DNA of 61,444 bases from an uncultured Pseudomonadales bacterium. Lineage in GTDB: Bacteria > Patescibacteriota > Microgenomatia > UBA1400 > PJMF01. Location of the stretch: contig CAYVXV010000005.1 of NCBI GenBank assembly GCA_964455555.1, forward strand, positions 1 to 61,444, given 5' to 3'. Shown here one piece after another: positions 1 through 61,444 of this stretch. The notes beneath the pieces are model-generated. The model had not been told where the DNA came from, did no database searches, and was given only the letters and a program-made list of their open reading frames with translations. Numbering within the stretch: position 1 is the first letter of the stretch; every line of letters begins with the position of its first letter. Both the position numbers and the translations under genes were made by a program.

Positions 1-55
1 CAAGATTCCATGCCAACTATTTAGAAACCGTGTGCAAAAAAAGGGGCGCTTGACA

Positions 56-140
56 CGTTTTTGATAGAATTACCCTGGAAGCTCGATTCTGGAATGGGAC
101 AGTTATAACGACGCACGGGTTCCAGACCCGGGTGCTCCGC
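56..140 (+). ncRNA. Candidate small structured RNA / tRNA- or tmRNA-like element, copy 1 (85 nt)
   Basis: 80/85 nt identical to 2705-2789, with the last 55 nt identical. Begins with a -10-like TAGAAT box. Contains GAUUCUGGA and a hairpin GCACGGG-UUCCAGA-CCC(GG)GUGC followed by GCUCC, resembling the two ends of a tmRNA tRNA-like domain. An intrinsic terminator follows. Confidence 0.4.
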
Positions 141-150
141 CGATAAAAAT

Positions 151-172
151 GCAGCCAAATGGCTGCTTTTTT
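151..172 (+). terminator. Rho-independent terminator (GCAGCC-AAAU-GGCUGC + U6)
   Basis: Perfect 6-bp GC-rich stem with a 4-nt loop and a T6 run directly after element copy 1. An A-run lies upstream, so it could act bidirectionally. Confidence 0.7.
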
Positions 173-175
173 ATT

Positions 176-370
176 GGTGGAAGATGTACTGGAGCGAATC
201 CGGCGAACGAAGTGAGCCTCAGTTCGCGCCGGGGCCGAGCATACCTAATATAAAATAATGCGAGGCAACCCTAGTGCATGCGGAGTGAGCGGGAGCGAAC
301 GCAGTCGTGAATCCTGCCGGCAAGTGCGAAGCACCTGCCTAATGTCCGCAAAGCGGACCACCACCACCGC
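176..370 (+). ncRNA. Candidate structured non-coding RNA (GC-rich, multi-hairpin, unknown class)
   Basis: An ORF-free GC-rich patch inside AT-rich DNA. GGUGG (176-180) can pair with the CCACC repeats at 358-368. Internal hairpins include CCGGCGAAC...GUUCGC(GC)CGG, GGCAAGUGC-GAA-GCACCUGCC and GUCCGC-AAA-GCGGAC. The motifs GAAUCC, AGUGAGC and GCGAACG each occur twice. Confidence 0.3.
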
Positions 371-406
371 ACCTCAGGAACTATAAACACCGTTTAGAAT
401 TTTTCT

Positions 407-415
407 TGTTATAAT
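407..415 (+). promoter_or_regulatory. Extended -10 promoter (TGtTATAAT) placed for a leaderless transcript of the 422 ORF
   Basis: TGTTATAAT ends 6 nt before the ATG at 422. No Shine-Dalgarno sequence lies between them. Confidence 0.45.
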
Positions 416-421
416 GTTTCT

Positions 422-1375
422 ATGACCTCTGAGAAACAGATTGCTCAACAAGTCCTACAACAAAATTATGAATTTCCTCACGGCGAACTCTTTCTTTCCC
501 TTATTAAAGCCGGTGTAGAAAATACTAATTTTCTTATTGAGAACGGACCAAATAAATTTGTATTCCGAATCTATAACTTGGAACACTCAATCAGAGGGAC
601 AAGGAGTAAAGAGTCTATTGAGCAGGAACTAGAATTCTCTCAACAAGCAATAGCTTCTGGTATTCCAGCTCCACAGGTCATAAACAATATAGACGAAGAA
701 AGAATTACTACTTTTCTTAAGGAAGGTATAGAACGCTATTCAGCTTTATTCGCTTTTCTTCCAGGAAAATCACCAGAAAAGTATACAACTAAGAGAGTTT
801 CAGAAGTTGCTGGAGTAGTGAACACACTTTACGAAGTTGGAAAACATTTTGAAAAAACTACTACTCATACTGATTTTGATATTCTCTCTCGAGCTCTGTC
901 TAAATACGAAGAGATACAAACTTCAACAAATGATTACCCAAAAGACATTCTTGTAAGACTCCGACAACTCCACTCAGAAATTGAAAAAGCCTTGCTATCA
1001 ATCAATTTAGAACAAATATCTAAAGGCTTCGTACATGGAGATCTCAAACTAGAAAACATGCTGTTTGATGTTAATGACAACCTAACTGCCGTTTTAGATT
1101 TTGACGACTACCGATACAGCTATCTTCTTGAAGAAGCAACAATGGCACTTATGCATAACCTTCATTCAAGCAGTGAGAATATTATTCGTTCAGGGAACTA
1201 TCAAACATTCAAAACAAAACTTACTCATCCAGTACTGATTGATGAATTACATTACCTCTCATTTTTTGTGCAAGCAAGGTTTCTTTATGATCTTTGTAAA
1301 TATTTGAGTCAGGAAAACTATAAACTGATCGATGAATTACTAGAAGACGCTTATTTAAAAGCTATTTTTGAATGA
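422..1375 (+). CDS. Aminoglycoside/homoserine-kinase-type phosphotransferase (APH family) protein
   Basis: 317-aa ORF with the Brenner-type catalytic motif HGDLKLENMLF followed by LDFDD, typical of the APH/choline-kinase fold. The gene is AT-rich. Confidence 0.7.
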   Translation: MTSEKQIAQQVLQQNYEFPHGELFLSLIKAGVENTNFLIENGPNKFVFRIYNLEHSIRGTRSKESIEQELEFSQQAIASGIPAPQVINNIDEERITTFLKEGIERYSALFAFLPGKSPEKYTTKRVSEVAGVVNTLYEVGKHFEKTTTHTDFDILSRALSKYEEIQTSTNDYPKDILVRLRQLHSEIEKALLSINLEQISKGFVHGDLKLENMLFDVNDNLTAVLDFDDYRYSYLLEEATMALMHNLHSSSENIIRSGNYQTFKTKLTHPVLIDELHYLSFFVQARFLYDLCKYLSQENYKLIDELLEDAYLKAIFE

Positions 1376-1382
1376 TAAAAAA

Positions 1383-1470
1383 GTTCCAACATCATCCCAT
1401 GACGCCCGCAACAATCGAAAAGTTATGGTAGACCCGTCTAATATTCTCAAATGGGTTGATGGTGTCTGCT
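1383..1470 (+). repeat. Degenerate tRNA-Ser 3-prime-end plus downstream-flank repeat (copy 1)
   Basis: GTTCCAACATCATCCCA...CCGCAACAATCGAAAAGTT..TAGACCCGTC..AATGGGTTGATGG..CTGCT aligns with the reverse complements of 12910-12993 and 16293-16375. Its first 18 nt match 19451-19468. Confidence 0.7.
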
Positions 1471-1575
1471 AATTTTTCCACAAAACTCATGAGTGTCGCA
1501 AAAGAGGCCTGTAATGCTCAAAAGCTCGTAAAAACGCTCAGAAGGAAAGGTAGTTGGTTCTAATCTTTGCTGATA

Positions 1576-2253
1576 TTAATCTTCTATTTTTTCAATCGAA
1601 TGGACATCGAGGACAGCCCAGTTACCAATGGTGTGGCATTTACCAGCCACGCACTGCTCATCTGAGTATGCAAAATTACCATCAACCTGAACCGATTTGC
1701 CAAGTAAGGGTTCAAGTGGGATATCACTTTTTCCGATCATTGTTTCAATATCTCTATCTACCTCAATTCGGCACTCTGTTTTTCCACCCTCTCGACTGCA
1801 AACTTGATGAGCATTCATGTCTCCAGTTGACTCATATTTGAGTAGATAATTTTCTCCACGCTGAACGACTGTATATGTAGCCTCTGGATCATTAAAAGGG
1901 AAAAACTGTGGAGGCTTCTCATGAGTAAGTGACCACACAATATTCCCCAATAATCCAATGGCTACTATGGTAATAACACCTGCAATTCCAAAAAGAGTTT
2001 TCATGCGAATGGTAGATTTTGCTTTCTTCTGACCCGATAGCTTAGTGAGTATTATCAGTGCTGTGACAACTATGCTGATACAACCTAAAAGCAAAACCAT
2101 AAGTGGATATATCCACAACGGTTGAAAACTCAATAACCCAAAATTTATTTTGATTATGAGGAAGAAGCCAAAAATCAACACACTTGCTACAAGACCAGCT
2201 AAGAGGAATAGCCACAGAAACAACTTTCTGACCTGATTTTTCGACATCACCAT
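1576..2253 (-). CDS. Hypothetical membrane protein (about 3 N-terminal TM helices, Cys-containing C-terminal domain)
   Basis: Long ORF with hydrophobic N-terminal segments. The start was trimmed to the internal Met (MVMSKNQ). No recognisable catalytic motif. Confidence 0.55.
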   Translation of the reverse strand: MVMSKNQVRKLFLWLFLLAGLVASVLIFGFFLIIKINFGLLSFQPLWIYPLMVLLLGCISIVVTALIILTKLSGQKKAKSTIRMKTLFGIAGVITIVAIGLLGNIVWSLTHEKPPQFFPFNDPEATYTVVQRGENYLLKYESTGDMNAHQVCSREGGKTECRIEVDRDIETMIGKSDIPLEPLLGKSVQVDGNFAYSDEQCVAGKCHTIGNWAVLDVHSIEKIED

Positions 2254-2269
2254 GTTTCTATTGTAGCAA

Positions 2270-2566
2270 TTAAGCAATAAGCTGTAACTGTCGATCTGTC
2301 AGCATAAACTTTGATTTGACTCCACCCAATATTTTTAACCTCTCTTCAGGAGTTCCATATTGCAGTACGTGGAGTAAATATTCTTTGATTATTTCTGTTT
2401 GTGAGCTTGATACTTCGTCAATATTTTTTGCTCCAGTATTGTGTTGAGTCAGTTCAAACCTCGGTGTAAATTTATCAATCACAGTGGCTTTTAAGTGTTG
2501 CAGTCGTTTGACTTCGGTTTCAAATTCTGACATCAGATACTTCGTATTAAGTTTCATTTCTGGCAA
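2270..2566 (-). CDS. Hypothetical 98-aa protein
   Basis: ORF directly upstream of, and co-oriented with, the membrane protein gene. No recognisable motif. Confidence 0.45.
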   Translation of the reverse strand: MPEMKLNTKYLMSEFETEVKRLQHLKATVIDKFTPRFELTQHNTGAKNIDEVSSSQTEIIKEYLLHVLQYGTPEERLKILGGVKSKFMLTDRQLQLIA

Positions 2567-2704
2567 ATGTCCAATGAGCTGGTAATGAGTTCCTGCTTAG
2601 TAATGTATGGTTCTTTGCAGTCATATTATTGCTCTATCAAGGTCACTGATAACATTGTCCTAAACAAAACAAGACACTTCCTTTTTATAGTGTCTCATTT
2701 GTCC

Positions 2705-2789
2705 CGTTTTTGCTAAAATTACCCTGGAAGCCTAATTCTGGAATGGGACAGTTATAACGACGCACGGGTTCCAGACCCGGGTGCTCCGC
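2705..2789 (+). ncRNA. Candidate small structured RNA / tRNA- or tmRNA-like element, copy 2
   Basis: Direct repeat of 56-140 (5 mismatches, all in the first 30 nt). A -10-like TAAAAT box sits in the same position. It lies 58 nt upstream of the HAD gene start. Confidence 0.4.
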
Positions 2790-2847
2790 ATCCTATGAAT
2801 CACGCAATAGCAATGACCACACCTAACTAATAATACGCGTAACAAAA

Positions 2848-3459
2848 ATGAAAAAAATAAAATTTTTATATTTTGATCTGGGCGGCGTGGTTATTGATCA
2901 TGTTTTTGGGCTGACAAAAACCGCCAAGATACTAGATTTGGATTCAAAGGAAGTAATCACTTTTTTCCAAACACATGCTGATGATTTGGATAGAGGCACA
3001 CTTTCAGTCGCTGAACTTGAGGATATTTTTGAAAGCAAGTTTGGTATTAAAGAAAAAACTGATGAAAAAATAGGTGAAATAATTGTTGATAATTTTAGAG
3101 CTATCCGAGAAACTCATGATTTCATTAACCAAATAGCTAATGATTTTAAGATTGGGATATTATCAAATATTTCAGTAGATGTTTTCAATCTTATAAAAAA
3201 TAAAGAGCTCATTCCAGACATTAATTATGATTCTATTGTGCTTTCAGCAGAATTGGGGCGAATAAAACCAGAGAAAGAAATATTTGATTTTGCTTTATCA
3301 AAAACTCAATTTCATCCAGCCGAAATTTTATTCATTGATGATAGAAACGATAATATTGAAGCTGCAAAATCATTTGACTGGAATGGAATCTTGTTTGATA
3401 CCAAAGATCCTAAAAAATCTATTGAGCTAATACAAAAAAGAATTTTGCTGGGAAATTAG
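2848..3459 (+). CDS. HAD-superfamily hydrolase (subfamily IA-like phosphatase)
   Basis: N-terminal YFDLGGVVID (HAD motif I variant), a later ILSN motif and FIDD near the C-terminus. AT-rich. Confidence 0.65.
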   Translation: MKKIKFLYFDLGGVVIDHVFGLTKTAKILDLDSKEVITFFQTHADDLDRGTLSVAELEDIFESKFGIKEKTDEKIGEIIVDNFRAIRETHDFINQIANDFKIGILSNISVDVFNLIKNKELIPDINYDSIVLSAELGRIKPEKEIFDFALSKTQFHPAEILFIDDRNDNIEAAKSFDWNGILFDTKDPKKSIELIQKRILLGN

Positions 3460-3596
3460 GAGTTTTTTATCTACTCCCTGAGGGGGTGAAATACCAAACG
3501 TGGCAGTGCATGTTTGTGCTTTGCATAGGTGTAATTGTACTACTTTTTTTTACAAATTTTTTCAAAGTGTTCTCGTAAAGAAACCTGCCTCAGCCC

Positions 3597-3848
3597 TTAC
3601 AGCACTTCAACGTCTGAAAAATTTTCAGGCAGGCTGGCGCCAGCTTGGTCTAGCCAATCCGCATCGCATTCATAATCTTCAAACTCTATGACGCCCAATT
3701 CCGCCAACAAAAAAAGGACAAGATTTGCACTGAGCCTGTGGTTTTCCCTCTTCATGACCCCATCAATGTAGATGCCTTCCCAGTCTCCCTCTGTAGAGCT
3801 GACTATTGCTACTTTTGGTTTGGTTGAAGAAGTTTCCGCTTGATTCAT
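3597..3848 (-). CDS. Hypothetical 83-aa acidic protein
   Basis: ORF only, with no motif. It is preferred over the overlapping + strand ORF 3500-3691, which has Cys/Phe-rich junk-like composition. Confidence 0.4.
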   Translation of the reverse strand: MNQAETSSTKPKVAIVSSTEGDWEGIYIDGVMKRENHRLSANLVLFLLAELGVIEFEDYECDADWLDQAGASLPENFSDVEVL

Positions 3849-3968
3849 GAAAGCAGTTTACCATGATTAAAATTTATTATAAATACCATAATCAGCATCA
3901 GAATACCTACTAAAAACACTGAAAACTCAACCAAAACTGGCATTTTCATTTTTCTGGTATAGAATTAG

Positions 3969-5000
3969 GTGGCTATGATGACCCTGCTCAGAAAGGATTG
4001 GCGCAAGCCGCTAAAAATTGCTGCCGGCGCCCTTACCATTTCCTTCACTCTCTTAGCTATCATAATAGTTGCTTCGACTGCTTGGAGGTCTTTTTCGAAT
4101 CAAAGCCCTCAGGAATTGGTCACCCCGCTCACTCAGCAGCTTTCTATCCTAGCACCTCCGCCCCTTGAACCGGAGCCGGTGACCTTAATGTTTGTCGGCG
4201 ACATGATGTTTGACCGCAATATCCGCAGCAAAGCAGAACAAGCCGGCAATTATAATTTCATCTTGGAACCGATGGCACCGCTTTTTAGCCAAGCTGACCT
4301 AATAATCGGCAACCTTGAAGGTCCGATTACCAACAACCCCTCCAGAAGCCAAGGGAGTATACCCGGCTCTACAGACAATTATTATTTCACTTTCAGCCCC
4401 GACATTTTAAGCCTGCTCAAAAACTATCCTTTTGCCCTCAATCTGGGCAACAATCACATTACAAATTTTGGGGCTGACGGTATTTTCCAAACCAAACAAT
4501 TCTTAGCCCAAGCAGAAATTCCATATTTCGGACAAATTGGCAAAGATCATCAGTCAGAAAGCGTGGTTTTAACTGTCCGCAAGATGAAGCTTGCTCTAAT
4601 CAACTATAACGAATTTATTCCAGGAGGGATGCAAAAGACTCTCTCCGCCATAGAAACTCTCAAGCCTCAGGCAGACCTGGTGATTGTCTATCCACACTGG
4701 GGCGCCGAGTATGTTCCCACCGCCAACAGCGTGATCACTTCTCAGGCTCATGCTTTTGTGGACGCAGGCGCCAACATGGTCATTGGTTCACATCCACACG
4801 TGATTCAAAACTCAGAAATTTATCAGGGAGTGCCGATTTACTACAGTTTAGGCAATTTTGTGTTTGACCAATATTTTAGGCCGGAAGTGATGGAGGGCAT
4901 GGTGGTCACAGCGGTGATTGACCCCGTCACTCTTAAAATCAATATTGCCGAGCAACTAGTAACCTTGGACAAGTCCGGAGCCACCTTCCCCACGCCTTGA
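3969..5000 (+). CDS. CapA/PgsA-family metallophosphatase-like protein (poly-gamma-glutamate capsule synthesis family)
   Basis: N-terminal TM segment followed by FVGDMMFDR, GNLEGPIT, NLGNNH, HWGAEY and GSHPHV, the CapA/calcineurin-like signature order. The start may be the ATG at 3975. Confidence 0.7.
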   Translation: MAMMTLLRKDWRKPLKIAAGALTISFTLLAIIIVASTAWRSFSNQSPQELVTPLTQQLSILAPPPLEPEPVTLMFVGDMMFDRNIRSKAEQAGNYNFILEPMAPLFSQADLIIGNLEGPITNNPSRSQGSIPGSTDNYYFTFSPDILSLLKNYPFALNLGNNHITNFGADGIFQTKQFLAQAEIPYFGQIGKDHQSESVVLTVRKMKLALINYNEFIPGGMQKTLSAIETLKPQADLVIVYPHWGAEYVPTANSVITSQAHAFVDAGANMVIGSHPHVIQNSEIYQGVPIYYSLGNFVFDQYFRPEVMEGMVVTAVIDPVTLKINIAEQLVTLDKSGATFPTP

Positions 5001-5037
5001 AACAACTTCTCCTATGCTACAATAACAGCCACCGTTT

Positions 5038-5109
5038 GCCTCTGTAGTTAAACGGATAGAACACAGGTTTCCGGAACCTGCGATGTGGGTTCGATTCCCG
5101 CCAGAGGCA
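5038..5109 (+). tRNA. tRNA-Arg (anticodon CCG)
   Basis: Acceptor GCCTCTG/CAGAGGC, anticodon stem CAGGT/ACCTG with loop TTCCGGA, and T-loop TTCGATT. CCA is not encoded. Confidence 0.85.
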
Positions 5110-5183
5110 CAGTTTTAAGATACGAAATTCTCAATTAGCACTACTCAAAGCGCCGCTCTCTGCTGAAAACAATAAATTGGAAA

Positions 5184-5441
5184 TTACCGGGCCGGCTGGT
5201 GGTAATAAACTGGGGGCTCTATCGGCTTGCCATTATCAGGATTGATTAGTTTGACAAGAATAGCCCCATTTCTCTCCAACCCGACTACCACTGCCTGTAC
5301 ATCCCTAGTAAGCGTCAGGTGATCAGAATCCTCATGAACCCCGTGGTTGAGTTCAGTGCCGACAGCAATCCTAATCCTGTCACCCAACCTGATTGTGGGC
5401 TTTCGGATTGCTTCTTTAAAATAACTAAAAAGTTCTGCCAT
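5184..5441 (-). CDS. Hypothetical 85-aa protein
   Basis: ORF only; no motif recognised. Confidence 0.4.
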   Translation of the reverse strand: MAELFSYFKEAIRKPTIRLGDRIRIAVGTELNHGVHEDSDHLTLTRDVQAVVVGLERNGAILVKLINPDNGKPIEPPVYYHQPAR

Positions 5442-5528
5442 ATCCGAGAATTATATCACAGTCGGTCAATATTTAGACCGATATTTGTTTTTTTTGAGCC
5501 TTACATCTGCTGATATAAGAATACCGAG

Positions 5529-6152
5529 TTAAAAATACCCTCCTGTATCAACAGGCGGATGCGGGGTGATTGTCGGATTAGGAGTAAAATCGGGGTTGGA
5601 GGTAAAATCAGGATTCGCCGTTTGATCTGGCAATGGTGAAACAATTGGTGAGCTTAGCGGAGTTGCCACCGGGGTTGGTGCGGGGTCATTAATATTCAAC
5701 AAACTCGCCCTCTCAAAGGAGCCACAAGACAAAAATGTGTTCTGATCCCCCGGGCTTGGTATAGCTGCAATAACGTCAGTGCTATTGCTAAGCAGCTCTT
5801 CCATTGTCATATTAAGTGAATATTCTTGGCTTGTCCCTTGGACAGCTCCTAAACTGGCAACCAACTGTCCAGGGTTGTTGCAGGTGCCTTCCATAATTCT
5901 GGCCTCAACAGGCTCGGTAACTGTCAAAGGCCTCTCAAGATTAACAGCCGCCCGAAGGGTGTTGTCCTCTGTTCTGCTCACGCTCACAGTTCCGCCAACA
6001 CCCCCTTCACTCATGGGAGTAATATCTGCCCGAAGGTTGTCAATGCGCTGGTCAGGAGAAACGACAGCATCTTCATCTGCCGTGTGAGTGCAAGCAGCAA
6101 AAACTACACCGCTGGTGAATAAAAACAAGGTGGCAAAAAGGATTTTTCTCAT
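5529..6152 (-). CDS. Secreted lipoprotein with Pro-rich repetitive C-terminus
   Basis: Signal peptide ending in the lipobox-like VFAAC. C-terminal NPDFTSNPDFTPNPTITP repeats. Confidence 0.6.
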   Translation of the reverse strand: MRKILFATLFLFTSGVVFAACTHTADEDAVVSPDQRIDNLRADITPMSEGGVGGTVSVSRTEDNTLRAAVNLERPLTVTEPVEARIMEGTCNNPGQLVASLGAVQGTSQEYSLNMTMEELLSNSTDVIAAIPSPGDQNTFLSCGSFERASLLNINDPAPTPVATPLSSPIVSPLPDQTANPDFTSNPDFTPNPTITPHPPVDTGGYF

Positions 6153-6235
6153 GGGTTATGCTATTGATTATGGGTTTAATTTTTCAACTCTGCTCCACAC
6201 CTCAGAACAGCTTTACTAAGCTGTTTTCATAGCTG

Positions 6236-6418
6236 CTAAGCGTACTGCGGATAGTCTTGAACAGTAGCCCTGGCAAATCTCTTCCAGGCCTCAATCCTCG
6301 CCTCTATCCAGCGGTTCAGCTGCGGCTTCTTTGAAGGAAGCTCCGGCTTTGGTTTATCAGAGATAAAGCAATAAAAGCCAACAATTTCCTTCTGGGAATG
6401 GGCATAATATTTATTCAT
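6236..6418 (-). CDS. Hypothetical 60-aa protein
   Basis: Short ORF only. Confidence 0.25.
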   Translation of the reverse strand: MNKYYAHSQKEIVGFYCFISDKPKPELPSKKPQLNRWIEARIEAWKRFARATVQDYPQYA

Positions 6419-6545
6419 ACTGTCGATAATATTAGCCTATAAAAACAAGTATTGTTTAATACTCAAGTAATAAAACGGTAATATAGCCTAGAATATTCAA
6501 AACCTGCCTAGACTAAAGCAAAAAAAGTGCATACAATCGGAAAGT

Positions 6546-7430
6546 ATGACAATCCGCAAAGCACTGATCACTGCAGCCGGTTTCGGCACCAGATTTTTGC
6601 CCATTACCAAAAGCATTCAAAAAGAAATGCTGCCTGTTCTAAACCGCCCTCTCGTTGATTATGTAGTAGAAGATTGCATTAAAGCGGGAATTACCGATAT
6701 TGTCTTTATCATCTCTGAGCACAATAGACAGTTACTGCACTATTACAGTGAGAACAAACGGCTGCAAAACTATTTGGTCGAGCGGGGCAAGTCTGAATTC
6801 TACAGTCAAGTAGAACCCATCCACCAACAAGCAAATTTTACTTTTATTAAGCAAAGCGACAATGATCCCTACGGCACGGCGGTTCCAGTCAAACTTGCCC
6901 AGGAGCAACTGCAGGATGAAGAAGCATTTATAGTTTTTATGGGCGATGATTTCATCTTTAATAGCAATGGGGTTTCTGAAACCGCCTCTTTAATTGAAAC
7001 TTTTAATAATTCCGGTGCAGAGGCTTTGGCCACCTGTCTTGAAAAACCAGCTGATATGCTGCACAAATACGGTGTAGCAGAAGTGGCCGATGACAATGGC
7101 TTCAGCTTCCTCAAGCGCCTCGTAGAAAAACCAGCTCCTGGCACCGCTCCTTCCAATCTGGCCAATATCAGCAAATATATCTTTACACCTAAAATCTTTG
7201 AGATTATTGAAAAACAAGCTCCCAATCAAGAATCAGGAGAACTATACATCACAGATAGCATTTCAATCCTTGCTCAGGAAGCAAAAGTGGTTATTCATAA
7301 ACCAGAAGGCAAGTATCTGGATGCAGGCTATGTATCCGGCTGGCTGCAGGCAAATTTGGAAATTGCCAAGAACAACCCAGAGCTCAGAGCTGAAATTGAA
7401 GAATATCTAAAAAGCGAATGGTTCCAGTAA
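6546..7430 (+). CDS. galU: UTP--glucose-1-phosphate uridylyltransferase
   Basis: N-terminal ALITAAGFGTRFLPITKSIQKEMLPV (nucleotidyl-transferase G-loop plus KEML signature) and a typical GalU length. Confidence 0.85.
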   Translation: MTIRKALITAAGFGTRFLPITKSIQKEMLPVLNRPLVDYVVEDCIKAGITDIVFIISEHNRQLLHYYSENKRLQNYLVERGKSEFYSQVEPIHQQANFTFIKQSDNDPYGTAVPVKLAQEQLQDEEAFIVFMGDDFIFNSNGVSETASLIETFNNSGAEALATCLEKPADMLHKYGVAEVADDNGFSFLKRLVEKPAPGTAPSNLANISKYIFTPKIFEIIEKQAPNQESGELYITDSISILAQEAKVVIHKPEGKYLDAGYVSGWLQANLEIAKNNPELRAEIEEYLKSEWFQ

Positions 7431-7458
7431 GTTTTCCGAGCGAGCCACTAACGAACCA

Positions 7459-8532
7459 CTATTCACCAAAAATTACTACGTACATGTTCTCTGCATGCCG
7501 AACACAGACATTACGAAAATCAGAGCTTAGCTGTGCTTCTTTGTGACCCTTCGTAGAAGAGTCAAAACACCACTCAATTAAAGCTGTACCTGTTTCCGCA
7601 ACAAATGAATCTCCGGTCTGCATATTTTTGCAATACTGAAAAGCCAAATTCTCACCAATCTTTCTGCCCTGATTATAATCAGCAATACCAACCGGAGGGT
7701 TTGCAGGATCTTCAAAATCTTTCTTAAATCCTTCATGGCCATCCAATCCACCATAAGCCACTAAATCCTGAGCTCTTTTTTCTGCGTAGCGGCAAAGGTG
7801 CTCATTAACCTGCAAAGGACGCCGTCCATGAGTAGCCCTGTATTCGTTTAAAGCAGTGATTACCTCGACATCAGGAATTTCTCTGATAGGATCGGGGGTC
7901 CTGCGGGCTGTAGCCTTGAGCTGCGCGCTTGTAACCTGGCTTGGTTTGCCCAACAGCTGGATGACAACACCCACTGGCCGGCCATTATCACCCTGAGTCA
8001 CGGTGGTAGCCATCCCAATATCGGTAAACTCATCATTTTCTATAGCAGTCAACTGCTGTTCGTCGGAGAGCCAAGCAGTCATAACTGCCTTGGCAGAAAG
8101 AGGCCCTACTAAGGCATTATGGCTAACCCATTCATAAGAGTAGCCCGAATTCTTCAAAGCTGTTTCCAAAGCATCTGATTCGAATTTTATCTCGGCATTG
8201 TAGCCATTCGTTGCCGCCACTTGAAGCAATTCCTCAGCCGCTGCATTAAGCTTGGGCTCAATAGACAACCTTGGGGCACCCTGATTTTGCCGATAATGAT
8301 TGATCTCTGCTGCCAAAGAAACAACATTTAGATCCGGCTCTTCATCAATAGAATTAAGGACTAAGTCATAAGAGACTGAATTCTCAGGCAAGACACCTAA
8401 GCGGGATAAAACCTGGAGCACAGGCTCAGGCAGTGCAATTTTTGCTTCAGTAAGAAAATAAGCACCTAAAGCCAGATTCAACCCTAGAAAAAAAGCGATG
8501 ATAGCAATCCGTTTCTGTGTTTTGCTTAACAT
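7459..8532 (-). CDS. Secreted protein with two CAP/SCP (PR-1, YkwD-like) domains
   Basis: N-terminal TM/signal segment. YRxxxGxxPL...AxxxA occurs twice (YRQNQGAPRL, YRATHGRRPL), with GENLA near the C-terminus. Confidence 0.6.
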   Translation of the reverse strand: MLSKTQKRIAIIAFFLGLNLALGAYFLTEAKIALPEPVLQVLSRLGVLPENSVSYDLVLNSIDEEPDLNVVSLAAEINHYRQNQGAPRLSIEPKLNAAAEELLQVAATNGYNAEIKFESDALETALKNSGYSYEWVSHNALVGPLSAKAVMTAWLSDEQQLTAIENDEFTDIGMATTVTQGDNGRPVGVVIQLLGKPSQVTSAQLKATARRTPDPIREIPDVEVITALNEYRATHGRRPLQVNEHLCRYAEKRAQDLVAYGGLDGHEGFKKDFEDPANPPVGIADYNQGRKIGENLAFQYCKNMQTGDSFVAETGTALIEWCFDSSTKGHKEAQLSSDFRNVCVRHAENMYVVIFGE

Positions 8533-8589
8533 AACCAGTGCAGCTATTATACGCTATTGAAAAAGTGGGCTTGGCCGGAAGTAACTCAT

Positions 8590-9117
8590 TTACTGGGCGG
8601 CAAAATTTGAGAAATCGACATCGCCGGACAACTCATCTTCTGGAATGTCCTCAGGCAGCTCATCATCTCTAAGCCTTGTTTCCAGCGGAGATTCTCCGGG
8701 CTTGAGCATACCGGCTGGCAGCTCTTGGTCTGCCGCATCCGTGCGACAAGTGTTCTCACACTCAAATTGCTCTTCATCAGGAAGGTCTAAACATGCCTCT
8801 ACACAGCTTTTGCAGCTGGTAAACTGTTCATTTTCTACTAAAGCGCACTGCCCCTGCTCTGTACTGCAGACTGCATACTGCCGACAAAAATCCCCCAGCT
8901 TGTATTCCAGTGTGCAAAATTCGGGAACATTAGTGCCGCAGACGATATCTAATCCGTTGCAGCTTTCAATTCCGCAGGCACCAGAACTAATGCCGCTATC
9001 ACTGCCAGTAGGTGTTCGATCTATATTTTGGTTGGTTTGCATTTGATAAAAGTAAGCCAAAGCCACTAAAAGAACTGCGGCTAACAGGCCAATGGGTAAC
9101 AGGAATTTCTTTTTCAT
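8590..9117 (-). CDS. Secreted cysteine-rich acidic protein
   Basis: Signal/TM segment, about 14 Cys in a 90-aa core, and an acidic tail. Confidence 0.5.
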   Translation of the reverse strand: MKKKFLLPIGLLAAVLLVALAYFYQMQTNQNIDRTPTGSDSGISSGACGIESCNGLDIVCGTNVPEFCTLEYKLGDFCRQYAVCSTEQGQCALVENEQFTSCKSCVEACLDLPDEEQFECENTCRTDAADQELPAGMLKPGESPLETRLRDDELPEDIPEDELSGDVDFSNFAAQ

Positions 9118-9159
9118 GGTTGCAGTCTATAATCATTTGGGTATATTATCAAAGGGCAT

Positions 9160-10152
9160 ATGCGCAGACTAACGAAACGGTTCAAAACCTCCATTAGGCT
9201 ATTTTTAATTGGCTTCGGTATGGGCTCAGCCGATATTGTTCCCGGTGTATCGGGAGGAACTATTGCTTTTATTTTCGGTGTCTATGAAGAGCTAATCTAC
9301 AGTATAAAAAAAGTCAGCGGCGAAGTGATCAGACTAATCCTGCAAGGAAAGTTTAAGCAGGCTGCAGAGGAAGTTCCTTTTTCCTTTTTAATCCCACTGG
9401 GGCTGGGTATACTTACAGCCATTGTTTCCTTGGCGCAGCTCTTATCCAACCTTCTTGATACTTCTCCTGTTTACGTATGGTCATTCTTTTTTGGTCTAGT
9501 TGTTGCTTCCATTCTCATAGTAAAGCGGCGGGTGGTTTCCTGGGACATACACGACTTTTTCTTGCTTGGCGCAGCTGCCGCACTGTCATTTTTTGTAGTC
9601 GGCGCCGTGCCGGTTCAAACACCAGACACTACCTTGGCATTTTTCCTAGCAGGAGCTATTGCAATTGTTGCCATGATCCTGCCTGGCATTTCCGGATCAT
9701 TTATTCTGGTGCTGCTCGGTAAGTATGAACAAGTACTTAATGCTGTTGTTAGCGTAGAGATTGCCACCCTGCTAACAGTGATGCTGGGTGCAGTCATAGG
9801 ACTAGGCGTCTTTTCCAGAATCTTAAGCTGGCTGTTTGCCAAACACCACGATATTAGTGTGGTTATCTTGACCGGGTTGATGATCGGCTCCCTAAGAAAA
9901 ATCTGGCCATGGAAAGAAGTGCTGAGCACTACTTTTGACAGACACGGAGTTGAAGTTCCCCTAGAGCAGGTCAATGTGTTGCCAGGCGCATTTGACAGCG
10001 GGTTTTTTATTGCCTTAGCCCTGGCCGTTACCGCTATGTTTATCATGATCTATCTGGATAAACTTAATGCCACAGACGAGACCGTGGAAGTCCTGGATGA
10101 TCCGGAATACGAAAAAACTCATAAGCAAGCGCTTAAGTCCCAAAAACATTAA
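9160..10152 (+). CDS. DUF368-family polytopic membrane protein (family linked to undecaprenyl-phosphate recycling)
   Basis: GSADIVPGVSGGTIAFIFGVYEEL, a second PGISGSF half-repeat, and multiple TM helices. Confidence 0.7.
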   Translation: MRRLTKRFKTSIRLFLIGFGMGSADIVPGVSGGTIAFIFGVYEELIYSIKKVSGEVIRLILQGKFKQAAEEVPFSFLIPLGLGILTAIVSLAQLLSNLLDTSPVYVWSFFFGLVVASILIVKRRVVSWDIHDFFLLGAAAALSFFVVGAVPVQTPDTTLAFFLAGAIAIVAMILPGISGSFILVLLGKYEQVLNAVVSVEIATLLTVMLGAVIGLGVFSRILSWLFAKHHDISVVILTGLMIGSLRKIWPWKEVLSTTFDRHGVEVPLEQVNVLPGAFDSGFFIALALAVTAMFIMIYLDKLNATDETVEVLDDPEYEKTHKQALKSQKH

Positions 10153-10172
10153 TCATCTTTTAGGCAACAAAA

Positions 10173-10212
10173 GAAAGGCGGCCGAGATAAGAAGTATCTT
10201 GGTCCGCCTTTC
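10173..10212. terminator. Bidirectional hairpin terminator between convergent genes
   Basis: GAAAGGCGG ... CCGCCTTTC inverted repeat between the 3-prime ends of 9160-10152 (+) and 10256-10516 (-). Confidence 0.55.
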
Positions 10213-10255
10213 GAAGTGCTATGTGCGCCTGCCCTGCGTGTTGTCTGTATATGTG

Positions 10256-10516
10256 TTATGTAACTTCAGCACTAGTGATCGCTCGGCCAATGCCGATGAG
10301 GAGGATAGCTCCTATTGTTGCAACTAGGATACTGACAAGGTTAATACCTGTCACTCCGGGTCCTCCGAACAGACTCATGAGGAATCCGCCAACTAAGGCC
10401 CCGACAATACCCAGAGCAATATCCATGAGCACGCCTTGCTGAGCGTTAGTGCCCATTATGACGGAAGCCAACCATCCTGCAATCAAGCCTACAATAAGCC
10501 AAGATAAGATTGCCAC
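10256..10516 (-). CDS. GlsB/YeaQ/YmgE-family small stress membrane protein
   Basis: 86 aa with ILSWLIVGLIAGWLA and Gly-rich TM helices, typical of the transglycosylase-associated protein family. Confidence 0.7.
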   Translation of the reverse strand: MAILSWLIVGLIAGWLASVIMGTNAQQGVLMDIALGIVGALVGGFLMSLFGGPGVTGINLVSILVATIGAILLIGIGRAITSAEVT

Positions 10517-10640
10517 AGCTTCCTTTACTCCTTTCTCGTCTTAATTTGTACTGTGGATAGATTAACAACGGTCAATCAAAAATGAATTGGGGAAGGGTAA
10601 GGATTATGTAAGCAGCAACTTTTCTCGAGGAAACTGGGGT

Positions 10641-11153
10641 TTAGCGGCGCATGAGCGTTTCTTTTTCTGTGTCGTAGCATTCGGGGATCATAGAGGCTGG
10701 GAAATTATTGCCGTCAGCTACTGCACAGGTCGGCGCACCGTTGCCATCAAAAACAATAATCATTTCCTCATTTTGCTTAACTGCGTAAAAGAGGCCACCG
10801 CCCGGGCTGTCCGAGAACCCTATCGATCCGGCAAAATGCGGACCAGATTGCTGCATAATCCTAGCTGTAATAGTGGAAGGATCCCAATTGTTTTTCTTGG
10901 CCAATGCTTGGACGATTAATTGCTCATTGACTGCCTGCGACTCCGCTGCGCTGGTTGGGGAAGCCTCCGGAAAAACAGGATTGCCGTTGCTGTCAAACAG
11001 CTCACCCAAACCGGTAGTTCCATCCTGCTGATCAATTGTTTGACTCTGATCAGGCTGGGGTACCTCAGGAACCTCAGTATGCGTACAGGCTGCCACTAGT
11101 ATAGAAGCGGCTAGGACGAAGAATGTTGCTTTGAAAATTTTAGGCAGATTCAT
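10641..11153 (-). CDS. Secreted lipoprotein, unknown function
   Basis: Signal peptide with a LVAAC lipobox. Confidence 0.5.
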   Translation of the reverse strand: MNLPKIFKATFFVLAASILVAACTHTEVPEVPQPDQSQTIDQQDGTTGLGELFDSNGNPVFPEASPTSAAESQAVNEQLIVQALAKKNNWDPSTITARIMQQSGPHFAGSIGFSDSPGGGLFYAVKQNEEMIIVFDGNGAPTCAVADGNNFPASMIPECYDTEKETLMRR

Positions 11154-11177
11154 AATTTTATTGTACTACAACGATTA

Positions 11178-11861
11178 CTAGAAATTTATTTGACGCTCCC
11201 CATATTTGTCAAACTCATCAATTATAGATTGGCGGATTTTTGGACTGATTTTGGTTAGGCCGTCGATAATAGGCAGCAGATCTATAGCATTGCTCATGGC
11301 CAGATAACGGACGCCAGTCTTGTTGAGGACATCGGCTACATTTAGCCTCTCTTCCGTAACCGCGTTGCGGCTAGTGAGAGCGATGGCTGCCACCACATCT
11401 ATTTTGAGCTCTTGGAGAGTTTTAATGGTTTTAAGCAAGGAACCGCTGGTGGTTGTGACATCCTCAAGCACCACTACTTTGCCTGTAGGTGCTCCTATAA
11501 AGAACCTATCCTGGGGATCGCCGTATTCTTTTGGAGATTTGCGGCCCATGGGTAGGAGGTAGGTTTTCTTGCCATAATCTGGTTGTTGTTTAGCCCACTT
11601 GTATTGAGCTATCACCGCTAGTTTTGTAGCGCCGTCCGGAGTACCATAAAAACAGTCAAAGTTTACCTGATGATGTTGGCAGAAAGCCAGTAAATAATCC
11701 GTCAGCTGGTCAAGCTGGTGAACATCCGATGCAGGTCGGCGCCAATTGACATACCAAGACGAAATTCTGCCTGATGACAATTTAATCGGTTCGTCAAAAA
11801 AACCGACAACCTGGTTGTCGATTACAAATTTGTTGAAACTATCTTGGGTGAATTTTTTCAT
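11178..11861 (-). CDS. Phosphoribosyltransferase (orotate-PRT-like)
   Basis: PRPP-binding loop VVVLEDVTTTSGSL and type I PRTase length. Confidence 0.6.
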   Translation of the reverse strand: MKKFTQDSFNKFVIDNQVVGFFDEPIKLSSGRISSWYVNWRRPASDVHQLDQLTDYLLAFCQHHQVNFDCFYGTPDGATKLAVIAQYKWAKQQPDYGKKTYLLPMGRKSPKEYGDPQDRFFIGAPTGKVVVLEDVTTTSGSLLKTIKTLQELKIDVVAAIALTSRNAVTEERLNVADVLNKTGVRYLAMSNAIDLLPIIDGLTKISPKIRQSIIDEFDKYGERQINF

Positions 11862-11934
11862 AAGGTCTCAAATCATTGCTTATTGCCCAAAAAAACTTCC
11901 CATTAAAAAGCTCCAATTCGACTTTTGTTATGAA

Positions 11935-12222
11935 TTAAATAGTGAATACGTCAGCTTCTCTTACTCTGCTGCTCGTGACCCATCTATCTTCCGGATTGCG
12001 GTCGACTGTGAAGCAACCATGTTCTGTTTTATATACAGGAATCGCCCTTTGCTCAGATCTATCCAGGTAAAAACCTATTAAGCTGGCTTCGATATGGGGT
12101 GGAAATGCACTACTTTGGTACCAATCATCAGAATCAACAATTTCTTTAGCAGCGAAAATTATCTGCTGCTCTCTTTCAGAAAGCTCATTTACGGTTGGTT
12201 TTAGGAGTTGTTCTTGGTGCAT
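11935..12222 (-). CDS. Hypothetical 95-aa protein
   Basis: ORF only. Confidence 0.35.
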   Translation of the reverse strand: MHQEQLLKPTVNELSEREQQIIFAAKEIVDSDDWYQSSAFPPHIEASLIGFYLDRSEQRAIPVYKTEHGCFTVDRNPEDRWVTSSRVREADVFTI

Positions 12223-12279
12223 ATTATTATAATATCACAATAATGCTGACTTCAGATTGCGGAAGGAGTGGTAATGGAG

Positions 12280-12843
12280 CTACCAATCACCTTTCCCTAT
12301 GTATAGAAGCTCCTGATCATCTAGAATCTCATTTAAGAGATTTTTATTCTTAACTGGTGCAACCATCACATCTTTGGCTTTCACTATATGTTGTTCACCA
12401 TTCACATCCAAAAATGCATACCCTTTATTGGCAGGATAAAACCCTATACGACCGTAAAGTTTTTCACCTTTGGGTATGTACGTTTGTAAAAGAGCAAAGT
12501 CTACACTTTCGTTTTCTAAAACTTCCATTGCCTTTTTGAGCAGTTGAGTGGCTATTCCTTTTCCCCGATATTTTTGATCTGTGGCAACACTCCCGATACC
12601 ACCAAGTAGGATGGTCTTATCTTTCCAAATTACTGGACGAATAAAGACTCTCAAATAAGAAATAAGCTCTTTGTCATTTTTGTGAACTATATGAGCGAAT
12701 GGCTGAGAAAAGTAAAGTAACTTTCGATGTTTTTTCAGATTTTTTTCAAAACACTTTTCTTCAAAGGCAAAAAGATCAGCGCGTTGTTGTTCATTTAATT
12801 GATTATCAGGTACTACGGTGATATTTGAAGTCATATGAATCAA
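12280..12843 (-). CDS. GNAT-family N-acetyltransferase
   Basis: Acetyl-CoA binding motif QKYRGKGIATQLL. AT-rich. Confidence 0.7.
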   Translation of the reverse strand: MIHMTSNITVVPDNQLNEQQRADLFAFEEKCFEKNLKKHRKLLYFSQPFAHIVHKNDKELISYLRVFIRPVIWKDKTILLGGIGSVATDQKYRGKGIATQLLKKAMEVLENESVDFALLQTYIPKGEKLYGRIGFYPANKGYAFLDVNGEQHIVKAKDVMVAPVKNKNLLNEILDDQELLYIGKGDW

Positions 12844-12909
12844 TTATAGCTACTTACTTTGATAGTTCCACGGCTGTAGAAATGAAAAATGTTGAAATCA
12901 AGGAAATTT

Positions 12910-12993
12910 AGCAAGCCCCATCAATCCATTCAGTGGTAATGGACGGGTCTATCAGAACTTTTCGATTGTTGCGGAGGTGGTGGGATTCGAACC
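12910..12993 (-). repeat. Truncated tRNA-Ser 3-prime end (T-loop to discriminator) plus about 60-nt downstream flank; putative att-type repeat
   Basis: The minus strand reads GGTTCGAATCCCACCACCTCCGCAACAATCGAAAAGTTCTGATAGACCCGTC...TTGATGGGGCTTGCT. This is colinear with the 3-prime end and flank of the intact tRNA-Ser at 16355-16437. There is no 5-prime half, so it is not a functional tRNA. Confidence 0.75.
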
Positions 12994-13077
12994 GCGCAAC
13001 ATTTACCTCAAGTATTTATAGGTCTAAGAGCCATTCTAGCTCATTTTTAGACCTTGCGAAGCATCAAAAGTGAGTCA

Positions 13078-13086
13078 TGATATAAT
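13078..13086 (+). promoter_or_regulatory. Extended -10 promoter (TGaTATAAT)
   Basis: Same TGnTATAAT architecture as at 407-415. An ATG lies 7 nt downstream. Confidence 0.4.
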
Positions 13087-13092
13087 CATTAC

Positions 13093-13218
13093 AATGCAAA
13101 TAAATAACATGCACCACTATGCTTGGTATTACACCCCAACCGGGAGGTGTGTGTTTTTAGTGCAGTAATAAAATAAAAAGCATGAATAAGTCACAACCTC
13201 CCACCTGGGAGGTTTTTT
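13093..13218 (+). ncRNA. Candidate sRNA or pair of mini-ORFs (24 and 12 codons) ending in a strong terminator
   Basis: Two hairpins share CC-ACC-N-GGGAGGU: ACACC..GGUGU at about 13130-13152, and AACCUCCC-ACCU-GGGAGGUU + U6 at 13195-13218. Mini-ORFs are MQINNMHHYAWYYTPTGRCVFLVQ (13094-13168) and MNKSQPPTWEVF (13182-13220). Confidence 0.3.
13195..13218 (+). terminator. Rho-independent terminator
   Basis: Perfect 8-bp stem AACCTCCC/GGGAGGTT with a 4-nt loop, followed by a T-run. Confidence 0.75.
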
Positions 13219-13355
13219 AGTATTTATTCATAGAAAGGGCATCATGCCAGAACAATTACAAAACATTTTATGGATGGGTGAAGAAATGGATTTTAATCTT
13301 CGACCTGAGGATAAAGCACAAGCAAGAACTTCAATCCAAGAGTTCTTGAATTTAG

Positions 13356-14237
13356 TTGCTAACCCAGCGTTATCCCACTGGCTTTATCGAGCCAACAAAT
13401 AATATTCCCAAACTAGAAAAAGAAATTGTATCTTTAAATAACCAACCTACTTTAGTCATTGATTTGACGAGAGGTAAACTTGCGTCATCTTTAACTTCAA
13501 TTGCTCATATTCCCCAATGGAATTCATTTTCAATTGGCAGAGTACGAGAAGCGACAAAAGTTGATTTGCCAACAAGTGGACATATTTTAAGCCATAATAC
13601 TGAAGAAATTAGAGATCAACTCATTGATCTCGATACTTCTCGCATACTGGTATTGGATGATACATCCTTCTCAGGAACAACTTCATTGCTGGTTGAAAGT
13701 TTACTAAAACAAGCATTCCCAGATAGAATAATCCAATTTACTCACGGATTCTTAATCGTGAATACTGGCAAACTAGGTAATCAAGATGGAGCTTTTAGCC
13801 AAATTAATAGAGGTGGTTCTCATGTTATCAGTGGTTTTAAAATGGAAACTCCCAGGGATGATGGATGGCATTTCTTTGACATTGTTGATCAAGATCACAT
13901 AGAAAATCATTTATTAGTTGTTAAAGAAATCTTAGGATTACTCCAACTTCCTAATTTTGAACATCTGATTGCTTCGTTTTTAAGTAACGAAAATGTATTA
14001 CAAGCAATGTTTCCACAACTAATGCCAGCAGATGATTTGCTTGACCAGCAAAAGTCAGGACATTTCCTCGCTCGGACAAATATTAATGGTGGATTCCATG
14101 TAAGAAATCCACAATTACTACCCAATATTATTGGTCAGAATCATTTATTGACACCTTCAAAATGGAAAGCCAGTTCTAATCAAGTGTTTGCACTACTCGT
14201 ACAAATTAATAAATTTTTGCGGAAAGGAAATGTATGA
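13356..14237 (+). CDS. Phosphoribosyltransferase-like protein with a long C-terminal extension; 5-prime end unclear (possible frameshift with ORF 13244-13402)
   Basis: PRPP-loop ILVLDDTSFSGTTS. The only in-frame start is the TTG at 13356, with no SD. The upstream ATG ORF (13244) has an SD-like GAAAGGG and overlaps it in the 0/+1 frames. Confidence 0.55.
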   Translation: MLTQRYPTGFIEPTNNIPKLEKEIVSLNNQPTLVIDLTRGKLASSLTSIAHIPQWNSFSIGRVREATKVDLPTSGHILSHNTEEIRDQLIDLDTSRILVLDDTSFSGTTSLLVESLLKQAFPDRIIQFTHGFLIVNTGKLGNQDGAFSQINRGGSHVISGFKMETPRDDGWHFFDIVDQDHIENHLLVVKEILGLLQLPNFEHLIASFLSNENVLQAMFPQLMPADDLLDQQKSGHFLARTNINGGFHVRNPQLLPNIIGQNHLLTPSKWKASSNQVFALLVQINKFLRKGNV

Positions 14238-14905
14238 AAAAAATTGAAGCCATAATTTTTGATATGGACGGTACTCTGTACTCTTTTGATGAAGGAAATG
14301 AAAGCCAGTTCACATCTTCTAGATTTGGGAAGGAAATTCGAGTAAATTGCATTCTATTCTTCAAAGAACGGTTTAATCTTTCTCTAAAGGATGCTGAAAG
14401 CATGTATCAAGATTTAAGTAGAAGATATAATGGCGAAGTCAGTCTTGCAGTTGAAAAGGAGTTTGGCATAGATCGCAGTGAATACTTTGCTTTTACTTGG
14501 AATCTAGAAGCTGAGGAATTTATTGCTACAAATGAATCACTCTTGCCTACATTCCAAGAATTAACCATTCCCTCTGGAGTGTTAACAGCTGCACCCAGAG
14601 TTTGGGCAGAAAGGGCTCTTGCCTTTTTACAAATCCGTCAACTTTTTGGTGATGCATTGTTTACGGGAGATCCAGATATTCGCAAACCTGATCCAGAGGC
14701 ATTTCTACAATTAGCTCAGTTTTGGAACTTAGAACCAAGTCGAATCTTGTCTATCGGAGATCAAGAACAAACAGATATTTTACCTGCCAAATCACTGGGA
14801 ATGCAAACACTGCGAATTGCTACACAAGCCGAAACTAAGGCTGACTTTATGGCACCAGATATTATTAAAGCCATAGCTTTATTAAAAGAGAAAGGAATTA
14901 TATGA
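14234..14905 (+). CDS. HAD-superfamily phosphatase (nucleotidase-like)
   Basis: Motif I IIFDMDGTLY and motif IV GDQEQTD. Its ATG overlaps the stop of the upstream gene (ATGA). Confidence 0.7.
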   Translation: MKKIEAIIFDMDGTLYSFDEGNESQFTSSRFGKEIRVNCILFFKERFNLSLKDAESMYQDLSRRYNGEVSLAVEKEFGIDRSEYFAFTWNLEAEEFIATNESLLPTFQELTIPSGVLTAAPRVWAERALAFLQIRQLFGDALFTGDPDIRKPDPEAFLQLAQFWNLEPSRILSIGDQEQTDILPAKSLGMQTLRIATQAETKADFMAPDIIKAIALLKEKGII

Positions 14906-15834
14906 ACAATAAACCAAAACTTATCATCGACACTGATCCAGGACACGATGATGCTCTTGCAATATTAATGACACTCTTGTCAGATCAATTTGACGTATTA
15001 GCAATCACCACAGTGGCTGGTAATGCGACAATTAAAAAAGTAACAAGAAATGCACAGGCGATTCTTGATTTGATTGGCTCTCATGCTCCAGTTTTTTCTG
15101 GTATAGACAAGCCTTTGAAGCGAAAACTTGTTACTGCCGTAGTGCATGGTGAATCTGGGTTGGCGGGGTTTGATACTACTAACACTGACTACAAAGTAAC
15201 AAAAAATGCACCTGAGAAAATAGTTGAGTTAGTTAAAGCCAATCCAGGAGAAGTGACAATTTTAGCACTTGGACCACTGAGTAATATAGCTCGGGCCATA
15301 CAACTAGATTCACAGTTTTCAAGCAAAGTAAAACAACTTGTAATCATGGGTGGTGCGATAGACGTTCCTGGCAATAAAAATAGAGTGGCTGAGTTTAACT
15401 TCTTTGTAGATCCTGAGGCAGCTAACCTTGTCTTTAAATCCAAAATTCCAAAAGTTTTGGTACCTCTTGATGCCTGCAATGAAATAGTGCTTCAGGTTGA
15501 GGATTTTCAAAAGGTGGAAAACGATAATCTCAAATCAATTCTGATTCCCATGATGGAACACTTTATTGCTGGACTCACTTCTGACGAAGGCACGACAGGA
15601 ATTCTCGTTTACGATGCTCTTGCCGCTTACTACCTTCTTAATCCAAATGCGTTCACTCTGAAATCGATGAATGTGGTGATTGAAACTCAAGGACAACATA
15701 CCTTTGGCATGAGTGTGGCAGAAAAGCGGCCACATAAAGTTGAAAATACAAATGTTGAAGTTGTGGTAGGAATTGACGACCAGCAATTTCGTCGAGACTT
15801 TTTTAAAACATTAAGTACTGGGGAGCAAAAATGA
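14902..15834 (+). CDS. Nucleoside hydrolase (inosine-uridine preferring, IUNH family)
   Basis: N-terminal fingerprint LIIDTDPGHDDALAI and typical length. Start overlaps the upstream stop (ATGA). Confidence 0.85.
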   Translation: MNNKPKLIIDTDPGHDDALAILMTLLSDQFDVLAITTVAGNATIKKVTRNAQAILDLIGSHAPVFSGIDKPLKRKLVTAVVHGESGLAGFDTTNTDYKVTKNAPEKIVELVKANPGEVTILALGPLSNIARAIQLDSQFSSKVKQLVIMGGAIDVPGNKNRVAEFNFFVDPEAANLVFKSKIPKVLVPLDACNEIVLQVEDFQKVENDNLKSILIPMMEHFIAGLTSDEGTTGILVYDALAAYYLLNPNAFTLKSMNVVIETQGQHTFGMSVAEKRPHKVENTNVEVVVGIDDQQFRRDFFKTLSTGEQK

Positions 15835-16232
15835 AAGTTCTGTTTGTGTGCCAAGCCAATGTGGGAAGAAGTCAAATGGCTGAAGCGTTTTATAACTTTC
15901 ATACACAGAGTAATGATGCTATCAGTGCTGGAGTAGAAGATTTTCGAGAAAAGTATCAACACAAGCCAACTCGAGAAATAATTGAAGCCATGCTAGAAAA
16001 AGGAATTGACATTTCTCATCAACGAATTGATTTTTTAACACCAGGGATGCTCACAAACGCTGACCAGGTAGTTGTGCTTTGCTCAAAAGACTTGTGTCCT
16101 GAATTCTTACTTGAAAACGGAAAAGTTGTTTTTAGAGAAATTGAGGATCCACATCAACAAGATTTGAAAACTATTCAGCGAATTAGAGATCAGATTGGAG
16201 GGTTAGTTCTTGAGTTGGTAAAAAATATCTGA
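15831..16232 (+). CDS. Low-molecular-weight phosphatase / ArsC-type reductase family protein
   Basis: P-loop VLFVCQANVGRSQMAEA (CX5R-S) plus a second Cys pair LCSKDLCP. Start overlaps the upstream stop (ATGA). Confidence 0.7.
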   Translation: MKVLFVCQANVGRSQMAEAFYNFHTQSNDAISAGVEDFREKYQHKPTREIIEAMLEKGIDISHQRIDFLTPGMLTNADQVVVLCSKDLCPEFLLENGKVVFREIEDPHQQDLKTIQRIRDQIGGLVLELVKNI

Positions 16233-16354
16233 AATATCGATAAATAACTTACTAAGCTGTAAAGCTGAAATATGTTTAAAACGAGGTTTTTAAGCAAGAT
16301 CCATCAACCCATTCGAGAGTATTAGACGGGTCTATCAGAACTTTTCAACTGTTG

Positions 16355-16437
16355 CGGAAGGAGTGGGATTCGAACCCACGAAGCCGTGAGGCTCTGGTTT
16401 TCAAGACCAGTGCAATTGACCGCTCTGCCATCCTTCC
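16355..16437 (-). tRNA. tRNA-Ser (anticodon UGA)
   Basis: Minus strand reads GGAAGGA...TCCTTCC-G. Anticodon loop CTTGAAA, long variable arm, T-loop TTCGAAT. Confidence 0.9.
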
Positions 16438-16511
16438 TAACCTGAGTTTGTATTGTATCATCTACAACTATGTTTTTCAGGTTTGCATGAGCTAATTTTC
16501 CCCATGGTCAA

Positions 16512-17585
16512 TTGCAGAATACCCAAGGTATCGTGTACACTGAAGGTATGTTCGACCCTGCCCGCGACAACCAGCAGCCAGAATCCACTCCGCCATCCAA
16601 TCCTACGGTTGCGTTTAAGCAGTCCATGCAGGGCAGCAACCCCTCACCCGCTCCAAATCAGGATCATGAAACTCCTGTTTTTATCAACCGATCCGGCACT
16701 TTTGTACCAGGAGCTCCGCCTCCACCTGCTCAGGAACCAGAGGCAGCCGGTTTAACTCAAGCAAAAAATCAAGCAACACCGCAGACTGCTTACACTGCCC
16801 CTCCTCCTCCCAGCGATGTTCCGCCCAAGCCTGAAACGGCTCCTTTTACTCCACAGACTGAGCCTCAACCTGCCGATCCAAATCCAATAGGCCAGCCTGC
16901 CGCACCGGAACAACCAGGTTTTCAGAATCAAAACCAAACAGAGCAACCAAATATAGCAGAGCCAAACCTTGAGCAGCCAGATCAGAAACAATCCAACTCA
17001 AGCCAACAAAACCCATCCCGCTTCGACAATGTACCTCCGGATGAGTACCAAGATGAGTACTATGATAATTATTACCCTCCCTACATGCCGCCGCCACCAA
17101 TTCAAGAAGAGTTGATTTATGAGTGGGAAGCACCAAGCCGGCCTTTCAAACCTCACAAGCGACAGTATTACACTACTGTCGGCACCATTGTGCTATTGAT
17201 CTCACTCATCCTGTTCTTCGCCGGCCAATTCCTGCCTATAGCTGTTGTCATAGCAGTAGCCTTTTTGACATACGTCATGACTAGTATTCCGCCTGGAAAT
17301 GTTACCAATACTACCACCACTTTTGGCATTAGGATCGGCGACCAGCTATATTTTTGGGAGGAATTGGGTAGGTTTTGGTTTAAGAAAAAGTATGATGAGG
17401 AAGTGCTTTATATTGAGGCTTTCCGCTTTCCAAACCGGCTCACTTTGCTGCTGGGCAAGGCAGATAAAGCACTGATCCGCGACATCCTGTCGCTGGCTTT
17501 GCTTGAAGGCGAACCTGCGCCGACTTACTACGAAAGAGCTGCTGACTGGCTTCAAAAAAAGATCCCACTAGACCTTGATGCATAA
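16512..17585 (+). CDS. Pro/Gln-rich low-complexity protein with C-terminal two-TM domain
   Basis: About 190 aa of P/Q/N-rich sequence, then TM helices and a conserved-looking C-terminal domain. The start is uncertain (the ATG at 16548 is possible). Confidence 0.55.
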   Translation: MQNTQGIVYTEGMFDPARDNQQPESTPPSNPTVAFKQSMQGSNPSPAPNQDHETPVFINRSGTFVPGAPPPPAQEPEAAGLTQAKNQATPQTAYTAPPPPSDVPPKPETAPFTPQTEPQPADPNPIGQPAAPEQPGFQNQNQTEQPNIAEPNLEQPDQKQSNSSQQNPSRFDNVPPDEYQDEYYDNYYPPYMPPPPIQEELIYEWEAPSRPFKPHKRQYYTTVGTIVLLISLILFFAGQFLPIAVVIAVAFLTYVMTSIPPGNVTNTTTTFGIRIGDQLYFWEELGRFWFKKKYDEEVLYIEAFRFPNRLTLLLGKADKALIRDILSLALLEGEPAPTYYERAADWLQKKIPLDLDA

Positions 17586-17678
17586 GCCAGCTATCATTCA
17601 CGTCCAGATTTTCCCATTCCCGCTTAAACTGTTCTAATTGCTCCTTTGATTTGATACAATACGGTTCATTCAAGACAA

Positions 17679-17752
17679 GCACCCGTAGCTCAGTTGGATA
17701 GAGCATCTGATTGCGGATCAGAAGGCCGTGCGTTCGAGTCGCGCCGGGTGCA
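17679..17752 (+). tRNA. tRNA-Arg (anticodon GCG)
   Basis: Acceptor GCACCCG/CGGGTGC, D-arm GCTC-AGTTGGATA-GAGC, anticodon loop TTGCGGA, T-loop TTCGAGT. Confidence 0.85.
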
Positions 17753-17763
17753 CTTTCAAAAAC

Positions 17764-18354
17764 ATGCCAGAAACAACCCGCCAAATAATTCTTGCTTCGG
17801 AGTCAAGGCAGCGAAAAGCTATGCTTGATACTCTTCATTTGCCCTACCTGCAAGTGCCCGCTCAAATTGATGAAAGTGCCATTTCTGCTGACTCAGAAGA
17901 AAAGCGTTGCGAACTCATTGCCCGAGCCAAAGCAGAGGCTGTTGCTGAGGAGTATCCGGAGGGTATTATCATAGCCGCAGACACATACTCAGTAGCAGAT
18001 GGCAAGGCCTTCGAAAAACCAGCCAATAAAGAAGAAGCTAAAGCAATGCTTAGAGCTCTGTCCGGAAAAGTTAATACGACCATTACCGGGTTTTGCTTTA
18101 TAGATAGAAATAATTCTATAGATGAATCGATGACTGTTGTAACTCAATATACCTTCCGCGACCTTTCAGACAATGAGATAGATAGGTATGTAGCCCACAA
18201 TCCAGTGACAACCTGGTCGGCAGCTTTTAGCCCAGCATATGATAGCGGCATGGCTCTTATTGAATCTGTAGACGGACCGATAACCAGCTTCACCCATGGT
18301 TTGCCGCTGGAAAAAGTGGTCCACTTTCTCAAAAAATCAGGTGTGGCTGTATAA
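17764..18354 (+). CDS. maf: Maf-like nucleoside-triphosphate pyrophosphatase
   Basis: IILASESRQRKAML...QIDES, typical of Maf/YhdE. The start was trimmed to the ATG at 17764 because the longer ORF would overlap the tRNA. Confidence 0.75.
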   Translation: MPETTRQIILASESRQRKAMLDTLHLPYLQVPAQIDESAISADSEEKRCELIARAKAEAVAEEYPEGIIIAADTYSVADGKAFEKPANKEEAKAMLRALSGKVNTTITGFCFIDRNNSIDESMTVVTQYTFRDLSDNEIDRYVAHNPVTTWSAAFSPAYDSGMALIESVDGPITSFTHGLPLEKVVHFLKKSGVAV

Positions 18355-18399
18355 TAGCTTTCAGAACTGATAGCGAATATCTATTGAACGCGCTAGCTT

Positions 18400-18484
18400 G
18401 GAGGAGTCGCATAGTGGCCAATTGCACCGGTTTCGAAAACCGGACCCTTCATTGGGTTCGTGGGTTCAAATCCCACCTCCTCCG
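18400..18484 (+). tRNA. tRNA-Ser (anticodon CGA)
   Basis: Acceptor GGAGGAG/CTCCTCC-G, anticodon loop TTCGAAA, long variable arm, T-loop TTCAAAT. Confidence 0.9.
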
Positions 18485-18826
18485 CATAGAAAATTATGTT
18501 AAAAAAAATTTACCAAAAAAATTAGAAAAATTAATATTATACTTTTGCCAATACATTTACTCATGATATTTGAGTTATTCATGATTGGATTATTTACATA
18601 CCATTATAAAAATAACAATTTTGAGAGATATAATTGCAAACAAATGCTACTGCAGGATAGGAGCACTCTTCTACAAAATAAAAACAATTTAGCTTGCCAA
18701 ACAATCTGCACACTACCAGCCAATATTAGAGGTCTAATTATGACGATAGTGGCACTTTATCTAATAAATTTTATTGATAGGAAGTACCTTAAATTAAGCA
18801 ATCTATTAAGTAAGCCTAGGTAAAAT

Positions 18827-19450
18827 GTGAGTAATATAGAATCGTATTTTAAAAACCCTTGGAAAGAAGATGGCCGCACTCTTAAGTCGCCTTATATGGC
18901 AGTGTTAAGAGATGCGAGAAAAGCTACAAATAGAAATCAAACAACTGGAAACTTATTGACCTCAAAAAAAACCTTAAACAGGCATGGAAGCTGGATAGGT
19001 AGCTTAGGATATCTAATTCTTATTGACCACGTTGGTTCACACTTTACTTTGATAGACGCAGACATCAGCAGAGGAAGTGTAAATAACTTTATCTATGCAT
19101 TGAAAGTATTTTCAGATCTCTCTGAAAAAGAAAGGCTAGCATTGTATGCTTTGAGAAATTGTTTTGCTCATGATTATGGGCTTACAAATATACCAGACGA
19201 CCGTATGAATACACAAGTTAGAGATTTACTATTTCATCACTTTGTTGTTTATGATTCAGATAATGGTGAGATGATTTCATTTCCAAAAACGAGATGGGAT
19301 GGAAGTGATATTACAAAAAAATCACACATTACAAAAATAAATCTCAGAAAAGTAGGAAATTTTGTTGAAGAAATGCATATATCTCTTAAGGGCTTGGCTG
19401 CAGCCAAAAAGCTGAAAGTGACAGCTGATCTAGAATTAATTCATTACTAA
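18827..19450 (+). CDS. HEPN-motif protein (putative RNase; Abi/toxin-like)
   Basis: 207 aa with LALYALRNCFAHDYGL, that is an Rx4H motif (R110, H115) in a helical context as in HEPN families. Very AT-rich, with a GTG start. It is the sole cargo between tRNA-Ser(CGA) and a degenerate repeat of the tRNA 3-prime end. Confidence 0.55.
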   Translation: MSNIESYFKNPWKEDGRTLKSPYMAVLRDARKATNRNQTTGNLLTSKKTLNRHGSWIGSLGYLILIDHVGSHFTLIDADISRGSVNNFIYALKVFSDLSEKERLALYALRNCFAHDYGLTNIPDDRMNTQVRDLLFHHFVVYDSDNGEMISFPKTRWDGSDITKKSHITKINLRKVGNFVEEMHISLKGLAAAKKLKVTADLELIHY

Positions 19451-19483
19451 GGTTCCAACTTCATCCCACCTTCTCCACAACAA
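19451..19483 (+). repeat. Degenerate direct repeat of the tRNA-Ser 3-prime end
   Basis: GGTTCCAACTTCATCCCACCTTCTCCACAACAA compares with the tRNA 3-prime end GGGTTCAAATCCCACCTCCTCCGCA and with 1383-1415 (GTTCCAACATCATCCCA...CCGCAACAA). Confidence 0.55.
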
Positions 19484-19489
19484 GCCGCC

Positions 19490-21541
19490 CTATAACTCCC
19501 TCGCAAACTCCGTCAGCCCCCAGATAGTTGCCTTACTATTGGAAAAAACCGGAGATAGATGTGCCTTCGGTCCGGTGTCAATGTTGAAGACCTGATTCGG
19601 TTCATGAAGAATATAGAGGTAATCAATTCCATATTCCATCATTTTAGCAGCAACTGCACTGCTGGATGCGGTTGCAAACAAAAATTCAACATTTTCCATC
19701 CTTTGTTCAACCGGCTGGTTGTGACTTAGTAAGATATTAGAACCTGCCATATATGACTGACGCTTAGAAAAGAGTGAGACATATGGAGTCTCATAATTAT
19801 CGTGCCTCAATTTATTATGTGCCTGAACCACAGCATTTTTCTCTGTGTTTTCCCTTAGGTATGTCAAAGCCTCTTCTTCTGCTTGTGAAAGAATCATGCT
19901 TTCCTCGAAAAAAATTGTGCTTCTGATAAATAAATAAGCATCCTGAAGCGGACGAGGAACGGATAGCGCTATGATTAGCACTGAGAGGGTTATGTATGCA
20001 AGTTTGGGGACCTTGGTTTTTATCCACTCTAAATTAAAAGGCAAAAGCAAACCCCCCACCCAAAGCGAAACAATGAAAAAATTAAAAACGTTTGCACCAC
20101 CGGATGACTGCAAAACATTCATTCCCAGGACAGTGAAAGCAAGTGTGGCCGGCCAAACAAATACTAAAAAAGCATTTTGGACTTTGTTTTTTTTGAGCCA
20201 TTGCACCGGAGGAACTAATCCCAGCAGCCTAGTGCCATACATAGCAGTTAAAAAGATTGCTGTTGCCATACCAAACCAGACAACAAGCGCCTTAACATTA
20301 CCTGCCTCTTCATAAACCTGTAAGCGCAGCCACCACTCGTTCCAATCTAGGTTTTGTGCTCCCAGTAAAATTTTTGGCCAAGCAAAAGGTGCGAGAAATA
20401 AACCGCCTGCGTCTTTGTTTGGAGGTAAAAATACAGCTAAAGAAACAACACCAAATATTAGGTAACAAAACAGGTGCTTTATTAAATTCAGCGGTGCAAC
20501 TATGCGTTGTTTCTTCAGTGAATGGACAAATCCCACAAAAATTTGTAAAAGAAGATATAAACTGTACCCAACTACAGCAAAAATTCCCCAGTAAACCTTA
20601 AAACCAAATAAGCTGGCAAATAAAAGAGCCATTGCCACTCCAAACTTAAGCCTCCCCTTTCTTACAAACATTAAAAACAAAATGACGGCGGCAACCAACG
20701 TCATTCTGGCAAAAGCCTGAGGCATATTTAAAAACTGCAATACTCCATGGTCTATTGCAGGAAGATTCCAAGCTAGTTTTCCTGTAAATAATTTGGCAAA
20801 AATATGAGCAGAATTTCCGGCAAAAAAATGAAAAAACAATACCCAGCGCTGTGTAACAACAGATCCATTAAGCATTTTAATAAGTGAAATGAGCAGAGTG
20901 GGAATACTTAAAGCAATAACAAAGGGAAGGAACTGAAAATACAAGTGATTAACTGAGAGAAAAAACAGACGAGATGCATCTGACAGATACAAGTCTGACC
21001 AGTAATGATAATTGGTTACCAATAGGCCGGCTGCCCCAGGTTGTACAGGAGGAAAGTTATCCTTGCTAAATTCTGCAAAACCAAGATGTAGTAAACCATC
21101 TACACTATTAAGACGGTGATAAATTATTCCTTCGGACTGCCTGAAACCTGAAGTTGCAACCACTACCAACTGCATAGCCACGCCAATCACCAATAATAAC
21201 AAGATAGTTTTATCAAACTGTATAAGTTGCATTCTAGCTGCTTTTAGCAATCCAACCAGCATATCTCTTTGGAGAATCAATGATACCGCGCCCATTAATG
21301 GAAAGAGCCAACTCAGCCATCTTAAGCCCAGATAGCCAAATAAATAACCTGAACCGCTAAAAATAACTACACTAAAAACGAATGAAAAAGCTAGTACCCC
21401 AAGCGGATCATTTTCGAGATACCGCTTGGAAAGAAGAGTTTTTGCCACGAATACACCGAGAGATAATGAAATGGTTAAAAAAGTCAGGAATTTAACTGCC
21501 TCAAACAAAAATTCAATACTGAATAAAGGGAAAATATTCAT
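19490..21541 (-). CDS. Large polytopic membrane protein (possible GT-C-type glycosyltransferase or polymerase; function uncertain)
   Basis: 683 aa with more than 12 predicted TM segments and a C-terminal soluble domain. No diagnostic motif recognised. Confidence 0.5.
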   Translation of the reverse strand: MNIFPLFSIEFLFEAVKFLTFLTISLSLGVFVAKTLLSKRYLENDPLGVLAFSFVFSVVIFSGSGYLFGYLGLRWLSWLFPLMGAVSLILQRDMLVGLLKAARMQLIQFDKTILLLLVIGVAMQLVVVATSGFRQSEGIIYHRLNSVDGLLHLGFAEFSKDNFPPVQPGAAGLLVTNYHYWSDLYLSDASRLFFLSVNHLYFQFLPFVIALSIPTLLISLIKMLNGSVVTQRWVLFFHFFAGNSAHIFAKLFTGKLAWNLPAIDHGVLQFLNMPQAFARMTLVAAVILFLMFVRKGRLKFGVAMALLFASLFGFKVYWGIFAVVGYSLYLLLQIFVGFVHSLKKQRIVAPLNLIKHLFCYLIFGVVSLAVFLPPNKDAGGLFLAPFAWPKILLGAQNLDWNEWWLRLQVYEEAGNVKALVVWFGMATAIFLTAMYGTRLLGLVPPVQWLKKNKVQNAFLVFVWPATLAFTVLGMNVLQSSGGANVFNFFIVSLWVGGLLLPFNLEWIKTKVPKLAYITLSVLIIALSVPRPLQDAYLFIRSTIFFEESMILSQAEEEALTYLRENTEKNAVVQAHNKLRHDNYETPYVSLFSKRQSYMAGSNILLSHNQPVEQRMENVEFLFATASSSAVAAKMMEYGIDYLYILHEPNQVFNIDTGPKAHLSPVFSNSKATIWGLTEFAREL

Positions 21542-21681
21542 AACTAGGCTTGCAGCTCACATATAGAAATATCTTAATATCATAATAACCCATCTGACCC
21601 TTCCAGCAAATCTGTTCTTGATCCTTCTAAAGAGTTGATTGATTATTAAATATACTATTATTACTGGTATATAATCAGCCT

Positions 21682-21903
21682 ATGAAAAACCTTAGAGAAG
21701 CCTTCAAAAGAAAACCTCGGTACCAAGTCAGGGGGATCGGCAATATTGTTGAGCCGGTCGCATCATCCGAGAAGACTGAGCAAACTGCTGACAACACCTT
21801 TACCACCACTCACCGCTTCTACCTTACCGCAATTTTGGAAGCAAAAATGAGGGAAATTTTAGACCCAACCAGAGACTTCAGTTTGCTGGAACCTGAAGAT
21901 TAA
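21682..21903 (+). CDS. Hypothetical 73-aa protein
   Basis: ORF only. Confidence 0.35.
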   Translation: MKNLREAFKRKPRYQVRGIGNIVEPVASSEKTEQTADNTFTTTHRFYLTAILEAKMREILDPTRDFSLLEPED

Positions 21904-21980
21904 TAGCTATATACCCATTTTAATCATCCACTCAATTTCAATCATCACCTCCTGATATAATATGCATCTCAGAATTTTTT

Positions 21981-23093
21981 TTGATGGTTCAATTAAAATT
22001 GACCGCTGGTGCAAGCCGTATGAAACATCCAGAGCAACTTATGACCGAACGGGACCAATATAACGACCATAGCCACCTGATGCAAACTCCGGATGAGGAT
22101 CAAAACTTCAAACTTGTGGATGACCTGAACAACGCACTCCGGGAACAATACCCTGAAGCTGCTACCGAGCTAACAAGGTTTTTTTTGGATATTCTGGCCA
22201 GGGACCTCGAAGAGTTGAGAAAAGTGCCGTCACTATTTAGAAAGCAGGAAGGTGAGCGATCGGTCGCAGGCAGCTTCGCCCATATACTTGATTTTCTAAA
22301 TTTCCTTAAAACAGACTTTGCAGATTTGGAGAGCCCTTTCACTCCAGGATTGTCTGGAATGAATGCGATGTATTTAATTGGTAAAGCAGGAGAACAAAAA
22401 GGCTTTTTTAATTGGAGCCTGCACGAGGACAAACCGGATACCATTTCCATATTTAATCTCCAATTCGGTGAGAGCCAGTATGCTCTGCCGATTGATATTG
22501 AAATTGACTTGAACGACCAGATTTTGAAATTTGTCGTTCATGAAAAAATGACAGACGAAGCAACGCTGTCTATGATCGCCGCTTTGTATCAGAAAATGGG
22601 CCTACCCGATAGTTACAGTGAAGAGAGAGTGCGGGAAATCTTTATCGAAAGAAATAAAAGCAGACAAACTGCAATAATGTTCAACCTTCTCAGTGATCCC
22701 CTGGTCTTAGAAAGTTGGTTTTCTGAAGGAGATTGGCATCCGGCATCCCTCCGTTATCCTACCCCGGAGGAACAAGCGCAATTTTTCCAGCTTACAAAAG
22801 CTGTGTCCTTGCGAGCCGACCAGAAATTAGAAACTGTGGTTGGCCTCGGTTCGAGTCAGTTATTATTGACTGCAAAATTTGATTTGTCGGGCGGCTACCC
22901 TTATATTGAGGCCCGCCGGCCCAGCTCGGAAATGAGCACCTACGTCTATCTTCCCGGAACCGTGACTGACGATAATGGCAACACTCAAAACACCATTATG
23001 GAAATTGCTTTCATTAACGACGCTCCTTACGCTATTTTTGAGAAAAGCTGGGCATACCTGCTGCGCTCTGCTGAAGCGGCAGGATTAATTTAG
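21981..23093 (+). CDS. Hypothetical protein (about 360 aa)
   Basis: Long ORF with normal composition and no motif recognised. The start may be the ATG at 22020. Confidence 0.55.
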   Translation: MMVQLKLTAGASRMKHPEQLMTERDQYNDHSHLMQTPDEDQNFKLVDDLNNALREQYPEAATELTRFFLDILARDLEELRKVPSLFRKQEGERSVAGSFAHILDFLNFLKTDFADLESPFTPGLSGMNAMYLIGKAGEQKGFFNWSLHEDKPDTISIFNLQFGESQYALPIDIEIDLNDQILKFVVHEKMTDEATLSMIAALYQKMGLPDSYSEERVREIFIERNKSRQTAIMFNLLSDPLVLESWFSEGDWHPASLRYPTPEEQAQFFQLTKAVSLRADQKLETVVGLGSSQLLLTAKFDLSGGYPYIEARRPSSEMSTYVYLPGTVTDDNGNTQNTIMEIAFINDAPYAIFEKSWAYLLRSAEAAGLI

Positions 23094-23105
23094 CACATCT
23101 TGCGC

Positions 23106-23909
23106 TCACTCAATTAAATCCCCTGCCGGTTCCAGTTCTTCCAAATAATTAGCCAGCTCTTGTTCGAGTCGGTAAACTATTCTTAGATACTGCGCATTTC
23201 TTTCTGCAGCACAAAACGGTGCGCAATAGCTATACTGTGCGCTCATGACTGCTTCCTCCCAACTCATACCTGGGTTTAGTTCCAAAATCGTCTCAGCATT
23301 ATCCCTCATCTTCGAAGCCGCCCATAAAATTTCCTGATAATCATAGGTATATCCTGGACCCAAATTGGACGTATAACGCTGACCCTGCCAAAGCTGCAAA
23401 AAATCATATTTACGTGAGGCCTCCAAGACATCTTTTAAACTGTAATATTCTTCGTTGCGCTGCATGCCCATTTGAAAACCTTCGGTAGGAAACCCGTGGC
23501 GCGATGCCACTGTTTCCTGCTCGTGGGCAATCCACATCATTTCCCAAGGAATTTGATATTCAAGCTCAGCTGCATAATATAAAGGAAAGTACCTTTCAAA
23601 ATCATCAATTTGCTGCTCCAAAGTTAGGCCTTTAAATTCATTAAAAAACCTTTGTCTGGATATCACGGCATAATAACTGTCGTACTCCGGCCTAATCCGC
23701 ATCAGGTAACGGTTCAAATCATCAGAATACCAGCTTTCGATTTGCACTTGTATAACTGACTGATAATGGGGAACTTCTTCGGAGTTTGCCGGTTTGGGTG
23801 CAGCAATCATGGCTACAGCCATGAGCCAAATTAGAGTTGCGTAGTAGTTTAACCACTCCTTGTTCTCCGGCACATTTGGAGAGTCTATGGTGCAACTGTT
23901 TGAAATCAA
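23106..23909 (-). CDS. Hypothetical secreted/anchored protein, weakly lytic-transglycosylase-like
   Basis: N-terminal TM segment. WIAHEQETVAS ... MGMQ resembles the E-S ... GLMQ spacing of SLT domains, but the match is weak. Confidence 0.35.
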   Translation of the reverse strand: MISNSCTIDSPNVPENKEWLNYYATLIWLMAVAMIAAPKPANSEEVPHYQSVIQVQIESWYSDDLNRYLMRIRPEYDSYYAVISRQRFFNEFKGLTLEQQIDDFERYFPLYYAAELEYQIPWEMMWIAHEQETVASRHGFPTEGFQMGMQRNEEYYSLKDVLEASRKYDFLQLWQGQRYTSNLGPGYTYDYQEILWAASKMRDNAETILELNPGMSWEEAVMSAQYSYCAPFCAAERNAQYLRIVYRLEQELANYLEELEPAGDLIE

Positions 23910-23943
23910 TGAAAGCTAAGAAGGAAATTAATAAGGAGCAATC

Positions 23944-25785
23944 TTAATTCTTTAGCTCTTTTTTTCTGAGCCTTAAGAACTGCGGTGTGACCTCAAGCAT
24001 TTCGTCATCTCCAATCAGAGTTAATAATTGCTCCAGAGAGGGTTTCCAAGCCGGTGTTAAGACTACAGTGGCATCAGCACTGGAAGCACGCATGTTGGTT
24101 AGTTTTTTGCCGCGGGTCACATTCATAACCATATCTTCCGAGCGGTTATTAATTCCAACTACTTGTCCCGCATACACTTGCTCACCCGGATCCACCAAAA
24201 GCGTGCCCCGCTGCTGAGCTTTCTCAATGGAGTAAGCGGTGGCTGCCCCGGTTTCATGCGACACAATTGCCCCGCCGCGGACGAAAGTGTGGGATTCCAC
24301 CTGCGGTTTGAAGGCTAGAAAAGTACTATTCAGTACTCCCTGGCCTGCTGTTGACGACAATAACTCACTGCGATAACCGATAAGATTGGCAGTAGCCACT
24401 TCGTAAGTAAAGCGGACGCCGTGTTTGGCAGTCTGCATGTTGATTAGCTGAGCGCGCCGTTGTGCCATGGCCCCCGTAACCGTGCCAGTGTAATCGGCCG
24501 GAACATCAATTGTCACCAATTCCCAAGGTTCATGGACTGCTCCATCAATATTTTTAAGCACCACTTCAGGCCGGGATAAAGAAAACTCAAAGCCTTCGCG
24601 GCGCATAGTTTCAATTAGAATTGCCAAATGAAGTTCGCCCCGGCCGACTAGAGTTACCCTCTCACCGCTGTCTCCCTCTATCACTCTAAGGCCAACATTT
24701 GTTTCAAGCTCCTTCATTAATCTTAACCTTAGCTGACGCGAGGTAGAAAATTTTGCATCGCGACCGGCAAATGGCGAAGTATTAACCGTCATCTGCATCT
24801 TAACCGTTGGCTCACTAATTTCCAGTGCCGGCAATGCCTCAGGTGATTCCAAACTGGCCACGGTATCGCCAATTTGAGGTGCATCCAAACCAGCTATTGC
24901 AACAATATCCCCAGCATAGGCTTCTTTTGTTTCAACTCTGCTTAAGCCCTGATGAGTGAAAAGATAGGAAATAGTGGCAGGCTTTGAAATGCCGTCTGCC
25001 CCAATGTGCATGATGCGTTCGCCTTTAGAAATTTTGCCCTGAAAAATCCTGCCTATGCAGATTTTGCCTTTGTGGTCATCCCAATCCAGCGTATTTACCT
25101 GAAATTGCATCGGTGACTCCGGATCACCGCTTGGCGCCGGCACTACTTCTACAATAGTTTCAAATAAGGCTTCCAGCCCAACAGCTCTGGGAATATTCAT
25201 TGAGTGATCCGGCGCCTCTTCTACTGCATGGCCGACCAAACCCTCGATCCCTTTGGCAAATAAAATCGGAAAATCCAGCTGAGAATCATCGACCGCAAGT
25301 TCCAAAAACAAGTCAGCAATCTCACGTTCAACTTCTGCAGTGCGCTGATCTTTGCGGTCAACTTTATTGATAACCACAATCGGCTGGAGGCCCTGTTCCA
25401 GTGCCAGCCCCAAAACATATTTAGTTTGAGACAAGACTCCTTCGGCCGCATCTACCAATAGCAGGCAGCCGCTAGCCATATTGAGTACGCGCTCGACTTC
25501 ACCGGAAAAATCAGCATGGCCAGGGGTATCCAAAATATTAATTTTATAACCATTCCAAAACACAGCTGTGTTTTTAGCCAAAATAGTCACGCCGCGCTCA
25601 CGCTCAAGTTCGTTGGAATCCATGATGGTGTGCTGAAAGTTCTCTTCCTGATGCTCGGCAAAGGTTTTGGTTTGCTTGAGCATAGCATCCACCAGCGTAG
25701 TCTTCCCGTGGTCAACGTGAGCAATAATAGCGATATTTCTGATATTTTCTTGTTTCAGTTCCTGCATAAAATCCTTAAAAGCCAA
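23944..25785 (-). CDS. typA: Translational GTPase TypA/BipA
   Basis: IRNIAIIAHVDHGKTTLVD, DTPGHADF and NKVD motifs. The length of 613 aa and EF-G-like domain order without domain IV are typical of BipA. Confidence 0.9.
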   Translation of the reverse strand: MAFKDFMQELKQENIRNIAIIAHVDHGKTTLVDAMLKQTKTFAEHQEENFQHTIMDSNELERERGVTILAKNTAVFWNGYKINILDTPGHADFSGEVERVLNMASGCLLLVDAAEGVLSQTKYVLGLALEQGLQPIVVINKVDRKDQRTAEVEREIADLFLELAVDDSQLDFPILFAKGIEGLVGHAVEEAPDHSMNIPRAVGLEALFETIVEVVPAPSGDPESPMQFQVNTLDWDDHKGKICIGRIFQGKISKGERIMHIGADGISKPATISYLFTHQGLSRVETKEAYAGDIVAIAGLDAPQIGDTVASLESPEALPALEISEPTVKMQMTVNTSPFAGRDAKFSTSRQLRLRLMKELETNVGLRVIEGDSGERVTLVGRGELHLAILIETMRREGFEFSLSRPEVVLKNIDGAVHEPWELVTIDVPADYTGTVTGAMAQRRAQLINMQTAKHGVRFTYEVATANLIGYRSELLSSTAGQGVLNSTFLAFKPQVESHTFVRGGAIVSHETGAATAYSIEKAQQRGTLLVDPGEQVYAGQVVGINNRSEDMVMNVTRGKKLTNMRASSADATVVLTPAWKPSLEQLLTLIGDDEMLEVTPQFLRLRKKELKN

Positions 25786-25836
25786 GGGGAAATTGTATTC
25801 TATTTAAGGCATAAAAACAAGGTAGAGGGAGTAATG

Positions 25837-26523
25837 CTAATAACGGACTGAAGAATTAGCCGGCCGGGCATTTACCAGCCAAACGTAGTAATAGCCATTG
25901 ATAGTATGTTCCCGTCTATGATTCAGTTTCCAAAACTTAAGTTCTTTATGAAAATCTTGATAGATTGCATCCCAAACCAGCTCTTTCGTTTCATTGCAGA
26001 AATGCCCCCACTCAATGACGGCGTCAGAAAAACCCTCATTTGAAGGGCCCAAAAACCGGCCAAATTTCCAGTAGTAAACTTCCAGCGGCTTAGGCATACG
26101 GAAAACCAGAATTACCTTGTCTTTAAGGCATTTATCAGTCTCAATTCCTAACTCCCACAGCTTTTGCTCTTTTGCCCTTCCGGTAACGATGGTAAAGCTC
26201 GGAATAGCCAGGTTGTTCTGAGCAATATGGTCGATAATTGCCTGCGAAACCCTGCCGCCTTGATCACAGTCTTGCTGCAGCAGATCAATAAACCTCTGGC
26301 GGAACATTTCTGAAACCGCCTCCGCAAACTGCTCAACAAGACTGGCAACCTCTCCTTCTTTTGGGCTAACTAATCCCTCTGCTGCAAACTCAACCAAACA
26401 CTGCCTACCACTGTCTCTTTGATGTGATGATTTTCGTTCTGTTTCTGGAGTGGGATTTTGGGGTCGTTGGGGGTGCCATTGCTGTAAATCATATGCTATC
26501 GAAACAAGCGCCTCATGACCCAT
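25837..26523 (-). CDS. Hypothetical 228-aa protein
   Basis: ORF only, Trp/Tyr-rich at the C-terminus. No motif. Confidence 0.45.
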   Translation of the reverse strand: MGHEALVSIAYDLQQWHPQRPQNPTPETERKSSHQRDSGRQCLVEFAAEGLVSPKEGEVASLVEQFAEAVSEMFRQRFIDLLQQDCDQGGRVSQAIIDHIAQNNLAIPSFTIVTGRAKEQKLWELGIETDKCLKDKVILVFRMPKPLEVYYWKFGRFLGPSNEGFSDAVIEWGHFCNETKELVWDAIYQDFHKELKFWKLNHRREHTINGYYYVWLVNARPANSSVRY

Positions 26524-26549
26524 ACCATCTATAGTAGTAGAATGGCGTC

Positions 26550-27251
26550 ATGAACACAAGAAGTGCTCTGAGAAATGTTAAGAGCAAATTGGCAACGGCA
26601 ATGCGGCTGGACTTGTTGTATCCGCTAAAAAGTTATTCTCAGGAAGGAGAAGATTTGGTCCTGCAAAAACTTTTTGCCGGAAGAAATCAGGGTTTTTATG
26701 TCGACGTAGGCGCTCATCATCCCTACCGCTATTCAAATACTTATCTGCTTTATAAACAAGGCTGGGTGGGCATCAATATCGACGCTACACCCGGCAGCAT
26801 GGACGCTTTTAAGCAGACCCGCAGCGCGGATATTAATCTAGAGGCAGCAGTGGGAACTAAAAACAGTCCGCAAAAATATTACTGCTTTGCTGACAGTGCC
26901 TTTAACACTTTTTCAAAGAAGACAGCGGATGAGGTTGTTAAAAATAAGCAATCCAAGCTGGTTGATGTCACCAGCCTCGTACCTCAAACCTTAGCCAAGG
27001 TTTTAGATGCACATTTGCCGGAAGGGACAGATGTTGATTATTTGAACATCGATGCTGAAGGCTGTGACTTAGATATTCTTAAATCCAATAACTGGATAAA
27101 ATATCTGCCGGAAGTTATTTCCGTTGAAGTGGGCTCTGATTTTGATCTAACAAAACATGCCAAAGATTCAACTGCAAAGTTTTTAGAGCAAAAAGGCTTC
27201 CAACTCTACTCAAGGCTTTTTAATACGGCCATTTTTGTAAGGCGCGATTAA
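26550..27251 (+). CDS. FkbM-family methyltransferase
   Basis: FYVDVGAHHPYRYSNT...GINIDA, typical of FkbM SAM-dependent methyltransferases. Confidence 0.65.
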   Translation: MNTRSALRNVKSKLATAMRLDLLYPLKSYSQEGEDLVLQKLFAGRNQGFYVDVGAHHPYRYSNTYLLYKQGWVGINIDATPGSMDAFKQTRSADINLEAAVGTKNSPQKYYCFADSAFNTFSKKTADEVVKNKQSKLVDVTSLVPQTLAKVLDAHLPEGTDVDYLNIDAEGCDLDILKSNNWIKYLPEVISVEVGSDFDLTKHAKDSTAKFLEQKGFQLYSRLFNTAIFVRRD

Positions 27252-28184
27252 CCTTTGCAGCAGCCCTGCAATCGAACCAATCATTACCATAAAATCTGAA
27301 ACAACCTGCAGCACCGGCAGCCAATACCAGCCCCTGGGTGTATAGCGCAGATTTTTAGCCACCGACCAGATTACATAGAGAACAAAGAGCAATAGAACTG
27401 GCAGGATTGATTTTTGCTCTAACAATAAAAGCAAATTGACAACAAGCAAGTAGCGCAAAAATACCAACGTCACCTTAGGGCGAAGAATGCCAGCATAAAT
27501 GTCGCCGCGGGCAAAACGAAAGATCATTTTGGCAAAGGCTCTCAGACTGCTCCTTGGCTGCCAGTTAACAATTGCATTAGGTGCTAATGCAATTGTTGCT
27601 CCGCTTGCTTGAAGCGATTTGGCAAACACATAGTCCTCGTTGTCGCTCAAACTTTCATCAAATTTTCCTAACCTCAACCATATTTTTTTGGTTAATAGCA
27701 TTGAGCGGGTAGCCGGCAAAAATGTCTCCGGGTTAAGCCGGTCCGGCATAACCAGTGCGTAAGGAACAACTGCTTCTTCAAATGGGGTCTCTGCCAAACC
27801 TCGGTAATAGCCGGAAACAACATCGGGCTTTTTATCAACATAGACCTTTAGAAGATTTTCAAGCCAATCCGGCTCCGGAATACAGCCGGAATCGGTTATA
27901 GCAACCAGCTCAGTTTTTACAGCAGCGATGCCGGCATTGCGCCCAACACTTCTATTTCCGGCAACAGAAATTAGTTTTAGCTGTTTATAATTTTTTTGTT
28001 CTTTTAGAATTATTTTTCTTGTATCATCTGTTGATTTTGCTTCGGCTATAATTACCGCATCAGCTGCAACTGTTTGTTTTTTCAATCCATCTATCAAACC
28101 ACCGATTGAGCGCTCTTCATTTAATGCCGTTACCACCACAGTCACGGGCGGATACTTTTGGTGATTCGTTAAATGCTTTTTCAT
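27210..28184 (-). CDS. Family 2 glycosyltransferase with C-terminal TM helices
   Basis: VTVVVTALNEERSIGGLIDGL, DSG and DNED motifs. The 3-prime end overlaps the convergent FkbM gene. Confidence 0.75.
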   Translation of the reverse strand: MKKHLTNHQKYPPVTVVVTALNEERSIGGLIDGLKKQTVAADAVIIAEAKSTDDTRKIILKEQKNYKQLKLISVAGNRSVGRNAGIAAVKTELVAITDSGCIPEPDWLENLLKVYVDKKPDVVSGYYRGLAETPFEEAVVPYALVMPDRLNPETFLPATRSMLLTKKIWLRLGKFDESLSDNEDYVFAKSLQASGATIALAPNAIVNWQPRSSLRAFAKMIFRFARGDIYAGILRPKVTLVFLRYLLVVNLLLLLEQKSILPVLLLFVLYVIWSVAKNLRYTPRGWYWLPVLQVVSDFMVMIGSIAGLLQRLIAPYKNGRIKKP

Positions 28185-28249
28185 GACTGCAGTTTGTGCA
28201 AATTAACTATGATACTTTTGTGTCAATTGTACTCTACCGACCTAATAAG

Positions 28250-29998
28250 ATGAAGCTAATTGGCTATGTTATTGTCATCATAATGTTCTTTCTGAGTGCT
28301 GGCAAATCAGCTGCCTCAGAAGTATTTAGTGATGATTTTTCCAGTGGGCTGACAAAGTGGGAAGTTATACCAGGAAATATGTCATCCAGCTGGACTATTT
28401 CTAATGGCGCTCTCACAGCCTATCTGCCCGACAGATTTAAAGTAACCTACCTAGTCCCTAAAAACCAATACTGGAATTCAGATTGGAAAAACTACAGGTT
28501 TTCTTTTGATTACTATCCAACGCAAGGTGTGGACAAAAACCTTGGTTTTGGCTTTGTAGATAGCTCTACTTGGTATGAAATCCACTTCTATTCCACTGGC
28601 TACGAGGTTTTAAAATTGATACAGGGGCAGACTATCTGGGTGTTTCGCGGAACACAAACACTTTCAAACGGCACAAACTATCATCTGGACATTGAGTTTA
28701 ATGAGGGCATCATCCTGCTCTATAAAGATGGCCAGCTGATAATCGACCTAGTTGACCCAACTTTTTCAGGGAATTATGGCAAGCCCGTTCTCAAAGCAAC
28801 AACAGGTGCTGCTACTCCAACTAGAGTGACTTTTGATAATGTTGTTGTTTCAGTTCTTGAACCGCAGGCCGGCAAGGAATTGCCGGTGCCGCTTCTTAAA
28901 CAAACTGATCCTACTTGGGCCTGGGAGGAGTATAACTCTGCAGCCAGCTGGGCTAGCGACCCCACCATCAAGGCTTGGGGCTGTGCCATGACTTCAGCCG
29001 CTATGGTTTTTCAATATTATGGCATTACCCACCTGCCTGACGGCTCGCTGCTCACGCCATCAACGTTAAATATTTGGTTGAAAAATCAGGTTGACGGATA
29101 CATTGGCGCCGGTTTGACTAACTGGCTGGCGCTGACTCGGCTTGCCAAACAAATGCATGATATTTCCGACACACCAAAACTTGAGTACTCCAGAGTCAAC
29201 GGAAACAGCCTGCAAGCGGGCATATCTGAAATTGACCATGATCAACCTGTCATCATGAATATCCCCGGACACTTTGTAGTCGGAAAGGGCTACAACACTA
29301 ATCAGACAGATTTCCTTATCAATGACCCGGCTTACTCTTACACACGCTTAAGTGAGCATAACACCCAGCTTCTCTCAACACGGATTTTTACTCCCAGCAA
29401 TACCGACTTAAGCTATCTGCTGTTTATTTATCAGCCAGAGCTAGATGTCTCTGTTTCCCTTGATGGGCAAGAGCTTGCCGAACTATCATTCTTAGCTGAA
29501 AATATTAATGCTTTCGAATCGCAAGAGGCCGGCGACACCATGATAACGGCAGAAATTACAAATCCCGATCAGGGCATCTATAAACTCACTCTCTCAAAAG
29601 ATGCCATAGCCCCAAGTCAGCTGGACATCTTTGGCTACTCTTCTCAGGGTGAAGTAATCAAACTAAGCTACGAAGGGTTGGTGGGGCCTTTGCCTGTGCA
29701 TCTTTATCTCGCATATGATCCAACTGGTGAAGCAACAATTTTTCAAAATTACACATTTCATGAGCTAATCGCGGATCTAGAAGGTCTGTTTGCTGCCGAC
29801 CAACTCTACTCTGCCAGCTCCTGGCTGGTGCTAAACCAAACTGTTCAATATGCACTAGATCGCTCAGCTTCAGATCAACTGCGCTATCTAAATCTCTTTG
29901 AGAAGCAATTGTATTATTTTGAAAACCAATTTTCAGAAACAGGTTTAGCTTTTCTTAAGCAGCAGTTGAGTGTATTGAGGACTAGCTTGGAACAATAG
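28250..29998 (+). CDS. Secreted protein: N-terminal jelly-roll (DUF1080/LamG-like) domain plus peptidase C39-like domain
   Basis: Signal peptide starting at the Met at 28250. AWGCAMTSAAMVFQYYG is typical of the catalytic Cys region of C39-like peptidases, and HFVVGKGY supplies a candidate His. Confidence 0.55.
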   Translation: MKLIGYVIVIIMFFLSAGKSAASEVFSDDFSSGLTKWEVIPGNMSSSWTISNGALTAYLPDRFKVTYLVPKNQYWNSDWKNYRFSFDYYPTQGVDKNLGFGFVDSSTWYEIHFYSTGYEVLKLIQGQTIWVFRGTQTLSNGTNYHLDIEFNEGIILLYKDGQLIIDLVDPTFSGNYGKPVLKATTGAATPTRVTFDNVVVSVLEPQAGKELPVPLLKQTDPTWAWEEYNSAASWASDPTIKAWGCAMTSAAMVFQYYGITHLPDGSLLTPSTLNIWLKNQVDGYIGAGLTNWLALTRLAKQMHDISDTPKLEYSRVNGNSLQAGISEIDHDQPVIMNIPGHFVVGKGYNTNQTDFLINDPAYSYTRLSEHNTQLLSTRIFTPSNTDLSYLLFIYQPELDVSVSLDGQELAELSFLAENINAFESQEAGDTMITAEITNPDQGIYKLTLSKDAIAPSQLDIFGYSSQGEVIKLSYEGLVGPLPVHLYLAYDPTGEATIFQNYTFHELIADLEGLFAADQLYSASSWLVLNQTVQYALDRSASDQLRYLNLFEKQLYYFENQFSETGLAFLKQQLSVLRTSLEQ

Positions 29999-30038
29999 CT
30001 ATAATCGCCTTGAGCCGCTAAGGTATAATACAGTCCTC

Positions 30039-31199
30039 ATGGAAGCAATAAAATGTTTTTGGGACCAGCTCAAGAAACCTATCATCGGGTTGTCACCGAT
30101 GGATGGCGTAACTGACCAGCCATACCGGTTTATCCAGAAAAAGTATGGTGCCCCTGCCGTGGTTTACACAGAATTTACCAGCGTAGAGGGTGTCTGCCAT
30201 AATGCCGAGAGACTGCTAAAAGATTTTCTATATGATGAAAGCCAGCGGCCAGTAATAGCTCAGGTTTATGGCACTACCCCGGATTACTTCCGCCAAACAG
30301 CCACTTTGCTTTGCGAACTTGGTTTCGATGGCATCGATATAAACATGGGTTGCCCGGCTAAAAATGTTGAGCACTCAGGAGCCGGGGCAGCTTTGATTAA
30401 GACCCCGGAGCTTGCCCAAGAAATTGTCACAGCAACTAAAGCCGGAGTCCAAGACTGGCTGAATGGCAAAACATCTAGAGACTGCAAAGACCTTAAGAAA
30501 AGAATCTGGACCGAGGTTGAAAAAAGGCACAGCAAACTGCCTAGAGCCAACCAGTTAAAAAGAGAGATTCCGGTCAGCGTCAAAACAAGGGTGGGCTATG
30601 ATCAGCCGGTCATTGAAGACTGGATTCCCGCCCTGCTGGAAACAGAACCCGCAGCTATTGCTATCCATGGTAGAACCCTGAAACAGCACTACAGCGGCCA
30701 AGCAAATTGGGAGAACATTGGCCGGGCAGCAGAGCTGATTAAAACCACCGGCACGTTGGTGCTCGGCAACGGAGACTTGGAAAATTATCAGCACGCACTG
30801 GAGCACTGCAAAACCTATGGGACCGATGGCGCCCTGTTAGGCAGAGCTACTTTTGGCAATCCCTATGCTCTCTGCCCCGACACAGGCAGCCAACCAGCCA
30901 GCCTCTTTGAAATAGCCCTGGAGCATTCTTTAACTTTCGAAAGTGTTTATGCGAGTGGCGAGCGTTACAATTTCCTGCCAATGCGCAAGCATTTAGGCTG
31001 GTATGTAAAAAACATTCCCAATGCCAGTGAAATCAGAAAAGAGATTTTCACAGCCAATAGCGCTGCGGAGGTAGCAGAAATTTTTCTAAAGCATGAACTA
31101 CTTTCTGCCACACAAATTGAAAGAATTCAAGCTCAGATGCCGTCCCCTGATTCTCAATTGGCAATCTCACCAGGGGAAAGTATAATAACAATGGCCTAA
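30039..31199 (+). CDS. dus: tRNA-dihydrouridine synthase
   Basis: LSPMDGVTDQPYRF, DINMGCP and HGRT motifs of the Dus family. Confidence 0.8.
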   Translation: MEAIKCFWDQLKKPIIGLSPMDGVTDQPYRFIQKKYGAPAVVYTEFTSVEGVCHNAERLLKDFLYDESQRPVIAQVYGTTPDYFRQTATLLCELGFDGIDINMGCPAKNVEHSGAGAALIKTPELAQEIVTATKAGVQDWLNGKTSRDCKDLKKRIWTEVEKRHSKLPRANQLKREIPVSVKTRVGYDQPVIEDWIPALLETEPAAIAIHGRTLKQHYSGQANWENIGRAAELIKTTGTLVLGNGDLENYQHALEHCKTYGTDGALLGRATFGNPYALCPDTGSQPASLFEIALEHSLTFESVYASGERYNFLPMRKHLGWYVKNIPNASEIRKEIFTANSAAEVAEIFLKHELLSATQIERIQAQMPSPDSQLAISPGESIITMA

Positions 31200-31200
31200 A

Positions 31201-31274
31201 GGTCGCATAGCTCAGTTGGTTAGAGCGCACGATTCACATTCGTGAGGTCCCTGGTTCGAGTCCAGGTGCGACCA
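31201..31274 (+). tRNA. tRNA-Val (anticodon CAC)
   Basis: Acceptor GGTCGCA/TGCGACC-A, D-arm GCTC-AGTTGGTTA-GAGC, anticodon loop TTCACAT, T-loop TTCGAGT. Confidence 0.9.
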
Positions 31275-31346
31275 CAGTTTATACTTTACAAGATTTCCTA
31301 ACATCCCTCTACACTTTGTACCCCCAAGTTATGTTAGACCAAAAGC

Positions 31347-31997
31347 GTGCGCATCTTTTCCTTGATTAAAAACACGCTGCTATTTATCCTCTGGCCTGAA
31401 TTTTGCTGCTGCTGCGATAAGTACGGCACCCTGCTTTGCAGTACCTGCTATGAAGAGCTGGCTTTTTTTACTCTTCCGATCTCCCTTAAATTAAAGGACT
31501 CATTGCTAGATCAAGTTTTGGCAGCTTTGGAATTAGAAGGAGGAGCAAGAAAATTAATTCATTCCCTGAAATATCACAACGTTAAAGATGCCGGCAGGAT
31601 CTGCGCTCAGATAATTTTCCAAAGTGTGCTGCTGCCTGATTTTGATTTGGTTACTGCTGTGCCTTTGCACAGAAAAAGAGAAAGCCAACGAGGCTATAAC
31701 CAAGCTGAGGTAATTGCACGGTACTTGGCGAGATTTTCCAACAGGCCTTATATTGACGCTATTAAAAGAACAGTGTTCACCGCCCCGCAAGCTAAAACCA
31801 TTGCTAAATCGGAAAGGCTAAAAAAACTGGAAAATGCTTTCTCACTCAACCTGCCTGTTTCAATAATTAAAGGCAAAACAGTTTTGCTGGTTGATGACGT
31901 AGCTACCACCGGAACAACCTTAAACGAATGTGCCAAAATTTTAAGGCAAAATGGGGCAAAAATGGTTTGTGCCGTGGTTGTCGCCCACGGGGGCTGA
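31347..31997 (+). CDS. comFC: ComF-family phosphoribosyltransferase-domain protein
   Basis: N-terminal Cys cluster (CCCCDKYGTLLCSTC) and C-terminal PRTase loop LLVDDVATTGTTL. Confidence 0.75.
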   Translation: MRIFSLIKNTLLFILWPEFCCCCDKYGTLLCSTCYEELAFFTLPISLKLKDSLLDQVLAALELEGGARKLIHSLKYHNVKDAGRICAQIIFQSVLLPDFDLVTAVPLHRKRESQRGYNQAEVIARYLARFSNRPYIDAIKRTVFTAPQAKTIAKSERLKKLENAFSLNLPVSIIKGKTVLLVDDVATTGTTLNECAKILRQNGAKMVCAVVVAHGG

Positions 31998-32041
31998 TGC
32001 TGAAAATATCTGCCGCACACTTGAAAAAAACGCTAAAAAAC

Positions 32042-32308
32042 CTATAATACGGATACTTCGGGGATGTATTGCTTTGACGTGATACGCTCATTAACATCTG
32101 CAGACCGTCTTTGATCAGAGAAGACGTTAAACAGGGTCACAAACACAACTGCAAACGAAAAAATTGCAGGCGCCAAAAGCATGTTGCTCGAAACCCTTGG
32201 TTTCGGCTCATCTGAGGCCCCAGCTTTCGCTCCAGCAATGGTTGCGTAAAGCGGCATTCGGTTGTCCGGTCTCATTGATGCCGGCTTCCGGGTGAAAACC
32301 TTAATCAA
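32042..32308 (-). CDS. Hypothetical 88-aa protein with one TM segment (doubtful)
   Basis: ORF only, overlapped by other short ORFs. Confidence 0.2.
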   Translation of the reverse strand: MIKVFTRKPASMRPDNRMPLYATIAGAKAGASDEPKPRVSSNMLLAPAIFSFAVVFVTLFNVFSDQRRSADVNERITSKQYIPEVSVL

Positions 32309-32480
32309 TGTGACAGCAGCCCGTCGCTTGTTGCGGACAGCTTAAGACTAAAGACAAGGATTGGTTGAAAACGGTTGGTTTGCTTTACCTCTCATCCAAT
32401 AACAAAGGCAAACTAAGTCTGTAGATGATGTTATTGCTCTATTGCGGACGGGGGCTCAAAACCCCCCATCTCCACTATAA

Positions 32481-32504
32481 AATAGCCCCTTGCCGGGGCT
32501 ATTT
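32481..32504 (-). terminator. Rho-independent terminator of 32508-32777
   Basis: TAGCCCC-loop-GGGGCTA hairpin immediately after the stop codon, with a T-run on the minus strand. Confidence 0.65.
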
Positions 32505-32507
32505 CAC

Positions 32508-32777
32508 TTAGTCTATATCTAACTCTTCAAGAAGTGAGCAAGTTGCGTAGAGCAAAACTCCTTCATCTGAGTTGACAATATCAAGGTCGATCCCGCCTTG
32601 ATACTCATCTCTTCGATTATTAGCTCTAAACATCAATTTGCCCACCTGCACTTGCAGAGGCCAATCAGATAACAGAAATGTTATGGACTCCCCTGGTGAT
32701 AAGGAATAAAGAGTTTCAAGCACTTCCCTAGCATGATGATCCTCATTTAAATCGAGCGCCTCAGGGTTGCGATTCAT
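32508..32777 (-). CDS. Hypothetical 89-aa acidic protein
   Basis: ORF with its own terminator; no motif. Confidence 0.45.
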   Translation of the reverse strand: MNRNPEALDLNEDHHAREVLETLYSLSPGESITFLLSDWPLQVQVGKLMFRANNRRDEYQGGIDLDIVNSDEGVLLYATCSLLEELDID

Positions 32778-32851
32778 AATAAAATCCTTTGAGGGCAGAT
32801 AAATAATAAATATGCAATCTTGTTATGCGGCACCGCACCGGGTGGTTAAGA

Positions 32852-33796
32852 TTATCTTCTAAACCGGTTCCAAACCCAGCGGACCAGCAAAACCAGGGGC
32901 AGCCAGATCACGGCATAAACTGCAATCCAAACGGCAAACACTCCCAGTTTGAGGAATGTTTCCTTTAGCGATTCCCAGGCTGCTTCAAATTCGCCCCGGA
33001 AATCACCTGGAACTCCTGGATTATAGTAGCGTTCGCTGTCAGCAGCAGAGATTGAGATAGCTGCAAACTGAGTGTTTTCTGCAGTAGTTCCCTGAGCGCT
33101 CCTGGCTTGTTCCAGTTGCCGCTCCAAGGTTTCTATCTGAAGTTGAACCCGACGGTAGTCCGGTGTGCCAGCATTAAGGCCAGCCAACTCAATTTCTTTC
33201 TCTTGAATCTGGCTCTCTAATCTTTTAATTTGCTCCTCTTGGTTGACCACCTGGCCTGTAATGTCATCAACACTCACATTTTCCTGTACTATTTTTCTCA
33301 CACCTTCCTTAGCTCTCATGTTAGTTTCGTCAAATCGGTTCAGCGGGACTTTGGCATAAAGATAACCCGAGTTGTATCTGTTGAAGCTGTTTGTTGAATA
33401 TGATAAAACCCGGCCGTCTACGCTCTCAATAAATTCTTTCATCGAGTTCATGTAAGCAGACACATCTCGGTGAATGACCTGAAAATTGGCAGACCGCAGG
33501 GTTACCCTGTTATCAACATAAAGGGCGTCATCCGGAGGATAATAAGGAGGAAAAAATCCGGTGCTAGAAATATCTCTGGCAAACTGTTGATCCATCATCA
33601 AGCCTGGTTCAGCTGCGCCATATCCGGCGCCTTCACCCGGGAAGAGTTTTTGCATTGGCATTGTTTCAGTTGCCGGCCCTCTCATCATTGACCGAAAACC
33701 ATAAAAGTTTGGCCCAAAAGCAGTGGTGATAAGGAGGGTGGCTACTGCCAAGCCGCCGAGGATTAGAACAAGGCGTTTATTTTGCATATAACCCAT
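32852..33796 (-). CDS. Membrane-anchored coiled-coil protein (DUF4349-like architecture)
   Basis: N-terminal TM segment, a central coiled coil (EEQIKRLESQIQEKEIELA) and a C-terminal TM helix. Confidence 0.4.
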   Translation of the reverse strand: MGYMQNKRLVLILGGLAVATLLITTAFGPNFYGFRSMMRGPATETMPMQKLFPGEGAGYGAAEPGLMMDQQFARDISSTGFFPPYYPPDDALYVDNRVTLRSANFQVIHRDVSAYMNSMKEFIESVDGRVLSYSTNSFNRYNSGYLYAKVPLNRFDETNMRAKEGVRKIVQENVSVDDITGQVVNQEEQIKRLESQIQEKEIELAGLNAGTPDYRRVQLQIETLERQLEQARSAQGTTAENTQFAAISISAADSERYYNPGVPGDFRGEFEAAWESLKETFLKLGVFAVWIAVYAVIWLPLVLLVRWVWNRFRR

Positions 33797-33844
33797 TCTA
33801 GCACTAGAGCCATCACACTTAAAGCGATCATTAAATTGGAGACA

Positions 33845-36064
33845 TTATTGCTGTTGTGAGGCTTCTCTGGACCTCATGTATTCCATGAGAGCAGTGGTAT
33901 TTACCGTTCGCGGTTTGCTGCCATCAGGCGGACCTACCATACCGGCGCTCTGGAGCTGATCTAGGATCCTGGCTGCCCGATTATACCCAACTGAGAACCT
34001 TCTCTGAATTGAAGATGCCGATCCCTTACCGTCTTTGGCCACGTACTTGGCAACTTCATCAAACAATTCGTCACGGTCATCCACACCGCCCAAGGCAGCC
34101 CCGGCACCACTAGAACTGGCTTTATATTTAGTAGTAATCTCTTCCTCATATTGAGGCTCTTGTCCTTGGGCCTTAATAAATTCAATCAAATTCTTGATTT
34201 CGATGTCAGAGACAAATGTTCCCTGCAAGCGCATAGGCTTGGCTTTATCAGGAGGTAAATATAGCATGTCTCCCCTGCCAAGCAGTTTCTCTGCCCCCGG
34301 AGTATCCAAAATAACTCTAGAATCAGTCATCGAGGATACATTAAACGCTATCCTGCCTGGAATATTAGCTTTGATTAAACCAGTAATAACGTCAACAGAA
34401 GGCCTTTGCGTAGCCAACACTAAGTGGATGCCAACGGCACGGGCCATTTGGGCAATCCTAGTGACACTCTCTTCAACCTGGGCCGGGGCAAAGAGCATTA
34501 CATCAGCCAACTCATCAATTACAATTACGATGCTCGGCATAGCTGCCAAGCCTGCCAGTTCATTGTAGGCATCAATATTCCTGACGCCCACTTCCGCCAA
34601 CTGTTTGTAACGTTTTTCCATTTCGTGCGTGGCCCATTGCAAGGCAGAAACCACTTTCTTGGGTTCTACAATAACTGGCACCAACAGATGGGGAATGTCA
34701 TTGTATCCAGTTAACTCGACGCGCTTGGGGTCAACCAAGATAAGCTTAACTTCATCAGGGCTAGCCCTAAACAATATTGAGCAGAGAAAACTATTAATAG
34801 CTACCGATTTGCCTGAACCGGTGGCACCTGCAATCAAAATATGTGGCAGCTTAGCAATATCCATCATCATCGGATTACCGGATACGTTAATACCCAGGGC
34901 TACAGCCAGCTTAGATGGGTATTTTTTCATCTGAGTGCTGCCCAACATCTTCCTTAAGGTCACATATTGGGCAGAATGATTGGGCACTTCTATACCGACC
35001 AATGACCGGCCGGCAATCGGAGCCTCTATCCTAATCTGGCCTCCGGGTGCTGCCAAAGCCAAGGCTAAGTCAGTAGACAAGCCGGTAATTTTGGAAAGCT
35101 TTGTTCCCCTGCTTATTTCCAGAGCATACTGGGTTACTGAGGGGCCATAATTTACCTCTGCTACCTTGGCAGTAATGCCAAAGGAATTGAGGGTATTCTC
35201 GATCTTTTGGGCGTTTGATTTAACATCACCGCGGTCTGCTTCTCCACCTTCTGAATTGCTCAGCAATGACAGTGGTGGGTATTCCCAAACCATTTTGGCA
35301 TTGTTGGTAGACAGTAAGGCTCCGCTTAGTTCACCGGGTGCAGCCGCCTCACCTTCGGTTGTAGCCTCTGACGACTCAGGGTCCACAGCTGTTCCGGACT
35401 GATCGTTGCCAAGGTCAGCATTTTCTGCGGCGCCCTTATTGATGCTAAATGGCTGCTCAGCCAGCTTCTTGCCAAAAGAGAGCTTGGGCAGCGAAAAACC
35501 CCGGAAGCCTTTTTGTTCATCTTTTTCTTCTGGAGCTAGCTGCACGTCATCCTTTTTGCGCAGAGCCTTGAAGGCTGCAACTCCCTCAACCACTTCCGTA
35601 ATTGAAAGTTGGGTGATTATTAAAATACCGATAATCAAGAGTGTGATAAAAAATACATAGGAACCGGCACTGGAGAGCAATTTGGCAACATTCTCAAAGG
35701 TATTGGCACCTATCTCACCAGCTTTAAAAGTTCCAAGCACTCCCAACATTACTAAGATGGTGCCCAGAAGGACATTGGGCTTTGACCAAGCCCATTTTGT
35801 CTTGAACATCATCATACCGGCTGCAATAAACACAAAGGGCAGGAAAAGCATAGAAATGCCCAGTTGGTACATTAGGCCTGCATTAATATACGCCAAAAGA
35901 GCGCCTTGGCCTGAAAAAGAAACTACCACCAATACTCCTAACATAATCAGGGTCACGGCAATAATTGAGTGAACTGTTTCACTCTTTAAATTTAGTTTTG
36001 GTGCTTTACTTTTGCGGCGCCTGCCCATAAAAGCCTTTGTTGTCCTGCTCAGTAGAATAAACAA
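33845..36064 (-). CDS. ftsK: DNA translocase FtsK/SpoIIIE
   Basis: N-terminal TM helices, linker, Walker A IAGATGSGKSV, Walker B VIVIDELAD and a C-terminal gamma (winged-helix) domain. The start may be an internal Met. Confidence 0.9.
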   Translation of the reverse strand: MFILLSRTTKAFMGRRRKSKAPKLNLKSETVHSIIAVTLIMLGVLVVVSFSGQGALLAYINAGLMYQLGISMLFLPFVFIAAGMMMFKTKWAWSKPNVLLGTILVMLGVLGTFKAGEIGANTFENVAKLLSSAGSYVFFITLLIIGILIITQLSITEVVEGVAAFKALRKKDDVQLAPEEKDEQKGFRGFSLPKLSFGKKLAEQPFSINKGAAENADLGNDQSGTAVDPESSEATTEGEAAAPGELSGALLSTNNAKMVWEYPPLSLLSNSEGGEADRGDVKSNAQKIENTLNSFGITAKVAEVNYGPSVTQYALEISRGTKLSKITGLSTDLALALAAPGGQIRIEAPIAGRSLVGIEVPNHSAQYVTLRKMLGSTQMKKYPSKLAVALGINVSGNPMMMDIAKLPHILIAGATGSGKSVAINSFLCSILFRASPDEVKLILVDPKRVELTGYNDIPHLLVPVIVEPKKVVSALQWATHEMEKRYKQLAEVGVRNIDAYNELAGLAAMPSIVIVIDELADVMLFAPAQVEESVTRIAQMARAVGIHLVLATQRPSVDVITGLIKANIPGRIAFNVSSMTDSRVILDTPGAEKLLGRGDMLYLPPDKAKPMRLQGTFVSDIEIKNLIEFIKAQGQEPQYEEEITTKYKASSSGAGAALGGVDDRDELFDEVAKYVAKDGKGSASSIQRRFSVGYNRAARILDQLQSAGMVGPPDGSKPRTVNTTALMEYMRSREASQQQ

Positions 36065-36208
36065 TATTTATTATAGGATATACCAGTTTTTGATTACCTC
36101 TGCAAGAGCCAAACAATTTATATACACAGTGTAGCGCTTCTACCTGGCTAAGAGCAACTGGGAAAGAGTGTTCTTCTTGATGTACTGCTTGATACACTCC
36201 CCAATGAT

Positions 36209-37870
36209 CTAGAGGTCCAAAAAAACTGCCACTACTATTGGTTCGCGCCGGATGATCTTGTAGAGACGGCGGGAAACCCGCCTCTCAATATTCTTAATTA
36301 GACTATCATCGTCCTTGGGCTGTTTTTTCTCGCTTATTATTTTTGCTGTTTCCTTTTTGATAAATTCAACCACCTCATCAGCCTCTCTCATAAAGACGAA
36401 ACCCTTGGAGACTACAGTCATACTGCGCAGATCAAATCCATTCTGGGTTCTGGGTATGACAATAGCCACTATGCCTGCCTGGCCCAGAGCCCTCCGGTCG
36501 GACAAGACTACCGGGCCGACATCACCAATACCCAACCCATCAACAATCTGAGGCTTCAGGCTGAGTACGTCTATTACGCTGTGCTGCCCACCTTCAAAAG
36601 AAATCACTGCACCATCCTCCGGCATCAACACTTCTTTTGCAGAATAGCCTAACTGCTTGGCAACTCTGAGTTTAAACAAATTGCGGTGCCGGTCTTGCCC
36701 GCCAATCGGCATGACAAACTTGGGCTTTAGCAATGAAATTAATTCCTGTTGCTCCGGTTCTGAAGCGTGTCCAGACTGATGAAGATCCGGCAGAATATCA
36801 GGGTAAACTACCTCAATATTGTTGCGTGACAACTCATCAATAGCTCCATAATAATTCAATTCGTTACCAGGAATCGCATTAGCCGAGAAGACCACTTTGT
36901 CCGCCGGCTTCACTTGCAAAATTGGGTGTTCTCCATAGATAGCTCGCATCAATGATGAGCCCTCCTGGCCTTGAGCTCCGGCAACGATCAGACAGAGCTT
37001 ATCTTCCGGAAAATCATCAATATCGCGCTTGTCAATCAATGTGCCTTTGGGGATATGCAGCATTTTTAGGTCAACAGCATTTTTCACATTTTGCTCAACA
37101 CTCCGGCCAATAAAGGCAACTTTTCTTTGATATTTCACTGCCGCATCAACTGCCTGCTGAATCCGGTGAATGTGCGAGCTCATCAGCGTGATGACAAACT
37201 TACCTCTGGTGTCTATCATGGTTTGCTCGATGGCTGCTCCTGTAGTTGACTCAGACTTAGTCCAATCGGAGCGCTCTACCCGCAAACAATCCACCATCAT
37301 GCAGAGGACATTTTCATGCTTAAGTTGAGCAATCCGCTCCAAGTCGGAACTTCGGCCATCCACCGGGGTGGGATCAAGCTTGAAGTCAGAACCGTGATAA
37401 ATCACACCCTCGGGAGTTCTAATCACTATGTGTTTAGTGTCAGGCACTGAGTGAGTAATATTAACCAACTCAACAGAAAAATTCTTGCTCAACCTGAGCT
37501 CTGAACCATCCTTAACTACCTGCACCGGCTGCTGCAGTTTAGCATCCTTCATTCTCTGCTCTGCAAATGCTGCTGTCAGAGGTGAACCATAGAGCGGAAA
37601 CTCGGGCAAGTTTGGCAGTATATACGGAGCTGCTGCAATGTGGTCATCATGACCGTGGGTAAACACCAAACCGACAATCCTGGCCCCCTCCGTCACCCGG
37701 TTGAGAAGATAGCTGATATCCGGAATGAGGATATCTACACCGGGCATGTATAAATCAGGAAAACCGATCCCGCAGTCTATGAGAAGTATTTCATCCTCGT
37801 ATTCGTAAACAAACATGTTCTGGGTTACTTTTCCCATTCCACCCAAAGCAATTAGTTTTAATTGTGACAT
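36209..37870 (-). CDS. rnj: Ribonuclease J
   Basis: Metallo-beta-lactamase HGHDDH motif, beta-CASP region, 553 aa. Confidence 0.85.
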   Translation of the reverse strand: MSQLKLIALGGMGKVTQNMFVYEYEDEILLIDCGIGFPDLYMPGVDILIPDISYLLNRVTEGARIVGLVFTHGHDDHIAAAPYILPNLPEFPLYGSPLTAAFAEQRMKDAKLQQPVQVVKDGSELRLSKNFSVELVNITHSVPDTKHIVIRTPEGVIYHGSDFKLDPTPVDGRSSDLERIAQLKHENVLCMMVDCLRVERSDWTKSESTTGAAIEQTMIDTRGKFVITLMSSHIHRIQQAVDAAVKYQRKVAFIGRSVEQNVKNAVDLKMLHIPKGTLIDKRDIDDFPEDKLCLIVAGAQGQEGSSLMRAIYGEHPILQVKPADKVVFSANAIPGNELNYYGAIDELSRNNIEVVYPDILPDLHQSGHASEPEQQELISLLKPKFVMPIGGQDRHRNLFKLRVAKQLGYSAKEVLMPEDGAVISFEGGQHSVIDVLSLKPQIVDGLGIGDVGPVVLSDRRALGQAGIVAIVIPRTQNGFDLRSMTVVSKGFVFMREADEVVEFIKKETAKIISEKKQPKDDDSLIKNIERRVSRRLYKIIRREPIVVAVFLDL

Positions 37871-37882
37871 TAGTCAATCTCC

Positions 37883-38674
37883 TTAATTTAGTATTTTTAT
37901 TTTCAAGAAACGCAGGGACTTGTGAATAGTATCAATCACTGTGTCAACAAATCTGGCTGGATATTTTTCAAAACTTACAAAAAATGCAGAGGCCACTAAG
38001 GTGCTGGACATGAAAAATATCAGCCAAAAAGGCCCATAAGCCAAGTGATAGGAAACGTCAGTAAAAAAGTATGCCAAAACATGAGTTAAAAAGAACACCC
38101 CATAACCCAGTTTCATCAGTTTATGGAACTTGACGCTTTTGGTCTCAAATAATCCGATTCCATAATAAAGGAACATGCCGACAACTATGCCAAAGCCTGA
38201 CAGGGCGTAAAGCAGCAAGCGGTCTTGATCAACAATTAGGGGTACAAATACGTTCGCCAAGGAAACAAAGGTCAAAACACCCATCGAGCCAAGAAAAACG
38301 ACAAAGTGGGAAAATTCCTGATGAAAATATTCTGAGTGGGCAAAAAGATCGTGCAGCGGGTCTCTGGTTTGTTTTATTTCAAAACTTTTGGTAAGCGAAT
38401 GTATCACTACAAATGCAAAGACGTAAAAAAGCCCTACACTTAGGACTGTATCGTAAACAAATAAACTGGTATTGGAGAGCCGCAAGCCCAACTCATCCCT
38501 GAGCAGATAATAAAAAAATGATTTAAGCCAAATAAAAAAGACTGGAGCCAAGACAAAAGAATAAACAAACTGGACAAAATCAAACTTAAGGATTTCTTTT
38601 TTTCCTTTGTGACTATCTAAAACTATGGCGCTGATAATGGTGAAAAGCGGGATGCTTAGCAAAACTATGTTCAT
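37883..38674 (-). CDS. Hypothetical polytopic membrane protein
   Basis: About 7 hydrophobic helices; no motif. Confidence 0.5.
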   Translation of the reverse strand: MNIVLLSIPLFTIISAIVLDSHKGKKEILKFDFVQFVYSFVLAPVFFIWLKSFFYYLLRDELGLRLSNTSLFVYDTVLSVGLFYVFAFVVIHSLTKSFEIKQTRDPLHDLFAHSEYFHQEFSHFVVFLGSMGVLTFVSLANVFVPLIVDQDRLLLYALSGFGIVVGMFLYYGIGLFETKSVKFHKLMKLGYGVFFLTHVLAYFFTDVSYHLAYGPFWLIFFMSSTLVASAFFVSFEKYPARFVDTVIDTIHKSLRFLKIKILN

Positions 38675-38718
38675 TGATCCTTATTATAACAGCCTCCCTC
38701 AGGGAGTGCTGGCATTAT

Positions 38719-39345
38719 CTATAGTAATGATTCTCTAATTTCCTGCTCAAGCCTGTGGTTTTCTTGGTTGTCTTTAATCCACTTAGCTGCTTTGGGAATT
38801 TTCTCGAAATCCTTAATGAAGGACTCGCGCACCTTAGTAGACCTTAGGCCCGCAGCCGGATGATACATGGGCAGGACAAACTGGAGCTTGCTATTCCATT
38901 TTACTTTGTGAAGCCGGCCATGAACCTGAGAGATCCTTACATCAGGCAGAAATTTTGCCATGCTAAAGCGCCCGAGTGTAACAATCAAAACTGGATTAAG
39001 GATGGCAATCTCTTTATCAAGGTATGGTTTATAGGCAGAAATTTCAGCAGGAGTCGGGTCGCGGTTTTCAGGCGGCCTGGCTTTGACAATATTGCTTATG
39101 TAAACATCCTGATCCGGTATACCTACTTCTCGCAGAGTTTTTCTGAATAACTGGCCAGACCGCCCAACAAAGGGGCGGCGTTGAACAACCTCATGGTATC
39201 CTGGTGCTTCTCCAATACAAAGCACCTCCGCAGTCTCCGGCCCCTCTCCGGGGACGATCTCGACAGTAGTATTTGCCAGGGGAAGACTTTTAATATTTGC
39301 TTCCAGGTCTAGGTAAAGTGCTTTTAGTGCATCTTTCTTATCCAT
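38719..39345 (-). CDS. Uracil-DNA glycosylase, family 4
   Basis: GEAPGYHE...PFVGRSGQLF motif A and a HPA motif near the C-terminus. Confidence 0.8.
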   Translation of the reverse strand: MDKKDALKALYLDLEANIKSLPLANTTVEIVPGEGPETAEVLCIGEAPGYHEVVQRRPFVGRSGQLFRKTLREVGIPDQDVYISNIVKARPPENRDPTPAEISAYKPYLDKEIAILNPVLIVTLGRFSMAKFLPDVRISQVHGRLHKVKWNSKLQFVLPMYHPAAGLRSTKVRESFIKDFEKIPKAAKWIKDNQENHRLEQEIRESLL

Positions 39346-39425
39346 ACCGGAATAGTATACGTAAAGTCAGGACACAACAAAAGCAGGACAAGTTTTTACA
39401 AGCACAAGTTGGATGGACTGCGAGA

Positions 39426-40484
39426 TTAATAGGTAGGCAAGAAGATTTTGCGGTTTTCCTGTGTAATAACAACCTGATTAAAATTTCGCTCAACTATTAT
39501 CCTGGCAGCCTTCCGCACTGCTCCTTCCAAAGTTCTCTGTAGAGTCCGGATACCGGCATCATAGCCAAGCGGACGGGTGACAATCGGCCAAACATCTTCC
39601 TTAATGATAAACTGCTCAGGCTTGAGGCCTGCTTTATGCAGCAATTCAGGCAGGACATATTCCTTGGCAATCACTATTTTTTCATCATCCGTATAAGAAG
39701 GCATAGTGATTTTTTCCACCCGGTCCAAAACGGCGGTGGCAATATCGGTTGTGTTGTTTGCGGTTGCCAAAAAAATGGCGTGTGAGAGATCCACAGGATA
39801 ATCTATGAAAGTGTCTCTGAAGGCATGGTTTTGTTTAGGGTCGAGCAGCTCAACCAAAACACCCATAATATCCCTGTTGGCTTCCTTAGCTATCCGGTCA
39901 ATTTCATCCAATAAAATTACAGGATTTCGCACACCCGCCTCACAAACACCTTTAATAACTCTGCCCGGCTCTGCACCAAGCCTCAAGCGGGAGTCGCCTC
40001 TCAACTCTCCGGCCAAACCCATGCCGCCAAAAGGAATCCTCACCAGCTTTCTGCCCAGCGCCTCAGCCAAAGAGTAAGCAAAGGTAGTTTTTCCTGTACC
40101 AACTAGGCCGACCAACAAGAGAATTGGCGCCCTAAATTCCTCTTCAGCAAACTGCTGCTGCCTGAGCTTGAGCACTGCAATGTATTCGAGAAACCTGTCT
40201 TTAACCTCGCCTAGGCCGTAATGATGTTTGTCAAATACTTCCTTTGCCCGTTCAATATCCAGGGTATCCTGGCTCAGGTTATCCCAGGGAACTTTTAATA
40301 CCCATTGAATATACTTGGAAACTTTTTCGTATTTTTCATCATAGTTGCCCAACGCCACACTGCGCTCCAAGGCAACAATGTCTTTCTCTATCTTGAGCCT
40401 CATTTCTTCAGGCATGGAAACTGAACCCGCCTGGTTTTTGAGTTCTTGAATTTCCTGCTGAAGCAACTCCTGATAATCAGACAT
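39426..40484 (-). CDS. Lon-type AAA+ ATPase module without LAN or S16 protease domains
   Basis: Colinear with the Lon central region by eye: YIQWVLKVPW, HYGLGEVKDRFLEYIAV, Walker A GLVGTGKT, GRKLVRIPFGG, Walker B ILLDEID, LLELLDP-like and LDRVE. The ORF ends right after the AAA lid. Confidence 0.7.
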   Translation of the reverse strand: MSDYQELLQQEIQELKNQAGSVSMPEEMRLKIEKDIVALERSVALGNYDEKYEKVSKYIQWVLKVPWDNLSQDTLDIERAKEVFDKHHYGLGEVKDRFLEYIAVLKLRQQQFAEEEFRAPILLLVGLVGTGKTTFAYSLAEALGRKLVRIPFGGMGLAGELRGDSRLRLGAEPGRVIKGVCEAGVRNPVILLDEIDRIAKEANRDIMGVLVELLDPKQNHAFRDTFIDYPVDLSHAIFLATANNTTDIATAVLDRVEKITMPSYTDDEKIVIAKEYVLPELLHKAGLKPEQFIIKEDVWPIVTRPLGYDAGIRTLQRTLEGAVRKAARIIVERNFNQVVITQENRKIFLPTY

Positions 40485-40511
40485 GCCTTAAACCTGCTCG
40501 AGAAAATAATT

Positions 40512-41021
40512 CTATTCTTGGCCGTTTTTAAAAATCACTCGGCTCGAGAATCCTGCAACCAGCATCAGTAAGCCGCCACCCAAGAAAAGGAAAGCATCGT
40601 TCGAGCCGGATTGGGGAAGGGTTTCCGGCAACTCTACTCCGCCGGCCTCTGTAGCCCCTTTGGTTGTAGTAGTAGCAACACCATCATCAATGGTCAAAAT
40701 AAACTGAATGTTTTCACTACCGGAAGTAATAGCTATCTGATAAGACCCTTCTTCAGTAATTGTAGTGGGCTGATAAGTCCAAACACCCGTTTCACCGGAG
40801 GTGGTGGATGACGGCGCTCCGGCAATGGTAATAGTTACTGTGCTTGAGGGTGTGGCTGTTCCTGTAAAAAGCGGATTTATGTCGGTATAAGTCCAAGAAG
40901 TAAAAGTCTGCCCAGTGGTATCGCTGGAACCGATACTGGTCAGCGTTAGAGTGGCAGCCTTAACCTGTTGGACGCCAAGGAACAAAAATACACCGAGTAA
41001 GATGGGCAGAAATCTTTTCAT
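40512..41021 (-). CDS. Surface protein with Ig-like domain and LPXTG-type sorting signal (LPQSG)
   Basis: Signal peptide and a Thr/Ser-rich beta-type domain. C-terminal LPQSG, then a hydrophobic helix and a basic tail. Confidence 0.6.
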   Translation of the reverse strand: MKRFLPILLGVFLFLGVQQVKAATLTLTSIGSSDTTGQTFTSWTYTDINPLFTGTATPSSTVTITIAGAPSSTTSGETGVWTYQPTTITEEGSYQIAITSGSENIQFILTIDDGVATTTTKGATEAGGVELPETLPQSGSNDAFLFLGGGLLMLVAGFSSRVIFKNGQE

Positions 41022-41023
41022 AA

Positions 41024-41944
41024 TTATTCAATCTCCATATGGTTTTTTCTTAATAAACCTGGTTTTGCTCCTACTTGCTTAATCACTGATTGGGCATTGC
41101 GGGTGCCCCAGCGGATAGCTGTTTGTGGGTCTTTACCATATAGTACAGCAGAAACATATCCGACTGCAAATGCATCACCCGCTCCGGTGTCGTCTACAGA
41201 TTCAGATCTCAGTGCTGAATAGGGCTGGCTCTCACCATTCAAAAGCAATTCGCCCCCCTTGTCACCATTGGTAACAAGGATTTGCGGAATGCGGCTGACC
41301 AACTCATTCTGCCTATCGGCTAAGACCTGCCACTCCTCCTTGTTCACGAATAAGATCTCCACGGGCAGTTCATTAACCGGAATTTCCCCGCTGGCCAATA
41401 ACTCAAGCTCAGCGTTGCCGGGATTCCAGGACAGCTTGCCGCTGCCCTCACCGACTGCTTCAAAAATTGTTTTAATAGTGCTTTTAACTCCGGCAATGCT
41501 TGAGAGGTGAACCCAAGGGATGTGGCCTAGTTTTTCGGTCGGGATATCATGGGGGTCAAGCATGGAGGCAGCACCACGGTGAACTAAAACTGTCCTGCTT
41601 CCGTCTTTGCTTACAAGAATTATTGAGCCGCCGGTTTGTTCTTTCCTCTCCTCGACCACCATACCAGTGCTGACATACTCTTTGTGATATTCCTCGATTA
41701 TTATTTGTGACCAAGCATCTTTGCCGGTCTCAGTAATCACACCGGCGTCAAAGCCCATGCGTGCGAAACCAACTGACGTATTACTGCCGCCACCGCCGGT
41801 GCGCAGGTTAAAATCATCAACCTCAATCTTGTCACCTAAAATCTGGCAGAGCAAAACCCCTTGGTTGCTCTGTTGGAGCGAAAACTCGCTGGAGTGGACA
41901 AAAATATCAATAAGTGATGAACCGATGCTAACAACATCAAGCAT
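41024..41944 (-). CDS. PfkB-family sugar/nucleoside kinase
   Basis: GGGGSN and DTGAGDAF motifs. The start was trimmed to MLDVVSIGS, which overlaps the stop of the upstream gene (ATGCTTGA). Confidence 0.75.
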   Translation of the reverse strand: MLDVVSIGSSLIDIFVHSSEFSLQQSNQGVLLCQILGDKIEVDDFNLRTGGGGSNTSVGFARMGFDAGVITETGKDAWSQIIIEEYHKEYVSTGMVVEERKEQTGGSIILVSKDGSRTVLVHRGAASMLDPHDIPTEKLGHIPWVHLSSIAGVKSTIKTIFEAVGEGSGKLSWNPGNAELELLASGEIPVNELPVEILFVNKEEWQVLADRQNELVSRIPQILVTNGDKGGELLLNGESQPYSALRSESVDDTGAGDAFAVGYVSAVLYGKDPQTAIRWGTRNAQSVIKQVGAKPGLLRKNHMEIE

Positions 41945-42590
41945 GGTAATGAGTCTCCTTGCCGTCAACCTGGCCGCCCTGCTGTTGGCGCTCAGAAAAT
42001 TGCTGTTCAAACTCGTTAAGTGCCTCCATCATTTCTGTTTCGTTGGTAACAATCTTGTAAACCAACTCCTCCTTGTCGCCGATAAAAAAGTGGTCTTTAA
42101 CAACTCTCATAAGCTTACGCCAAAAATCACCATACAAAATCAGTGGCTTGTGCTTGCCAAAGTAGAGATGAGCCATTAGCCAGGCTGTTGCCCACTCGCT
42201 CAGCGTACCGGTTCCGCCTTGAAAGCAAATAAAGGCATCGGCGTTATCTATCAAGCCGAACATCCGCTCAATGTAGTTAGCAGTTTTGATTTCAACATCT
42301 GCATTATTATCAAAGTACCTTCCTTCAAATTCTGGGGCATCTTTGGGGTAAAAGGTTACCACTAGGGTTTCGCCGCCTGCAGACTGAGCTCCTTTGGTAG
42401 CTGCATCCATGACACCGGGGCCGCCCCCATCAACAATCAACTTATCATGATAGGCTAAGGTCCGGGCCACATTAAAAACATCCCGGTAAAGCGGATGTTC
42501 CGGATCAACATCTGCACTGCCAAAAATAGCTATCCGCTTGATATGCGGGTCTGTTTGCGGTGAGGGTACTGGAATTTCAGTTTTGATCAT
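41937..42590 (-). CDS. LOG/TIGR00730-family nucleotide phosphoribohydrolase
   Basis: GGGPGVMDA and GGTGTLSEW motifs. The start ATG overlaps the stop of rpe (ATGA). Confidence 0.7.
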   Translation of the reverse strand: MIKTEIPVPSPQTDPHIKRIAIFGSADVDPEHPLYRDVFNVARTLAYHDKLIVDGGGPGVMDAATKGAQSAGGETLVVTFYPKDAPEFEGRYFDNNADVEIKTANYIERMFGLIDNADAFICFQGGTGTLSEWATAWLMAHLYFGKHKPLILYGDFWRKLMRVVKDHFFIGDKEELVYKIVTNETEMMEALNEFEQQFSERQQQGGQVDGKETHYHA

Positions 42591-43267
42591 GACACCTGTT
42601 CTTTCATTTTTTCTTGGTATTCTTGGAAACGGGCGGCAAAGTCTTCTGCCTGCCACAAGCCGCTGCCAACACTAATGCTGTCTGCACCCGCAGCCTGAAT
42701 AGCCGGAACATTGTCCAGCTTCACGCCGCCGTCAACAATTATTTCAACTAAATGGTCTTGGCTCTTGATGAATTCACGCGCTTGTTTAATTTTTTCTAAG
42801 ACTGCAAACGAAAACCCTTGATTTTGGTATCCGGTTTCACTCATTCCCATCAATTGCAACACCCGCAAATATTTCCAGCAGTCCTGGTCAATCTCGCTGA
42901 GCGGGGTATACAAACTCAGGGACAGTCCCGGCAGCCAATGCTGCTTGGCAACCTCTTCTACAAAGTGGTTTTGGGAACCCATACGCTCAACCTGGCCAAT
43001 AACTGCCCTGACCGGAAGCTCATTCCGGTATTCCATAGTTTCATAAACTGCATCAATCGGGTCGACTGTCATTAAATGCAAGTCTATCTGTTTGCCGGCG
43101 AAATCGAATTGGCCAAGGTCGGCCGGGCTGAGGGTAAGGCTGTCGGCAAAATAGCCATCGACAATGTCAAACTGAATAACTTCCACAGATGAAATTTGAG
43201 CAGCCAGAGCTAACTGCTCATCAATCTGTTCGGGGTCATCGCTTAAAATTGCCGGATAAATATTCAT
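42587..43267 (-). CDS. rpe: Ribulose-phosphate 3-epimerase-like TIM-barrel protein (divergent)
   Basis: IYPAILS, DIVDG, IDLHLM and VDGG in Rpe order. Confidence 0.6.
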   Translation of the reverse strand: MNIYPAILSDDPEQIDEQLALAAQISSVEVIQFDIVDGYFADSLTLSPADLGQFDFAGKQIDLHLMTVDPIDAVYETMEYRNELPVRAVIGQVERMGSQNHFVEEVAKQHWLPGLSLSLYTPLSEIDQDCWKYLRVLQLMGMSETGYQNQGFSFAVLEKIKQAREFIKSQDHLVEIIVDGGVKLDNVPAIQAAGADSISVGSGLWQAEDFAARFQEYQEKMKEQVS

Positions 43268-43288
43268 ATGATGTTTCTGAAATCCAGT

Positions 43289-43822
43289 TCAAGAAACCGG
43301 AGCCTGGATGCTGCGTTCATAAGTTGTAATTTGAGCCAACCTGCGCTGGTGGCGGCTTTCCCCTGAAAATGCAGTCGTCAAAAAAACCTTGATGATCTCC
43401 TTTGCCTGATCTTCACTTAGCCAGTCAGCTGCCAGCGAGCCGATATTGGCTTGGTTGTCGCTCCTGGCATGCTTGGCTGACTCAACGGATTCAAGTGAGA
43501 CAGCCCGAGCCCCAAGTGTTTTGTTGGCGGCTATCGTCATACCACCACTTGAGCGGCAGAACAGTAAACCCAAGGCAAGCGGCTGGTTCCCTGAGCCTGA
43601 TGCCAAGCCTGAGCCCACCCGCTCCATTTCAACCACCTTTTGAGCTACATCAAAAGCAAACTGGGGATAATCATCCTGCGGGTCCAGCGCCAAGGCACCA
43701 ACATCTTGTGTCTCATAGCCCCATTCCTTTAGCCAAAACTTTGCCTTTTCTTTTAACTCATAGCCACCGTGGTCAGCTCCTAAATAAACTACCGGTGATT
43801 GAAAAGTTGTTTGTGATTGCAT
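43289..43822 (-). CDS. rpiB: Ribose-5-phosphate isomerase B family protein
   Basis: LGADHGGYELKE at the N-terminus and a CRSSGGM-type active-site region. Confidence 0.75.
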   Translation of the reverse strand: MQSQTTFQSPVVYLGADHGGYELKEKAKFWLKEWGYETQDVGALALDPQDDYPQFAFDVAQKVVEMERVGSGLASGSGNQPLALGLLFCRSSGGMTIAANKTLGARAVSLESVESAKHARSDNQANIGSLAADWLSEDQAKEIIKVFLTTAFSGESRHQRRLAQITTYERSIQAPVS

Positions 43823-43824
43823 AG

Positions 43825-44163
43825 TTAAAACCCCAATTCAGCTTTGGCCTCCTCAGACATCATGTCCTGATGCCAAGGGGGATCAAAGGTCAGCTCCACT
43901 GTAACGTCTTTGGCAGGATCAATTCCTGCAAAATCAATAAAGGCGTCTTTAACCAGTGTATCAAAAACGCCTGCCAGTGGACAACCTGGAGTGGTCAAAG
44001 TCAACAATACATGAATGCGGGTCCTATTGCCTGTTTCTGCAGATATTTCTCTTACGGTCACATCATAAATTAATCCGAGGCTGACGATATCGATCATCAA
44101 CTCCGGATCCAAAACTTTCTTGAGAGCGTCGTAGGCTGCTTCTTCTGTGATTTTCATAGTCAA
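43825..44163 (-). CDS. DUF59/SufT-like Fe-S assembly protein
   Basis: VLDPELMIDIVSLGLIY and TTPGCP motifs. Confidence 0.75.
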   Translation of the reverse strand: MTMKITEEAAYDALKKVLDPELMIDIVSLGLIYDVTVREISAETGNRTRIHVLLTLTTPGCPLAGVFDTLVKDAFIDFAGIDPAKDVTVELTFDPPWHQDMMSEEAKAELGF

Positions 44164-44214
44164 AGCATTGTACCTTAGCAGCTTCAGTCACAAAAGCCGG
44201 CAAAGGAACACCAG

Positions 44215-44241
44215 CATGAAAAAACCCCTCTTTCGAGGGGT
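44215..44241 (-). terminator. Rho-independent terminator of 44265-44480
   Basis: ACCCCTC-GAAA-GAGGGGT followed by T6 on the minus strand. Confidence 0.7.
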
Positions 44242-44264
44242 TTCAACTTTTTCTTTAAAAAGAA

Positions 44265-44480
44265 TTATTTTCCTGATCTCTTTAGAACTGGCATGTTGGT
44301 GCGTTTGGTTTCCATGACTTCATAGCCAGCTGGAACTGCACCTAGTGAACCATCACGGATATCACGGGCAAAAAAGTAAATTCTTTGAACACGGCCGTTC
44401 TTCAGGGTAACCTCTTTGGTGTGGAGGTAGTAGGTTTGACCCTTAGCGTTTGTATATGAGAATGCTGATGCATCTGCCAT
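44265..44480 (-). CDS. Hypothetical small basic protein (71 aa)
   Basis: ORF with its own terminator; no motif named. Confidence 0.5.
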   Translation of the reverse strand: MADASAFSYTNAKGQTYYLHTKEVTLKNGRVQRIYFFARDIRDGSLGAVPAGYEVMETKRTNMPVLKRSGK

Positions 44481-44649
44481 ATTACTCCTTTTTCCTGGTA
44501 ATCCAGGTTATTAATATTACCTTCTACAAAAATTGCCGTTGTTTGAGTCCTAATATTGAACTAATACTATTAGCAATTTTTAGTACACTATATTAAGCTT
44601 ATCATACTCGAGGAAGACATCAAGATGCAAACCGAGTGTGATAATATTG

Positions 44650-45237
44650 TTAATCTTCAACCTCCTCGGTCAACTCATCAACTGCTTCAACCTCTTCAAC
44701 CTGATCAGCTTCCAACGTACCACGAAGCAGGACTGCTCCAGGCTGGCTGGTTCCTCCTCTGGTCACTAAGACTTCAACCGGAAGGTTGGATTGGGGAATT
44801 GAAGCCGTGCCGATAAAGCCGCCTTTCCTAGGGGTGAGCGTGAAGGCAAAGCGGACGTTGTCAGTATCAACTTCTCTTAAAAATACCTGGTAAGACTCAC
44901 CTGTCATCGGAAGAGTGGCTATAACGCTGAAGCGCACCCTGTCCTCGAGTGATTCATAGCGGATAACGCCATCTGCAAAAGCCGCTTCTTGAGCAGTGTC
45001 ACCTTCACCATCTTCATCGACTTCTGGTGCGGCTGGTTCAAGCTCAACAGTCCTCAGATTGGCAGTGCCGCCAAGCGTATCCTGAAGCTCTTCTTCGGAC
45101 AAATTTTCGATTTGAATGCCTTCACCAAACAAATCGTTTTGCAGCCTTTCTGACCGTTCGTTATACCAACGGAAAACTAGGAAGAACACCACACTGAGCA
45201 CTATCAGCGGGAGCAGATATGGAGAATATTTTTTCAT
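44650..45237 (-). CDS. Hypothetical membrane-anchored acidic protein
   Basis: N-terminal TM helix; no motif. Confidence 0.5.
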   Translation of the reverse strand: MKKYSPYLLPLIVLSVVFFLVFRWYNERSERLQNDLFGEGIQIENLSEEELQDTLGGTANLRTVELEPAAPEVDEDGEGDTAQEAAFADGVIRYESLEDRVRFSVIATLPMTGESYQVFLREVDTDNVRFAFTLTPRKGGFIGTASIPQSNLPVEVLVTRGGTSQPGAVLLRGTLEADQVEEVEAVDELTEEVED

Positions 45238-45264
45238 GTAGCCCCTTATACTCTAATACTATTG

Positions 45265-45930
45265 CTATTGCGTAGTATTTGAACCAGAGACGATCGATTC
45301 TACAGCGGTTAAAAGCTGTGGGGCAGGAACTACTCGACCATTAACGAAAAAGGTGGGGGTGCCTTGGAGACCAAGTCTCTGTGCAGCCAGTGAATCCTCT
45401 TGAACTTTTTCTTTTACCTGGTCACTTTCTATTTTCTCTATAAATGTACTTTTGTCAATCTGCAGCTGTTCAGCATATTCTGAAAACTTTTGATATAGTT
45501 CATCTCGGCTTCTAATATCTGACCATTCCTGCTGGCCGGCAAACAACAAGTCATGCATTTCCCAGAACTTGCCCTCTTCTGCAGCAACCTCCGTTGCAGC
45601 TGCAGCCGGGCGGGCATTTGGATGGATAGAATCAAGAGGAAAATGCCTATATGCCAACCTAACCTCATCAGGATACTGAGCTAAAACCCTTTCGACCATT
45701 GGTTGGGCAGCACGACAAGCCGGACATTGCAAGTCACTGAATTCAACTATAGTCACTAGGGCTGATTCGTCTGCTCCCTTAAAGTGGGTGCTTTCAGAAA
45801 CCAACTCACTTTCTGAATAGGTTTCACTGCTCAAAGGGCCGTCGCTGCTGTTGGAAAAGGCAAAAGCCAACACTACTACTAATATGATGGTGCCGACAAT
45901 TGTGCCGATTAAAAGTGGGAGGTTTTTCAT
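45265..45930 (-). CDS. DsbA-family thiol:disulfide oxidoreductase
   Basis: N-terminal TM segment, CPAC active site and a thioredoxin fold with a helical insert. Confidence 0.8.
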   Translation of the reverse strand: MKNLPLLIGTIVGTIILVVVLAFAFSNSSDGPLSSETYSESELVSESTHFKGADESALVTIVEFSDLQCPACRAAQPMVERVLAQYPDEVRLAYRHFPLDSIHPNARPAAAATEVAAEEGKFWEMHDLLFAGQQEWSDIRSRDELYQKFSEYAEQLQIDKSTFIEKIESDQVKEKVQEDSLAAQRLGLQGTPTFFVNGRVVPAPQLLTAVESIVSGSNTTQ

Positions 45931-46048
45931 GGTTTTAATAGTGTAGCATAGCTGGCTAACCGCGACAGAAATTGTCTGTTTAGATAGCTATTGTTTACTT
46001 TATATCATGTTAGATAGCTTTTTGTCTCATTCAGTTTTTTCAATTTCC

Positions 46049-46360
46049 CTAAGCTACCGGCCAAACTTGTTCGCCAGTTGCTGTATCTGTGACCGTGATG
46101 GCTGCTGTAGGGCAGCTTTGTGCAGCCAGAAGTTTAGTGTCATCATCGTTACCGTCTTGAGAAATGACTGTGGCAATACCCTCTTCATCCAGTTCAAATA
46201 CCTGGGGGGCTATAGCTACACAACTAGCCGCGCTAATGCATTTGTCGCGGATTACAAAGACTTTGTATCTGCCGATTTGTTTTTCTTGAATCAGCTTTCC
46301 GTCCTCTTCGTGCTGTTCAACTCCCTCAAGTCGGTCATTAATGGTTTTCTTATCTGTCAT
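46049..46360 (-). CDS. Ferredoxin (single-cluster type)
   Basis: CISAASCVAIAPQVF ... C-P pattern of small Fe-S ferredoxins. Confidence 0.65.
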   Translation of the reverse strand: MTDKKTINDRLEGVEQHEEDGKLIQEKQIGRYKVFVIRDKCISAASCVAIAPQVFELDEEGIATVISQDGNDDDTKLLAAQSCPTAAITVTDTATGEQVWPVA

Positions 46361-46377
46361 TATCTTCTCCCTAATTT

Positions 46378-47103
46378 TTAATAAAATTTTTCATAATGAA
46401 TATGGGCAGAATTTACACCTCTATCCAAGAGGAGCTGCTTCATGTCGTTAATCATCGGTTCATTTCCGCACAAATAGTAACCTGTATTGGCTGTATTCAG
46501 CTCTTTAGCTGCCAGGATTTCCGTAACCCTGCCGCGGGATAGCGGCCACTCATCCGGAGCCTTAGTTAGAGTAGGAATGAAGGAAAAATTGTCAAAAACT
46601 TCAGTGAGATCGGCAAACTCATCCTGCCAAAAGAGGTCTTGGGCATAGCGCAAACCCCAATATAAACTAATCGGGCGCTTATCACCTTTTTCTTGAAGCA
46701 AATCCAAAATCATGGACCTGAAAGGAGTAATACCGGATCCAGACGCAACAAAGACAATTTCCTGCTCACCTAAATCCTCATCTATGGTGAAAATCCCCAT
46801 AGGGCCGAGCAATTCAACCGTGCTGCCGAAGTTCAGGCTGCCCAAAAATTGACAACCTAGTCCGCCGGGTTCCATATCCACCAACAAGTCAAATCCATGG
46901 TCTATGTTTGGCGCACTGCAAATAGAATATGACCGACGCTCACCTCGTTCGGACACCTTGATGGAAACATATTGCCCGGCATCAAACTCCATGCGCGGCG
47001 GGCTGATCAATTCAAACTTGAACTGGGTAAATTTTTGATTGAGCTCAATTTTTTCTTCTAGCTTTGCCTGATATGGCTGTGGCGGCCGGAGCGGTAAATT
47101 CAT
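46378..47103 (-). CDS. Ferredoxin-NAD(P)+ reductase-like FAD/NAD-binding oxidoreductase
   Basis: RSYSICS (RxYS FAD motif) and GSGITP (NAD motif). Confidence 0.75.
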   Translation of the reverse strand: MNLPLRPPQPYQAKLEEKIELNQKFTQFKFELISPPRMEFDAGQYVSIKVSERGERRSYSICSAPNIDHGFDLLVDMEPGGLGCQFLGSLNFGSTVELLGPMGIFTIDEDLGEQEIVFVASGSGITPFRSMILDLLQEKGDKRPISLYWGLRYAQDLFWQDEFADLTEVFDNFSFIPTLTKAPDEWPLSRGRVTEILAAKELNTANTGYYLCGNEPMINDMKQLLLDRGVNSAHIHYEKFY

Positions 47104-47115
47104 GAAAAACTTTCC

Positions 47116-47679
47116 TTAGCTTAATTGCTGATGCCAGTTGCGACCGTACCATAAGCCGAGCGCCAGCTTGGCTATACTAGCATATTCTTCAGTCCGGTCA
47201 ACAAAGTTTCCTGTTACTATGCCGATCATACCTTGCTTTTTACGGACGTCTTTTTGACCGACAACGTTGGCAATGATTGGGCCCATTTCCCCGCCATCCT
47301 GAATCTGTCTGGCAACAATTTCCGGAACTTCAAAACGGGCGCCATTGGCAACTTTTATTGTGCCCTCACAATCAACCACTGCCACCCAAACTGTTGACCA
47401 CAGCTTCCCGTCAATTTCTGTTACCCCACCCTCTAAACCAACGCCTAACACGTTGGGTTCTTCAGCCTCGTCAATTTTTAATTGGGCGATCCCATCTTCC
47501 AAAGCAGCCTTAGCACGGTTTTCAGCGCCTGCCCTGGTTTGCGGATCACCGAGAGGTTGATCGGGCACTCCACTGGGCACATCGAAACCTAGCACCTGTA
47601 CATCAGGCCATGTCTCACTGGCAGCGCTGACAATAGCATTGGTTTTGACAGGATTCAGTGAGCCTACAAAAATTCTCAT
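47116..47679 (-). CDS. Inosine/xanthosine triphosphatase (YjjX/DUF84 family)
   Basis: VGSLNPVK at the N-terminus, with length and GVGLEGG as in non-canonical NTPases. Confidence 0.65.
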   Translation of the reverse strand: MRIFVGSLNPVKTNAIVSAASETWPDVQVLGFDVPSGVPDQPLGDPQTRAGAENRAKAALEDGIAQLKIDEAEEPNVLGVGLEGGVTEIDGKLWSTVWVAVVDCEGTIKVANGARFEVPEIVARQIQDGGEMGPIIANVVGQKDVRKKQGMIGIVTGNFVDRTEEYASIAKLALGLWYGRNWHQQLS

Positions 47680-47729
47680 AAACCTAGTTTAACAAATTTT
47701 ACTAAACTTTTTTTTCTCTAAGCAAAAAA

Positions 47730-48101
47730 TTATTCTGGAAGTGCTTTTTTGACCGTTGAAAGGCCAAGCAGTAAGCAGCGCAAGCGCCCGGGAGCGATGT
47801 TTTTTAACTTAAGCAATTCCAATACCTCAGCCATGCCCATTTCCTTCACTTCAGCTGTTTTCCTGCCAACTAATTCTTCTGATAAGGCACTCATGGCAGC
47901 CTGACTAATAATGCAGCCTGTCCCTATCCACTGCAGCTTGTCTATGAGTGCCTGGTCTTTGGAAAATTTCACTCTGACGGTCATGGTGTCACCGCAGGCA
48001 GAATTAAAACTCGTTGCTTCTTCATCTGCATCTTCAAGTTCACCGTAGTTTCTCTTCTTCTTGGCCTCTTCTAGAAGCTGCTCATGGTATAAATCTTGCA
48101 T
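47730..48101 (-). CDS. sufU: SufU/IscU-type Fe-S scaffold / sulfur acceptor
   Basis: NSACGD, GTGC and a C-terminal Cys, directly downstream of sufS. Confidence 0.8.
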   Translation of the reverse strand: MQDLYHEQLLEEAKKKRNYGELEDADEEATSFNSACGDTMTVRVKFSKDQALIDKLQWIGTGCIISQAAMSALSEELVGRKTAEVKEMGMAEVLELLKLKNIAPGRLRCLLLGLSTVKKALPE

Positions 48102-48115
48102 ATCTTAAGTCTGGC

Positions 48116-49381
48116 TTAGATGTTAAATACCTTCTTAACTTTTTCTAAACCTCTTACCAACACATCAATTTCGGCCTCTGAATTATACACCTGAAAACTA
48201 GCGCGGGTAGTAGCCACCCACCGGTAGCGCTCATGCAGGGGCATAGTGCAATGATGGCCCGAGCGGACGGCAATCCCCTCGCTGTCCAGTACTTGAGCCA
48301 CATCGTGAGAATGGACACCTTGATAAAGAAATGAGACAGATCCGAGGCGCACTAGTCTGCTCGATTCAGTTGCGCTAACCGGACCGACAATGGTTAACTC
48401 CGGCACCTTAGACAATCTTTCCAAGGTGTAGTTAACTAAGTTAGTATCGTGCTCCTGAACGTTGGCCATACCAAGCTCTTTGAGGTAGCCGCAGGCAGCA
48501 GCCAACCCAACCGCAGAAGCAACGTCTGGAGTACCCGGTGTGAAGCGGTCAACCATATTTTCGCTCAAGATGGTTCTATCAGTCTTGACGGAAGCAATCA
48601 TCCCGCCGCCAAAAAACCACGGCCTCATCTCTCCAGACTCCAATAGCTCCCGTCTGACCAGGAGCGCACCGACACCCATTGGCCCGAGCATCTTATGGCC
48701 ACTGACCGCATAGAAATCGATTCCTAAATCAGCAAAGCTAATAGGCATATGCGGTGCTGCTTGAGCGCCATCAATAACAATCCTTGGCCGGTCAGCGGCG
48801 GAGTAAACGGACGAAACTATTTTTGTAATCTCTGACAATGGATTAACAGTACCGAGAGTATTTGAAACATGTGCCAATGCCAGCAGCTTGACGTTGCCCC
48901 CTGACAGCTTTTGCTGAAAGTCTTCAAGATCTAAAACGCCTGCTTCCGTGAGGTTGGCAAACGCAAGTTTGGCTCCTGTCCGCTTGGCCACTTCCTGCCA
49001 TACCACTAGGTTGGAATGATGTTCCAGCAAGCTGGTTAAAATTACATCGCCCTCGCTCAAATTATGGTCCGCCCAGCCGTAAGCCACCCCATTGAGCGCC
49101 TCTGTTGTATTTCTAACCATTATTAACTCGTCTGGGTGAGCGCCAAAAAACTCAGCTATCTTTTGCCTTGAATGCTCCCAAACCTGGGTGCTCTCATCCG
49201 ACAGCTGATGAACACCACGGTGTATATTGGCATTTTGATGCTGGTAATAGTCCATGATCGCATCCAAAACCTGCTGGGGTTTTTGGCTGGTGGACGCGTT
49301 ATCCAAATAGACAAGTGGTTTTGCGTTCACTTTCCGCCATATAAGAGGAAAATCTCTGCGGATTTTTTCGATATTAAACAT
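48116..49381 (-). CDS. sufS: Cysteine desulfurase SufS
   Basis: Class V aminotransferase with SGHKMLGP (PLP Lys) and RSGHHC (catalytic Cys). Confidence 0.9.
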   Translation of the reverse strand: MFNIEKIRRDFPLIWRKVNAKPLVYLDNASTSQKPQQVLDAIMDYYQHQNANIHRGVHQLSDESTQVWEHSRQKIAEFFGAHPDELIMVRNTTEALNGVAYGWADHNLSEGDVILTSLLEHHSNLVVWQEVAKRTGAKLAFANLTEAGVLDLEDFQQKLSGGNVKLLALAHVSNTLGTVNPLSEITKIVSSVYSAADRPRIVIDGAQAAPHMPISFADLGIDFYAVSGHKMLGPMGVGALLVRRELLESGEMRPWFFGGGMIASVKTDRTILSENMVDRFTPGTPDVASAVGLAAACGYLKELGMANVQEHDTNLVNYTLERLSKVPELTIVGPVSATESSRLVRLGSVSFLYQGVHSHDVAQVLDSEGIAVRSGHHCTMPLHERYRWVATTRASFQVYNSEAEIDVLVRGLEKVKKVFNI

Positions 49382-49398
49382 GGGTATATTGTATCAGG

Positions 49399-51033
49399 TC
49401 AGGCTGGCTGCTCAGCCCGTTCTATCCAAGAAGCCTGCAGCATCAGCGACAAGTATCCAGGATCTTCAAAGACTTCTGCTCTTTTTAAGTTATAACTTTT
49501 TTGCCTGGACCACTTTTTGTAAAATCTTTTTCCTTTAATTTCTCTGCCAGCATATTTTACTTTCCTTTTGACGGATGAAGCGATGTCAATCATGCCACCA
49601 ACAGTCATGAGAAATGTGTTGTCGGAGTAAGTCCAACTGTGCTCCTCCCAACCTGGAATTGCAAAATCAGCGGTTGAGCTTACTTTAAACTCATGCAGCA
49701 GCAGCAACCACTTACAAACTTCAGTGATGCAGTTTAAAGCATTTTTTACAATCACTGAGGCAACATAGCGTTCAGGAGTCATAACGGTGCTACTCATCAC
49801 TGGAGTTAAAATATAAAATAAAGCCTCCTGGTACTCTGCCAAAAAGTCCTCGGAAAGAGACTTGTCAGCAAACGTTGAGAAAAGATTAAACGGCCCATCT
49901 TGATCAAAGAAAACTGCATCCCTGGCAGCTTTAAAATATGATTCTGGTGCCGAGAGATTTTGGCTTGCCAAACTTGGATTGCCTGCCAATTTTTCAGCAA
50001 CGATCTTAGCTTGAGCGTCTATATCTGCCTGCCATCTCAAATGTGTATACTGGTGTGCAATTGCGGCAGATGACTGCAACACTTGCTCGATGCCGGCCAA
50101 AAATTTTTCATGGCTTAAAACATCCTCAGAAAATCTGGTTTGAGGCCAGGCAATTCTTTGTTTTTTTTCTGGCATCACTGCTGAATCACCCCGGGCTTCA
50201 ATTCCCTCATAATCTGCCATTGATCCTTCGTTCTCCTCTGACAAACCTGGATTATTAGGCGGCTGAAAAGATTCCGAAGACAGTTGTCCCACCAATGCTC
50301 TTTCAGGTTTTTCTTCCGGCAGATTTATGTCATGATTTGTTTCCTGCGCCGCTGCCAAAGCTTCCAACTCTTCAGTGCTAAAACTAAACCTAGTGCTCAG
50401 GGCTTCTTCTTTTATAGCCAAATAAAGCGGGTGATCCAACCTGGCTTCACCATATTTTTTCTTTAAAACATTCAAGAAAATGGTTAACTGCACTTGTCCG
50501 AACATTTTCCGGGCAGTTCTGGCCAACTCTGCACCAAGCTGCTGTTCTTCATCGAGTTCACCACTTTCATTTGCAATCATTCCTTTCAGACTACTCAAAT
50601 AACCCTTTTTAGCGTTGGGAAATTTATTAAATAATTGCTGCTCTACAACAAAAGGACTTTTGGGGTTCGTAATCATTGCTTCAGCCACATAGCGGCCAAA
50701 CTCCTGGGCAAATATTTCTAAAAGAAGTTGAGTGGCCACCGCTTCATCATCGGGAAATTGAGTGTCTGCTGCTTGTTCAGACCTGTCATAAATTTCAGAC
50801 AAAGTACTCAAGTGGTGGGGTTCTTCTGAAATAGCCTCAGCAAGTTGCCTCAAGTGATTGACGCGATTACTAATATTAAAAAGGCTGGCAATATTCAGTC
50901 TGGCTTCTGACAATTCACCGCTCAGTCTTTTATCCGGAGCACCATTGCCCTGAAAAGGGCTGATGACAACACCTTCTTTCTCAATGTGATTGCTGTTTAT
51001 GGCCATATTTGCCAACTTCTTGAGTTCATCCAC
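49399..51033 (-). CDS. Hypothetical 544-aa protein embedded in the suf operon
   Basis: Long ORF with normal composition and no recognisable motif. It is co-oriented with the operon, 17 nt from sufS and 76 nt from the sufD-like gene. Confidence 0.55.
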   Translation of the reverse strand: MDELKKLANMAINSNHIEKEGVVISPFQGNGAPDKRLSGELSEARLNIASLFNISNRVNHLRQLAEAISEEPHHLSTLSEIYDRSEQAADTQFPDDEAVATQLLLEIFAQEFGRYVAEAMITNPKSPFVVEQQLFNKFPNAKKGYLSSLKGMIANESGELDEEQQLGAELARTARKMFGQVQLTIFLNVLKKKYGEARLDHPLYLAIKEEALSTRFSFSTEELEALAAAQETNHDINLPEEKPERALVGQLSSESFQPPNNPGLSEENEGSMADYEGIEARGDSAVMPEKKQRIAWPQTRFSEDVLSHEKFLAGIEQVLQSSAAIAHQYTHLRWQADIDAQAKIVAEKLAGNPSLASQNLSAPESYFKAARDAVFFDQDGPFNLFSTFADKSLSEDFLAEYQEALFYILTPVMSSTVMTPERYVASVIVKNALNCITEVCKWLLLLHEFKVSSTADFAIPGWEEHSWTYSDNTFLMTVGGMIDIASSVKRKVKYAGREIKGKRFYKKWSRQKSYNLKRAEVFEDPGYLSLMLQASWIERAEQPA

Positions 51034-51109
51034 TCTGATAACCGCAATAATAAGATATAAATGTAATAGAAATGTTAAACCTTAGCAAAAAGGGTGCTTT
51101 TAAAGTTGG

Positions 51110-51604
51110 CTAATCTTCGAGATGCAAAAAACCCTCAACAATTAATTTTTCTGCTTTCGAGCGCTCAATACCTCTGCTCATCAGATAAAAAACATGCTCT
51201 TCCGGTATTTTTGATACGCTTGCTGCGTGGGAACACCTGACATCATCTGTATAAATTTCCAAATCCGGAATACACTCTGCCTTTGAATGCTCTGACAAGA
51301 GCAGAACACGCTCTGTTAAAAATGAATTTGAATCTTCGCATCCCGGGTCAATGATAATTCTGCCGGTAAACTTAATTCTTGCGTGGTCTGCCGCCACGCC
51401 CCGCAACATTGTTTTGGCGCTAGTGTGAGGAGACTTATGGTGTATTACTACCGAAATATTTAAGTTGTCTTTATCTGCAGCCTGAAATGATCCCCTAATG
51501 TCCGCCTCGGCACCGGGACCGGCTAGTTCAACCAAATAATCTCCTGGCTGTTCCAAGATAATCTCACGACGCTGGTCTTTTTTAAGAGTAATCTTTTTTG
51601 TCAT
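51110..51604 (-). CDS. sufD: Short SufD-like protein (C-terminal SufBD beta-helix part only)
   Basis: [34 protein letters not shown] parallels the SufB C-terminus ([21 protein letters not shown]). It is only about 164 aa. Confidence 0.65.
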   Translation of the reverse strand: MTKKITLKKDQRREIILEQPGDYLVELAGPGAEADIRGSFQAADKDNLNISVVIHHKSPHTSAKTMLRGVAADHARIKFTGRIIIDPGCEDSNSFLTERVLLLSEHSKAECIPDLEIYTDDVRCSHAASVSKIPEEHVFYLMSRGIERSKAEKLIVEGFLHLED

Positions 51605-51666
51605 TTTTGTTTTTAGTTGTTTGGCTAGAAAGAAGTACAAGCAACCGCACCTGCAAAACTGATGAA

Positions 51667-53094
51667 TCAGCCGATAGACCCCTCCATCTCATGGTCAATC
51701 AACCGGTTCATTTCTACTGCATATTCCAGAGGCAATTTCCTGACTAAGTCAGCGATAAAGCCATTCACTATCATCTTGCTGGCATCCTCTTCTGCAATTC
51801 CCCGGCTCATGAGATAAAACAGCTGATCAGCCCCAATTTTGGAAACAGTAGCCTCGTGCTGCACCTCCACATCATGATTAAAAATTTTTTCGACAGGATA
51901 AGTGTCCGACCGGGACTTATTGTCCAGCAGCAGCGCGTCACAAATCACTGTATTCTTGCTGCCTCTGGCCTTGGGGCCGACATTCACCAAGCCACGGTAA
52001 CTGGTCCTGCCGCCGCCTTTGCTGATTGACTTTGAAATTATGCTGGAGCTGGTGTGCGGAGCCAGGTGAATGGCTTTTGACCCAGTATCCTGGTGCTGAC
52101 CTTCACCGGCCAAGGCCATCGATAGAGTTTCACCTCGAGCACCCCGACCAGCTAAAACAAAACCGGGATACTTCATGGTAACCTTAGAACCCATGTTGAA
52201 GTCAGTCCAGATCATCTCACCTTCCTCTGCAACATAGGCTCGCTTTGTCACTAGGTTATAAACATTTTTGTACCAATTTTGTACTGTAGTGTATTGGCAG
52301 CGGGCATTTTTTTTGACAAATATCTCGACCACTGCAGAATGCAGCGAACCTGTGGAAAAATTGGGAGCGGTGCAACCTTCGATATAATGTACACTAGCTC
52401 CTTCATCTACTATTATCAGGGTGCGCTCAAACTGCCCGGCATTCTCAGAATTTATCCGGAAATAAGTTTGCAACGGCAATTTAACATGGACCCCTTTAGG
52501 TACATATACAAATGACCCGCCGGACCAAACGGCAGAATTGAGTGCAGCAAATTTGTTGTCACCACTTGGGATGACCTTGCCGAAGTATTCACGGACTAAT
52601 TCCGGATATTGCTTTAGGCCGTCGTCCATTGATAAGAAAATCACTCCATCTTTGGCAAAAACTTCTTTAAGGGAGCCATAGACCACCTCACTGTCATACT
52701 GAGCTTTTACACCAGCCAGAACCTTTTGCTCGGCTTCAGGAATTCCCAAGCGTTTGAAAGTTTCGCGGACGTCAGCAGGCACTTCATCCCAAGATTTTTT
52801 TTGTTCATCGGTGGCGCGCAAGTAGTAATGAATTTTTTCAAAATTGATTTCTGAGAGGTCGGCGCCCCATGAGGGCATTGGCTTGGATTTAAATAAATCC
52901 AGAGCTTGAAGTCTCTGATGCAGCATCCACTCCGGCTCTTCCTTTAAATGAGAAATTTCTTGAACTACACGCCGGCTTAGGCCGGGCTTGCTTATATAAG
53001 CATAGTCATCAGTTGAGTAATGATACCCATGCTGATAATCATCTGATGCATCAAATTCACTGGTCTTCTTCTTTGCAAACCTAGCCATAACCAA
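51667..53094 (-). CDS. sufB: Fe-S cluster assembly protein SufB
   Basis: 475 aa with the typical SufB C-terminus and length. Confidence 0.9.
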
Positions 53095-53106
53095 CTTCTC
53101 CTAATT

Positions 53107-53691
53107 TCAGCAGCCGCCCGAGCAGCCGCCTCCCCCACAGCAGCCACCTTCATGGCCGTGCACATGACCATGATCACTTTCATCAACAATCGCAAAAGCA
53201 TTTTCAATCATGTTAACCACAAACAACCCGGCTTCTCCGCCAAAGTCGTACTCTTCAAGCTCCTCAGGAGAAATCCAAGCAAATTCAGTGTGCTCATCAC
53301 TCAGGGAAATTTTATCGTCATCAAAGTTTTCCAGCAGCTCCAAATACCAACCATTGATAACGGTAAAAACCTGTTTGGTTGAATCAAAATAAGTATCAAA
53401 ATAAATTAATGATGAAGTGGCAAATGCTTCAGGGTCAACCCAAACACCGGTCTCTTCCTCAATTTCTCTGGCAATGTCACGGCGGTGGGAACCTGAACCT
53501 GAGCCTTCCGTGTCAGGCCATTCCGAGTTCCCTCCCGGCAAGTCCCAAAAACCCGGGCGGGATGCTGCATCTTTACTGCGCCGAACAATTAAAGCCTTGC
53601 CTGCTTTGAGTAAGACTGCCTTCTGCAGCAGTTTGACATTTTCAGTCAACTGATGAGCTACTTTTTTTGGTGCGGTCATTGCACTAGTCAT
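53107..53691 (-). CDS. Nudix hydrolase with His/Gly/Cys-rich C-terminal tail
   Basis: Nudix box GGNSEW...REIEEETGV with an inserted Gly/Ser loop. The tail is DHGHVHGHEGGCCGGGGCSGGC. It overlaps the sufC stop by 8 nt and ends 12 nt before sufB. Confidence 0.7.
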   Translation of the reverse strand: MTSAMTAPKKVAHQLTENVKLLQKAVLLKAGKALIVRRSKDAASRPGFWDLPGGNSEWPDTEGSGSGSHRRDIAREIEEETGVWVDPEAFATSSLIYFDTYFDSTKQVFTVINGWYLELLENFDDDKISLSDEHTEFAWISPEELEEYDFGGEAGLFVVNMIENAFAIVDESDHGHVHGHEGGCCGGGGCSGGC

Positions 53692-54439
53692 TATTGCGGT
53701 ATCCTTTCACTTCTACTGATTGAGCCAACTCAGAACCTCCGCTCTGAACAATTTGTCCATCAATCATGACGTGGACGTGGTCAGGCTTCAGATAGTCCAA
53801 AATCCGCTGGTAATGTGTTATCACCACCACACCTGTATTATACCTGGCGATTACCTCTTTTACCCCCATTGCCACGTCCTTGATAGCGTCTACATCCAAG
53901 CCTGAGTCAGTTTCATCTAGGATTGCAAATTTTGGCTCTAAAACAGCCATTTGCAAAATCTCCAGCCGCTTTTTTTCTCCGCCGCTGAAACCTTCATTTA
54001 AGCCGCGGAGCAAAAGAGACTGATCAACTTTTAGGTCATCTGCCAGTTTTGCCAAATGTTTTCTAAACACCAATACCGATTCAAATTTCTTCTCTTCTAC
54101 ATCCTCAAATCTTGATTCATAGGCATGGCGTAGAAAATTCTGCACAATTACACCAGGAATTTCTTTTGGGTATTGGAAAGCTAAAAATAAGCCTTCCCTC
54201 ATGCGCTCATCCGGAGAAAGATCAAGTAGATTGGTCCGGCCCAACTTTAACTCAGAACCAACCAGTACTTCATAATCAGGGTGCCCTGCCAATGAAGCTG
54301 CCATAGTTGATTTACCGGAACCATTGGGGCCCATCACTGCATGCACCTCACCGGGAGCAATTGTTAAATTGATGCCGTGCAGGATTTGAGTGCCGTTAAC
54401 CGCAACTTTGAGTGAATTTATTTTCAGGTTTTCCGTCAT
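53684..54439 (-). CDS. sufC: Fe-S cluster assembly ATPase SufC
   Basis: Walker A GPNGSGKST, signature FSGGEKKR, Walker B ILDETDSGLD. The start was trimmed to MTENLKI. Confidence 0.9.
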   Translation of the reverse strand: MTENLKINSLKVAVNGTQILHGINLTIAPGEVHAVMGPNGSGKSTMAASLAGHPDYEVLVGSELKLGRTNLLDLSPDERMREGLFLAFQYPKEIPGVIVQNFLRHAYESRFEDVEEKKFESVLVFRKHLAKLADDLKVDQSLLLRGLNEGFSGGEKKRLEILQMAVLEPKFAILDETDSGLDVDAIKDVAMGVKEVIARYNTGVVVITHYQRILDYLKPDHVHVMIDGQIVQSGGSELAQSVEVKGYRNND

Positions 54440-54585
54440 AAGCTGAGCAATGATACCACGAACCAGATACAGATTAAAGTTAAACCACTGCGCCAACCAG
54501 CCAGCCACTCACAATTTTATTACAAAAACAGCACTCAACTATCATTCTATGAGCATAGTCTTACTTCAGTAAGCAGAAAGGAAAT

Positions 54586-55023
54586 ATGCCTATAGGAAAA
54601 GTGGCTAAAGTTAAAAGGCGGGTAATCGTAGATGGGGCAAATGTAGCCTATCTTCAAAAAACTCACAACGGCCGGCCTTTGGCAGTCAACATAGCAATAG
54701 TAAAGCAGACATTGGAGAAAAAGGGGTTTGAACCGATAATAATAGTTGATTCCAATTTATACTATGAGGTAGCAGACCAGGATCAGATTGAGGCTTTGCT
54801 CAATGAGGGGGCTATTTTACAGGTACCGACAGATACAGATGCCGAAAACTACATTATAGAGGCATCCCAGGAATATGGTGCCCCAATTATTTCCAACGAT
54901 TCCTTTGAGGCCTACATTGACCAACACCCATGGATTGAAGAACGGCGTGTTCCGGCTATGCTGCTGAGCGAAAATGATGAAATTGAGTTCTATCAGTTGG
55001 ATAATCTTGATCTGGCTTTTTGA
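54586..55023 (+). CDS. NYN/PIN-like ribonuclease domain protein (Zc3h12a-like)
   Basis: VIVDGANVAY, IIVDSN, DTDAENYI and SND acidic residues in NYN order. Confidence 0.55.
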   Translation: MPIGKVAKVKRRVIVDGANVAYLQKTHNGRPLAVNIAIVKQTLEKKGFEPIIIVDSNLYYEVADQDQIEALLNEGAILQVPTDTDAENYIIEASQEYGAPIISNDSFEAYIDQHPWIEERRVPAMLLSENDEIEFYQLDNLDLAF

Positions 55024-55048
55024 TAAATCTGCCTTAGCTCAAATCAGG

Positions 55049-55633
55049 TTATAAAAGGCTCATCTGGATACCAGAGTCTTTTCCCTGGGTGAAGGAGAAA
55101 TCAACTGAACACTCTACCAATCTATTCCATTTGTTTTTAAACTTAACGAAGCCTTTTTGTAGCCCAAAATCATAGATGTCCCGGGTGACAGCAACATCCT
55201 GGAGGCAGTAGTCTTTAAGCTTATCAAGCTGTCCGGTTTGATAGTACTTAATGGCATCCAGACCATCGCCGGTTTTGCCCAATCCAAGCGTTTGCTGTGC
55301 TACTGCATCCAAACCAATGCGGTGGCCGGCGCTGTCTTTTATCCGGTTCATTAGGTCGAGTGTCGGTATAACACTGATGTCACCTTTGTAGTAATTGTTG
55401 AAGGTTGGCATATCAAAGCCGTCAATATTAAAACCCACTACCACATCTGCTTTTTCCAAAATTGGAAAGAGTTGCGGCAGGTCTTCCTCGAAGTAACCCA
55501 TCATCTCACCTTTACCGGTAAAACCATCCCTGACACAGATGCCTACAAAAGAAATGCCCAGTTTTTCCGGAAAATAGCCGCCGACCTCTTCAAAAGTCCT
55601 CTTTGTTTCGACGTCGAGTATAACTTGGATCAT
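55049..55633 (-). CDS. RNase H-fold 3-prime-5-prime exonuclease-like protein
   Basis: ILDVET (ExoI-like), GFNIDGFD (ExoII-like) and YCLQDV (ExoIII-like). Confidence 0.55.
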   Translation of the reverse strand: MIQVILDVETKRTFEEVGGYFPEKLGISFVGICVRDGFTGKGEMMGYFEEDLPQLFPILEKADVVVGFNIDGFDMPTFNNYYKGDISVIPTLDLMNRIKDSAGHRIGLDAVAQQTLGLGKTGDGLDAIKYYQTGQLDKLKDYCLQDVAVTRDIYDFGLQKGFVKFKNKWNRLVECSVDFSFTQGKDSGIQMSLL

Positions 55634-55781
55634 AAAAATGACTTACTTATACAGTATCCTTATGCTACAGCCTAATTGCAAAGAAAATCTATTAAGCAAA
55701 CAAACGCAGCTCACATCATAAACAAATTTGGGGCACCATTGCAACTGTTTCTCATTCAGCCAACTTGTGTAACTGAAAATC

Positions 55782-56390
55782 TTAGGATGTTAGCTCATCA
55801 TAGCGGCGCAGTACCTCATCCCAGTTAACCAGATTCCACCAAGCTTCAATATAGTCTGCCCGCAAATTCTGGTATTTAAGGTAGTAAGCGTGTTCCCAAA
55901 CATCTAATCCAAGTACCGGTGTACCTTGATCCTCAGCCAAATCCATCAGCGGATTGTCTTGATTGGCAGTACTGGTAATTTTGAGCCCGCCATCAGCCGT
56001 AACAATCAGCCAAGCCCAACCGGATCCAAATCTGGTCGCTGCTGCCTTGGCAAACTCGTCTTTAAAATCTGCAAAAGAACCGAATTCCTCTGCAATGTGC
56101 TCAGCCAAAGATCCTGATGGCTCACCTCCGCCATCAGCAGACATGATTTCCCAGAAAAGATTGTGGTTATAGTAACCGCCACCATTGTTGCGCACAGCAG
56201 CCGGCTGTTTGGAAATCTCGGCCAGGATGTCCTCAATGCTTTTTGATTCCAAACCAGTGCCCTTTACAGCCTCATTTAAATTATTGGTGTATCCAGCGTG
56301 GTGTTTATCATGATGCACCCTCATGGTAGCTTCATCAATGTGGGGCTCCAAGGCATCATAAGCATAAGGTAAAGGTGGAAGTTCAAACAT
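55782..56390 (-). CDS. Fe/Mn superoxide dismutase
   Basis: [19 protein letters not shown] and DVWEHAYY motifs. Confidence 0.9.
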
Positions 56391-56501
56391 TTATCCTTTC
56401 AATTAATTATAGTGATAGGTCATCATACTCAACCACAACAGCAGTATTGTAAAAAAATTGTAAGAGTTATCCAAGTGTAGGATAAAGTGCTGCACAGCTG
56501 A

Positions 56502-57008
56502 TTATTTGGACTTGCGGGGTGTGTTTTTGAGAAAATCTATCTGCTTCTCAGAGAAAGCATTGGAAAAATTCTTGGCTTCCTCATAATCAAAACCATATAC
56601 TGAAATAGCTCCGGCTATCTGTGAAATAACAATACTGGAAACACCAAATAGTTTGTCCAGGAATGCTTGCTGGACATGCATGCTGCTGATTTGGTTGAGG
56701 GGTATAGAAACACTGGTTGAGTTAAAACCGGAAATTTCACAATTAACAGTTTTCTCTGTCAGCTCCACCGAAGTATCCTTAACGTGGAGTAATGAATCTA
56801 TCACCAGTCTGACCGCAAAAAGTGTGACTACAGCAAAGCTCAGTAATAAGACCAACCAACTCACTTCCGACAATTCTTGCTGCAAAACCAACGGAATTAC
56901 AATGGAGGCAGCCAAAAACATGATAGTAAAGTAAACTGCCCCTTTGGTAATTGAATAAAACGCGTTATTGGCAACTACAGCCACTGTGTTTTTGACCTCA
57001 ATTTTCAT
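56502..57008 (-). CDS. Membrane protein with bacterial PH (YdbS/YdbT-like) domain
   Basis: Two TM helices followed by a short beta-rich domain, as in bPH_2 proteins. Confidence 0.45.
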   Translation of the reverse strand: MKIEVKNTVAVVANNAFYSITKGAVYFTIMFLAASIVIPLVLQQELSEVSWLVLLLSFAVVTLFAVRLVIDSLLHVKDTSVELTEKTVNCEISGFNSTSVSIPLNQISSMHVQQAFLDKLFGVSSIVISQIAGAISVYGFDYEEAKNFSNAFSEKQIDFLKNTPRKSK

Positions 57009-57020
57009 AATCTCCCCAAG

Positions 57021-57359
57021 CTACTTCCTTTTTCTACTGCTTGCGCTAATAATTTCAAGAAATTCAAGCAACACATAACCAACAAAAGCATAGACAAACA
57101 TGGCAAATAAAGTCGTAAATTCAATTACATGAGCCCCACTCACCGAGGGTGTGGGAAAGGCAAAATAAAATGGCTCCAGCAGCGTGTGCGTACTCTCATA
57201 AACAAAAGATACAAACCCTGAGCGCGGGTCTGCTGCCAAAAGCTTGAGCAAAAATCTCAAAGCCAGAGACATCTCAATTAAACTAAAAGTAAAGGTGGCT
57301 AAGTCTTTAAGCAGACGCCTCATTTTCACTCCTTTCCGATTGATTATCCTCTTGATCAT
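57021..57359 (-). CDS. YggT-like small membrane protein
   Basis: LRFLLKLL...LLEPF pattern and two TM helices. The start is probably the internal Met. Confidence 0.4.
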   Translation of the reverse strand: MIKRIINRKGVKMRRLLKDLATFTFSLIEMSLALRFLLKLLAADPRSGFVSFVYESTHTLLEPFYFAFPTPSVSGAHVIEFTTLFAMFVYAFVGYVLLEFLEIISASSRKRK

Positions 57360-58200
57360 ACTCGTTGGTGATCCTGACCAGCTCTATAACCCTGTCCCTA
57401 GCAATGGTTTCCAGGTAATCCTGGGTATTGGCGAAATCAATTACACCCTCTTCATTGGCCGATGGCTCAGGCAGCTCTGCCCAAAGGACATCGCCGGCCA
57501 GAAAACCTTTGGCACCGCTTTCCAAAGAAGCACGTAGCTGTTCCTTGTAAAGCCCATAATCAACACCTTCCGCAGAATAAAGCCAAGGGATATCAAGTTC
57601 AGCAGTCACCGTCACTGCTGTTAAAGGATCAGCGGGAAAGGCTAAGGCAATCACGTCCGCACTCAATCTCAGTTCCTCAAGAGTTTGCAAAAGTGCTTCT
57701 TGTTGTGATTCCGGCGAATCGTTTTGCTCGACTTTAAACAATCTAAGCTGAAGCAGAAAATCTATACCCAAGTATTGGCAGTAGTCGTAGAGTTCAGCTA
57801 CAAACTGTTTTTTCTTCTTAGCCAGCAACTCACGCGGATGATAATAAAGCTCGAGTTTGGCTAAAGCATAATTGTTTTTAATATGTTCCAAACCCCAGTT
57901 GTCCATCAGAATCGGTAAAGCCAGCGGGTCAACAGCTGCAGTCCGCTTTTCCAGGCTTAAAATTAAACCCGTAGATTCTGACTTATCTACTATTGTATGA
58001 AAGTTATACTCAGGGCTGACAGATACTCCGGATACTTCTTCAGACAATGCCCTCATAGCCAATCTGCTAATTTGTTCAGCCACAAACTTGCCTTGCTCAT
58101 CTCGGAGATTAAGCTGAAGCTGTTCTGCCAACTGGGATATCCGGTCCAGCTCAAGCAAGGCATACATGCCCTGGCTTGTAGCAATAGAATTTGTCCGCAT
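57307..58200 (-). CDS. Class I aldolase-like protein (LacD/tagatose-bisphosphate aldolase family resemblance)
   Basis: By-eye colinearity with LacD: SPEYNF versus DPEYGL, LILSLEK versus LLLAYEK, KLELYYHP versus KFLLYYD, IDFLLQL versus IPFFLEL. Confidence 0.4.
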   Translation of the reverse strand: MRTNSIATSQGMYALLELDRISQLAEQLQLNLRDEQGKFVAEQISRLAMRALSEEVSGVSVSPEYNFHTIVDKSESTGLILSLEKRTAAVDPLALPILMDNWGLEHIKNNYALAKLELYYHPRELLAKKKKQFVAELYDYCQYLGIDFLLQLRLFKVEQNDSPESQQEALLQTLEELRLSADVIALAFPADPLTAVTVTAELDIPWLYSAEGVDYGLYKEQLRASLESGAKGFLAGDVLWAELPEPSANEEGVIDFANTQDYLETIARDRVIELVRITNEYDQEDNQSERSENEASA

Positions 58201-58276
58201 ACCTCTAGTATAGCTGATAAGCCCGTCTCAAGGGAGTAGCGCCATCAGATTCCTATTGGGGCTGGATTATGATGGA

Positions 58277-60595
58277 TTAGCGCCGGTCTCTGCCGCCACC
58301 GTAGCCACCGCCTCCTCTGTTTCCGCCCCGGTTGCCGCCCCTGAATGGAGGCCTGCTGCCGCCCCGGTTGCCGCCCCGGTTGCCGCCTCTGTTGCCGCCG
58401 TAGCCACCGCCGTTTGAACCGCCCCGGTCACCACTTCCCTGGCGCTGCTGCTGCTCTTCTTCTTCAGTGAGCATTGAGAGCCCAATCTTGCCGTCTTCCT
58501 TAATCTCGGCAATCCGGACATGAACTGTGTCACCAACTTTAACCTTTTCGCTGGCGTCATTGACATAGTCAACGGACATCCTGGATACATGCACCAGGCC
58601 TTCACGGCCCGGCAAGTATTCAACAAAGGCACCATAACTTTCAACCCTGGTAACATCGCCGTCGAATTCTTCACCGACTTCTATGACCCTCATCATGTTG
58701 TTGATAATGCGACTGGCGTGCTCAATTGCTTCTGCGTCAGTCGAAGAAATGTTGACCAAACCAAGTTCACGGTCTTTATCTTCCTCAACATTGATCTCTG
58801 CGCCTGAGCGCTCAATGATTTCCTTAATCATCTTACCTCCCGGCCCGATCAATTCTCCGATGCGGTCAGCTGGGATCTCAATCTGCTCAATCTTAGGAGC
58901 ATACTGGGAAATCTCAGTTCTCGGGGTATCAATTGCTTTAAGCATTTCATTCAAGATGTGCAAACGACCGACTTTAGACTGCTCCAAAGCCTGCTCCAAA
59001 ACCTTGCGGGGAATGCCCTTAAGCTTAATGTCCATCTGCATAGCTGTAACTCCTTCCTCTGTACCGGCAACTTTGAAGTCCATGTCACCGACATGGTCTT
59101 CCAAGCCCTGGATGTCAGAAAGGACTACATAATCCTTGCCGTCACTGATCATACCCATGGCAATTCCGGAAACCGGCCTCTTGAGAGGCACACCGGCAGC
59201 CATTAAAGATAGGGTCGAACCGCAAACCGCTCCTTGGGAAGTTGAGCCATTTGAGCTCATAACCTCGGACACCAAATGTATGGTGTATGGGAATTCTGCT
59301 TGCGAGGGGATCATTGGCGAAAGAGCGCGTTCAGCCAAAGCACCGTGGCCGATCTCCCTGCGCTTAGGATAGCCAAACCTGCCTGCTTCACCGGAAGCGT
59401 AGGGAGGCATATTATAATGGTGCATAAAGTGGCGGATTTCCTCACCCTTTAGGTGTTCAAGCCATTGTCCGAGTGAAGGGTTACCCAGAGTTGTAACAGT
59501 GACTACCTGAGTAGCGCCTCTCTTGAACATGGCGGAGCCATGAGTGCGGGGAAAGACATCAATTTCAGACCAAATCTGCCTGATCTCATCTGTTTTGCGT
59601 CCGTCAGGGCGCACACCATCATTTAGGATCATGTCGCGGGCATGCTGTTTTTGAAGGCGGTAAAGGGCTTCGCTAACGTCACCATCTTCAACCAACTCAT
59701 CTTCAGCTTTTCCGCTGTTGAGAGCCTCTAAAATTGCAGCCTTAACCTCGTCGCTGTTAGTATCTTGGAGCCGGCCTTTTTTATTGACCATCTCCCGGAT
59801 TTCTTTGCTGAATTGCTTGTCAATCTCAGCAGCCAAAGCATCGATGGCATCGGATGCTGCATTGTCGTCTTCAGAAATGAGCTCAACTTTTTCTTTGCCG
59901 ATCTCGCTGGCAATCTCATTGATTGTTTCGCACATGCCGCCAAGAAAATCTTGGGCTTTAACCAAGGCTTCAACAACGACTGACTCACTAACCTCATCAG
60001 CGCCAGCCTCGACCATAACCACATTATCCTGCGATCCGGCTACAATCAGGTCTAAACTGCTTGTTTCCCTCTCGGCTTCTGTGGGGTTAACTAAATATTC
60101 GCCTGTTTCCTTGTTGAAACCAATCCTCATGCCGGCAATCGGGCCGTCGAATGGGATTTCTGAAATGGCTAAGCCTACAGCACTAGCCAGCAAGCCAAGC
60201 ATGTCAGGGTCATTTTCACCGTCATAAGAAAAGACGGTATTAATTATTTGAACCTCGTTAGTCACACCCTCTGGGAAAAGTGGGCGGAGAGAACGGTCAA
60301 TTACCCTTGCCTTTAGAATTACATCGTCGGTGGGCCGGCCATCACGCTTAACCCAGCGCGAACCCTTAATAATGCCGCCTGCGTAAAGTTTTTCAACAAA
60401 CTCTACTGAAAGCGGAAAGTAGCCAAGATTAACTTTTCTTCCAAGTGCTACGGTGGTATGGACTACAGTTTCACCCATGCGGGCAATTACAGCAGCGCTG
60501 ACCTGTTCCGAAAAATGGCCGATTTCGAGATGGATGGTTTTATCGCCAACCTTAATCTCCTTTTTGTAAATATCAGGATATGTCGGGTAAGACAT
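58277..60595 (-). CDS. pnp: Polyribonucleotide nucleotidyltransferase (PNPase) with C-terminal RGG-repeat tail
   Basis: Two RNase PH domains, KH (GPGGKMIKEI) and S1 (GAFVEYLPGREGLVHVS), then about 50 aa of GGNRGG repeats. The start was trimmed to MSYPTYP. Confidence 0.9.
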   Translation of the reverse strand: MSYPTYPDIYKKEIKVGDKTIHLEIGHFSEQVSAAVIARMGETVVHTTVALGRKVNLGYFPLSVEFVEKLYAGGIIKGSRWVKRDGRPTDDVILKARVIDRSLRPLFPEGVTNEVQIINTVFSYDGENDPDMLGLLASAVGLAISEIPFDGPIAGMRIGFNKETGEYLVNPTEAERETSSLDLIVAGSQDNVVMVEAGADEVSESVVVEALVKAQDFLGGMCETINEIASEIGKEKVELISEDDNAASDAIDALAAEIDKQFSKEIREMVNKKGRLQDTNSDEVKAAILEALNSGKAEDELVEDGDVSEALYRLQKQHARDMILNDGVRPDGRKTDEIRQIWSEIDVFPRTHGSAMFKRGATQVVTVTTLGNPSLGQWLEHLKGEEIRHFMHHYNMPPYASGEAGRFGYPKRREIGHGALAERALSPMIPSQAEFPYTIHLVSEVMSSNGSTSQGAVCGSTLSLMAAGVPLKRPVSGIAMGMISDGKDYVVLSDIQGLEDHVGDMDFKVAGTEEGVTAMQMDIKLKGIPRKVLEQALEQSKVGRLHILNEMLKAIDTPRTEISQYAPKIEQIEIPADRIGELIGPGGKMIKEIIERSGAEINVEEDKDRELGLVNISSTDAEAIEHASRIINNMMRVIEVGEEFDGDVTRVESYGAFVEYLPGREGLVHVSRMSVDYVNDASEKVKVGDTVHVRIAEIKEDGKIGLSMLTEEEEQQQRQGSGDRGGSNGGGYGGNRGGNRGGNRGGSRPPFRGGNRGGNRGGGGYGGGRDRR

Positions 60596-60867
60596 AATTA
60601 TTCCTTTCTGTCCGCATATTCTGTCATGCGGTGACATGGGTGGATCAGTGAAGAGTATTCTGGAGAAGAAATTATGAAGTTCTCAGCTCTAAGATATACG
60701 CAATAGCGCACAACTTGCAACCGAGAACTTGAGATTATTTCCTCTCTCGAATTCTCTTGAGTGTCACCCTATATTATCTTTATAGTATACCATGCAACAG
60801 ACCTTTTTTTAATCCTCAGCTCCATTCTTTACTTTTATCACTCCAACACCTCATATTAACCGTTGTA

Positions 60868-60930
60868 TTATTCTGCCTGGTCTAATATCAGAATAGTACC
60901 AAGACAAAGTGCTATAAAATATGTAAGCAT
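60868..60930 (-). CDS. Candidate 20-aa hydrophobic mini-protein (MLTYFIALCLGTILILDQAE)
   Basis: An ATG preceded by a strong SD (AAAGGAGG, 5-nt spacer) in the rpsO-pnp intergenic region. The product would be a single hydrophobic helix. Confidence 0.35.
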   Translation of the reverse strand: MLTYFIALCLGTILILDQAE

Positions 60931-61021
60931 TTTGCCTCCTTTCTTTATGTAAACCGGTATTGTGGTGGAAACTTATATACCAGGTATAGGAAGGCGGTAA
61001 GAGTCAGGCAAGAGCAGCCAT

Positions 61022-61051
61022 TAAAAAGCCCCCGCCAAGGCGGGGGGGCTT
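61022..61051 (-). terminator. Rho-independent terminator (or attenuator) after rpsO
   Basis: AGCCCCCGCC-AA-GGCGGGGGGGCT hairpin followed by T5 on the minus strand, 14 nt after the rpsO stop. Confidence 0.8.
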
Positions 61052-61064
61052 TGAAAAGTTAAAA

Positions 61065-61334
61065 TTATTTGCTCAGCTCAAGGCGATCAATTAAAGCCCT
61101 GTAGCGCTCTTCGCTTCTGTCACGAAGGAAGTTGAGCAAGCGGCGGCGTTTAGCCACCTGTTTAAGTAAACCTCTTCTGGAGTGGTCATCTTTTTTGTGA
61201 ACTCCAAGATGGCTTGTCAGCTCCTGAACGGAAGCGGTAAGCAAGGCAATCTGAACCTCCGGAGAGCCGGTGTCGCCCTCAAAGAGCTGATAGTCCTTAA
61301 TAATTTGGGTTTTTTGGTCCTTTGTTAAGGCCAT
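61065..61334 (-). CDS. rpsO: 30S ribosomal protein S15
   Basis: [12 protein letters not shown]...[14 protein letters not shown]...[16 protein letters not shown]-type sequence, 89 aa after trimming the start. Confidence 0.9.
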
Positions 61335-61444
61335 GGTATCCTTTCTTGCCCTTACTCCGCGAGTTAAGCTGCTTGACTGCAGCAACCAACGGATAAAGTA
61401 ACCATTTATTTTATTAAGAATTGAATTATAGCATGACTCCTGGA

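What the first reader, a model, noticed from the sequence alone, without database searches (positions are those of the whole stretch)
56..2789. 85-nt tRNA/tmRNA-like element present twice as direct repeats bracketing a 2.6-kb AT-rich accessory segment
56-140 and 2705-2789 are 80/85 identical. All 5 mismatches lie in the first 30 nt and the last 55 nt are identical. Each copy starts with a -10-like box (TAGAAT / TAAAAT). The predicted RNA (GGAAGC..GAUUCUGGAAUGGGAC...GACGCACGGGUUCCAGACCCGGGUGCUCC) echoes the 5-prime end (GAUUCUGGA) and the 3-prime T-arm/acceptor (GACGC-GGGUUC...GCUCC) of a tmRNA tRNA-like domain, but there is no mRNA-like domain in between. UCUGGAA and UUCCAGA are also exact complements, which allows an alternative fold. 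A divergent 5-prime part joined to an identical 3-prime part is the classic footprint of site-specific integration into a small RNA gene. Yet no integrase lies between the copies, only a structured RNA, a kinase and two orphans. It could therefore be a novel minimal tRNA-like RNA gene family, a cis-regulatory leader (copy 1 is followed by a terminator, copy 2 by a HAD gene), or att scars.
Basis: partly seen in the sequence, partly recalled or inferred. Interest (0 to 1): 0.72.

Follow-up and report, generated by a model that had tools for sequence, protein, structure and literature searches.

The report
Decayed tRNA-Ser copy used as island junction
The repeated 85-nt element is a worn-down copy of a serine tRNA gene with its own promoter, found in many Patescibacteria genomes at junctions where accessory and defence genes are swapped in next to serine tRNA genes; it is most likely a recombination site, not a new kind of RNA.

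Summary
Window 50-140 and 2699-2789 are a 91-nt direct repeat (92% identical, last 55 nt identical). ARAGORN and Rfam call neither copy, and a genuine tmRNA lies elsewhere at 32060-32477.

The element is a real family. I found about 50 copies in about 35 Patescibacteria contigs, always co-oriented within a locus. It has three parts:
- a conserved upstream/-10 module;
- a drifting 5' half;
- a near-invariant 40-nt 3' module, which also occurs alone straight after stop codons.

Both halves align to tRNA-Ser(GCU) better than shuffles, so it is a decayed tRNA-Ser. No RNA fold shows covariation.

Its neighbours point to recombination:
- Every nearby tRNA in other loci is tRNA-Ser.
- The sequences downstream of the element are the same as those downstream of genuine tRNA-Ser genes.
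- Upstream synteny is kept while the downstream side varies.
- A large serine-integrase family whose 3' end runs antisense into tRNA-Ser abuts this element in two loci.
- The '98-aa orphan' between the two window copies is a serine-recombinase remnant.

Best reading (confidence 0.55): it is a pseudo-tRNA-Ser attachment/junction module with a promoter, inside a tRNA-Ser-linked island array. The two window copies are separate junctions, not attL/attR of one island. This is a new variant of a known kind and of moderate interest.

The parts
20..140 (+). Element A, copy 1. Contains TGn + TAGAAT at 62-70, a pseudo-tRNA-Ser body at 77-140 (GGAAGC...GCTCCGC), the palindrome GTTATAAC (anticodon-loop equivalent) at 102-109, a T-arm-like CGGG/TTCCAGA/CCCG at 116-130 and an acceptor-3'-like GGTGCTCC-G-C at 131-140. 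Its upstream module is replaced left of about 56.
   Evidence: (nhmmer 20-140, score 109.9)
141..172 (+). Bidirectional terminator-like hairpin (GCAGCC AAAT GGCTGC + T-run) directly after copy 1. A homologous hairpin with compensatory changes follows the element in L046.
176..372 (+). GC-rich, strongly folding segment closed by GGUGG/CCACC and ending in a tRNA-3'-end-like CCACCACCACCGC. Read here as the remnant of an inserted unit whose right end mimics a tRNA 3' end.
   Evidence: z -4.4; no Rfam hit; similar GC-rich inserts after A or tRNA-Ser in L015, L020, L028, L036
422..1375 (+). APH-family kinase gene (AT-rich cargo).
1401..1485 (+). GACGCCCGC (1401-1409) joined to 'motif B' (from 1410). 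Motif B is the conserved sequence that follows genuine tRNA-Ser genes, and follows element A directly in L004, L012 and L036. It marks the original downstream flank; everything in 141-1409 is inserted relative to those loci.
1576..2277 (-). 233-aa predicted membrane protein with no family assignment.
2270..2596 (-). C-terminal remnant of a large serine recombinase (the '98-aa orphan'), truncated on the side facing copy 2.
   Evidence: jackhmmer E 9e-26; 41% over the last 37 aa, E 6e-7; homologues carrying PF13408 Zn_ribbon_recom
2666..2789 (+). Element A, copy 2, full length. Contains the upstream module at 2666-2713, TGn + TAAAAT at 2711-2719, the pseudo-tRNA body at 2726-2789 and the 3' module at 2751-2789.
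   Evidence: (score 135.4)
2848..3459 (+). HAD-family hydrolase gene downstream of copy 2 (AT-rich cargo).
12886..12998 (-). Displaced tRNA 3' fragment (GGTTCGAATCCCACCACCTCCGC) followed by a second copy of motif B. A classic island-junction remnant in the same region.
16269..16437 (-). Genuine tRNA-Ser(UGA) at 16354-16437, followed by motif B. This is the apparently unoccupied form of the site.

Best explanation
The 85-nt repeat is the core of a 125-150-nt composite DNA element, called 'A' here, that is specific to a clade of Patescibacteria. Its transcribed part is a decayed copy of a tRNA-Ser gene. It keeps the acceptor 5' strand GGAAGC, D-arm remnants, an anticodon-loop equivalent GTTATAAC, a T-arm-like CGGG-TTCCAGA-CCCG and the acceptor 3' strand plus G73 and C74. 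The long variable arm is lost.

It sits behind a conserved -10 promoter and an upstream module. In five contigs that module is shared with a divergently transcribed LexA-like repressor gene.

Proposed mechanism. The element is a surrogate tRNA-Ser attachment or junction site in a tRNA-Ser-linked array of genomic islands. DNA to its left stays with it. DNA to its right is exchanged at or next to its 3' module, in the same way as at real tRNA-Ser genes. The only recombinases found touching these sites are large serine integrases, whose 3' end runs antisense into the tRNA-Ser or A 3' end. The near-invariant 3' module, set against a drifting 5' half, is what repeated replacement or recognition at the DNA level would give. 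The promoter reads across the junction into whatever lies downstream.

In the window, copy 1 once lay directly before motif B (now from 1410). The terminator with the GC-rich unit and the kinase unit were inserted between them. Copy 2 is a second, independent junction that truncated a recombinase gene and now precedes the HAD gene.

Shown: the family, its modular anatomy, descent from tRNA-Ser, flank sharing with tRNA-Ser genes, the synteny asymmetry, and integrases abutting the element in two loci.

Inferred: that integrases act on it, where the crossover lies, that the promoter is active, and whether A is the target side or the end of an upstream island.
For: 1. The family is real. There are 11 exact-pattern hits in Patescibacteria MAGs and 24 metagenome contigs. 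A profile search finds about 50 copies. Every locus with several copies has them co-oriented.

2. The element is modular. In 38 distinct copies the upstream module, the -10 box and the 3' module are conserved, while the 5' half drifts. The 3' module occurs alone, starting exactly at GTTATAAC, straight after stop codons of unrelated genes.

3. The promoter appears to be under selection. Where the TG of the extended -10 is lost, the hexamer becomes a perfect TATAAT (L013b, L038, L035b, L012b).

4. It descends from tRNA-Ser. The 5' half and the 3' half each align to tRNA-Ser(GCU) of L015 with z = 4.6 (1/1000 shuffles) and z = 3.9 (0/1000).

5. It is linked to tRNA-Ser genes. All 9 tRNAs near A copies in other loci are tRNA-Ser, and the 8 in loci where the element's strand was mapped are co-oriented with it except tRNA-Ser(gct) in L015.

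6. Flanks are shared with tRNA-Ser genes.
- Motif B follows tRNA-Ser(UGA) in the window, and follows A directly in L004, L012 (twice) and L036.
- In L015, tRNA-Ser(GCU) and A are followed by the same 75-nt GC-rich insert plus motif B.
- The flank after tRNA-Ser(ACU) in L031 equals the flank after A in L040.

7. Hybrids with canonical tRNA 3' ends exist (L030b, L004).

8. Seven groups of copies share 490-500 nt upstream (74-100% identical) but not downstream.

9. Integrases touch these sites.
- A family of 2268 large serine recombinases was found.
- 56 of the 120 listed end in W-R-R..DSN, the antisense translation of a tRNA 3' end.
- In L031 and L068-L071 the gene ends antisense in tRNA-Ser.
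- In L038 a member 87% identical to P0122 ends 3 nt inside A.
- L040 has a 120-aa remnant next to A.
- The window ORF 2270-2596 is a recombinase remnant.
- One IMG/VR contig has A's upstream module 22-35 nt after the stop of another large serine recombinase.

10. Neighbours are typical island cargo: CBASS, restriction-modification systems, and APH, GNAT and HAD genes.
Against: - Only 2 of about 35 loci have an integrase touching A. No recombinase was found in the other loci or, apart from the remnant, in the 61-kb window.
- Serine integrases do not normally create long direct repeats, yet the arrays contain repeated tRNA-3'-like ends. A different or additional mechanism (tyrosine recombinase, homologous recombination, gene conversion) may be responsible.
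- The sequences left of the 3'-only copies are not conserved, as an integrase half-site should be.
- The repeat finder finds no long inverted repeat across the 3' junction.
- A DNA half-site of about 25 bp does not explain the high conservation of the whole upstream module across unrelated left-hand contexts.
- The invariance of the core is partly imposed by my exact search patterns.
- No transcription or recombination data are available.
Confidence: 0.55

Rival explanations
1. A is a functional small RNA gene: a minimal tRNA-like RNA of about 65 nt, perhaps under LexA-like control. Like tRNA and tmRNA genes, it merely serves as an integration target because it is conserved.
For: - The -10 box is kept, with promoter-level compensation.
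- The -10 ends 6 nt before GGAAGC.
- At least 4 copies (window copy 1, L027, L046, L047a) are followed at once by intrinsic terminators, which gives a discrete unit of about 95 nt.
- Next to the LexA-like gene, A looks like a divergent stand-alone unit.
- Variant copies restore a 6-bp 5'/3' terminal helix in different ways: GGAGUG/UGCUCC in L013b and L038, GGAGUU/AGCUCC in L033a (read by eye).
Against: - None of the four folds tested shows covariation above shuffles.
- In the main family the acceptor stem is broken (3 pairs plus a bulge), and the closing T-stem pair is lost in 18 of 38 copies.
- The 5' half drifts or is missing in many copies, and the 3' module occurs alone without promoter or 5' strand.
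- The fold energy of the 70-mer is ordinary (z -0.5 to -1.0).
- There is no Rfam or ARAGORN hit.
Confidence: 0.2
2. A is a selfish, MITE- or REP-like intergenic repeat that carries an outward promoter and spreads by an unidentified transposase. The tRNA-Ser likeness is only its ancestry.
For: - It is multi-copy and about 90-95% identical across species whose flanks are unalignable.
- It always lies in intergenic positions and is co-oriented locally.
- Assemblies break at it.
- A hairpin precedes many copies (ATGTATCAAAATACAT).
Against: - It has no terminal inverted repeats or target-site duplications.
- No Y1 or DDE transposase was detected near any copy.
- Its right-hand flanks are not random but fall into a few types shared with tRNA-Ser genes.
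- Left flank and element stay together in 7 syntenic groups, which is not expected for independent insertions.
Confidence: 0.12
3. A is a cis-regulatory 5' leader (riboswitch or attenuator) controlling the downstream gene.
For: - There is a promoter-like box upstream.
- About 20 of 28 copies have a co-oriented ORF downstream.
- Copy 1 has a terminator and copy 2 has none, which superficially resembles on/off states.
Against: - Downstream genes are functionally unrelated: kinase, HAD, flavodoxin-like, phosphatase, unknowns.
- Eight copies face convergent genes, and one faces an integrase.
- The distance to the start codon ranges from 2 to more than 300 nt.
- There is no covariation and no alternative-pairing logic.
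- 70% co-orientation is about the background level in these strand-coherent genomes (my estimate, not measured).
Confidence: 0.05
4. The two copies are simply attL and attR scars of one 2.6-kb island, or a local duplication with no wider meaning.
For: They are direct repeats that bracket AT-rich accessory genes and a recombinase remnant.
Against: - Both copies include the promoter and the 5' half.
- The AT-rich DNA continues past copy 2 into the HAD gene.
- Motif B, the flank of the unoccupied site, lies inside the segment.
- The element exists in about 35 other contigs with other partners.
Confidence: 0.03

Closest known systems
tRNA-gene attachment sites of integrative elements: attB in a tRNA 3' part, with displaced tRNA fragments flanking islands (established knowledge; e.g. 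the Williams 2002 survey of integrase sublocations in tRNA and tmRNA genes, recalled from memory)
   Same: - The element derives from the 3' part of a tRNA.
- It sits at island junctions.
- An integrase gene is convergent with, and overlaps, the tRNA-like 3' end.
- Tandem, co-oriented remnants occur.
- The cargo is made of defence and accessory genes.
   Different: - The site is not a working tRNA but a decayed copy with its own conserved promoter and upstream module.
- It is spread at about 90-95% identity across species.
- The adjacent enzymes are large serine, not tyrosine, integrases.
- Most copies have no integrase nearby.
Large serine integrase att sites: attP about 50 bp and attB about 40 bp, pseudo-palindromic around a central dinucleotide (established knowledge)
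   Same: - TCTGGAA ... GTTATAAC ... TTCCAGA forms a pseudo-palindrome of about 40 bp.
- The 3'-only copies begin at its centre.
- Serine integrase genes end at the element in L038 and L040.
   Different: - No recombination has been demonstrated.
- The left arm drifts, and the sequences left of the 3'-only copies are not conserved.
- Long repeated tRNA-like ends are not expected from serine integrases.
Integron platform (Pc promoter + attI, with cassette arrays of conserved attC repeats such as the Vibrio VCRs)
   Same: - A promoter lies immediately upstream of a recombination junction.
- Conserved repeats of about 125 nt are co-oriented and separated by 1-3 kb of one or two accessory genes.
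- There may be an SOS link through a LexA-like gene.
   Different: - There is no IntI-type tyrosine recombinase.
- There is no attC R''/L''/L'/R' hairpin architecture.
- Some cassette genes are reversed.
- The repeat is tRNA-derived.
tmRNA tRNA-like domain and other tRNA-like small RNAs
   Same: A T-arm-like hairpin followed by an acceptor-like 3' strand ending in G-C(C-A).
   Different: - There is no Rfam RF00023 or RF00005 match.
- There is no G3-U70 pair and no mRNA-like domain.
- The acceptor helix is not maintained.
- The genuine ssrA is elsewhere in the window (32060-32477).
Promoter-bearing intergenic repeats (Correia elements, ERIC/REP/BIME)
   Same: It is a short, multi-copy intergenic element that may carry a promoter and ends in a hairpin.
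   Different: - It has no terminal inverted repeats or target duplication.
- It is tied to tRNA-Ser loci and to a small set of shared flanks.

Membership tests
Canonical tRNA (Rfam RF00005 / ARAGORN) | Cloverleaf recognised by tRNA detectors | tested here: not met
   ARAGORN finds 5 tRNAs and 1 tmRNA in the window but neither copy. Rfam gives no hit even at E<=10.
Canonical tRNA (Rfam RF00005 / ARAGORN) | 7-bp acceptor helix and 5-bp T stem maintained | tested here: not met
   Acceptor-like pairs are 82% paired with no excess covariation. The T-stem closing pair is unpaired in 18 of 38 copies.
tRNA-derived sequence (pseudo-tRNA-Ser) | Significant sequence similarity to a tRNA-Ser over both halves | tested here: met
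   Against L015 tRNA-Ser(GCU), z = 4.6 for the 5' half (1/1000 shuffles) and z = 3.9 for the 3' half (0/1000). Similarity to the window's own tRNA-Ser(UGA) is weak or absent.
tmRNA (RF00023) | tRNA-like domain plus mRNA-like domain with tag ORF; match to the covariance model | tested here: not met
   There is no RF00023 hit on the element. The only tmRNA is at 32060-32477 (110.8 bits).
Riboswitch / cis-regulatory leader | Conserved secondary structure supported by covariation | tested here: not met
   The four candidate structures score no better than shuffles.
Riboswitch / cis-regulatory leader | Consistent functional class of downstream genes | tested here: not met
   Downstream genes are a kinase, HAD, flavodoxin-like, phosphatase, unknowns, convergent genes and an integrase.
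Attachment site of tRNA-targeting integrative elements | Site corresponds to (part of) a tRNA gene, and its flanks match those of genuine tRNA genes | tested here: met
Attachment site of tRNA-targeting integrative elements | Integrase gene adjacent to the site | tested here: inconclusive
   Met in L038 (87% identical to P0122, ending 3 nt inside A) and, as a remnant, in L040. The window has a remnant of another recombinase type 70 nt upstream of copy 2. It is absent from about 30 other loci.
Attachment site of tRNA-targeting integrative elements | Occupied versus empty site comparison | tested here: inconclusive
   A directly before motif B in L004, L012 and L036, compared with A + 1.27 kb + motif B in the window. 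There are 7 upstream-syntenic groups with different downstream DNA. No strictly isogenic empty/occupied pair was found.
Attachment site of tRNA-targeting integrative elements | Recombination by the cognate integrase | not testable with these tools
   This needs in vitro or in vivo assays, or read-level evidence of circular junctions.
Integron (IntI + attI/attC) | IntI-type tyrosine recombinase next to the array; attC hairpin with R''/L''/L'/R' boxes | tested here: not met
The element has no end-to-end dyad symmetry.
MITE / REP-type repeat | Terminal inverted repeats and target-site duplication, or a REP hairpin with a RAYT/Y1 transposase | tested here: not met
   The ends are not complementary. 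There is no Y1 transposase in any A locus, tested with a real Y1 query from L060.

The most novel reading that the evidence does not exclude
A is an expression-and-capture platform, a functional analogue of an integron built from a tRNA gene. A DNA-damage-responsive (LexA-like-controlled) promoter is fused to a pseudo-tRNA-Ser attachment site. Genes delivered by tRNA-Ser-specific serine integrases would then land directly behind an inducible promoter. The platform itself would travel between Patescibacteria on defence islands. A variant of this reading is that the pseudo-tRNA transcript is itself functional, for example as an antisense regulator of the convergent integrase or as a tRNA-Ser decoy.
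Probability: 0.15. Interest if true: 0.75.

Novelty: new variant of a known kind. Interest (0 to 1): 0.45.

Why it matters
Patescibacteria (CPR) have tiny genomes, and little is known about how they acquire accessory and defence genes. This element marks a recurrent, sequence-defined junction next to tRNA-Ser genes where CBASS, restriction-modification and small metabolic or resistance-type genes are exchanged. It also connects that junction to a very large, tRNA-Ser-associated family of serine integrases.

In practice it can serve as a marker for variable regions, and for assembly breaks, in CPR metagenome bins. It also offers candidate attB/attP pairs for new serine integrases.

It is not evidence for a new class of tRNA-like RNA. 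That more exciting reading is weakened by the lack of covariation and by the element's modular decay.

Tried and rejected
- tmRNA, tRNA or any known RNA family. ARAGORN and Rfam, at gathering thresholds and at E<=10, give nothing on the element, nor on 11 related loci apart from real tRNAs.
- RNA folds. The minimum-free-energy structure is unremarkable (z -0.5 to -1.0). P2 (UCUGGAA/UUCCAGA), P1 (ACCCUGG/CCCGGGU), acceptor plus T-arm, and the upstream inverted repeat TGTCCCATT/AATGGGACA all fail the covariation controls. The two variable patches (GCUCGAUUCU and GGG) vary independently of each other (by eye).
- A coding reading. The sense frame has no start codon in most copies and a stop in L012a. 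The antisense frame is open only as the read-through tail of the L038 integrase.
- Phage origin. Two viral scans gave chance hits in high-GC contigs and one real partial match, L055. Similarity of L055 to the rest of A is not significant (18/500 shuffles).
This negative is unreliable, because real serine-recombinase queries later found hits.
- Recovering the DNA upstream of the window start through the kinase protein failed: the protein is not on record. The HAD contig breaks inside the repeat.
- The Sanchez-Osuna, Barbe and Erill 2017 paper on the Patescibacteria SOS network could not be read, so the LexA-box idea for the upstream module is untested.
- A long inverted repeat across the 3' junction was not found.
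- The integron attC, MITE and riboswitch models were rejected, as set out in the membership table.

Full report
**1. The observation**

The window carries two direct copies of a 91-nt sequence, at 50-140 and 2699-2789, that are 92% identical. The 3' 53-mer occurs exactly twice, against none expected by chance. The -10-like boxes, the terminator after copy 1, the HAD gene after copy 2 and the low GC of 400-3460 are all as described. The AT-rich stretch continues past copy 2 into the HAD gene, so the copies do not neatly bracket it.

**2. Not a known RNA**

ARAGORN finds five tRNAs and a tmRNA in the window but not the element. Rfam 15 gives no match at gathering thresholds or at E<=10. The real tmRNA is at 32060-32477, and its 3' end is unrelated. 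That removes the 'duplicated ssrA end' explanation. The 70-mer folds no better than shuffled sequence (z about -0.5 to -1.0).

**3. A real, clade-wide family**

A degenerate pattern scan of one genome per species found the element, with identical spacing, in 11 places in Patescibacteria MAGs: Woesebacteria, Pacebacteria, BroJett025 and several records titled 'Pseudomonadales', of which one isolate is named HK-STAS-PATE. I did not verify those labels. The other 12 hits were chance matches in high-GC genomes. A metagenome scan added 24 contigs. A profile built from the copies finds about 50 instances in about 35 contigs. Every locus with more than one copy has them all on the same strand.

**4. 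Anatomy**

The conserved unit is 124 nt, and often about 150 nt with a further upstream hairpin. In order it contains:
- An upstream module, AAAACAAGACACNCCCTTTTTATAGTGTCCCATTTGTCCCGTTTTTG.
- A -10 box with a TGn extension. The box is always retained, and where TG is lost the hexamer becomes a perfect TATAAT. That is a promoter-level compensation.
- Six nt further on, a 5' half (GGAAGC...UCUGGAAUGGGACA) that drifts and is replaced or absent in several copies.
- A 40-nt 3' module, GTTATAACGACGCACGGGTTCCAGACC-nnn-TGCTCCGC, in which only three or four positions vary.

The 3' module also occurs alone. It then starts exactly at GTTATAAC, straight after the stop codons of unrelated genes, and once only 2 nt before the next start codon. 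The upstream module also occurs alone (L012c, L043, L055).

Caveat: my search patterns required part of the 3' module exactly, so its invariance is partly ascertainment. Extra copies found only by profile do vary there (L047b, L033a, L030b).

**5. No support for an RNA structure**

I used 38 distinct copies. The UCUGGAA/UUCCAGA helix has no double changes and 31 unpaired cells. The ACCCUGG/CCCGGGU helix, the acceptor-plus-T-arm model and the upstream inverted repeat are indistinguishable from column shuffles.

Power is limited because the copies are close. Still, the pattern seen is one strand drifting while the other stays fixed. That is the opposite of what a conserved helix shows. A few variant copies do restore a 5'/3' terminal helix in different ways (L013b and L038: GGAGUG/UGCUCC; L033a: GGAGUU/AGCUCC). 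This keeps the sRNA rival alive.

**6. It is a decayed tRNA-Ser**

The 5' half and the 3' half each align to tRNA-Ser(GCU) of L015 far better than shuffles (z 4.6 and 3.9). The correspondences are:
- GGAAGC is the acceptor 5' strand.
- ACAG-TTATAAC corresponds to the anticodon stem and loop.
- CGGG-TTCCAGA-CCCG corresponds to the T arm.
- GGTGCTCC-G-C(CA) corresponds to the acceptor 3' strand, the discriminator G73 and the start of CCA.

The long variable arm and most of the D arm are gone, and the acceptor strands no longer match.

**7. Neighbourhoods tie it to tRNA-Ser loci and to recombination**

All nine tRNAs that ARAGORN finds near copies in other loci are tRNA-Ser.

A conserved non-coding 'motif B' of about 90-120 nt follows several things:
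- the genuine tRNA-Ser(UGA) in the window (16354-16437);
- a displaced tRNA 3' fragment at about 12970-12998;
- the end of the kinase segment, from 1410;
- element A directly, in L004, L012 (twice) and L036.

Relative to those loci, window copy 1 has 1.27 kb inserted between A and motif B: the terminator, a GC-rich folded segment and the kinase.

In L015 the same 75-nt GC-rich insert plus motif B follows both tRNA-Ser(GCU) and A. The flank of tRNA-Ser(ACU) in L031 equals the flank of A in L040. A second variant of motif B follows tRNA-Ser in L042 and L015 and follows A in L032. Hybrids with canonical tRNA 3' ends exist (L030b, L004). Short T-arm-plus-acceptor fragments close cassettes, for example A, two genes, then a fragment in L009 and L013.

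Seven groups of copies share their upstream 500 nt at 74-100% identity. Downstream they share only motif B or terminator pieces. The variable side is therefore 3' of the element.

**8. Recombinases**

Real sequences did.
- An IMG/VR contig (L055-L058) has A's upstream module 22-35 nt after the stop of a 570-aa large serine recombinase, inside a defence island. Relatives of that enzyme end antisense in tRNA-Trp.
- Using the second serine recombinase of that contig as a query, jackhmmer hit three things. The first is a 572-aa enzyme in L031 that runs antisense over tRNA-Ser(ACU). The second is an enzyme in L038 that runs antisense into element A. The third is the window's '98-aa orphan'.
- The L038 enzyme belongs to a family of 2268 proteins. 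In that family, 56 of the 120 listed members end in W-R-R..DSN, the antisense translation of a tRNA 3' end.
- Contexts L068-L071 show these genes ending in tRNA-Ser with anticodons UGA, GCU, GGA and CGA.
- In L038, homology to P0122 (87% identity) stops 3 nt inside A's 3' end. L040 keeps a 120-aa remnant beside A.
- The last 37 residues of the window ORF 2270-2596(-) match the C-terminus of the L057 recombinase (41% identity, E 6e-7). Its database homologues include Zn_ribbon_recom fragments.

So a recombinase remnant lies 70 nt upstream of copy 2, truncated on the side facing it.

**9. Cargo and regulators**

In five contigs a LexA-like gene (LexA_DNA_bind + Peptidase_S24) starts about 20 nt from A's upstream module and is transcribed divergently. 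It heads a CBASS operon (SMODS cyclase plus SAVED effector). CBASS or restriction-modification genes lie upstream of A in several other loci. The module contains TGTCCC twice in direct repeat and once inverted, which makes it a candidate operator. This is untested.

In the window the neighbours are APH, HAD, GNAT, nucleoside hydrolase and phosphatase genes.

**10. Interpretation**

The simplest account of all this is that A is a pseudo-tRNA-Ser that acts, at the DNA level, as a surrogate tRNA-Ser attachment or junction site in island arrays. It carries a promoter that reads across the junction. This reading explains:
- the invariant 3' part against the drifting 5' part;
- the stand-alone 3' modules that begin at the anticodon-loop equivalent;
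- the pseudo-palindrome TCTGGAA...GTTATAAC...TTCCAGA;
- the shared flanks;
- the synteny asymmetry;
- the assembly breaks.

Several things remain uncertain:
- whether A is the target side or the conserved end of the island to its left;
- whether exchange happens at GTTATAAC or at the CCGC end;
- whether serine integrases are really responsible. They touch A in only two loci, they do not normally generate long repeats, and the sequences left of the 3'-only copies are not conserved.

The two window copies are two separate junctions, not the two ends of one island.

**11. Verdict**

The finding is real and is not in Rfam. It is best filed as a new variant of a known phenomenon: tRNA-derived attachment sites at genomic-island junctions. 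It is not a new class of tRNA-like RNA. Interest is moderate (0.45). Confidence in the recombination-module reading is 0.55. The functional-sRNA rival stands at 0.2.

Noticed in passing
window 1410-1485 (+), 12886-12977 (-), 16269-16360 (-); also L012, L015, L036, L047, L004, L032, L033, L028: 'Motif B' is a conserved non-coding element of about 90-120 nt (AACAATCGAAAAGTTCTGATAGACCCGTCTAATA..GAATGGGTTGATGG.GCTTGCTAAATTTCC..). It directly follows tRNA-Ser genes, tRNA fragments and element A in several genomes. A second variant begins AAGGTCTTCGGTTGCTCCAAGACCCG. It has no Rfam hit and its function is unknown; it could be a tRNA-Ser trailer RNA, an att arm or a decayed tRNA.
   Followed up: partly
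window 176-372 (+): A GC-rich segment in an AT-rich context folds strongly (-78.8 kcal/mol, z -4.4), is closed by GGUGG/CCACC and ends in CCACCACCACCGC, like a tRNA 3' end. It has no Rfam hit. Heterogeneous GC-rich inserts sharing GAACGAAGTGAG follow A or tRNA-Ser in L015, L020, L028 and L036, and GC-rich stretches precede tRNA-Ser in L069 and L071.
   Followed up: partly
L031 8235-8322, L039 3822-3909 (c), L042 303-390 (c): ARAGORN predicts tRNA-Ser with anticodon ACU in three independent contigs. An unmodified A34 Ser tRNA is unusual in bacteria. In L031 this tRNA is the one overlapped by a serine integrase.
   Followed up: no
L027 635-4001, L029, L034, L038/L072, L046: A LexA-like repressor (LexA_DNA_bind + Peptidase_S24, about 203 aa) is the first gene of a CBASS operon (SAVED effector + SMODS/AGS_C cyclase). 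This suggests DNA-damage-type control of CBASS in Patescibacteria.
   Followed up: partly
P0121-P0240; L068 4872-6431 and 10001-11596; L069-L071: A very large family of serine integrases of about 500-580 aa (2268 hits, one cluster with 444 members) has ORFs that read antisense through the adjacent tRNA-Ser. This gives variable C-terminal tails (WRRDRDSNP...). L068 also holds an inverted 150-nt copy of an integrase 3' end next to a pseudo-tRNA end, upstream of the integrase.
   Followed up: partly
window 32060-32477 (+): The genuine tmRNA has an unusually long predicted tag peptide of 32 residues (ANEKIAGAKSMLLETLGFGSSEAPAFAPAMVA) and large insertions relative to the Rfam model.
   Followed up: no
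L015 (native coordinates): tRNA-Ser(gct) at 7819-7907 (+) vs element A at 3174-3297 (-): The same 75-nt GC-rich insert plus motif B follows tRNA-Ser(GCU) and element A in inverted orientation, about 4.6 kb apart. This arrangement could allow inversion of the intervening segment.
   Followed up: no
L001 (Logan SRR9016294 contig), L072/L073: Independent assemblies break inside element A or inside the adjacent integrase, as expected for multi-copy mobile sequence. MAG contigs of these organisms are likely fragmented at such sites.
   Followed up: no
window 12280-16232: Between the tRNA fragment with motif B (about 12.9 kb) and tRNA-Ser(UGA) with motif B (16.3 kb) lies a 3.3-kb block of accessory genes: an unknown 293-aa protein, HAD, an inosine-uridine nucleoside hydrolase and a low-molecular-weight phosphatase. 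A GNAT gene lies just beyond it. The block looks like a second integrase-less island at the same kind of junction.
   Followed up: partly

What the first reader, a model, noticed from the sequence alone, without database searches (positions are those of the whole stretch)
1383..19483. Family of degenerate tRNA-Ser 3-prime-end repeats marks several integrase-less micro-islands
The 3-prime end of tRNA-Ser(UGA) plus about 60 nt of its downstream flank (GGTTCGAATCCCAC..CCGCAACAgTtGAAAAGTTCTGATAGACCCGTC..AATGGgTTGATGG..CTTGCT) recurs as a truncated copy at 12910-12993 (same orientation) and at 1383-1470 (opposite orientation). A shorter variant (GTTCCAACwTCATCCCA...CCrCAACAA) follows the stop codons of two AT-rich cargo genes, at 1383 and at 19451. 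The second of these lies 1 kb downstream of tRNA-Ser(CGA). These repeats delimit visibly AT-richer segments: the kinase block, the 13.0-16.3 kb operon and the HEPN islet. This is the geometry of tRNA-targeted integrative elements, but none of the units encodes a recombinase. They may be mobilised in trans or may be old scars. The conservation of 60 nt beyond the tRNA end is unusual for att sites and might indicate a co-transcribed RNA or protein-binding site.
Basis: partly seen in the sequence, partly recalled or inferred. Interest (0 to 1): 0.65.

Follow-up and report, generated by a model that had tools for sequence, protein, structure and literature searches.

The report
Serine-integrase cassette arrays behind tRNA-Ser
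The repeated tRNA-Ser ends are the junctions left by small mobile gene cassettes and decayed prophages that a phage-type serine integrase inserts behind serine-tRNA genes of this ultra-small (Patescibacteria) bacterium; the kind of island is known, but it does not seem to have been described for this group.

Summary
The tRNA-Ser(UGA) 3' end plus flank recurs at 12866-12993 and 1383-1570, and the short variant at 1383 and 19451 (0 matches expected by chance).

The repeat unit is larger than reported, about 200 nt. It has more copies at window 50-141, 2666-2789 and 12251-12275, and three more behind tRNA-Ser(GGA) on contig C11.

The flank is not a tRNA trailer RNA; 56 copies show no conserved fold. 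It belongs to the element. In other metagenomes the 3.4-kb cassette 12971-16358 occurs at 98-99% identity without its chromosomal context, joined to a different tRNA-Ser, and similarity stops at the CTCCGC|A junctions.

In relatives, the same flank lies 0.5-2.9 kb from a convergent ~435-aa large serine recombinase (LSR). These LSRs sit in ~25-kb prophage-like elements or 3.3-kb mini-elements.

This genome has no intact LSR and no extra tyrosine integrase.

The cassettes are therefore non-autonomous derivatives, stacked by serial insertion and movable only in trans. The closest published analogue is the Dehalococcoides ssrA islands. I rate it a new variant of a known kind, of moderate interest.

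The parts
1..55 (.). End of an IS element (contig break); it interrupts the element end that follows
   Evidence: Matches the ends of contigs C2, C3, C7 and C14 at 77-87%. C11:1-113 carries the other IS end with an IS3-type OrfA start.
50..141 (+). attR-type junction: element end ('U-ext' variant) plus a pseudo-tRNA T-arm/acceptor arm (P, cgggttccagacccgggtgctccgc)
   Evidence: 92% identical to window 2699-2789 and 91% to G009 L020. Homologous to the far end of the ~25-kb LSR prophage of G081 (L040:2337-2225).
142..178 (+). B' side: hairpin plus T-run, the native tRNA-Ser terminator displaced by insertions
   Evidence: Sequence and fold. The same arrangement occurs at the G081 attR site.
422..1375 (+). 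Cargo: APH-family phosphotransferase (kinase block)
   Evidence: Pfam PF01636, E 2.4e-23.
1383..1412 (+). P arm, short allele (GTTCCAACATCATCCCATGACGCCCGCA)
   Evidence: Sequence. The same allele precedes the flank in another genome (L076).
1413..1570 (+). P' flank (type A on the left, type B on the right): the left end of an internally deleted LSR element
   Evidence: 82% identical to the flank in front of the intact LSR element of G009 (L015:15454-15587).
1576..2277 (-). Cargo ORF of 233 aa, membrane-like, no Pfam family
2270..2566 (-). Large serine recombinase relic (C-terminal 97 aa; similarity reaches about 2625, then stop codons)
   Evidence: BLASTP 86% identity to residues 338-434 of the G009 LSR, E 7e-60. 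tblastn and translation.
2666..2789 (+). U-ext variant plus P arm: the right end (attR side) of the deleted element, followed by unrelated DNA
   Evidence: 94% identical to G009 L020:9004-8881. 91% identical to the G081 prophage far end.
12251..12275 (-). Terminal P arm remnant (ccattaccactccttccgca) after the GNAT gene: the distal end of the tRNA-Ser(UGA) array
   Evidence: Sequence. The last 14 nt equal the 3' end of tRNA-Ser(UGA).
12280..12843 (-). Cassette 2 cargo: GNAT acetyltransferase
   Evidence: Pfam PF13527/PF00583. In same-genus G003 the homologue (76% aa) sits directly behind tRNA-Ser(GCU).
12866..12969 (-). P' flank of cassette 2
   Evidence: 95% identical to the family consensus; alignment.
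12970..13064 (-). U-ext (promoter-like TTCGCA-16-TAGAAT) plus the P arm of cassette 1; together with the previous part this forms the 'orphan' P|P' junction
   Evidence: Contigs from other metagenomes stop matching at 12971.
13356..16232 (+). Cassette 1 cargo: unknown 293 aa, HAD hydrolase, inosine-uridine nucleoside hydrolase, LMW phosphatase/ArsC-like
   Evidence: Pfam. Present at 98-99% identity in runs X3, X4 and X9 without the flanking chromosome.
16247..16353 (-). P' flank of cassette 1 (attL side), a divergent allele
   Evidence: It travels with the cassette: X4 contig covering 15943-16358 has 3 differences and then runs into a different tRNA-Ser.
16354..16437 (-). tRNA-Ser(UGA), the attachment target (B arm = T-arm plus acceptor 3' strand)
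   Evidence: ARAGORN and Rfam.
18400..18485 (+). tRNA-Ser(CGA), a second attachment target in inverted orientation
18486..19450 (+). AT-rich islet with two ORFs (92 and 207 aa); no Pfam family, so HEPN is not confirmed
19451..19483 (+). P arm, short allele, followed by unrelated DNA (attR-type junction of the islet)

Best explanation
The repeats are recombination junctions of one family of integrative elements. A ~435-aa large serine recombinase (LSR) inserts these elements at the 3' end of tRNA-Ser genes.

Anatomy of an element:
- Left end: P', the conserved ~110-nt 'flank'.
- Cargo.
- In autonomous copies only: a convergent LSR gene plus phage-like genes.
- Right end: 'U-ext' followed by P, a 25-30-nt imitation of the tRNA-Ser T-arm and acceptor strand.

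Insertion and stacking (inferred):
- Crossover lies in or next to the shared CTCCGC at the tRNA's discriminator position.
- Insertion gives tRNA|P'...P|B'.
- Because P imitates the tRNA end, the distal P|B' junction can serve as a new target. Units therefore stack as tRNA|P'-c1-P|P'-c2-P|B'.

State of this genome (shown):
- It holds two cassettes behind tRNA-Ser(UGA).
- It holds an internally deleted element with an LSR stump at 1413-2789.
- It holds an islet behind tRNA-Ser(CGA).
- It holds a three-cassette array ending in a second LSR stump behind tRNA-Ser(GGA) on contig C11.
- It has no intact LSR.

Its cassettes are therefore non-autonomous and can move only when a related element supplies the enzyme.

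Shown: the anatomy, the LSR linkage in relatives, the relics, and that flank and P arm travel with the cargo. Inferred: the exact crossover, the distal-growth order, and present-day mobilisation in trans.
For: (1) Anatomy. The repeat units and half-sites are described.

(2) Target specificity. Of 54 distinct flank copies in species-representative genomes, 26 sit directly behind an intact tRNA-Ser (GCU 10, CGA 5, GGA 4, UGA 4, ACU 3). None sits behind another tRNA. The other 28 follow pseudo-tRNA arms.

(3) LSR linkage.
- 16 of the 54 copies have an LSR of one clade 0.5-2.9 kb downstream, always convergent.
- 11 such loci were found independently by crossing and were mapped.
- My rough estimate of the chance expectation is about 1 of 73.

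(4) Nature of the enzyme and its neighbours. The protein has Resolvase, Recombinase and Zn_ribbon_recom domains. Its neighbours are terminase-like, small-terminase/HTH and ParB_N plus DNA methylase genes.

(5) Element sizes.
- A ~25-kb element in G081 has attL as tRNA-Ser(GCU) plus flank, and attR as U-ext plus P next to a terminator.
- A 3.3-kb mini-element in G092 has an intact LSR.

(6) LSR relics in this genome. They lie at window 2270-2566 (86% identity, E 7e-60) and C11:114-404 (77-86%). Both have the same geometry as intact elements.

(7) Movement as a unit. Runs X3, X4 and X9 (other studies) hold 12971-16358 at 98-99% identity, while 11000-12735 and 16440-17500 have zero depth. Matching stops at 12971 and 16358. 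X4 continues into a different tRNA-Ser T-arm.

(8) Cross-genus identity. Cassettes are 85-90% nt identical across genera and flanks 90-92%. Syntenic core DNA within the genus is only 69% identical.

(9) Patchy distribution. The flank is absent from same-genus G001 and G002 and single in G003.
Against: - No intact LSR exists in this assembly, so current activity here is unproven.
- No clean empty site was recovered for any of this genome's insertions. The one I tried, G019, carries different DNA downstream.
- No free phage or circular form with a joined P|P' site was found in IMG/VR.
- Canonical LSRs recombine only attP x attB, so stacking requires that P|B' (or B|P') is accepted as a target. 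This is inferred, not shown.
- About 50-85 nt of the conserved flank exceed what an LSR half-site needs, and their role is unexplained.
- The two cassettes with the short P allele (APH, and the islet behind tRNA-Ser(CGA)) lack a recognisable flank-type P'.
Confidence: 0.8

Rival explanations
1. Cassette exchange is by homologous recombination. The ~200-nt conserved repeats act only as portable homology, for example after DNA uptake, and the LSR association is a leftover from the prophages that first introduced them.
For: The repeats are long (100-200 nt) and 80-95% identical, which is enough for RecA-type exchange. The GNAT cassette sits at a different tRNA-Ser in G003. Window 1413-1570 looks like a type A/type B flank chimera.
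Against: Similarity of the travelling cassette ends exactly at the outer edge of the flank and of the P arm (16358 and 12971), not inside them. The divergent flank allele of cassette 1 moves with its cargo. Every flank-adjacent tRNA is tRNA-Ser, and the LSR is always in the same convergent position.
Confidence: 0.1
2. The 'orphans' are decaying tRNA-Ser paralogues, and the flank is a functional RNA (a 3' trailer or small RNA) shared by tRNA-Ser genes. The variable genes between them are an ordinary hotspot.
For: The flank follows several tRNA-Ser isoacceptors and is conserved across 31 of 57 genera. U-ext holds a conserved promoter-like TTCGCA-16-TA(C/G)AAT.
Against: There is no conserved fold: RNAalifold gives -0.14 kcal/mol on 56 copies, a single copy has z -1.7, and Rfam has no match. 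The flank is absent from 2 of the 4 tRNA-Ser genes here and from same-genus genomes. It travels with the cargo to another host's tRNA. Flank identity of 90% across genera far exceeds core identity.
Confidence: 0.03
3. A tyrosine recombinase does the work: either the host XerC/D pair (IMEX-like) or a classical tRNA-targeting integrase encoded elsewhere.
For: Direct repeats of a tRNA 3' end are the textbook signature of tyrosine integrases. One relative (G012) has a third tyrosine recombinase next to a tRNA-Ser.
Against: Every genome of the family and order has just the two Xer-like genes. Extra tyrosine integrases are rare and are not linked to the flank. The flank has no dif-like site. LSR linkage is strong and oriented.
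Confidence: 0.03

Closest known systems
Dehalococcoides ssrA-specific genomic islands (DsiB, a CcrB-like serine recombinase; McMurdie et al. 2011, PMC3146451)
   Same: - Tandem islands lie downstream of a small RNA gene and are bounded by copies of its 3' end.
- The crossover is in the T-loop/acceptor region.
- The serine recombinase lies next to attL on the reverse strand.
- A ParB-domain gene is in the module.
- About half of the islands lack the integration module and are read as cis-mobilisable units added by accretion.
   Different: - The target here is tRNA-Ser, with four or five isoacceptor genes per genome used as parallel landing sites.
- There is a single ~435-aa LSR and no DsiA-like partner was seen.
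- Units are much smaller (0.7-3.4 kb) or are ~25-kb prophage-like elements.
- A ~110-nt conserved element-side flank is present.
- The host phylum is Patescibacteria.
Staphylococcal cassette chromosome (SCC/SCCmec) composite islands, including ccr-less pseudo-SCC (from my own knowledge)
   Same: LSR-driven insertion occurs at the 3' end of a conserved gene. Units are stacked and separated by repeated att-type sites, and some units lack a recombinase.
   Different: SCC targets rlmH (orfX), needs a CcrA plus CcrB pair or CcrC, has larger units and is not phage-like.
Temperate-phage large serine integrases (phiC31, Bxb1, TP901-1, A118 types; from my own knowledge)
   Same: They share the domain set Resolvase, Recombinase and zinc ribbon. 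The neighbours are phage-like, and the short att sites have no long identity.
   Different: Identity to any deposited phage integrase is at most 26%. Known LSRs mostly target protein-coding genes rather than tRNA genes. No recombination directionality factor (RDF) was identified here.
Integrons and attC clusters lacking an integrase (CALINs) (from my own knowledge)
   Same: Arrays consist of small, mostly promoter-poor cassettes separated by a recurring site, and the enzyme is often not adjacent.
   Different: There is no IntI tyrosine recombinase. There is no folded attC-like site. The junctions here are double-stranded LSR-type half-sites that imitate a tRNA end.

Membership tests
LSR-mediated integrative elements / prophages | Recombinase with Resolvase catalytic domain, Recombinase domain and zinc ribbon | tested here: met
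   L026:5232-6548 matches PF00239 (1.4e-21), PF07508 (1.8e-16) and PF13408 (3.6e-8). In the window itself only a C-terminal relic survives.
LSR-mediated integrative elements / prophages | Recombinase gene physically linked to the att junctions | tested here: met
   16 of 54 flank copies have the LSR 0.5-2.9 kb downstream, always convergent. 11 loci were mapped.
LSR-mediated integrative elements / prophages | Short att sites with a crossover at a fixed dinucleotide and no long target duplication | tested here: inconclusive
   The B|P', P|P' and P|B' junctions share only CTCCGC. Cassette similarity stops at 12971 and 16358. The cut itself was not mapped.
LSR-mediated integrative elements / prophages | Recombination directionality factor for excision | not tested
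   No candidate was identified. The small ORFs in the elements were not examined.
Classical tyrosine-integrase tRNA islands | Tyrosine integrase gene next to the tRNA-proximal junction | tested here: not met
   PF00589 finds only the two Xer-like genes in G000 (C6:17761-18243 and C1:27-290), as in all 25 genomes searched.
Integrons / CALIN | IntI-type integrase and attC sites that fold into imperfect hairpins | tested here: not met
   There is no extra tyrosine recombinase. The consensus fold of 56 junction flanks is -0.14 kcal/mol.
Cis-mobilisable elements (CIME) / accretion arrays | Recombinase-less units bounded by att sites of a related autonomous element, lying in tandem with it | tested here: met
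   Window and C11 arrays. G116 has the array tRNA-c1-R-c2-R-LSR element. One cassette was seen in another host context. Actual excision was not observed.
Structured non-coding RNA / tRNA trailer | Conserved secondary structure with covariation, or a match to an Rfam family | tested here: not met

The most novel reading that the evidence does not exclude
Woesebacteria/Microgenomates-type Patescibacteria may use their four or five tRNA-Ser genes as parallel landing pads of a selected gene-capture platform: a serine-recombinase analogue of the integron.

In this reading:
- Self-contained 0.7-3.4-kb cassettes (P' flank - cargo - tRNA-mimic P arm) are excised, exchanged between species and re-stacked individually.
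- A phage-borne LSR supplied in trans does the recombination.
- The conserved distal part of the flank (AACAGCCGTGTAAGT, about 15 nt, then a TATAAT-like box) acts as an outward promoter for the cargo.
- The inverted sites also drive chromosomal inversions.
Probability: 0.3. Interest if true: 0.8.

Novelty: new variant of a known kind. Interest (0 to 1): 0.5.

Why it matters
Patescibacteria have ~1-Mb genomes with very little room for accessory genes, and little is known about how they acquire any. Here about 1% of the genome consists of exchangeable cassettes: small-molecule 'housekeeping' enzymes (HAD phosphatases, HIT, nucleoside hydrolase, GNAT, kinase, methyltransferase).

The cassettes are parked behind tRNA-Ser genes. 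They are shared across genera at 85-99% identity, while core genes within the genus are only ~70% identical.

This work identifies the enzyme family (a compact LSR), the target (the tRNA-Ser 3' end) and the element ends. That gives a concrete, testable route of horizontal transfer in this phylum.

It also points to a set of small LSRs with defined natural att sites. Finally, it explains assembly breaks and rearrangements near tRNA-Ser genes in these MAGs.

Tried and rejected
- Rfam scan of 1-22000 at E<=1 found only tRNAs.
- RNA-structure tests of the flank and of the whole orphan unit found no conserved fold.
- Tyrosine-integrase hunt found only the universal Xer-like pair.
- Search for free phage forms found nothing. 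There were no relatives of the LSR and no flank motif in IMG/VR viral contigs. Deposited phages reach at most 26% identity.
- Empty-site hunt: same-genus G001 lacks the flank, but its tRNA-Ser(UGA) downstream is rearranged. G019, of the same genus as G081, has other DNA behind tRNA-Ser(GCU). No clean attB was obtained.
- I considered placing the crossover in the conserved inverted repeat RACCCRTYT-N9-ARAYGGGTY inside the flank. I rejected this because P arms abut unrelated DNA directly (141, 2789, 19483, and G081 attR) and the whole flank moves with the cargo.
- The other cassettes (APH, islet, C11 cassettes) were not found in runs X3, X4 or X9.
- Literature searches found no description of such elements in Patescibacteria within the held library.

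Full report
**Observation.** The window is the whole of contig C5 of a 936-kb, 15-contig genome. The genome is estimated 100% complete. Earlier notes on the genome and the record titles of relatives assign it to Patescibacteria of the Woesebacteria/Microgenomates type.
- ARAGORN finds tRNA-Ser(UGA) at 16354-16437(-) and tRNA-Ser(CGA) at 18400-18485(+).
- The last bases of tRNA-Ser(UGA) and what follows recur at 12866-12993(-) and 1383-1570(+).
- A 33-nt junction motif hits these three places with at most 2 mismatches, where shuffles give none.
- The short variant is at 1383-1412 and 19451-19483.
- The bounded segments have GC 0.30-0.40 against 0.45-0.53 outside.

**Fuller anatomy.** Searching the whole genome adds contig C11.
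- tRNA-Ser(GGA) at C11:4409-4492(-) carries the same flank.
- It is followed by three cassettes separated by two more 'orphan' copies (C11:3425-3625 and 1081-1254).
- Aligned, the orphan unit is about 200 nt. It has four parts in order:
  1. An upstream extension ('U-ext') with a conserved promoter-like TTCGCA-16-TA(C/G)AAT.
  2. A degenerate T-arm plus acceptor strand ('P').
  3. The junction CTCCGC|AACAAT.
  4. A ~110-nt flank ('P''): GAAAAGTTCTGATAGACCCGTC..AATGGGTTGATGGGGCTTGCTAAATTTCC..AACAGCCGTGTAAGT.
A second U-ext/P allele (…cgggttccagacccgggtgctccgc) lies at 50-141 and 2666-2789, each followed by unrelated DNA. A P remnant lies at 12251-12275 after the GNAT gene.

**What it is not.**
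- Rfam finds only tRNAs.
- RNAalifold on 56 distinct flank copies gives -0.14 kcal/mol with no meaningful covariation.
- One whole unit folds no better than shuffles (z -1.7).
- The conservation is therefore at the level of primary sequence.
- Tyrosine recombinases do not explain it. Each of 25 genomes searched, this one included, has the same pair of Xer-like genes, and extra ones are rare.

**The enzyme.** Earlier AI notes from other Patescibacteria windows suggested a serine recombinase, and I tested this here.
- PF00239 is absent from this genome but present in 88 of 121 genomes of the family.
- The flank occurs in 44 of 121 genomes and 31 of 57 genera.
- Crossing the two lists gave 11 places where a flank copy lies 1.4-2.2 kb from a convergent ~435-480-aa serine recombinase gene. 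Mapping the loci confirmed them.
- An exact-motif scan of species-representative genomes gave 54 distinct copies, all in Patescibacteria MAGs:
  - 26 sit directly behind an intact tRNA-Ser of any anticodon, and none behind another tRNA.
  - 28 sit behind pseudo-tRNA arms.
  - 16 have an LSR of the same clade 0.5-2.9 kb downstream, always on the opposite strand.
- The protein has Resolvase, Recombinase and zinc-ribbon domains.
- Its neighbours are terminase-like, small-terminase/HTH and ParB_N-DNA-methylase genes.
- In G081 the element spans ~25 kb. It runs from tRNA-Ser(GCU)+flank to a U-ext+P end that abuts a terminator hairpin.
- In G092 a 3.3-kb mini-element holds only the flank, one cargo gene, an intact LSR and U-ext+P.

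**Relics in this genome.** tblastn with eleven LSRs finds two C-terminal stumps.
- Window 2270-2566(-) is 86% identical to residues 338-434 of the G009 enzyme (E 7e-60), with stop codons upstream.
- C11:114-404(+) is 77-86% identical to residues ~335-435 and is cut by an IS whose OrfA runs off the contig.
- Both lie where intact elements have the gene, convergent on the flank with cargo in between.
- Window 1413-2789 is therefore an internally deleted element: flank, 233-aa ORF, LSR stump, U-ext, P.
- C-terminal-only stumps are common. They make up 8 of the 16 LSR hits next to flanks.

**Junction logic (inferred).**
- tRNA-proximal copies read tRNA…CTCCGC|AACAAT (B|P').
- Orphans read pseudo-tRNA…C(T/C)CCGC|AACAAT (P|P').
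- Terminal copies read pseudo-tRNA…CTCCGC|unrelated (P|B'). At window 141 and at the G081 attR site, B' is a terminator hairpin, as expected for the native tRNA 3' flank.
- The only sequence common to all is CTCCGC, so the crossover lies there or within a base or two.
- GGGT of the T-arm and ACCC of the flank lie about 21-25 nt on either side of it. That gives a ~50-bp site with outer symmetry, the size of an LSR attP. This is a reading of the sequences, not a test.
- Because P imitates the tRNA end, P|B' resembles attB. This would let new units insert distally. It fits the observation that the LSR-bearing, presumably youngest, unit is the distal one in G116, in C11 and in the window.

**Mobility.**
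- Cassettes are far more similar across genera than core DNA is within the genus:

| Comparison | Identity | Length |
|---|---|---|
| C11:1078-2433 vs G116 | 85% nt | 1360 nt |
| C11:2650-3359 vs G068 | 90% nt | 710 nt |
| Flank, G000 vs other genera | 90-92% nt | ~110 nt |
| Syntenic core, window 17103-18485 vs same-genus G001 | 69% nt | 1384 nt |

- The GNAT cassette lies behind tRNA-Ser(GCU) in G003 but in the tRNA-Ser(UGA) array here.
- G001 and G002 lack the flank entirely.
- Most directly, Logan contigs of three metagenomes from other studies (X3, X4, X9; sludge and bioreactors) hold cassette 1 at 98-99% identity:
  - X3 has 2419 nt covering 12971-15382 and 978 nt covering 15369-16346.
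  - X4 has 1969 nt covering 13999-15967 and 441 nt covering 15943-16358.
  - The chromosome on both sides (11000-12735 and 16440-17500) has zero depth in these runs.
  - Matching ends at 12971 and 16358, and X4 continues into the T-arm of a different tRNA-Ser.
- The flank and the P arm thus belong to the cassette, and the 3.39-kb unit moves as a whole. The other cassettes were seen only in the probable source sample.

**Open points.**
- About 50-85 nt of the flank beyond an LSR half-site are conserved without explanation. This stretch includes an inverted repeat RACCCRTYT-N9-ARAYGGGTY. It also includes a distal block followed at a fixed distance by a TATAAT-like box. I read the latter as a possible outward promoter (inference).
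- The two short-allele cassettes lack a flank-type P'.
- No circular form, empty site or RDF was found.
- Whether C11 joins the window start across the IS is plausible but unproven.

**Comparison and verdict.**
- The closest published system is the set of ssrA-specific islands of Dehalococcoides (PMC3146451). They are tandem islands bounded by copies of the small-RNA 3' end. A CcrB-like serine recombinase lies on the reverse strand next to attL, a ParB-domain gene is present, and half of the islands lack the module and are read as cis-mobilisable.
- SCC composite islands are similar in logic.
- This case differs in target (several tRNA-Ser genes per genome), enzyme (a single compact LSR, at most 26% identical to deposited phage integrases), unit size and host phylum.
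- I found no description of it for Patescibacteria in the held literature.
- I rate it a new variant of a known kind, with moderate interest.

Noticed in passing
window 142-421: After the terminator hairpin (142-178), a GC-rich stretch upstream of the APH gene folds much better than shuffles: -102 kcal/mol, z -4.3, with 0 of 200 shuffles as good. It has no Rfam match and no homologue in the fetched loci. It may be a structured leader.
   Followed up: partly
window 16354-18485 versus G001 (L019:9100-13134): The 2.1-kb segment between the inverted tRNA-Ser(UGA) and tRNA-Ser(CGA) genes is flipped relative to its surroundings between G000 and same-genus G001. In G001 the block homologous to window 27210-38674 abuts the UGA gene in reverse. 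This is as expected from recombination between the two inverted tRNA-Ser 3' ends.
   Followed up: partly
window 1-55; C11:1-113; ends of C2, C3, C7, C14: An IS3-like insertion sequence sits at several contig ends and truncates the LSR stump on C11. C11's start (IS left end) and the window's start (IS right end followed by U-ext-P) could be the two sides of one insertion.
   Followed up: partly
L015:15347-15434, L014:160-247, L018:7797-7882 and three more loci: Several genera carry a complete tRNA-Ser gene with anticodon ACU, in addition to GCU. An A34 tRNA is unusual in bacteria. It is also used as an insertion target.
   Followed up: no
L100 (C11) 4431 joined to 1218, run X1: A contig of the probable source sample (depth 9, like the genome) joins a U-ext like that of C11:1218-1253, through 11 nt (AATTGTACTGC on the tRNA strand), to a P arm plus the tRNA-GGA-type flank. 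This P|P' junction is not in the assembly. It could lie in an assembly gap, come from a co-occurring strain, or be a circle junction.
   Followed up: partly
flank copies (for example L056, L057, L059, L060, L061, L081, L090, L092): Half of the LSR genes next to flanks are C-terminal stumps only (residues ~240-400 onward). The two in this genome fit the same pattern, which points to a recurrent deletion from the U-ext side.
   Followed up: no
window 32060-32475: ARAGORN reports a tmRNA with an unusually long predicted tag (ANEKIAGAKSMLLETLGFGSSEAPAFAPAMVA). This was not examined.
   Followed up: no
window 2848-3459: An AT-rich (GC 0.30-0.34) HAD-hydrolase gene lies just beyond the last P arm (2789). 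No further att-like end was found up to 3990, so it may be an older, eroded cassette.
   Followed up: partly

What the first reader, a model, noticed from the sequence alone, without database searches (positions are those of the whole stretch)
18485..19483. Single-gene HEPN (Rx4H) islet inserted next to tRNA-Ser(CGA)
Immediately after tRNA-Ser(CGA) the composition drops to very AT-rich for about 1 kb and returns to normal after a degenerate repeat of the tRNA 3-prime end (19451-19483). The only substantial ORF (18827-19450, GTG start) carries LALYALRNCFAHDYGL. This is an R-x4-H motif in the typical sequence context (RN..AH) of HEPN RNases from abortive-infection, toxin-antitoxin and CRISPR accessory systems. 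No cognate MNT-type antitoxin or other partner is visible. A 60-codon AT-rich ORF (18644-18823) ends 3 nt before the GTG and could be a partner, or the 340-nt upstream region could encode an RNA antitoxin. A stand-alone HEPN gene on a minimal tRNA islet in a reduced genome is a plausible uncharacterised defence or toxin module.
Basis: partly seen in the sequence, partly recalled or inferred. Interest (0 to 1): 0.7.

Follow-up and report, generated by a model that had tools for sequence, protein, structure and literature searches.

The report
Solo HEPN-like gene beside tRNA-Ser
A 1-kb AT-rich insert next to a serine tRNA carries a single intact gene from a widespread but unnamed protein family whose strictly conserved R-x4-H motif points to a latent RNA-cutting toxin or phage-defence enzyme, though neither the HEPN fold nor the function could be proven here.

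Summary
tRNA-Ser(CGA) lies at 18400-18485. It is followed by a ~1-kb low-GC stretch (31% against 44% for the rest of the window). That stretch ends at a degenerate copy of the tRNA 3' end (19451-19479; 7 of 2000 shuffles score as high). The only solid gene is 18827-19450 (207 aa).

The gene belongs to a real family: 516 cluster representatives, all ~200-230 aa and all called "hypothetical". The family has no Pfam, NCBIfam, PADLOC or PDB sequence match. R110 (120/121) and H115 (121/121) are conserved, as are R31, R36, Y62 and E181.

A high-confidence AlphaFold model (pLDDT 94) puts R-x4-H at the C-terminal end of the third long helix, where HEPN domains carry it. Foldseek finds no significant match; the top PDB hit is the HepT toxin, at E=3.3. 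Only sub-threshold HMM hits point to HEPN families (RiboL-PSP, HepT, Apea, Csm6).

The family is patchy across phyla. Its GC is lower than its flanks in 28 of 30 loci. It has no conserved partner gene and often sits beside Mrr, restriction-modification methylases, ParE, integrases or recombinases. No MNT, RNA antitoxin or conserved upstream ORF was found.

Verdict: probably a new, divergent solo HEPN-like RNase family with a defence or toxin role. Moderately interesting.

The parts
18400..18485 (+). Intact tRNA-Ser(CGA), forming the left boundary of the islet
   Evidence: ARAGORN; Rfam RF00005, 56.8 bits
18459..18486 (+). tRNA 3' end acting as the left copy of the direct repeat (attL-like); the core is ATCCCACCTCCTCCGCA at 18470-18486
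18487..18826 (+). AT-rich leader of 340 nt (GC 0.24-0.31). It presumably carries the promoter. No RNA family, tandem array or stable structure was detected.
   Evidence: fold z-score +0.85
18545..18823 (+). Doubtful upstream ORF: 92 codons from TTG, or 60 codons from ATG at 18644. It is hydrophobic and in the same frame as the main gene, separated by TAA+AAT. It is not conserved in any homologous locus.
   Evidence: It was not called as a gene in the longer identical contig L010.
18827..19450 (+). The gene (GTG start, 207 aa, P0001). It is an intact member of an unnamed ~210-aa family with an HEPN-like R-x4-H motif.
   Evidence: The N-terminal alignment with homologues supports the GTG start.
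19154..19171 (+). Codons for R110-N-C-F-A-H115, the proposed catalytic R-x4-H motif
   Evidence: Read directly from the sequence. R is conserved in 120/121 and H in 121/121 homologues. The motif sits at the C-terminal end of helix 100-116.
19451..19479 (+). Degenerate copy of the tRNA-Ser 3' end (attR-like): GGTTCCAACTTCATCCCACCTTCTCCACA. It forms the right boundary of the islet, between two convergent stop codons.
   Evidence: (7 of 2000 shuffles)

Best explanation
The 18487-19479 segment is most likely the decayed remnant of a DNA insertion at the 3' end of tRNA-Ser(CGA). It has kept one functional cargo gene.

That gene (18827-19450) encodes a member of a previously unnamed, horizontally scattered ~210-aa protein family. 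I interpret the family as a new and highly divergent branch of the HEPN superfamily of metal-independent RNases.

Proposed mechanism (inferred, not shown):
- The protein oligomerises so that two R110-x4-H115 motifs, each at the end of core helix 3, face each other and form a composite RNase site.
- The other invariant residues that map near the same predicted pole (R31, R36, Y62) and E181 in helix 4 would help bind or position the RNA. Whether they cluster in 3D was not checked.
- The enzyme is kept latent without a dedicated antitoxin.
- It is switched on by an infection or stress cue, possibly sensed by the beta-strand insertions that decorate the helical core.
- It then cleaves tRNA or other RNA to arrest the cell, giving abortive-infection-type defence as shown for the solo HEPN proteins HepS and ApeA.

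What is shown: the islet anatomy, the existence of the family, the conserved residues, the position of the motif in a confident model, the lack of a conserved partner, and the gene's low-GC, defence-island-like contexts.

What is inferred: HEPN homology, RNase activity, oligomeric activation and the defence role.
For: **Anatomy**
- tRNA, GC trough and repeat.

**Family**
- 516 cluster representatives with E<1e-3 and 264 with E<1e-10, nearly all 200-230 aa.
- Invariant R31, R36, Y62, H115 and E181. R110 is conserved in 120/121, and position 67 is D or E in all 121.
- The window protein keeps every one of these residues.

**Structure**
- AF2 model with pLDDT 93.9 and pTM 0.91. Long helices are at 22-33, 56-72, 100-116 and 173-192. 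There is one insert between helices 2 and 3 and a beta-containing insert after helix 3.
- This fits the HEPN description in PMC3710099: R-x4-6-H at the end of helix 3, an acidic residue in helix 2, an insert between H2 and H3, a beta-hairpin after the motif in Csx1, and a polar residue after the R. The window protein has N111 after R110.

**Weak but consistent pointers to HEPN**
- The top Foldseek PDB hit for both models is the HepT toxin 5yep_C.
- A core-only profile aligns its LRcslaH motif onto LRNSIAH of Csm6 (5yjc, E 0.54) and also hits HepT (5yep_B, E 1.0).
- In per-member Pfam scans, HEPN families are among the most frequent weak hits: HEPN_RiboL-PSP in 3 of 40 (best E 0.004) and HepT-like in 2 of 40 for core sequences. 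For full-length members, HepT-like hits 3 of 121, with single hits to HEPN_Apea and HEPN_DZIP3.

**Ecology**
- Closest genomic relatives are in Candidatus Shapirobacteria. The rest are scattered over Bacteroidota, Chloroflexota, Burkholderiales, Amycolatopsis, Acidimicrobiia, Komeilibacteria and a Thermoproteota MAG.
- Gene GC is below flank GC in 28 of 30 loci, and the trough is confined to the gene.
- No neighbour is conserved.
- Neighbours include Mrr type IV restriction enzymes directly upstream in two loci, one of them the closest relative at 49% identity. Others are a DUF4145 protein with an N6_Mtase/Eco57I methylase and ParE.
- In a census of 149 neighbours, the most frequent families include N6_Mtase (3) and Phage_integrase (3), followed by Recombinase (2), ResIII (2), a type I REase and DpdF.

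**Precedent**
- Partner-less HEPN defence proteins are documented: HepS (PMC13043305) and ApeA (10.64898/2026.01.26.701840).
Against: - No statistically significant link to any HEPN family was obtained. hmmscan of the protein gives 0 hits at E<=1 in Pfam, PADLOC and NCBIfam.
- PDB profile searches give nothing below E=0.06, and the best hits there are odorant-binding proteins.
- Foldseek of a pLDDT-94 model finds nothing at E<1 in the PDB, although the PDB holds many HEPN structures.
- hhalign against a DUF4145 (HEPN-type) neighbour family gives probability 0.1%.
- The residue after the R is Cys in 92 of 121 members, not the usual N/D/H.
- The model is alpha+beta rather than a plain four-helix bundle.
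- The family is absent from 72,556 plasmids and 50,697 phage genomes. It is on only 1 IMG/VR contig, which is unusual for a mobile defence gene.
- Many loci have ordinary housekeeping neighbours.
- The islet has no integrase, and no empty site could be found.
Confidence: 0.55

Rival explanations
1. The protein is not an HEPN domain at all. It would be an enzyme with a new or unrecognised alpha+beta fold, whose catalytic centre is built from the invariant R31, R36, Y62, H115 and E181 (plus R110). It could be a DNase, a nucleotide- or NAD-processing enzyme, or a nucleic-acid-modifying enzyme. The R-x4-H spacing would be a coincidence of helix geometry.
For: - A very confident model (pLDDT 93.9) has no Foldseek match at E<0.1 in the PDB or BFVD.
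- No profile hit reaches significance.
- Five residues outside the canonical HEPN signature are as conserved as the motif, or more so.
- Cys rather than N/D/H follows the Arg in most members.
Against: - The motif position (end of the third long helix), the acidic residue in helix 2 and the location of the inserts match the HEPN description.
- HEPN families are strongly over-represented among the weak hits, and the motifs align in register with Csm6.
- The top PDB fold hit is HepT in both models.
Confidence: 0.2
2. It is an HEPN-like RNase but not a defence gene or toxin. Instead it would be an accessory RNA-processing or RNA-turnover enzyme that happens to be AT-rich and patchily distributed. 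Its place beside a tRNA would be incidental.
For: - Many loci have housekeeping neighbours such as YceG, SDR, tRNA synthetases and epimerases.
- There is no antitoxin or immunity partner.
- The family is virtually absent from plasmids and phages.
- It is vertically retained in related Acidimicrobiia genomes (L035 and L036 share flanks).
Against: - The phyletic pattern is patchy across unrelated phyla.
- A gene-limited GC trough is seen in 28 of 30 loci.
- Restriction, toxin and recombinase neighbours recur.
- No conserved operon with RNA-metabolism genes exists.
Confidence: 0.15
3. There is no insertion. The AT-rich kilobase would be native sequence (a long promoter region plus a lysine/asparagine/isoleucine-rich gene), and the 15/17 match to the tRNA 3' end would be a chance similarity.
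For: - There is no integrase or recombinase in or beside the islet.
- The repeat is short and degenerate, with an empirical p of only about 0.004 before allowing for choice of region.
- The gene is low in GC in almost every genome, whatever its context, so low GC may be a property of the gene.
- No tRNA-end repeats occur in the two other tRNA-adjacent loci.
- No empty site could be found.
Against: - The repeat sits exactly at the composition step and exactly between the stop codons of convergent genes.
- The 340-nt leader (GC 0.24-0.31) is far below anything else nearby.
- A second, better tRNA-Ser 3'-end fragment (21/23) bounds another low-GC block next to tRNA-Ser(TGA) in the same window. 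This suggests tRNA-Ser genes are insertion sites in this genome.
Confidence: 0.25

Closest known systems
Solo HEPN abortive-infection proteins: HepS (Gifsy-1 prophage, Salmonella; PMC13043305) and ApeA (bioRxiv 10.64898/2026.01.26.701840); older examples recalled from memory are AbiD/F, AbiU2 and AbiV
   Same: - A single small gene with no antitoxin.
- R-N-x3-H at about residue 100-115 (HepS: R100-N101-H105; here R110-N111-H115).
- Carried in accessory or variable DNA.
- The proposed latent RNase would be activated on infection.
   Different: - No detectable sequence similarity: the PDB profile searches, Pfam HEPN_Apea and the PADLOC Abi models are all non-significant.
- No Foldseek match.
- The family has its own extra invariant residues (R31, R36, Y62, E181) and beta-strand inserts.
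- The family is almost absent from phages and plasmids.
- No activity data exist.
HepT/MntA (HEPN-MNT) type II toxin-antitoxin, e.g. SO_3166/SO_3165 (PDB 5yep)
   Same: - HepT is the best Foldseek PDB hit, although weak (E 3.3, TMt 0.36).
- It is a recurrent sub-threshold Pfam and PDB sequence hit.
- The R-x4-H lies near the end of a helix.
   Different: - No MNT nucleotidyltransferase lies next to the gene, either here or in any of about 35 related loci.
- The protein is about 70 residues longer, with beta inserts.
- The HepT-like HMM is never significant.
Csm6/Csx1 CRISPR-associated HEPN RNases
   Same: - The core profile aligns LRcslaH onto Csm6 LRNSIAH together with the following helix.
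- Csx1 also has a beta-hairpin inserted right after the motif (PMC3710099).
   Different: - No CARF domain, and no CRISPR-Cas genes detected among the neighbours scanned.
- The E-value of 0.54 is not significant.
tRNA-gene-targeted genomic islets or integrative elements
   Same: - An intact tRNA at one end.
- A degenerate direct repeat of the tRNA 3' end at the other.
- Deviant base composition and accessory cargo.
   Different: - Only about 1 kb long, with a single gene.
- No integrase or excisionase, so it is at best a fossil of such an element.
- No empty site is available for comparison.

Membership tests
HEPN superfamily | Conserved R-x4-6-H motif | tested here: met
   R110 is conserved in 120/121 and H115 in 121/121 aligned homologues. 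Both are present in the window protein.
HEPN superfamily | Motif located at the C-terminal end of core helix 3, running into the loop before helix 4 (PMC3710099) | tested here: met
   In the AF2 model (pLDDT 93.9), helix 100-116 ends at the motif. Next come a loop and beta insert, then helix 173-192.
HEPN superfamily | Polar residue (N/D/H) immediately after the Arg | tested here: inconclusive
   The window protein has N111. Across the family the residue is C in 92, N in 24 and H in 3 of 121.
HEPN superfamily | Conserved acidic residue in helix 2, close to the motif | tested here: inconclusive
   Position 67 is D (111) or E (10) in all 121 members and lies in helix 56-72. Its spatial proximity to R110 and H115 could not be checked because no coordinates were available.
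HEPN superfamily | Four-helix up-down bundle superposable on solved HEPN domains | tested here: inconclusive
HEPN superfamily | Significant profile similarity to a recognised HEPN family | tested here: not met
   - The protein has no Pfam, NCBIfam or PADLOC hit.
- Only sub-threshold hits were seen: HEPN_RiboL-PSP E 0.004, HepT-like 0.012, Apea 0.034, DZIP3 0.052, Csm6 0.54.
- hhalign against a DUF4145 family gives probability 0.1%.
- HHpred against all HEPN profiles was not available.
HEPN superfamily | Metal-independent RNase activity from a composite dimeric site | not testable with these tools
   Needs biochemistry or a multimer model.
HEPN-MNT (HepT/MntA) type II TA | Adjacent minimal nucleotidyltransferase antitoxin gene | tested here: not met
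   The neighbours are Maf, the tRNA and a 683-aa membrane protein. The 92-aa upstream ORF has no NTase hit. No neighbour is conserved across loci.
Type III toxin-antitoxin (RNA antitoxin, ToxIN-like) | Tandem array of short repeats, or a structured RNA, upstream of the toxin gene and conserved among homologues | tested here: not met
   - TRF finds only an A-rich 12-mer in 2.4 copies.
- The fold z-score is +0.85.
- There is no Rfam hit.
- The leader has no upstream counterpart in other loci: only two 20-26-nt matches elsewhere in L013 and L032.
tRNA-integrated genomic island | tRNA gene at one boundary and a direct repeat of its 3' end at the other | tested here: met
   The core matches at 15 of 17 positions and extends to 29 nt with indels. 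7 of 2000 shuffles score as high.
tRNA-integrated genomic island | Integrase or recombinase gene within the island | tested here: not met
   Only the 207-aa gene and a doubtful 92-aa ORF are present, and neither hits a recombinase family.
tRNA-integrated genomic island | Empty site in related genomes | tested here: inconclusive
   A metagenome scan with the adjacent Maf protein found only a relative at 29% identity. The other contigs carrying the gene are identical to the window.
Known anti-phage defence systems (PADLOC-DB v2) | Match to a defence-system protein model | tested here: not met
   0 families at E<=1.

The most novel reading that the evidence does not exclude
The family is not a conventional HEPN. 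It would be a new fold or a new catalytic class: an alpha+beta protein with an invariant R31/R36/Y62/R110/H115/E181 centre. It would spread through bacteria, including ultra-small CPR lineages, and some archaea as a self-sufficient single-gene cassette, without its own recombinase or partner. It would be a new type of solo immune or toxin effector whose sensing module is built into the beta inserts.
Probability: 0.15. Interest if true: 0.7.

Novelty: new variant of a known kind. Interest (0 to 1): 0.45.

Why it matters
If the reading is right, it defines a sizeable protein family that is missing from Pfam, NCBIfam, PADLOC and the PDB. The family has at least 516 clusters at 50% identity and spans many phyla. 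It would be another branch of the HEPN RNase superfamily acting alone.

That would add to the recently recognised class of partner-less HEPN defence proteins (HepS, ApeA). It would also extend that class to genome-reduced Patescibacteria/CPR-like organisms, if this window is indeed from one (not verified here; only the closest relatives are from Shapirobacteria).

The family offers a compact 207-aa, high-confidence-model target for testing how a solo RNase is kept silent and then triggered.

The islet, together with a second one in the same window, also suggests that tRNA-Ser genes serve as landing sites for small cargo in this genome.

It does not open a long-standing question. New HEPN families are found regularly.

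Tried and rejected
1. **Upstream 60/92-codon ORF as partner: rejected.** It has no family hit and no counterpart in about 35 homologous loci by tblastn. It has no plasmid match, and it was not called as a gene in contig L010. It is in frame with the main gene, which is probably a coincidence. N-terminal extensions in some homologues look like over-called starts in high-GC genomes.
2. **RNA antitoxin in the 340-nt leader: rejected**.
3. **Conserved neighbour or operon: none.** All-vs-all blastp of ORFs from 30 loci found nothing shared. No flanking DNA is shared except between near-identical genomes.
4. **Link to DUF4145: none.** I built a 12-sequence profile of the DUF4145 protein next to the closest homologue. 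hhalign gave probability 0.1%.
5. **Phage or plasmid carriage: essentially none.** tblastn with two family members found nothing. Only one IMG/VR contig carries the gene.
6. **Empty-site search: failed.** The adjacent Maf protein has no close relatives in metagenome contigs.
7. **tRNA linkage as a family trait: rejected.** Only 3 of 29 loci have any tRNA within 6 kb, and none shows a repeat.
8. **First structure model: superseded.** The 5-sequence MSA gave pLDDT 70. Its fold search was uninformative.
9. **HEPN paper supplement: unusable.** The supplementary alignments of PMC3710099 are not held as text, so local hhalign against HEPN families was not possible.
10. **HNH, PD-(D/E)xK and ADP-ribosyltransferase readings of the conserved residues: dismissed.** The predicted secondary structure around them is helical (inference).
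Full report
**1. The observation**

ARAGORN and Rfam both call an intact tRNA-Ser(CGA) at 18400-18485 on the + strand. Immediately after it, GC in 200-nt windows drops from 0.46 to 0.24-0.365. It climbs back to 0.47 at 19400-19599. Overall the islet is 31.4% GC, the gene 34.3% and the rest of the window 44.2%.

The right flank is a 683-aa membrane-protein gene on the minus strand with GC of only ~0.38-0.41. The step is real, but the 'return to normal' is partial.

The right edge carries a degenerate copy of the tRNA 3' end.
- The core is 18470-18486 ATCCCACCTCCTCCGCA against 19463-19479 ATCCCACCTTCTCCACA, matching at 15 of 17 positions.
- With two indels the similarity extends back to GGTTC (19451-19479).
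- Its local-alignment score (23) is reached by 7 of 2000 shuffles of the downstream 1.5 kb.
- It is the best match to this tRNA's last 40 nt (the query used) in the whole window that does not fall on a tRNA, tmRNA or tRNA-fragment site.
- It exactly fills the gap between the stop codon of the gene (19448-19450) and the stop of the convergent membrane-protein gene (19490-19492).

The only ORF above 92 codons is 18827-19450 (GTG start, 207 aa). R110 and H115 are encoded at 19154-19156 and 19169-19171.

**2. Is the gene real, and is the motif meaningful?**

A bare R-x4-H is expected by chance about once in four proteins of this size (my estimate), so conservation is the real test.

The word-indexed search found only four relatives. 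The exhaustive phmmer scan of 1.84 billion cluster representatives found 516 with E<1e-3 and 264 with E<1e-10. Practically all are 200-230 aa and match end to end.

In a 121-sequence alignment:
- the invariant residues are R31, R36, Y62, H115 and E181;
- R110 is present in 120 of 121;
- position 67 is always D or E;
- W56, G58, G70, N121, F139, W157 and T169 are conserved at 90% or more.

The window protein keeps all of them. Its N-terminus aligns with homologues, which supports the GTG start. It is an intact member of a genuine family under selection.

Every member that carries a source name is 'hypothetical protein', and none has a precomputed Pfam domain. The protein itself has no hit at E<=1 in Pfam, NCBIfam, PADLOC or PDB sequences.

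**3. Is it HEPN?**

With the 121-sequence alignment, AlphaFold2 gives a very confident model (pLDDT 93.9, pTM 0.91). Its layout is:
- a short N-terminal beta hairpin;
- four long helices at 22-33, 56-72, 100-116 and 173-192;
- a strand-plus-helix insert between helices 2 and 3;
- a larger beta-containing insert between helices 3 and 4.

The reference description of HEPN (PMC3710099) lists these features:
- a four-helix up-down bundle with frequent inserts between helices 2 and 3;
- a polar residue after the Arg;
- a conserved acidic residue in helix 2;
- in Csx1, a beta-hairpin right after the motif.

The present model matches each of these at the level of secondary structure. If the helices run up-down, R31, R36, W56, G58, Y62, R110 and H115 would lie towards the same pole of the bundle (E181 in mid-helix 4 is less clear).

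Statistical support is lacking.
- Foldseek of the good model finds nothing below E=3 in the PDB. In BFVD it finds only an uncharacterised Arthrobacter-phage protein at E=0.14.
- The top PDB hit for both models is nevertheless the HEPN toxin HepT (5yep_C).
- When the inserts are cut out and a core-only profile is used, the handful of PDB sequences at E<10 includes Csm6 (5yjc, E 0.54). Its LRNSIAH aligns exactly on the family's LRcslaH, together with the next helix. HepT (5yep_B, E 1.0) is also in that list.
- In per-member Pfam scans, HEPN families are the most recurrent weak hits. For core sequences these are HEPN_RiboL-PSP (3 of 40, best E 0.004) and HepT-like (2 of 40, E 0.012). For full-length members they are HepT-like (3 of 121), HEPN_Apea and HEPN_DZIP3.
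- HEPN models are far below 1% of Pfam (my rough recollection is a few dozen of 24,736), so this enrichment is not random. It is largely driven by the motif itself, however.
- A direct hhalign against the DUF4145 family found next to the closest homologue was negative.

My estimate is about 75% that this is a divergent HEPN domain and about 20% that it is something structurally new.

**4. Partners**

None was found.
- The 92-codon (or 60-codon) upstream ORF has no family hit and no counterpart in any related locus. It was not called in a longer identical contig.
- It lies in the same frame as the gene, separated by TAA-AAT. I record this but regard it as a coincidence.
- The 340-nt leader has no Rfam hit and no tandem array. 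It folds no better than shuffles (z = +0.85) and has no upstream counterpart in other loci (only two 20-26-nt matches elsewhere in L013 and L032).
- All-vs-all comparison of ORFs from 30 loci found no neighbour shared beyond near-identical genomes.

**5. Ecology of the family**

Genomic relatives occur in Candidatus Shapirobacteria (the closest, 39-41%) and Komeilibacteria. They also occur in Bacteroidota, Chloroflexia, Burkholderiales, Armatimonadota, Spirochaetales, Amycolatopsis, Acidimicrobiia and Bdellovibrionales, and in a Thermoproteota MAG.

In 28 of 30 loci the gene has lower GC than its flanks (mean -5.4 points). The trough is confined to the gene itself: -5.1 points, against -0.7 to -0.8 in the adjacent 800-nt bins. 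The sharpest case is an IMG/VR contig, with 53% in the gene against 68-75% around it.

Neighbours are heterogeneous but repeatedly defence- or mobilome-related:
- an Mrr type IV restriction enzyme directly upstream in L013 and in L043, the latter carrying the closest relative at 49% identity;
- a Schlafen-type helicase/GIY-YIG protein and a serine-recombinase fragment in L013;
- DUF4145 plus an N6_Mtase/Eco57I methylase in L003;
- ParE in L014;
- HARE-HTH in L001.

In a census of 149 neighbours, N6_Mtase (3) and Phage_integrase (3) top the list, followed by Recombinase, ResIII, a type I REase, DpdF and HerA. Other loci look purely housekeeping.

The family is absent from the plasmid and isolate-phage collections.

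**6. The islet**

Several features fit a decayed insertion at the tRNA 3' end: the tRNA at the left, the degenerate 3'-end repeat at the right, the extreme AT-richness of the leader, and the single foreign-looking gene. There is no integrase, and I could not find an empty site.

A second, better tRNA-Ser 3'-end fragment lies on the minus strand at 12971-12993, matching at 21 of 23 positions. It bounds another low-GC block that ends at tRNA-Ser(TGA) (16354-16437, minus strand). That block carries HAD hydrolase, nucleoside hydrolase, LMW phosphatase and one unknown gene. This makes tRNA-Ser-targeted insertion in this genome more credible.

tRNA linkage is not a property of the gene family.

**7. 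Mechanism and comparison**

The best-supported reading is a solo, latent HEPN-like RNase that acts as an abortive-infection or toxin effector. It is analogous to HepS, a single HEPN protein with R100-N101-x3-H105. HepS is a tetramer activated by a phage tail-tip protein and cleaves tRNA anticodon loops (PMC13043305). It is also analogous to ApeA, a single HEPN protein that forms an oligomeric ring, is activated by deoxydinucleotides and cleaves tRNA.

It works like these proteins only by inference. It is not a member of their families: there is no sequence or fold match. It is not a HepT/MntA pair, because there is no MNT. It is not a type III TA, because there is no RNA repeat array.

**8. 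Verdict**

- motif conservation and solo status hold;
- the HEPN fold is likely but unproven;
- a defence role is plausible from context;
- the suggested partners do not hold.

I rate the finding as a new variant of a known kind, namely an unannotated and structurally elaborated family of solo HEPN-like effectors. Interest is moderate, about 0.45.

Noticed in passing
window 12971-16437: A 23-nt copy of a tRNA-Ser 3' end (GGTTCGAATCCCACCACCTCCGC) lies on the minus strand at 12971-12993. It matches Ser-CGA at 21 of 23 positions and Ser-TGA at 20 of 23, and ARAGORN does not call it. Together with tRNA-Ser(TGA) at 16354-16437 (minus strand) it brackets a 3.4-kb low-GC block (0.35-0.40). The block encodes an unknown 293-aa protein, a HAD hydrolase, an inosine-uridine nucleoside hydrolase and an LMW phosphatase. 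This looks like a second tRNA-Ser islet with nucleoside-salvage cargo.
   Followed up: partly
window 18545-19450: The 92-codon upstream ORF and the 207-aa gene are in the same reading frame, separated only by TAA (18821-18823) and AAT. This could be coincidence, a remnant of a longer ancestral ORF, or stop-codon readthrough. No homologue shows a matching N-terminal extension.
   Followed up: partly
L038 4902-5597 (IMG/VR UViG_3300036773_000259): This is the only viral-contig member of the family. It forms a razor-sharp single-gene GC trough, 53-59% in a 68-77% GC contig. That suggests very recent acquisition of the gene alone.
   Followed up: partly
L013 5234-5941 and L043 335-1165: In two independent loci of the subfamily closest to the window protein, an Mrr-type (type IV, methyl-directed) restriction endonuclease sits directly upstream on the same strand. 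The two Mrr proteins have different domain architectures (Mrr_cat+Zn-ribbon against Mrr_N+Mrr_cat). This may be a recurrent functional pairing.
   Followed up: partly
window 32060-32475: A tmRNA with an unusually long predicted tag peptide of 32 residues, ANEKIAGAKSMLLETLGFGSSEAPAFAPAMVA.
   Followed up: no
window 16512-17585 and 19490-21541: Two large genes flank the region, and neither has any Pfam match. One is a 357-aa protein with a long Pro/Gln-rich N-terminal half and a hydrophobic segment. The other is a 683-aa polytopic membrane protein.
   Followed up: no
L040 175-2142 / L041 2576-4543: In another close relative (P0181, 44% identity), a 655-aa protein with no Pfam or PADLOC match lies 34 nt upstream on the same strand in two samples. 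It may be an unrecognised partner specific to that lineage.
   Followed up: no
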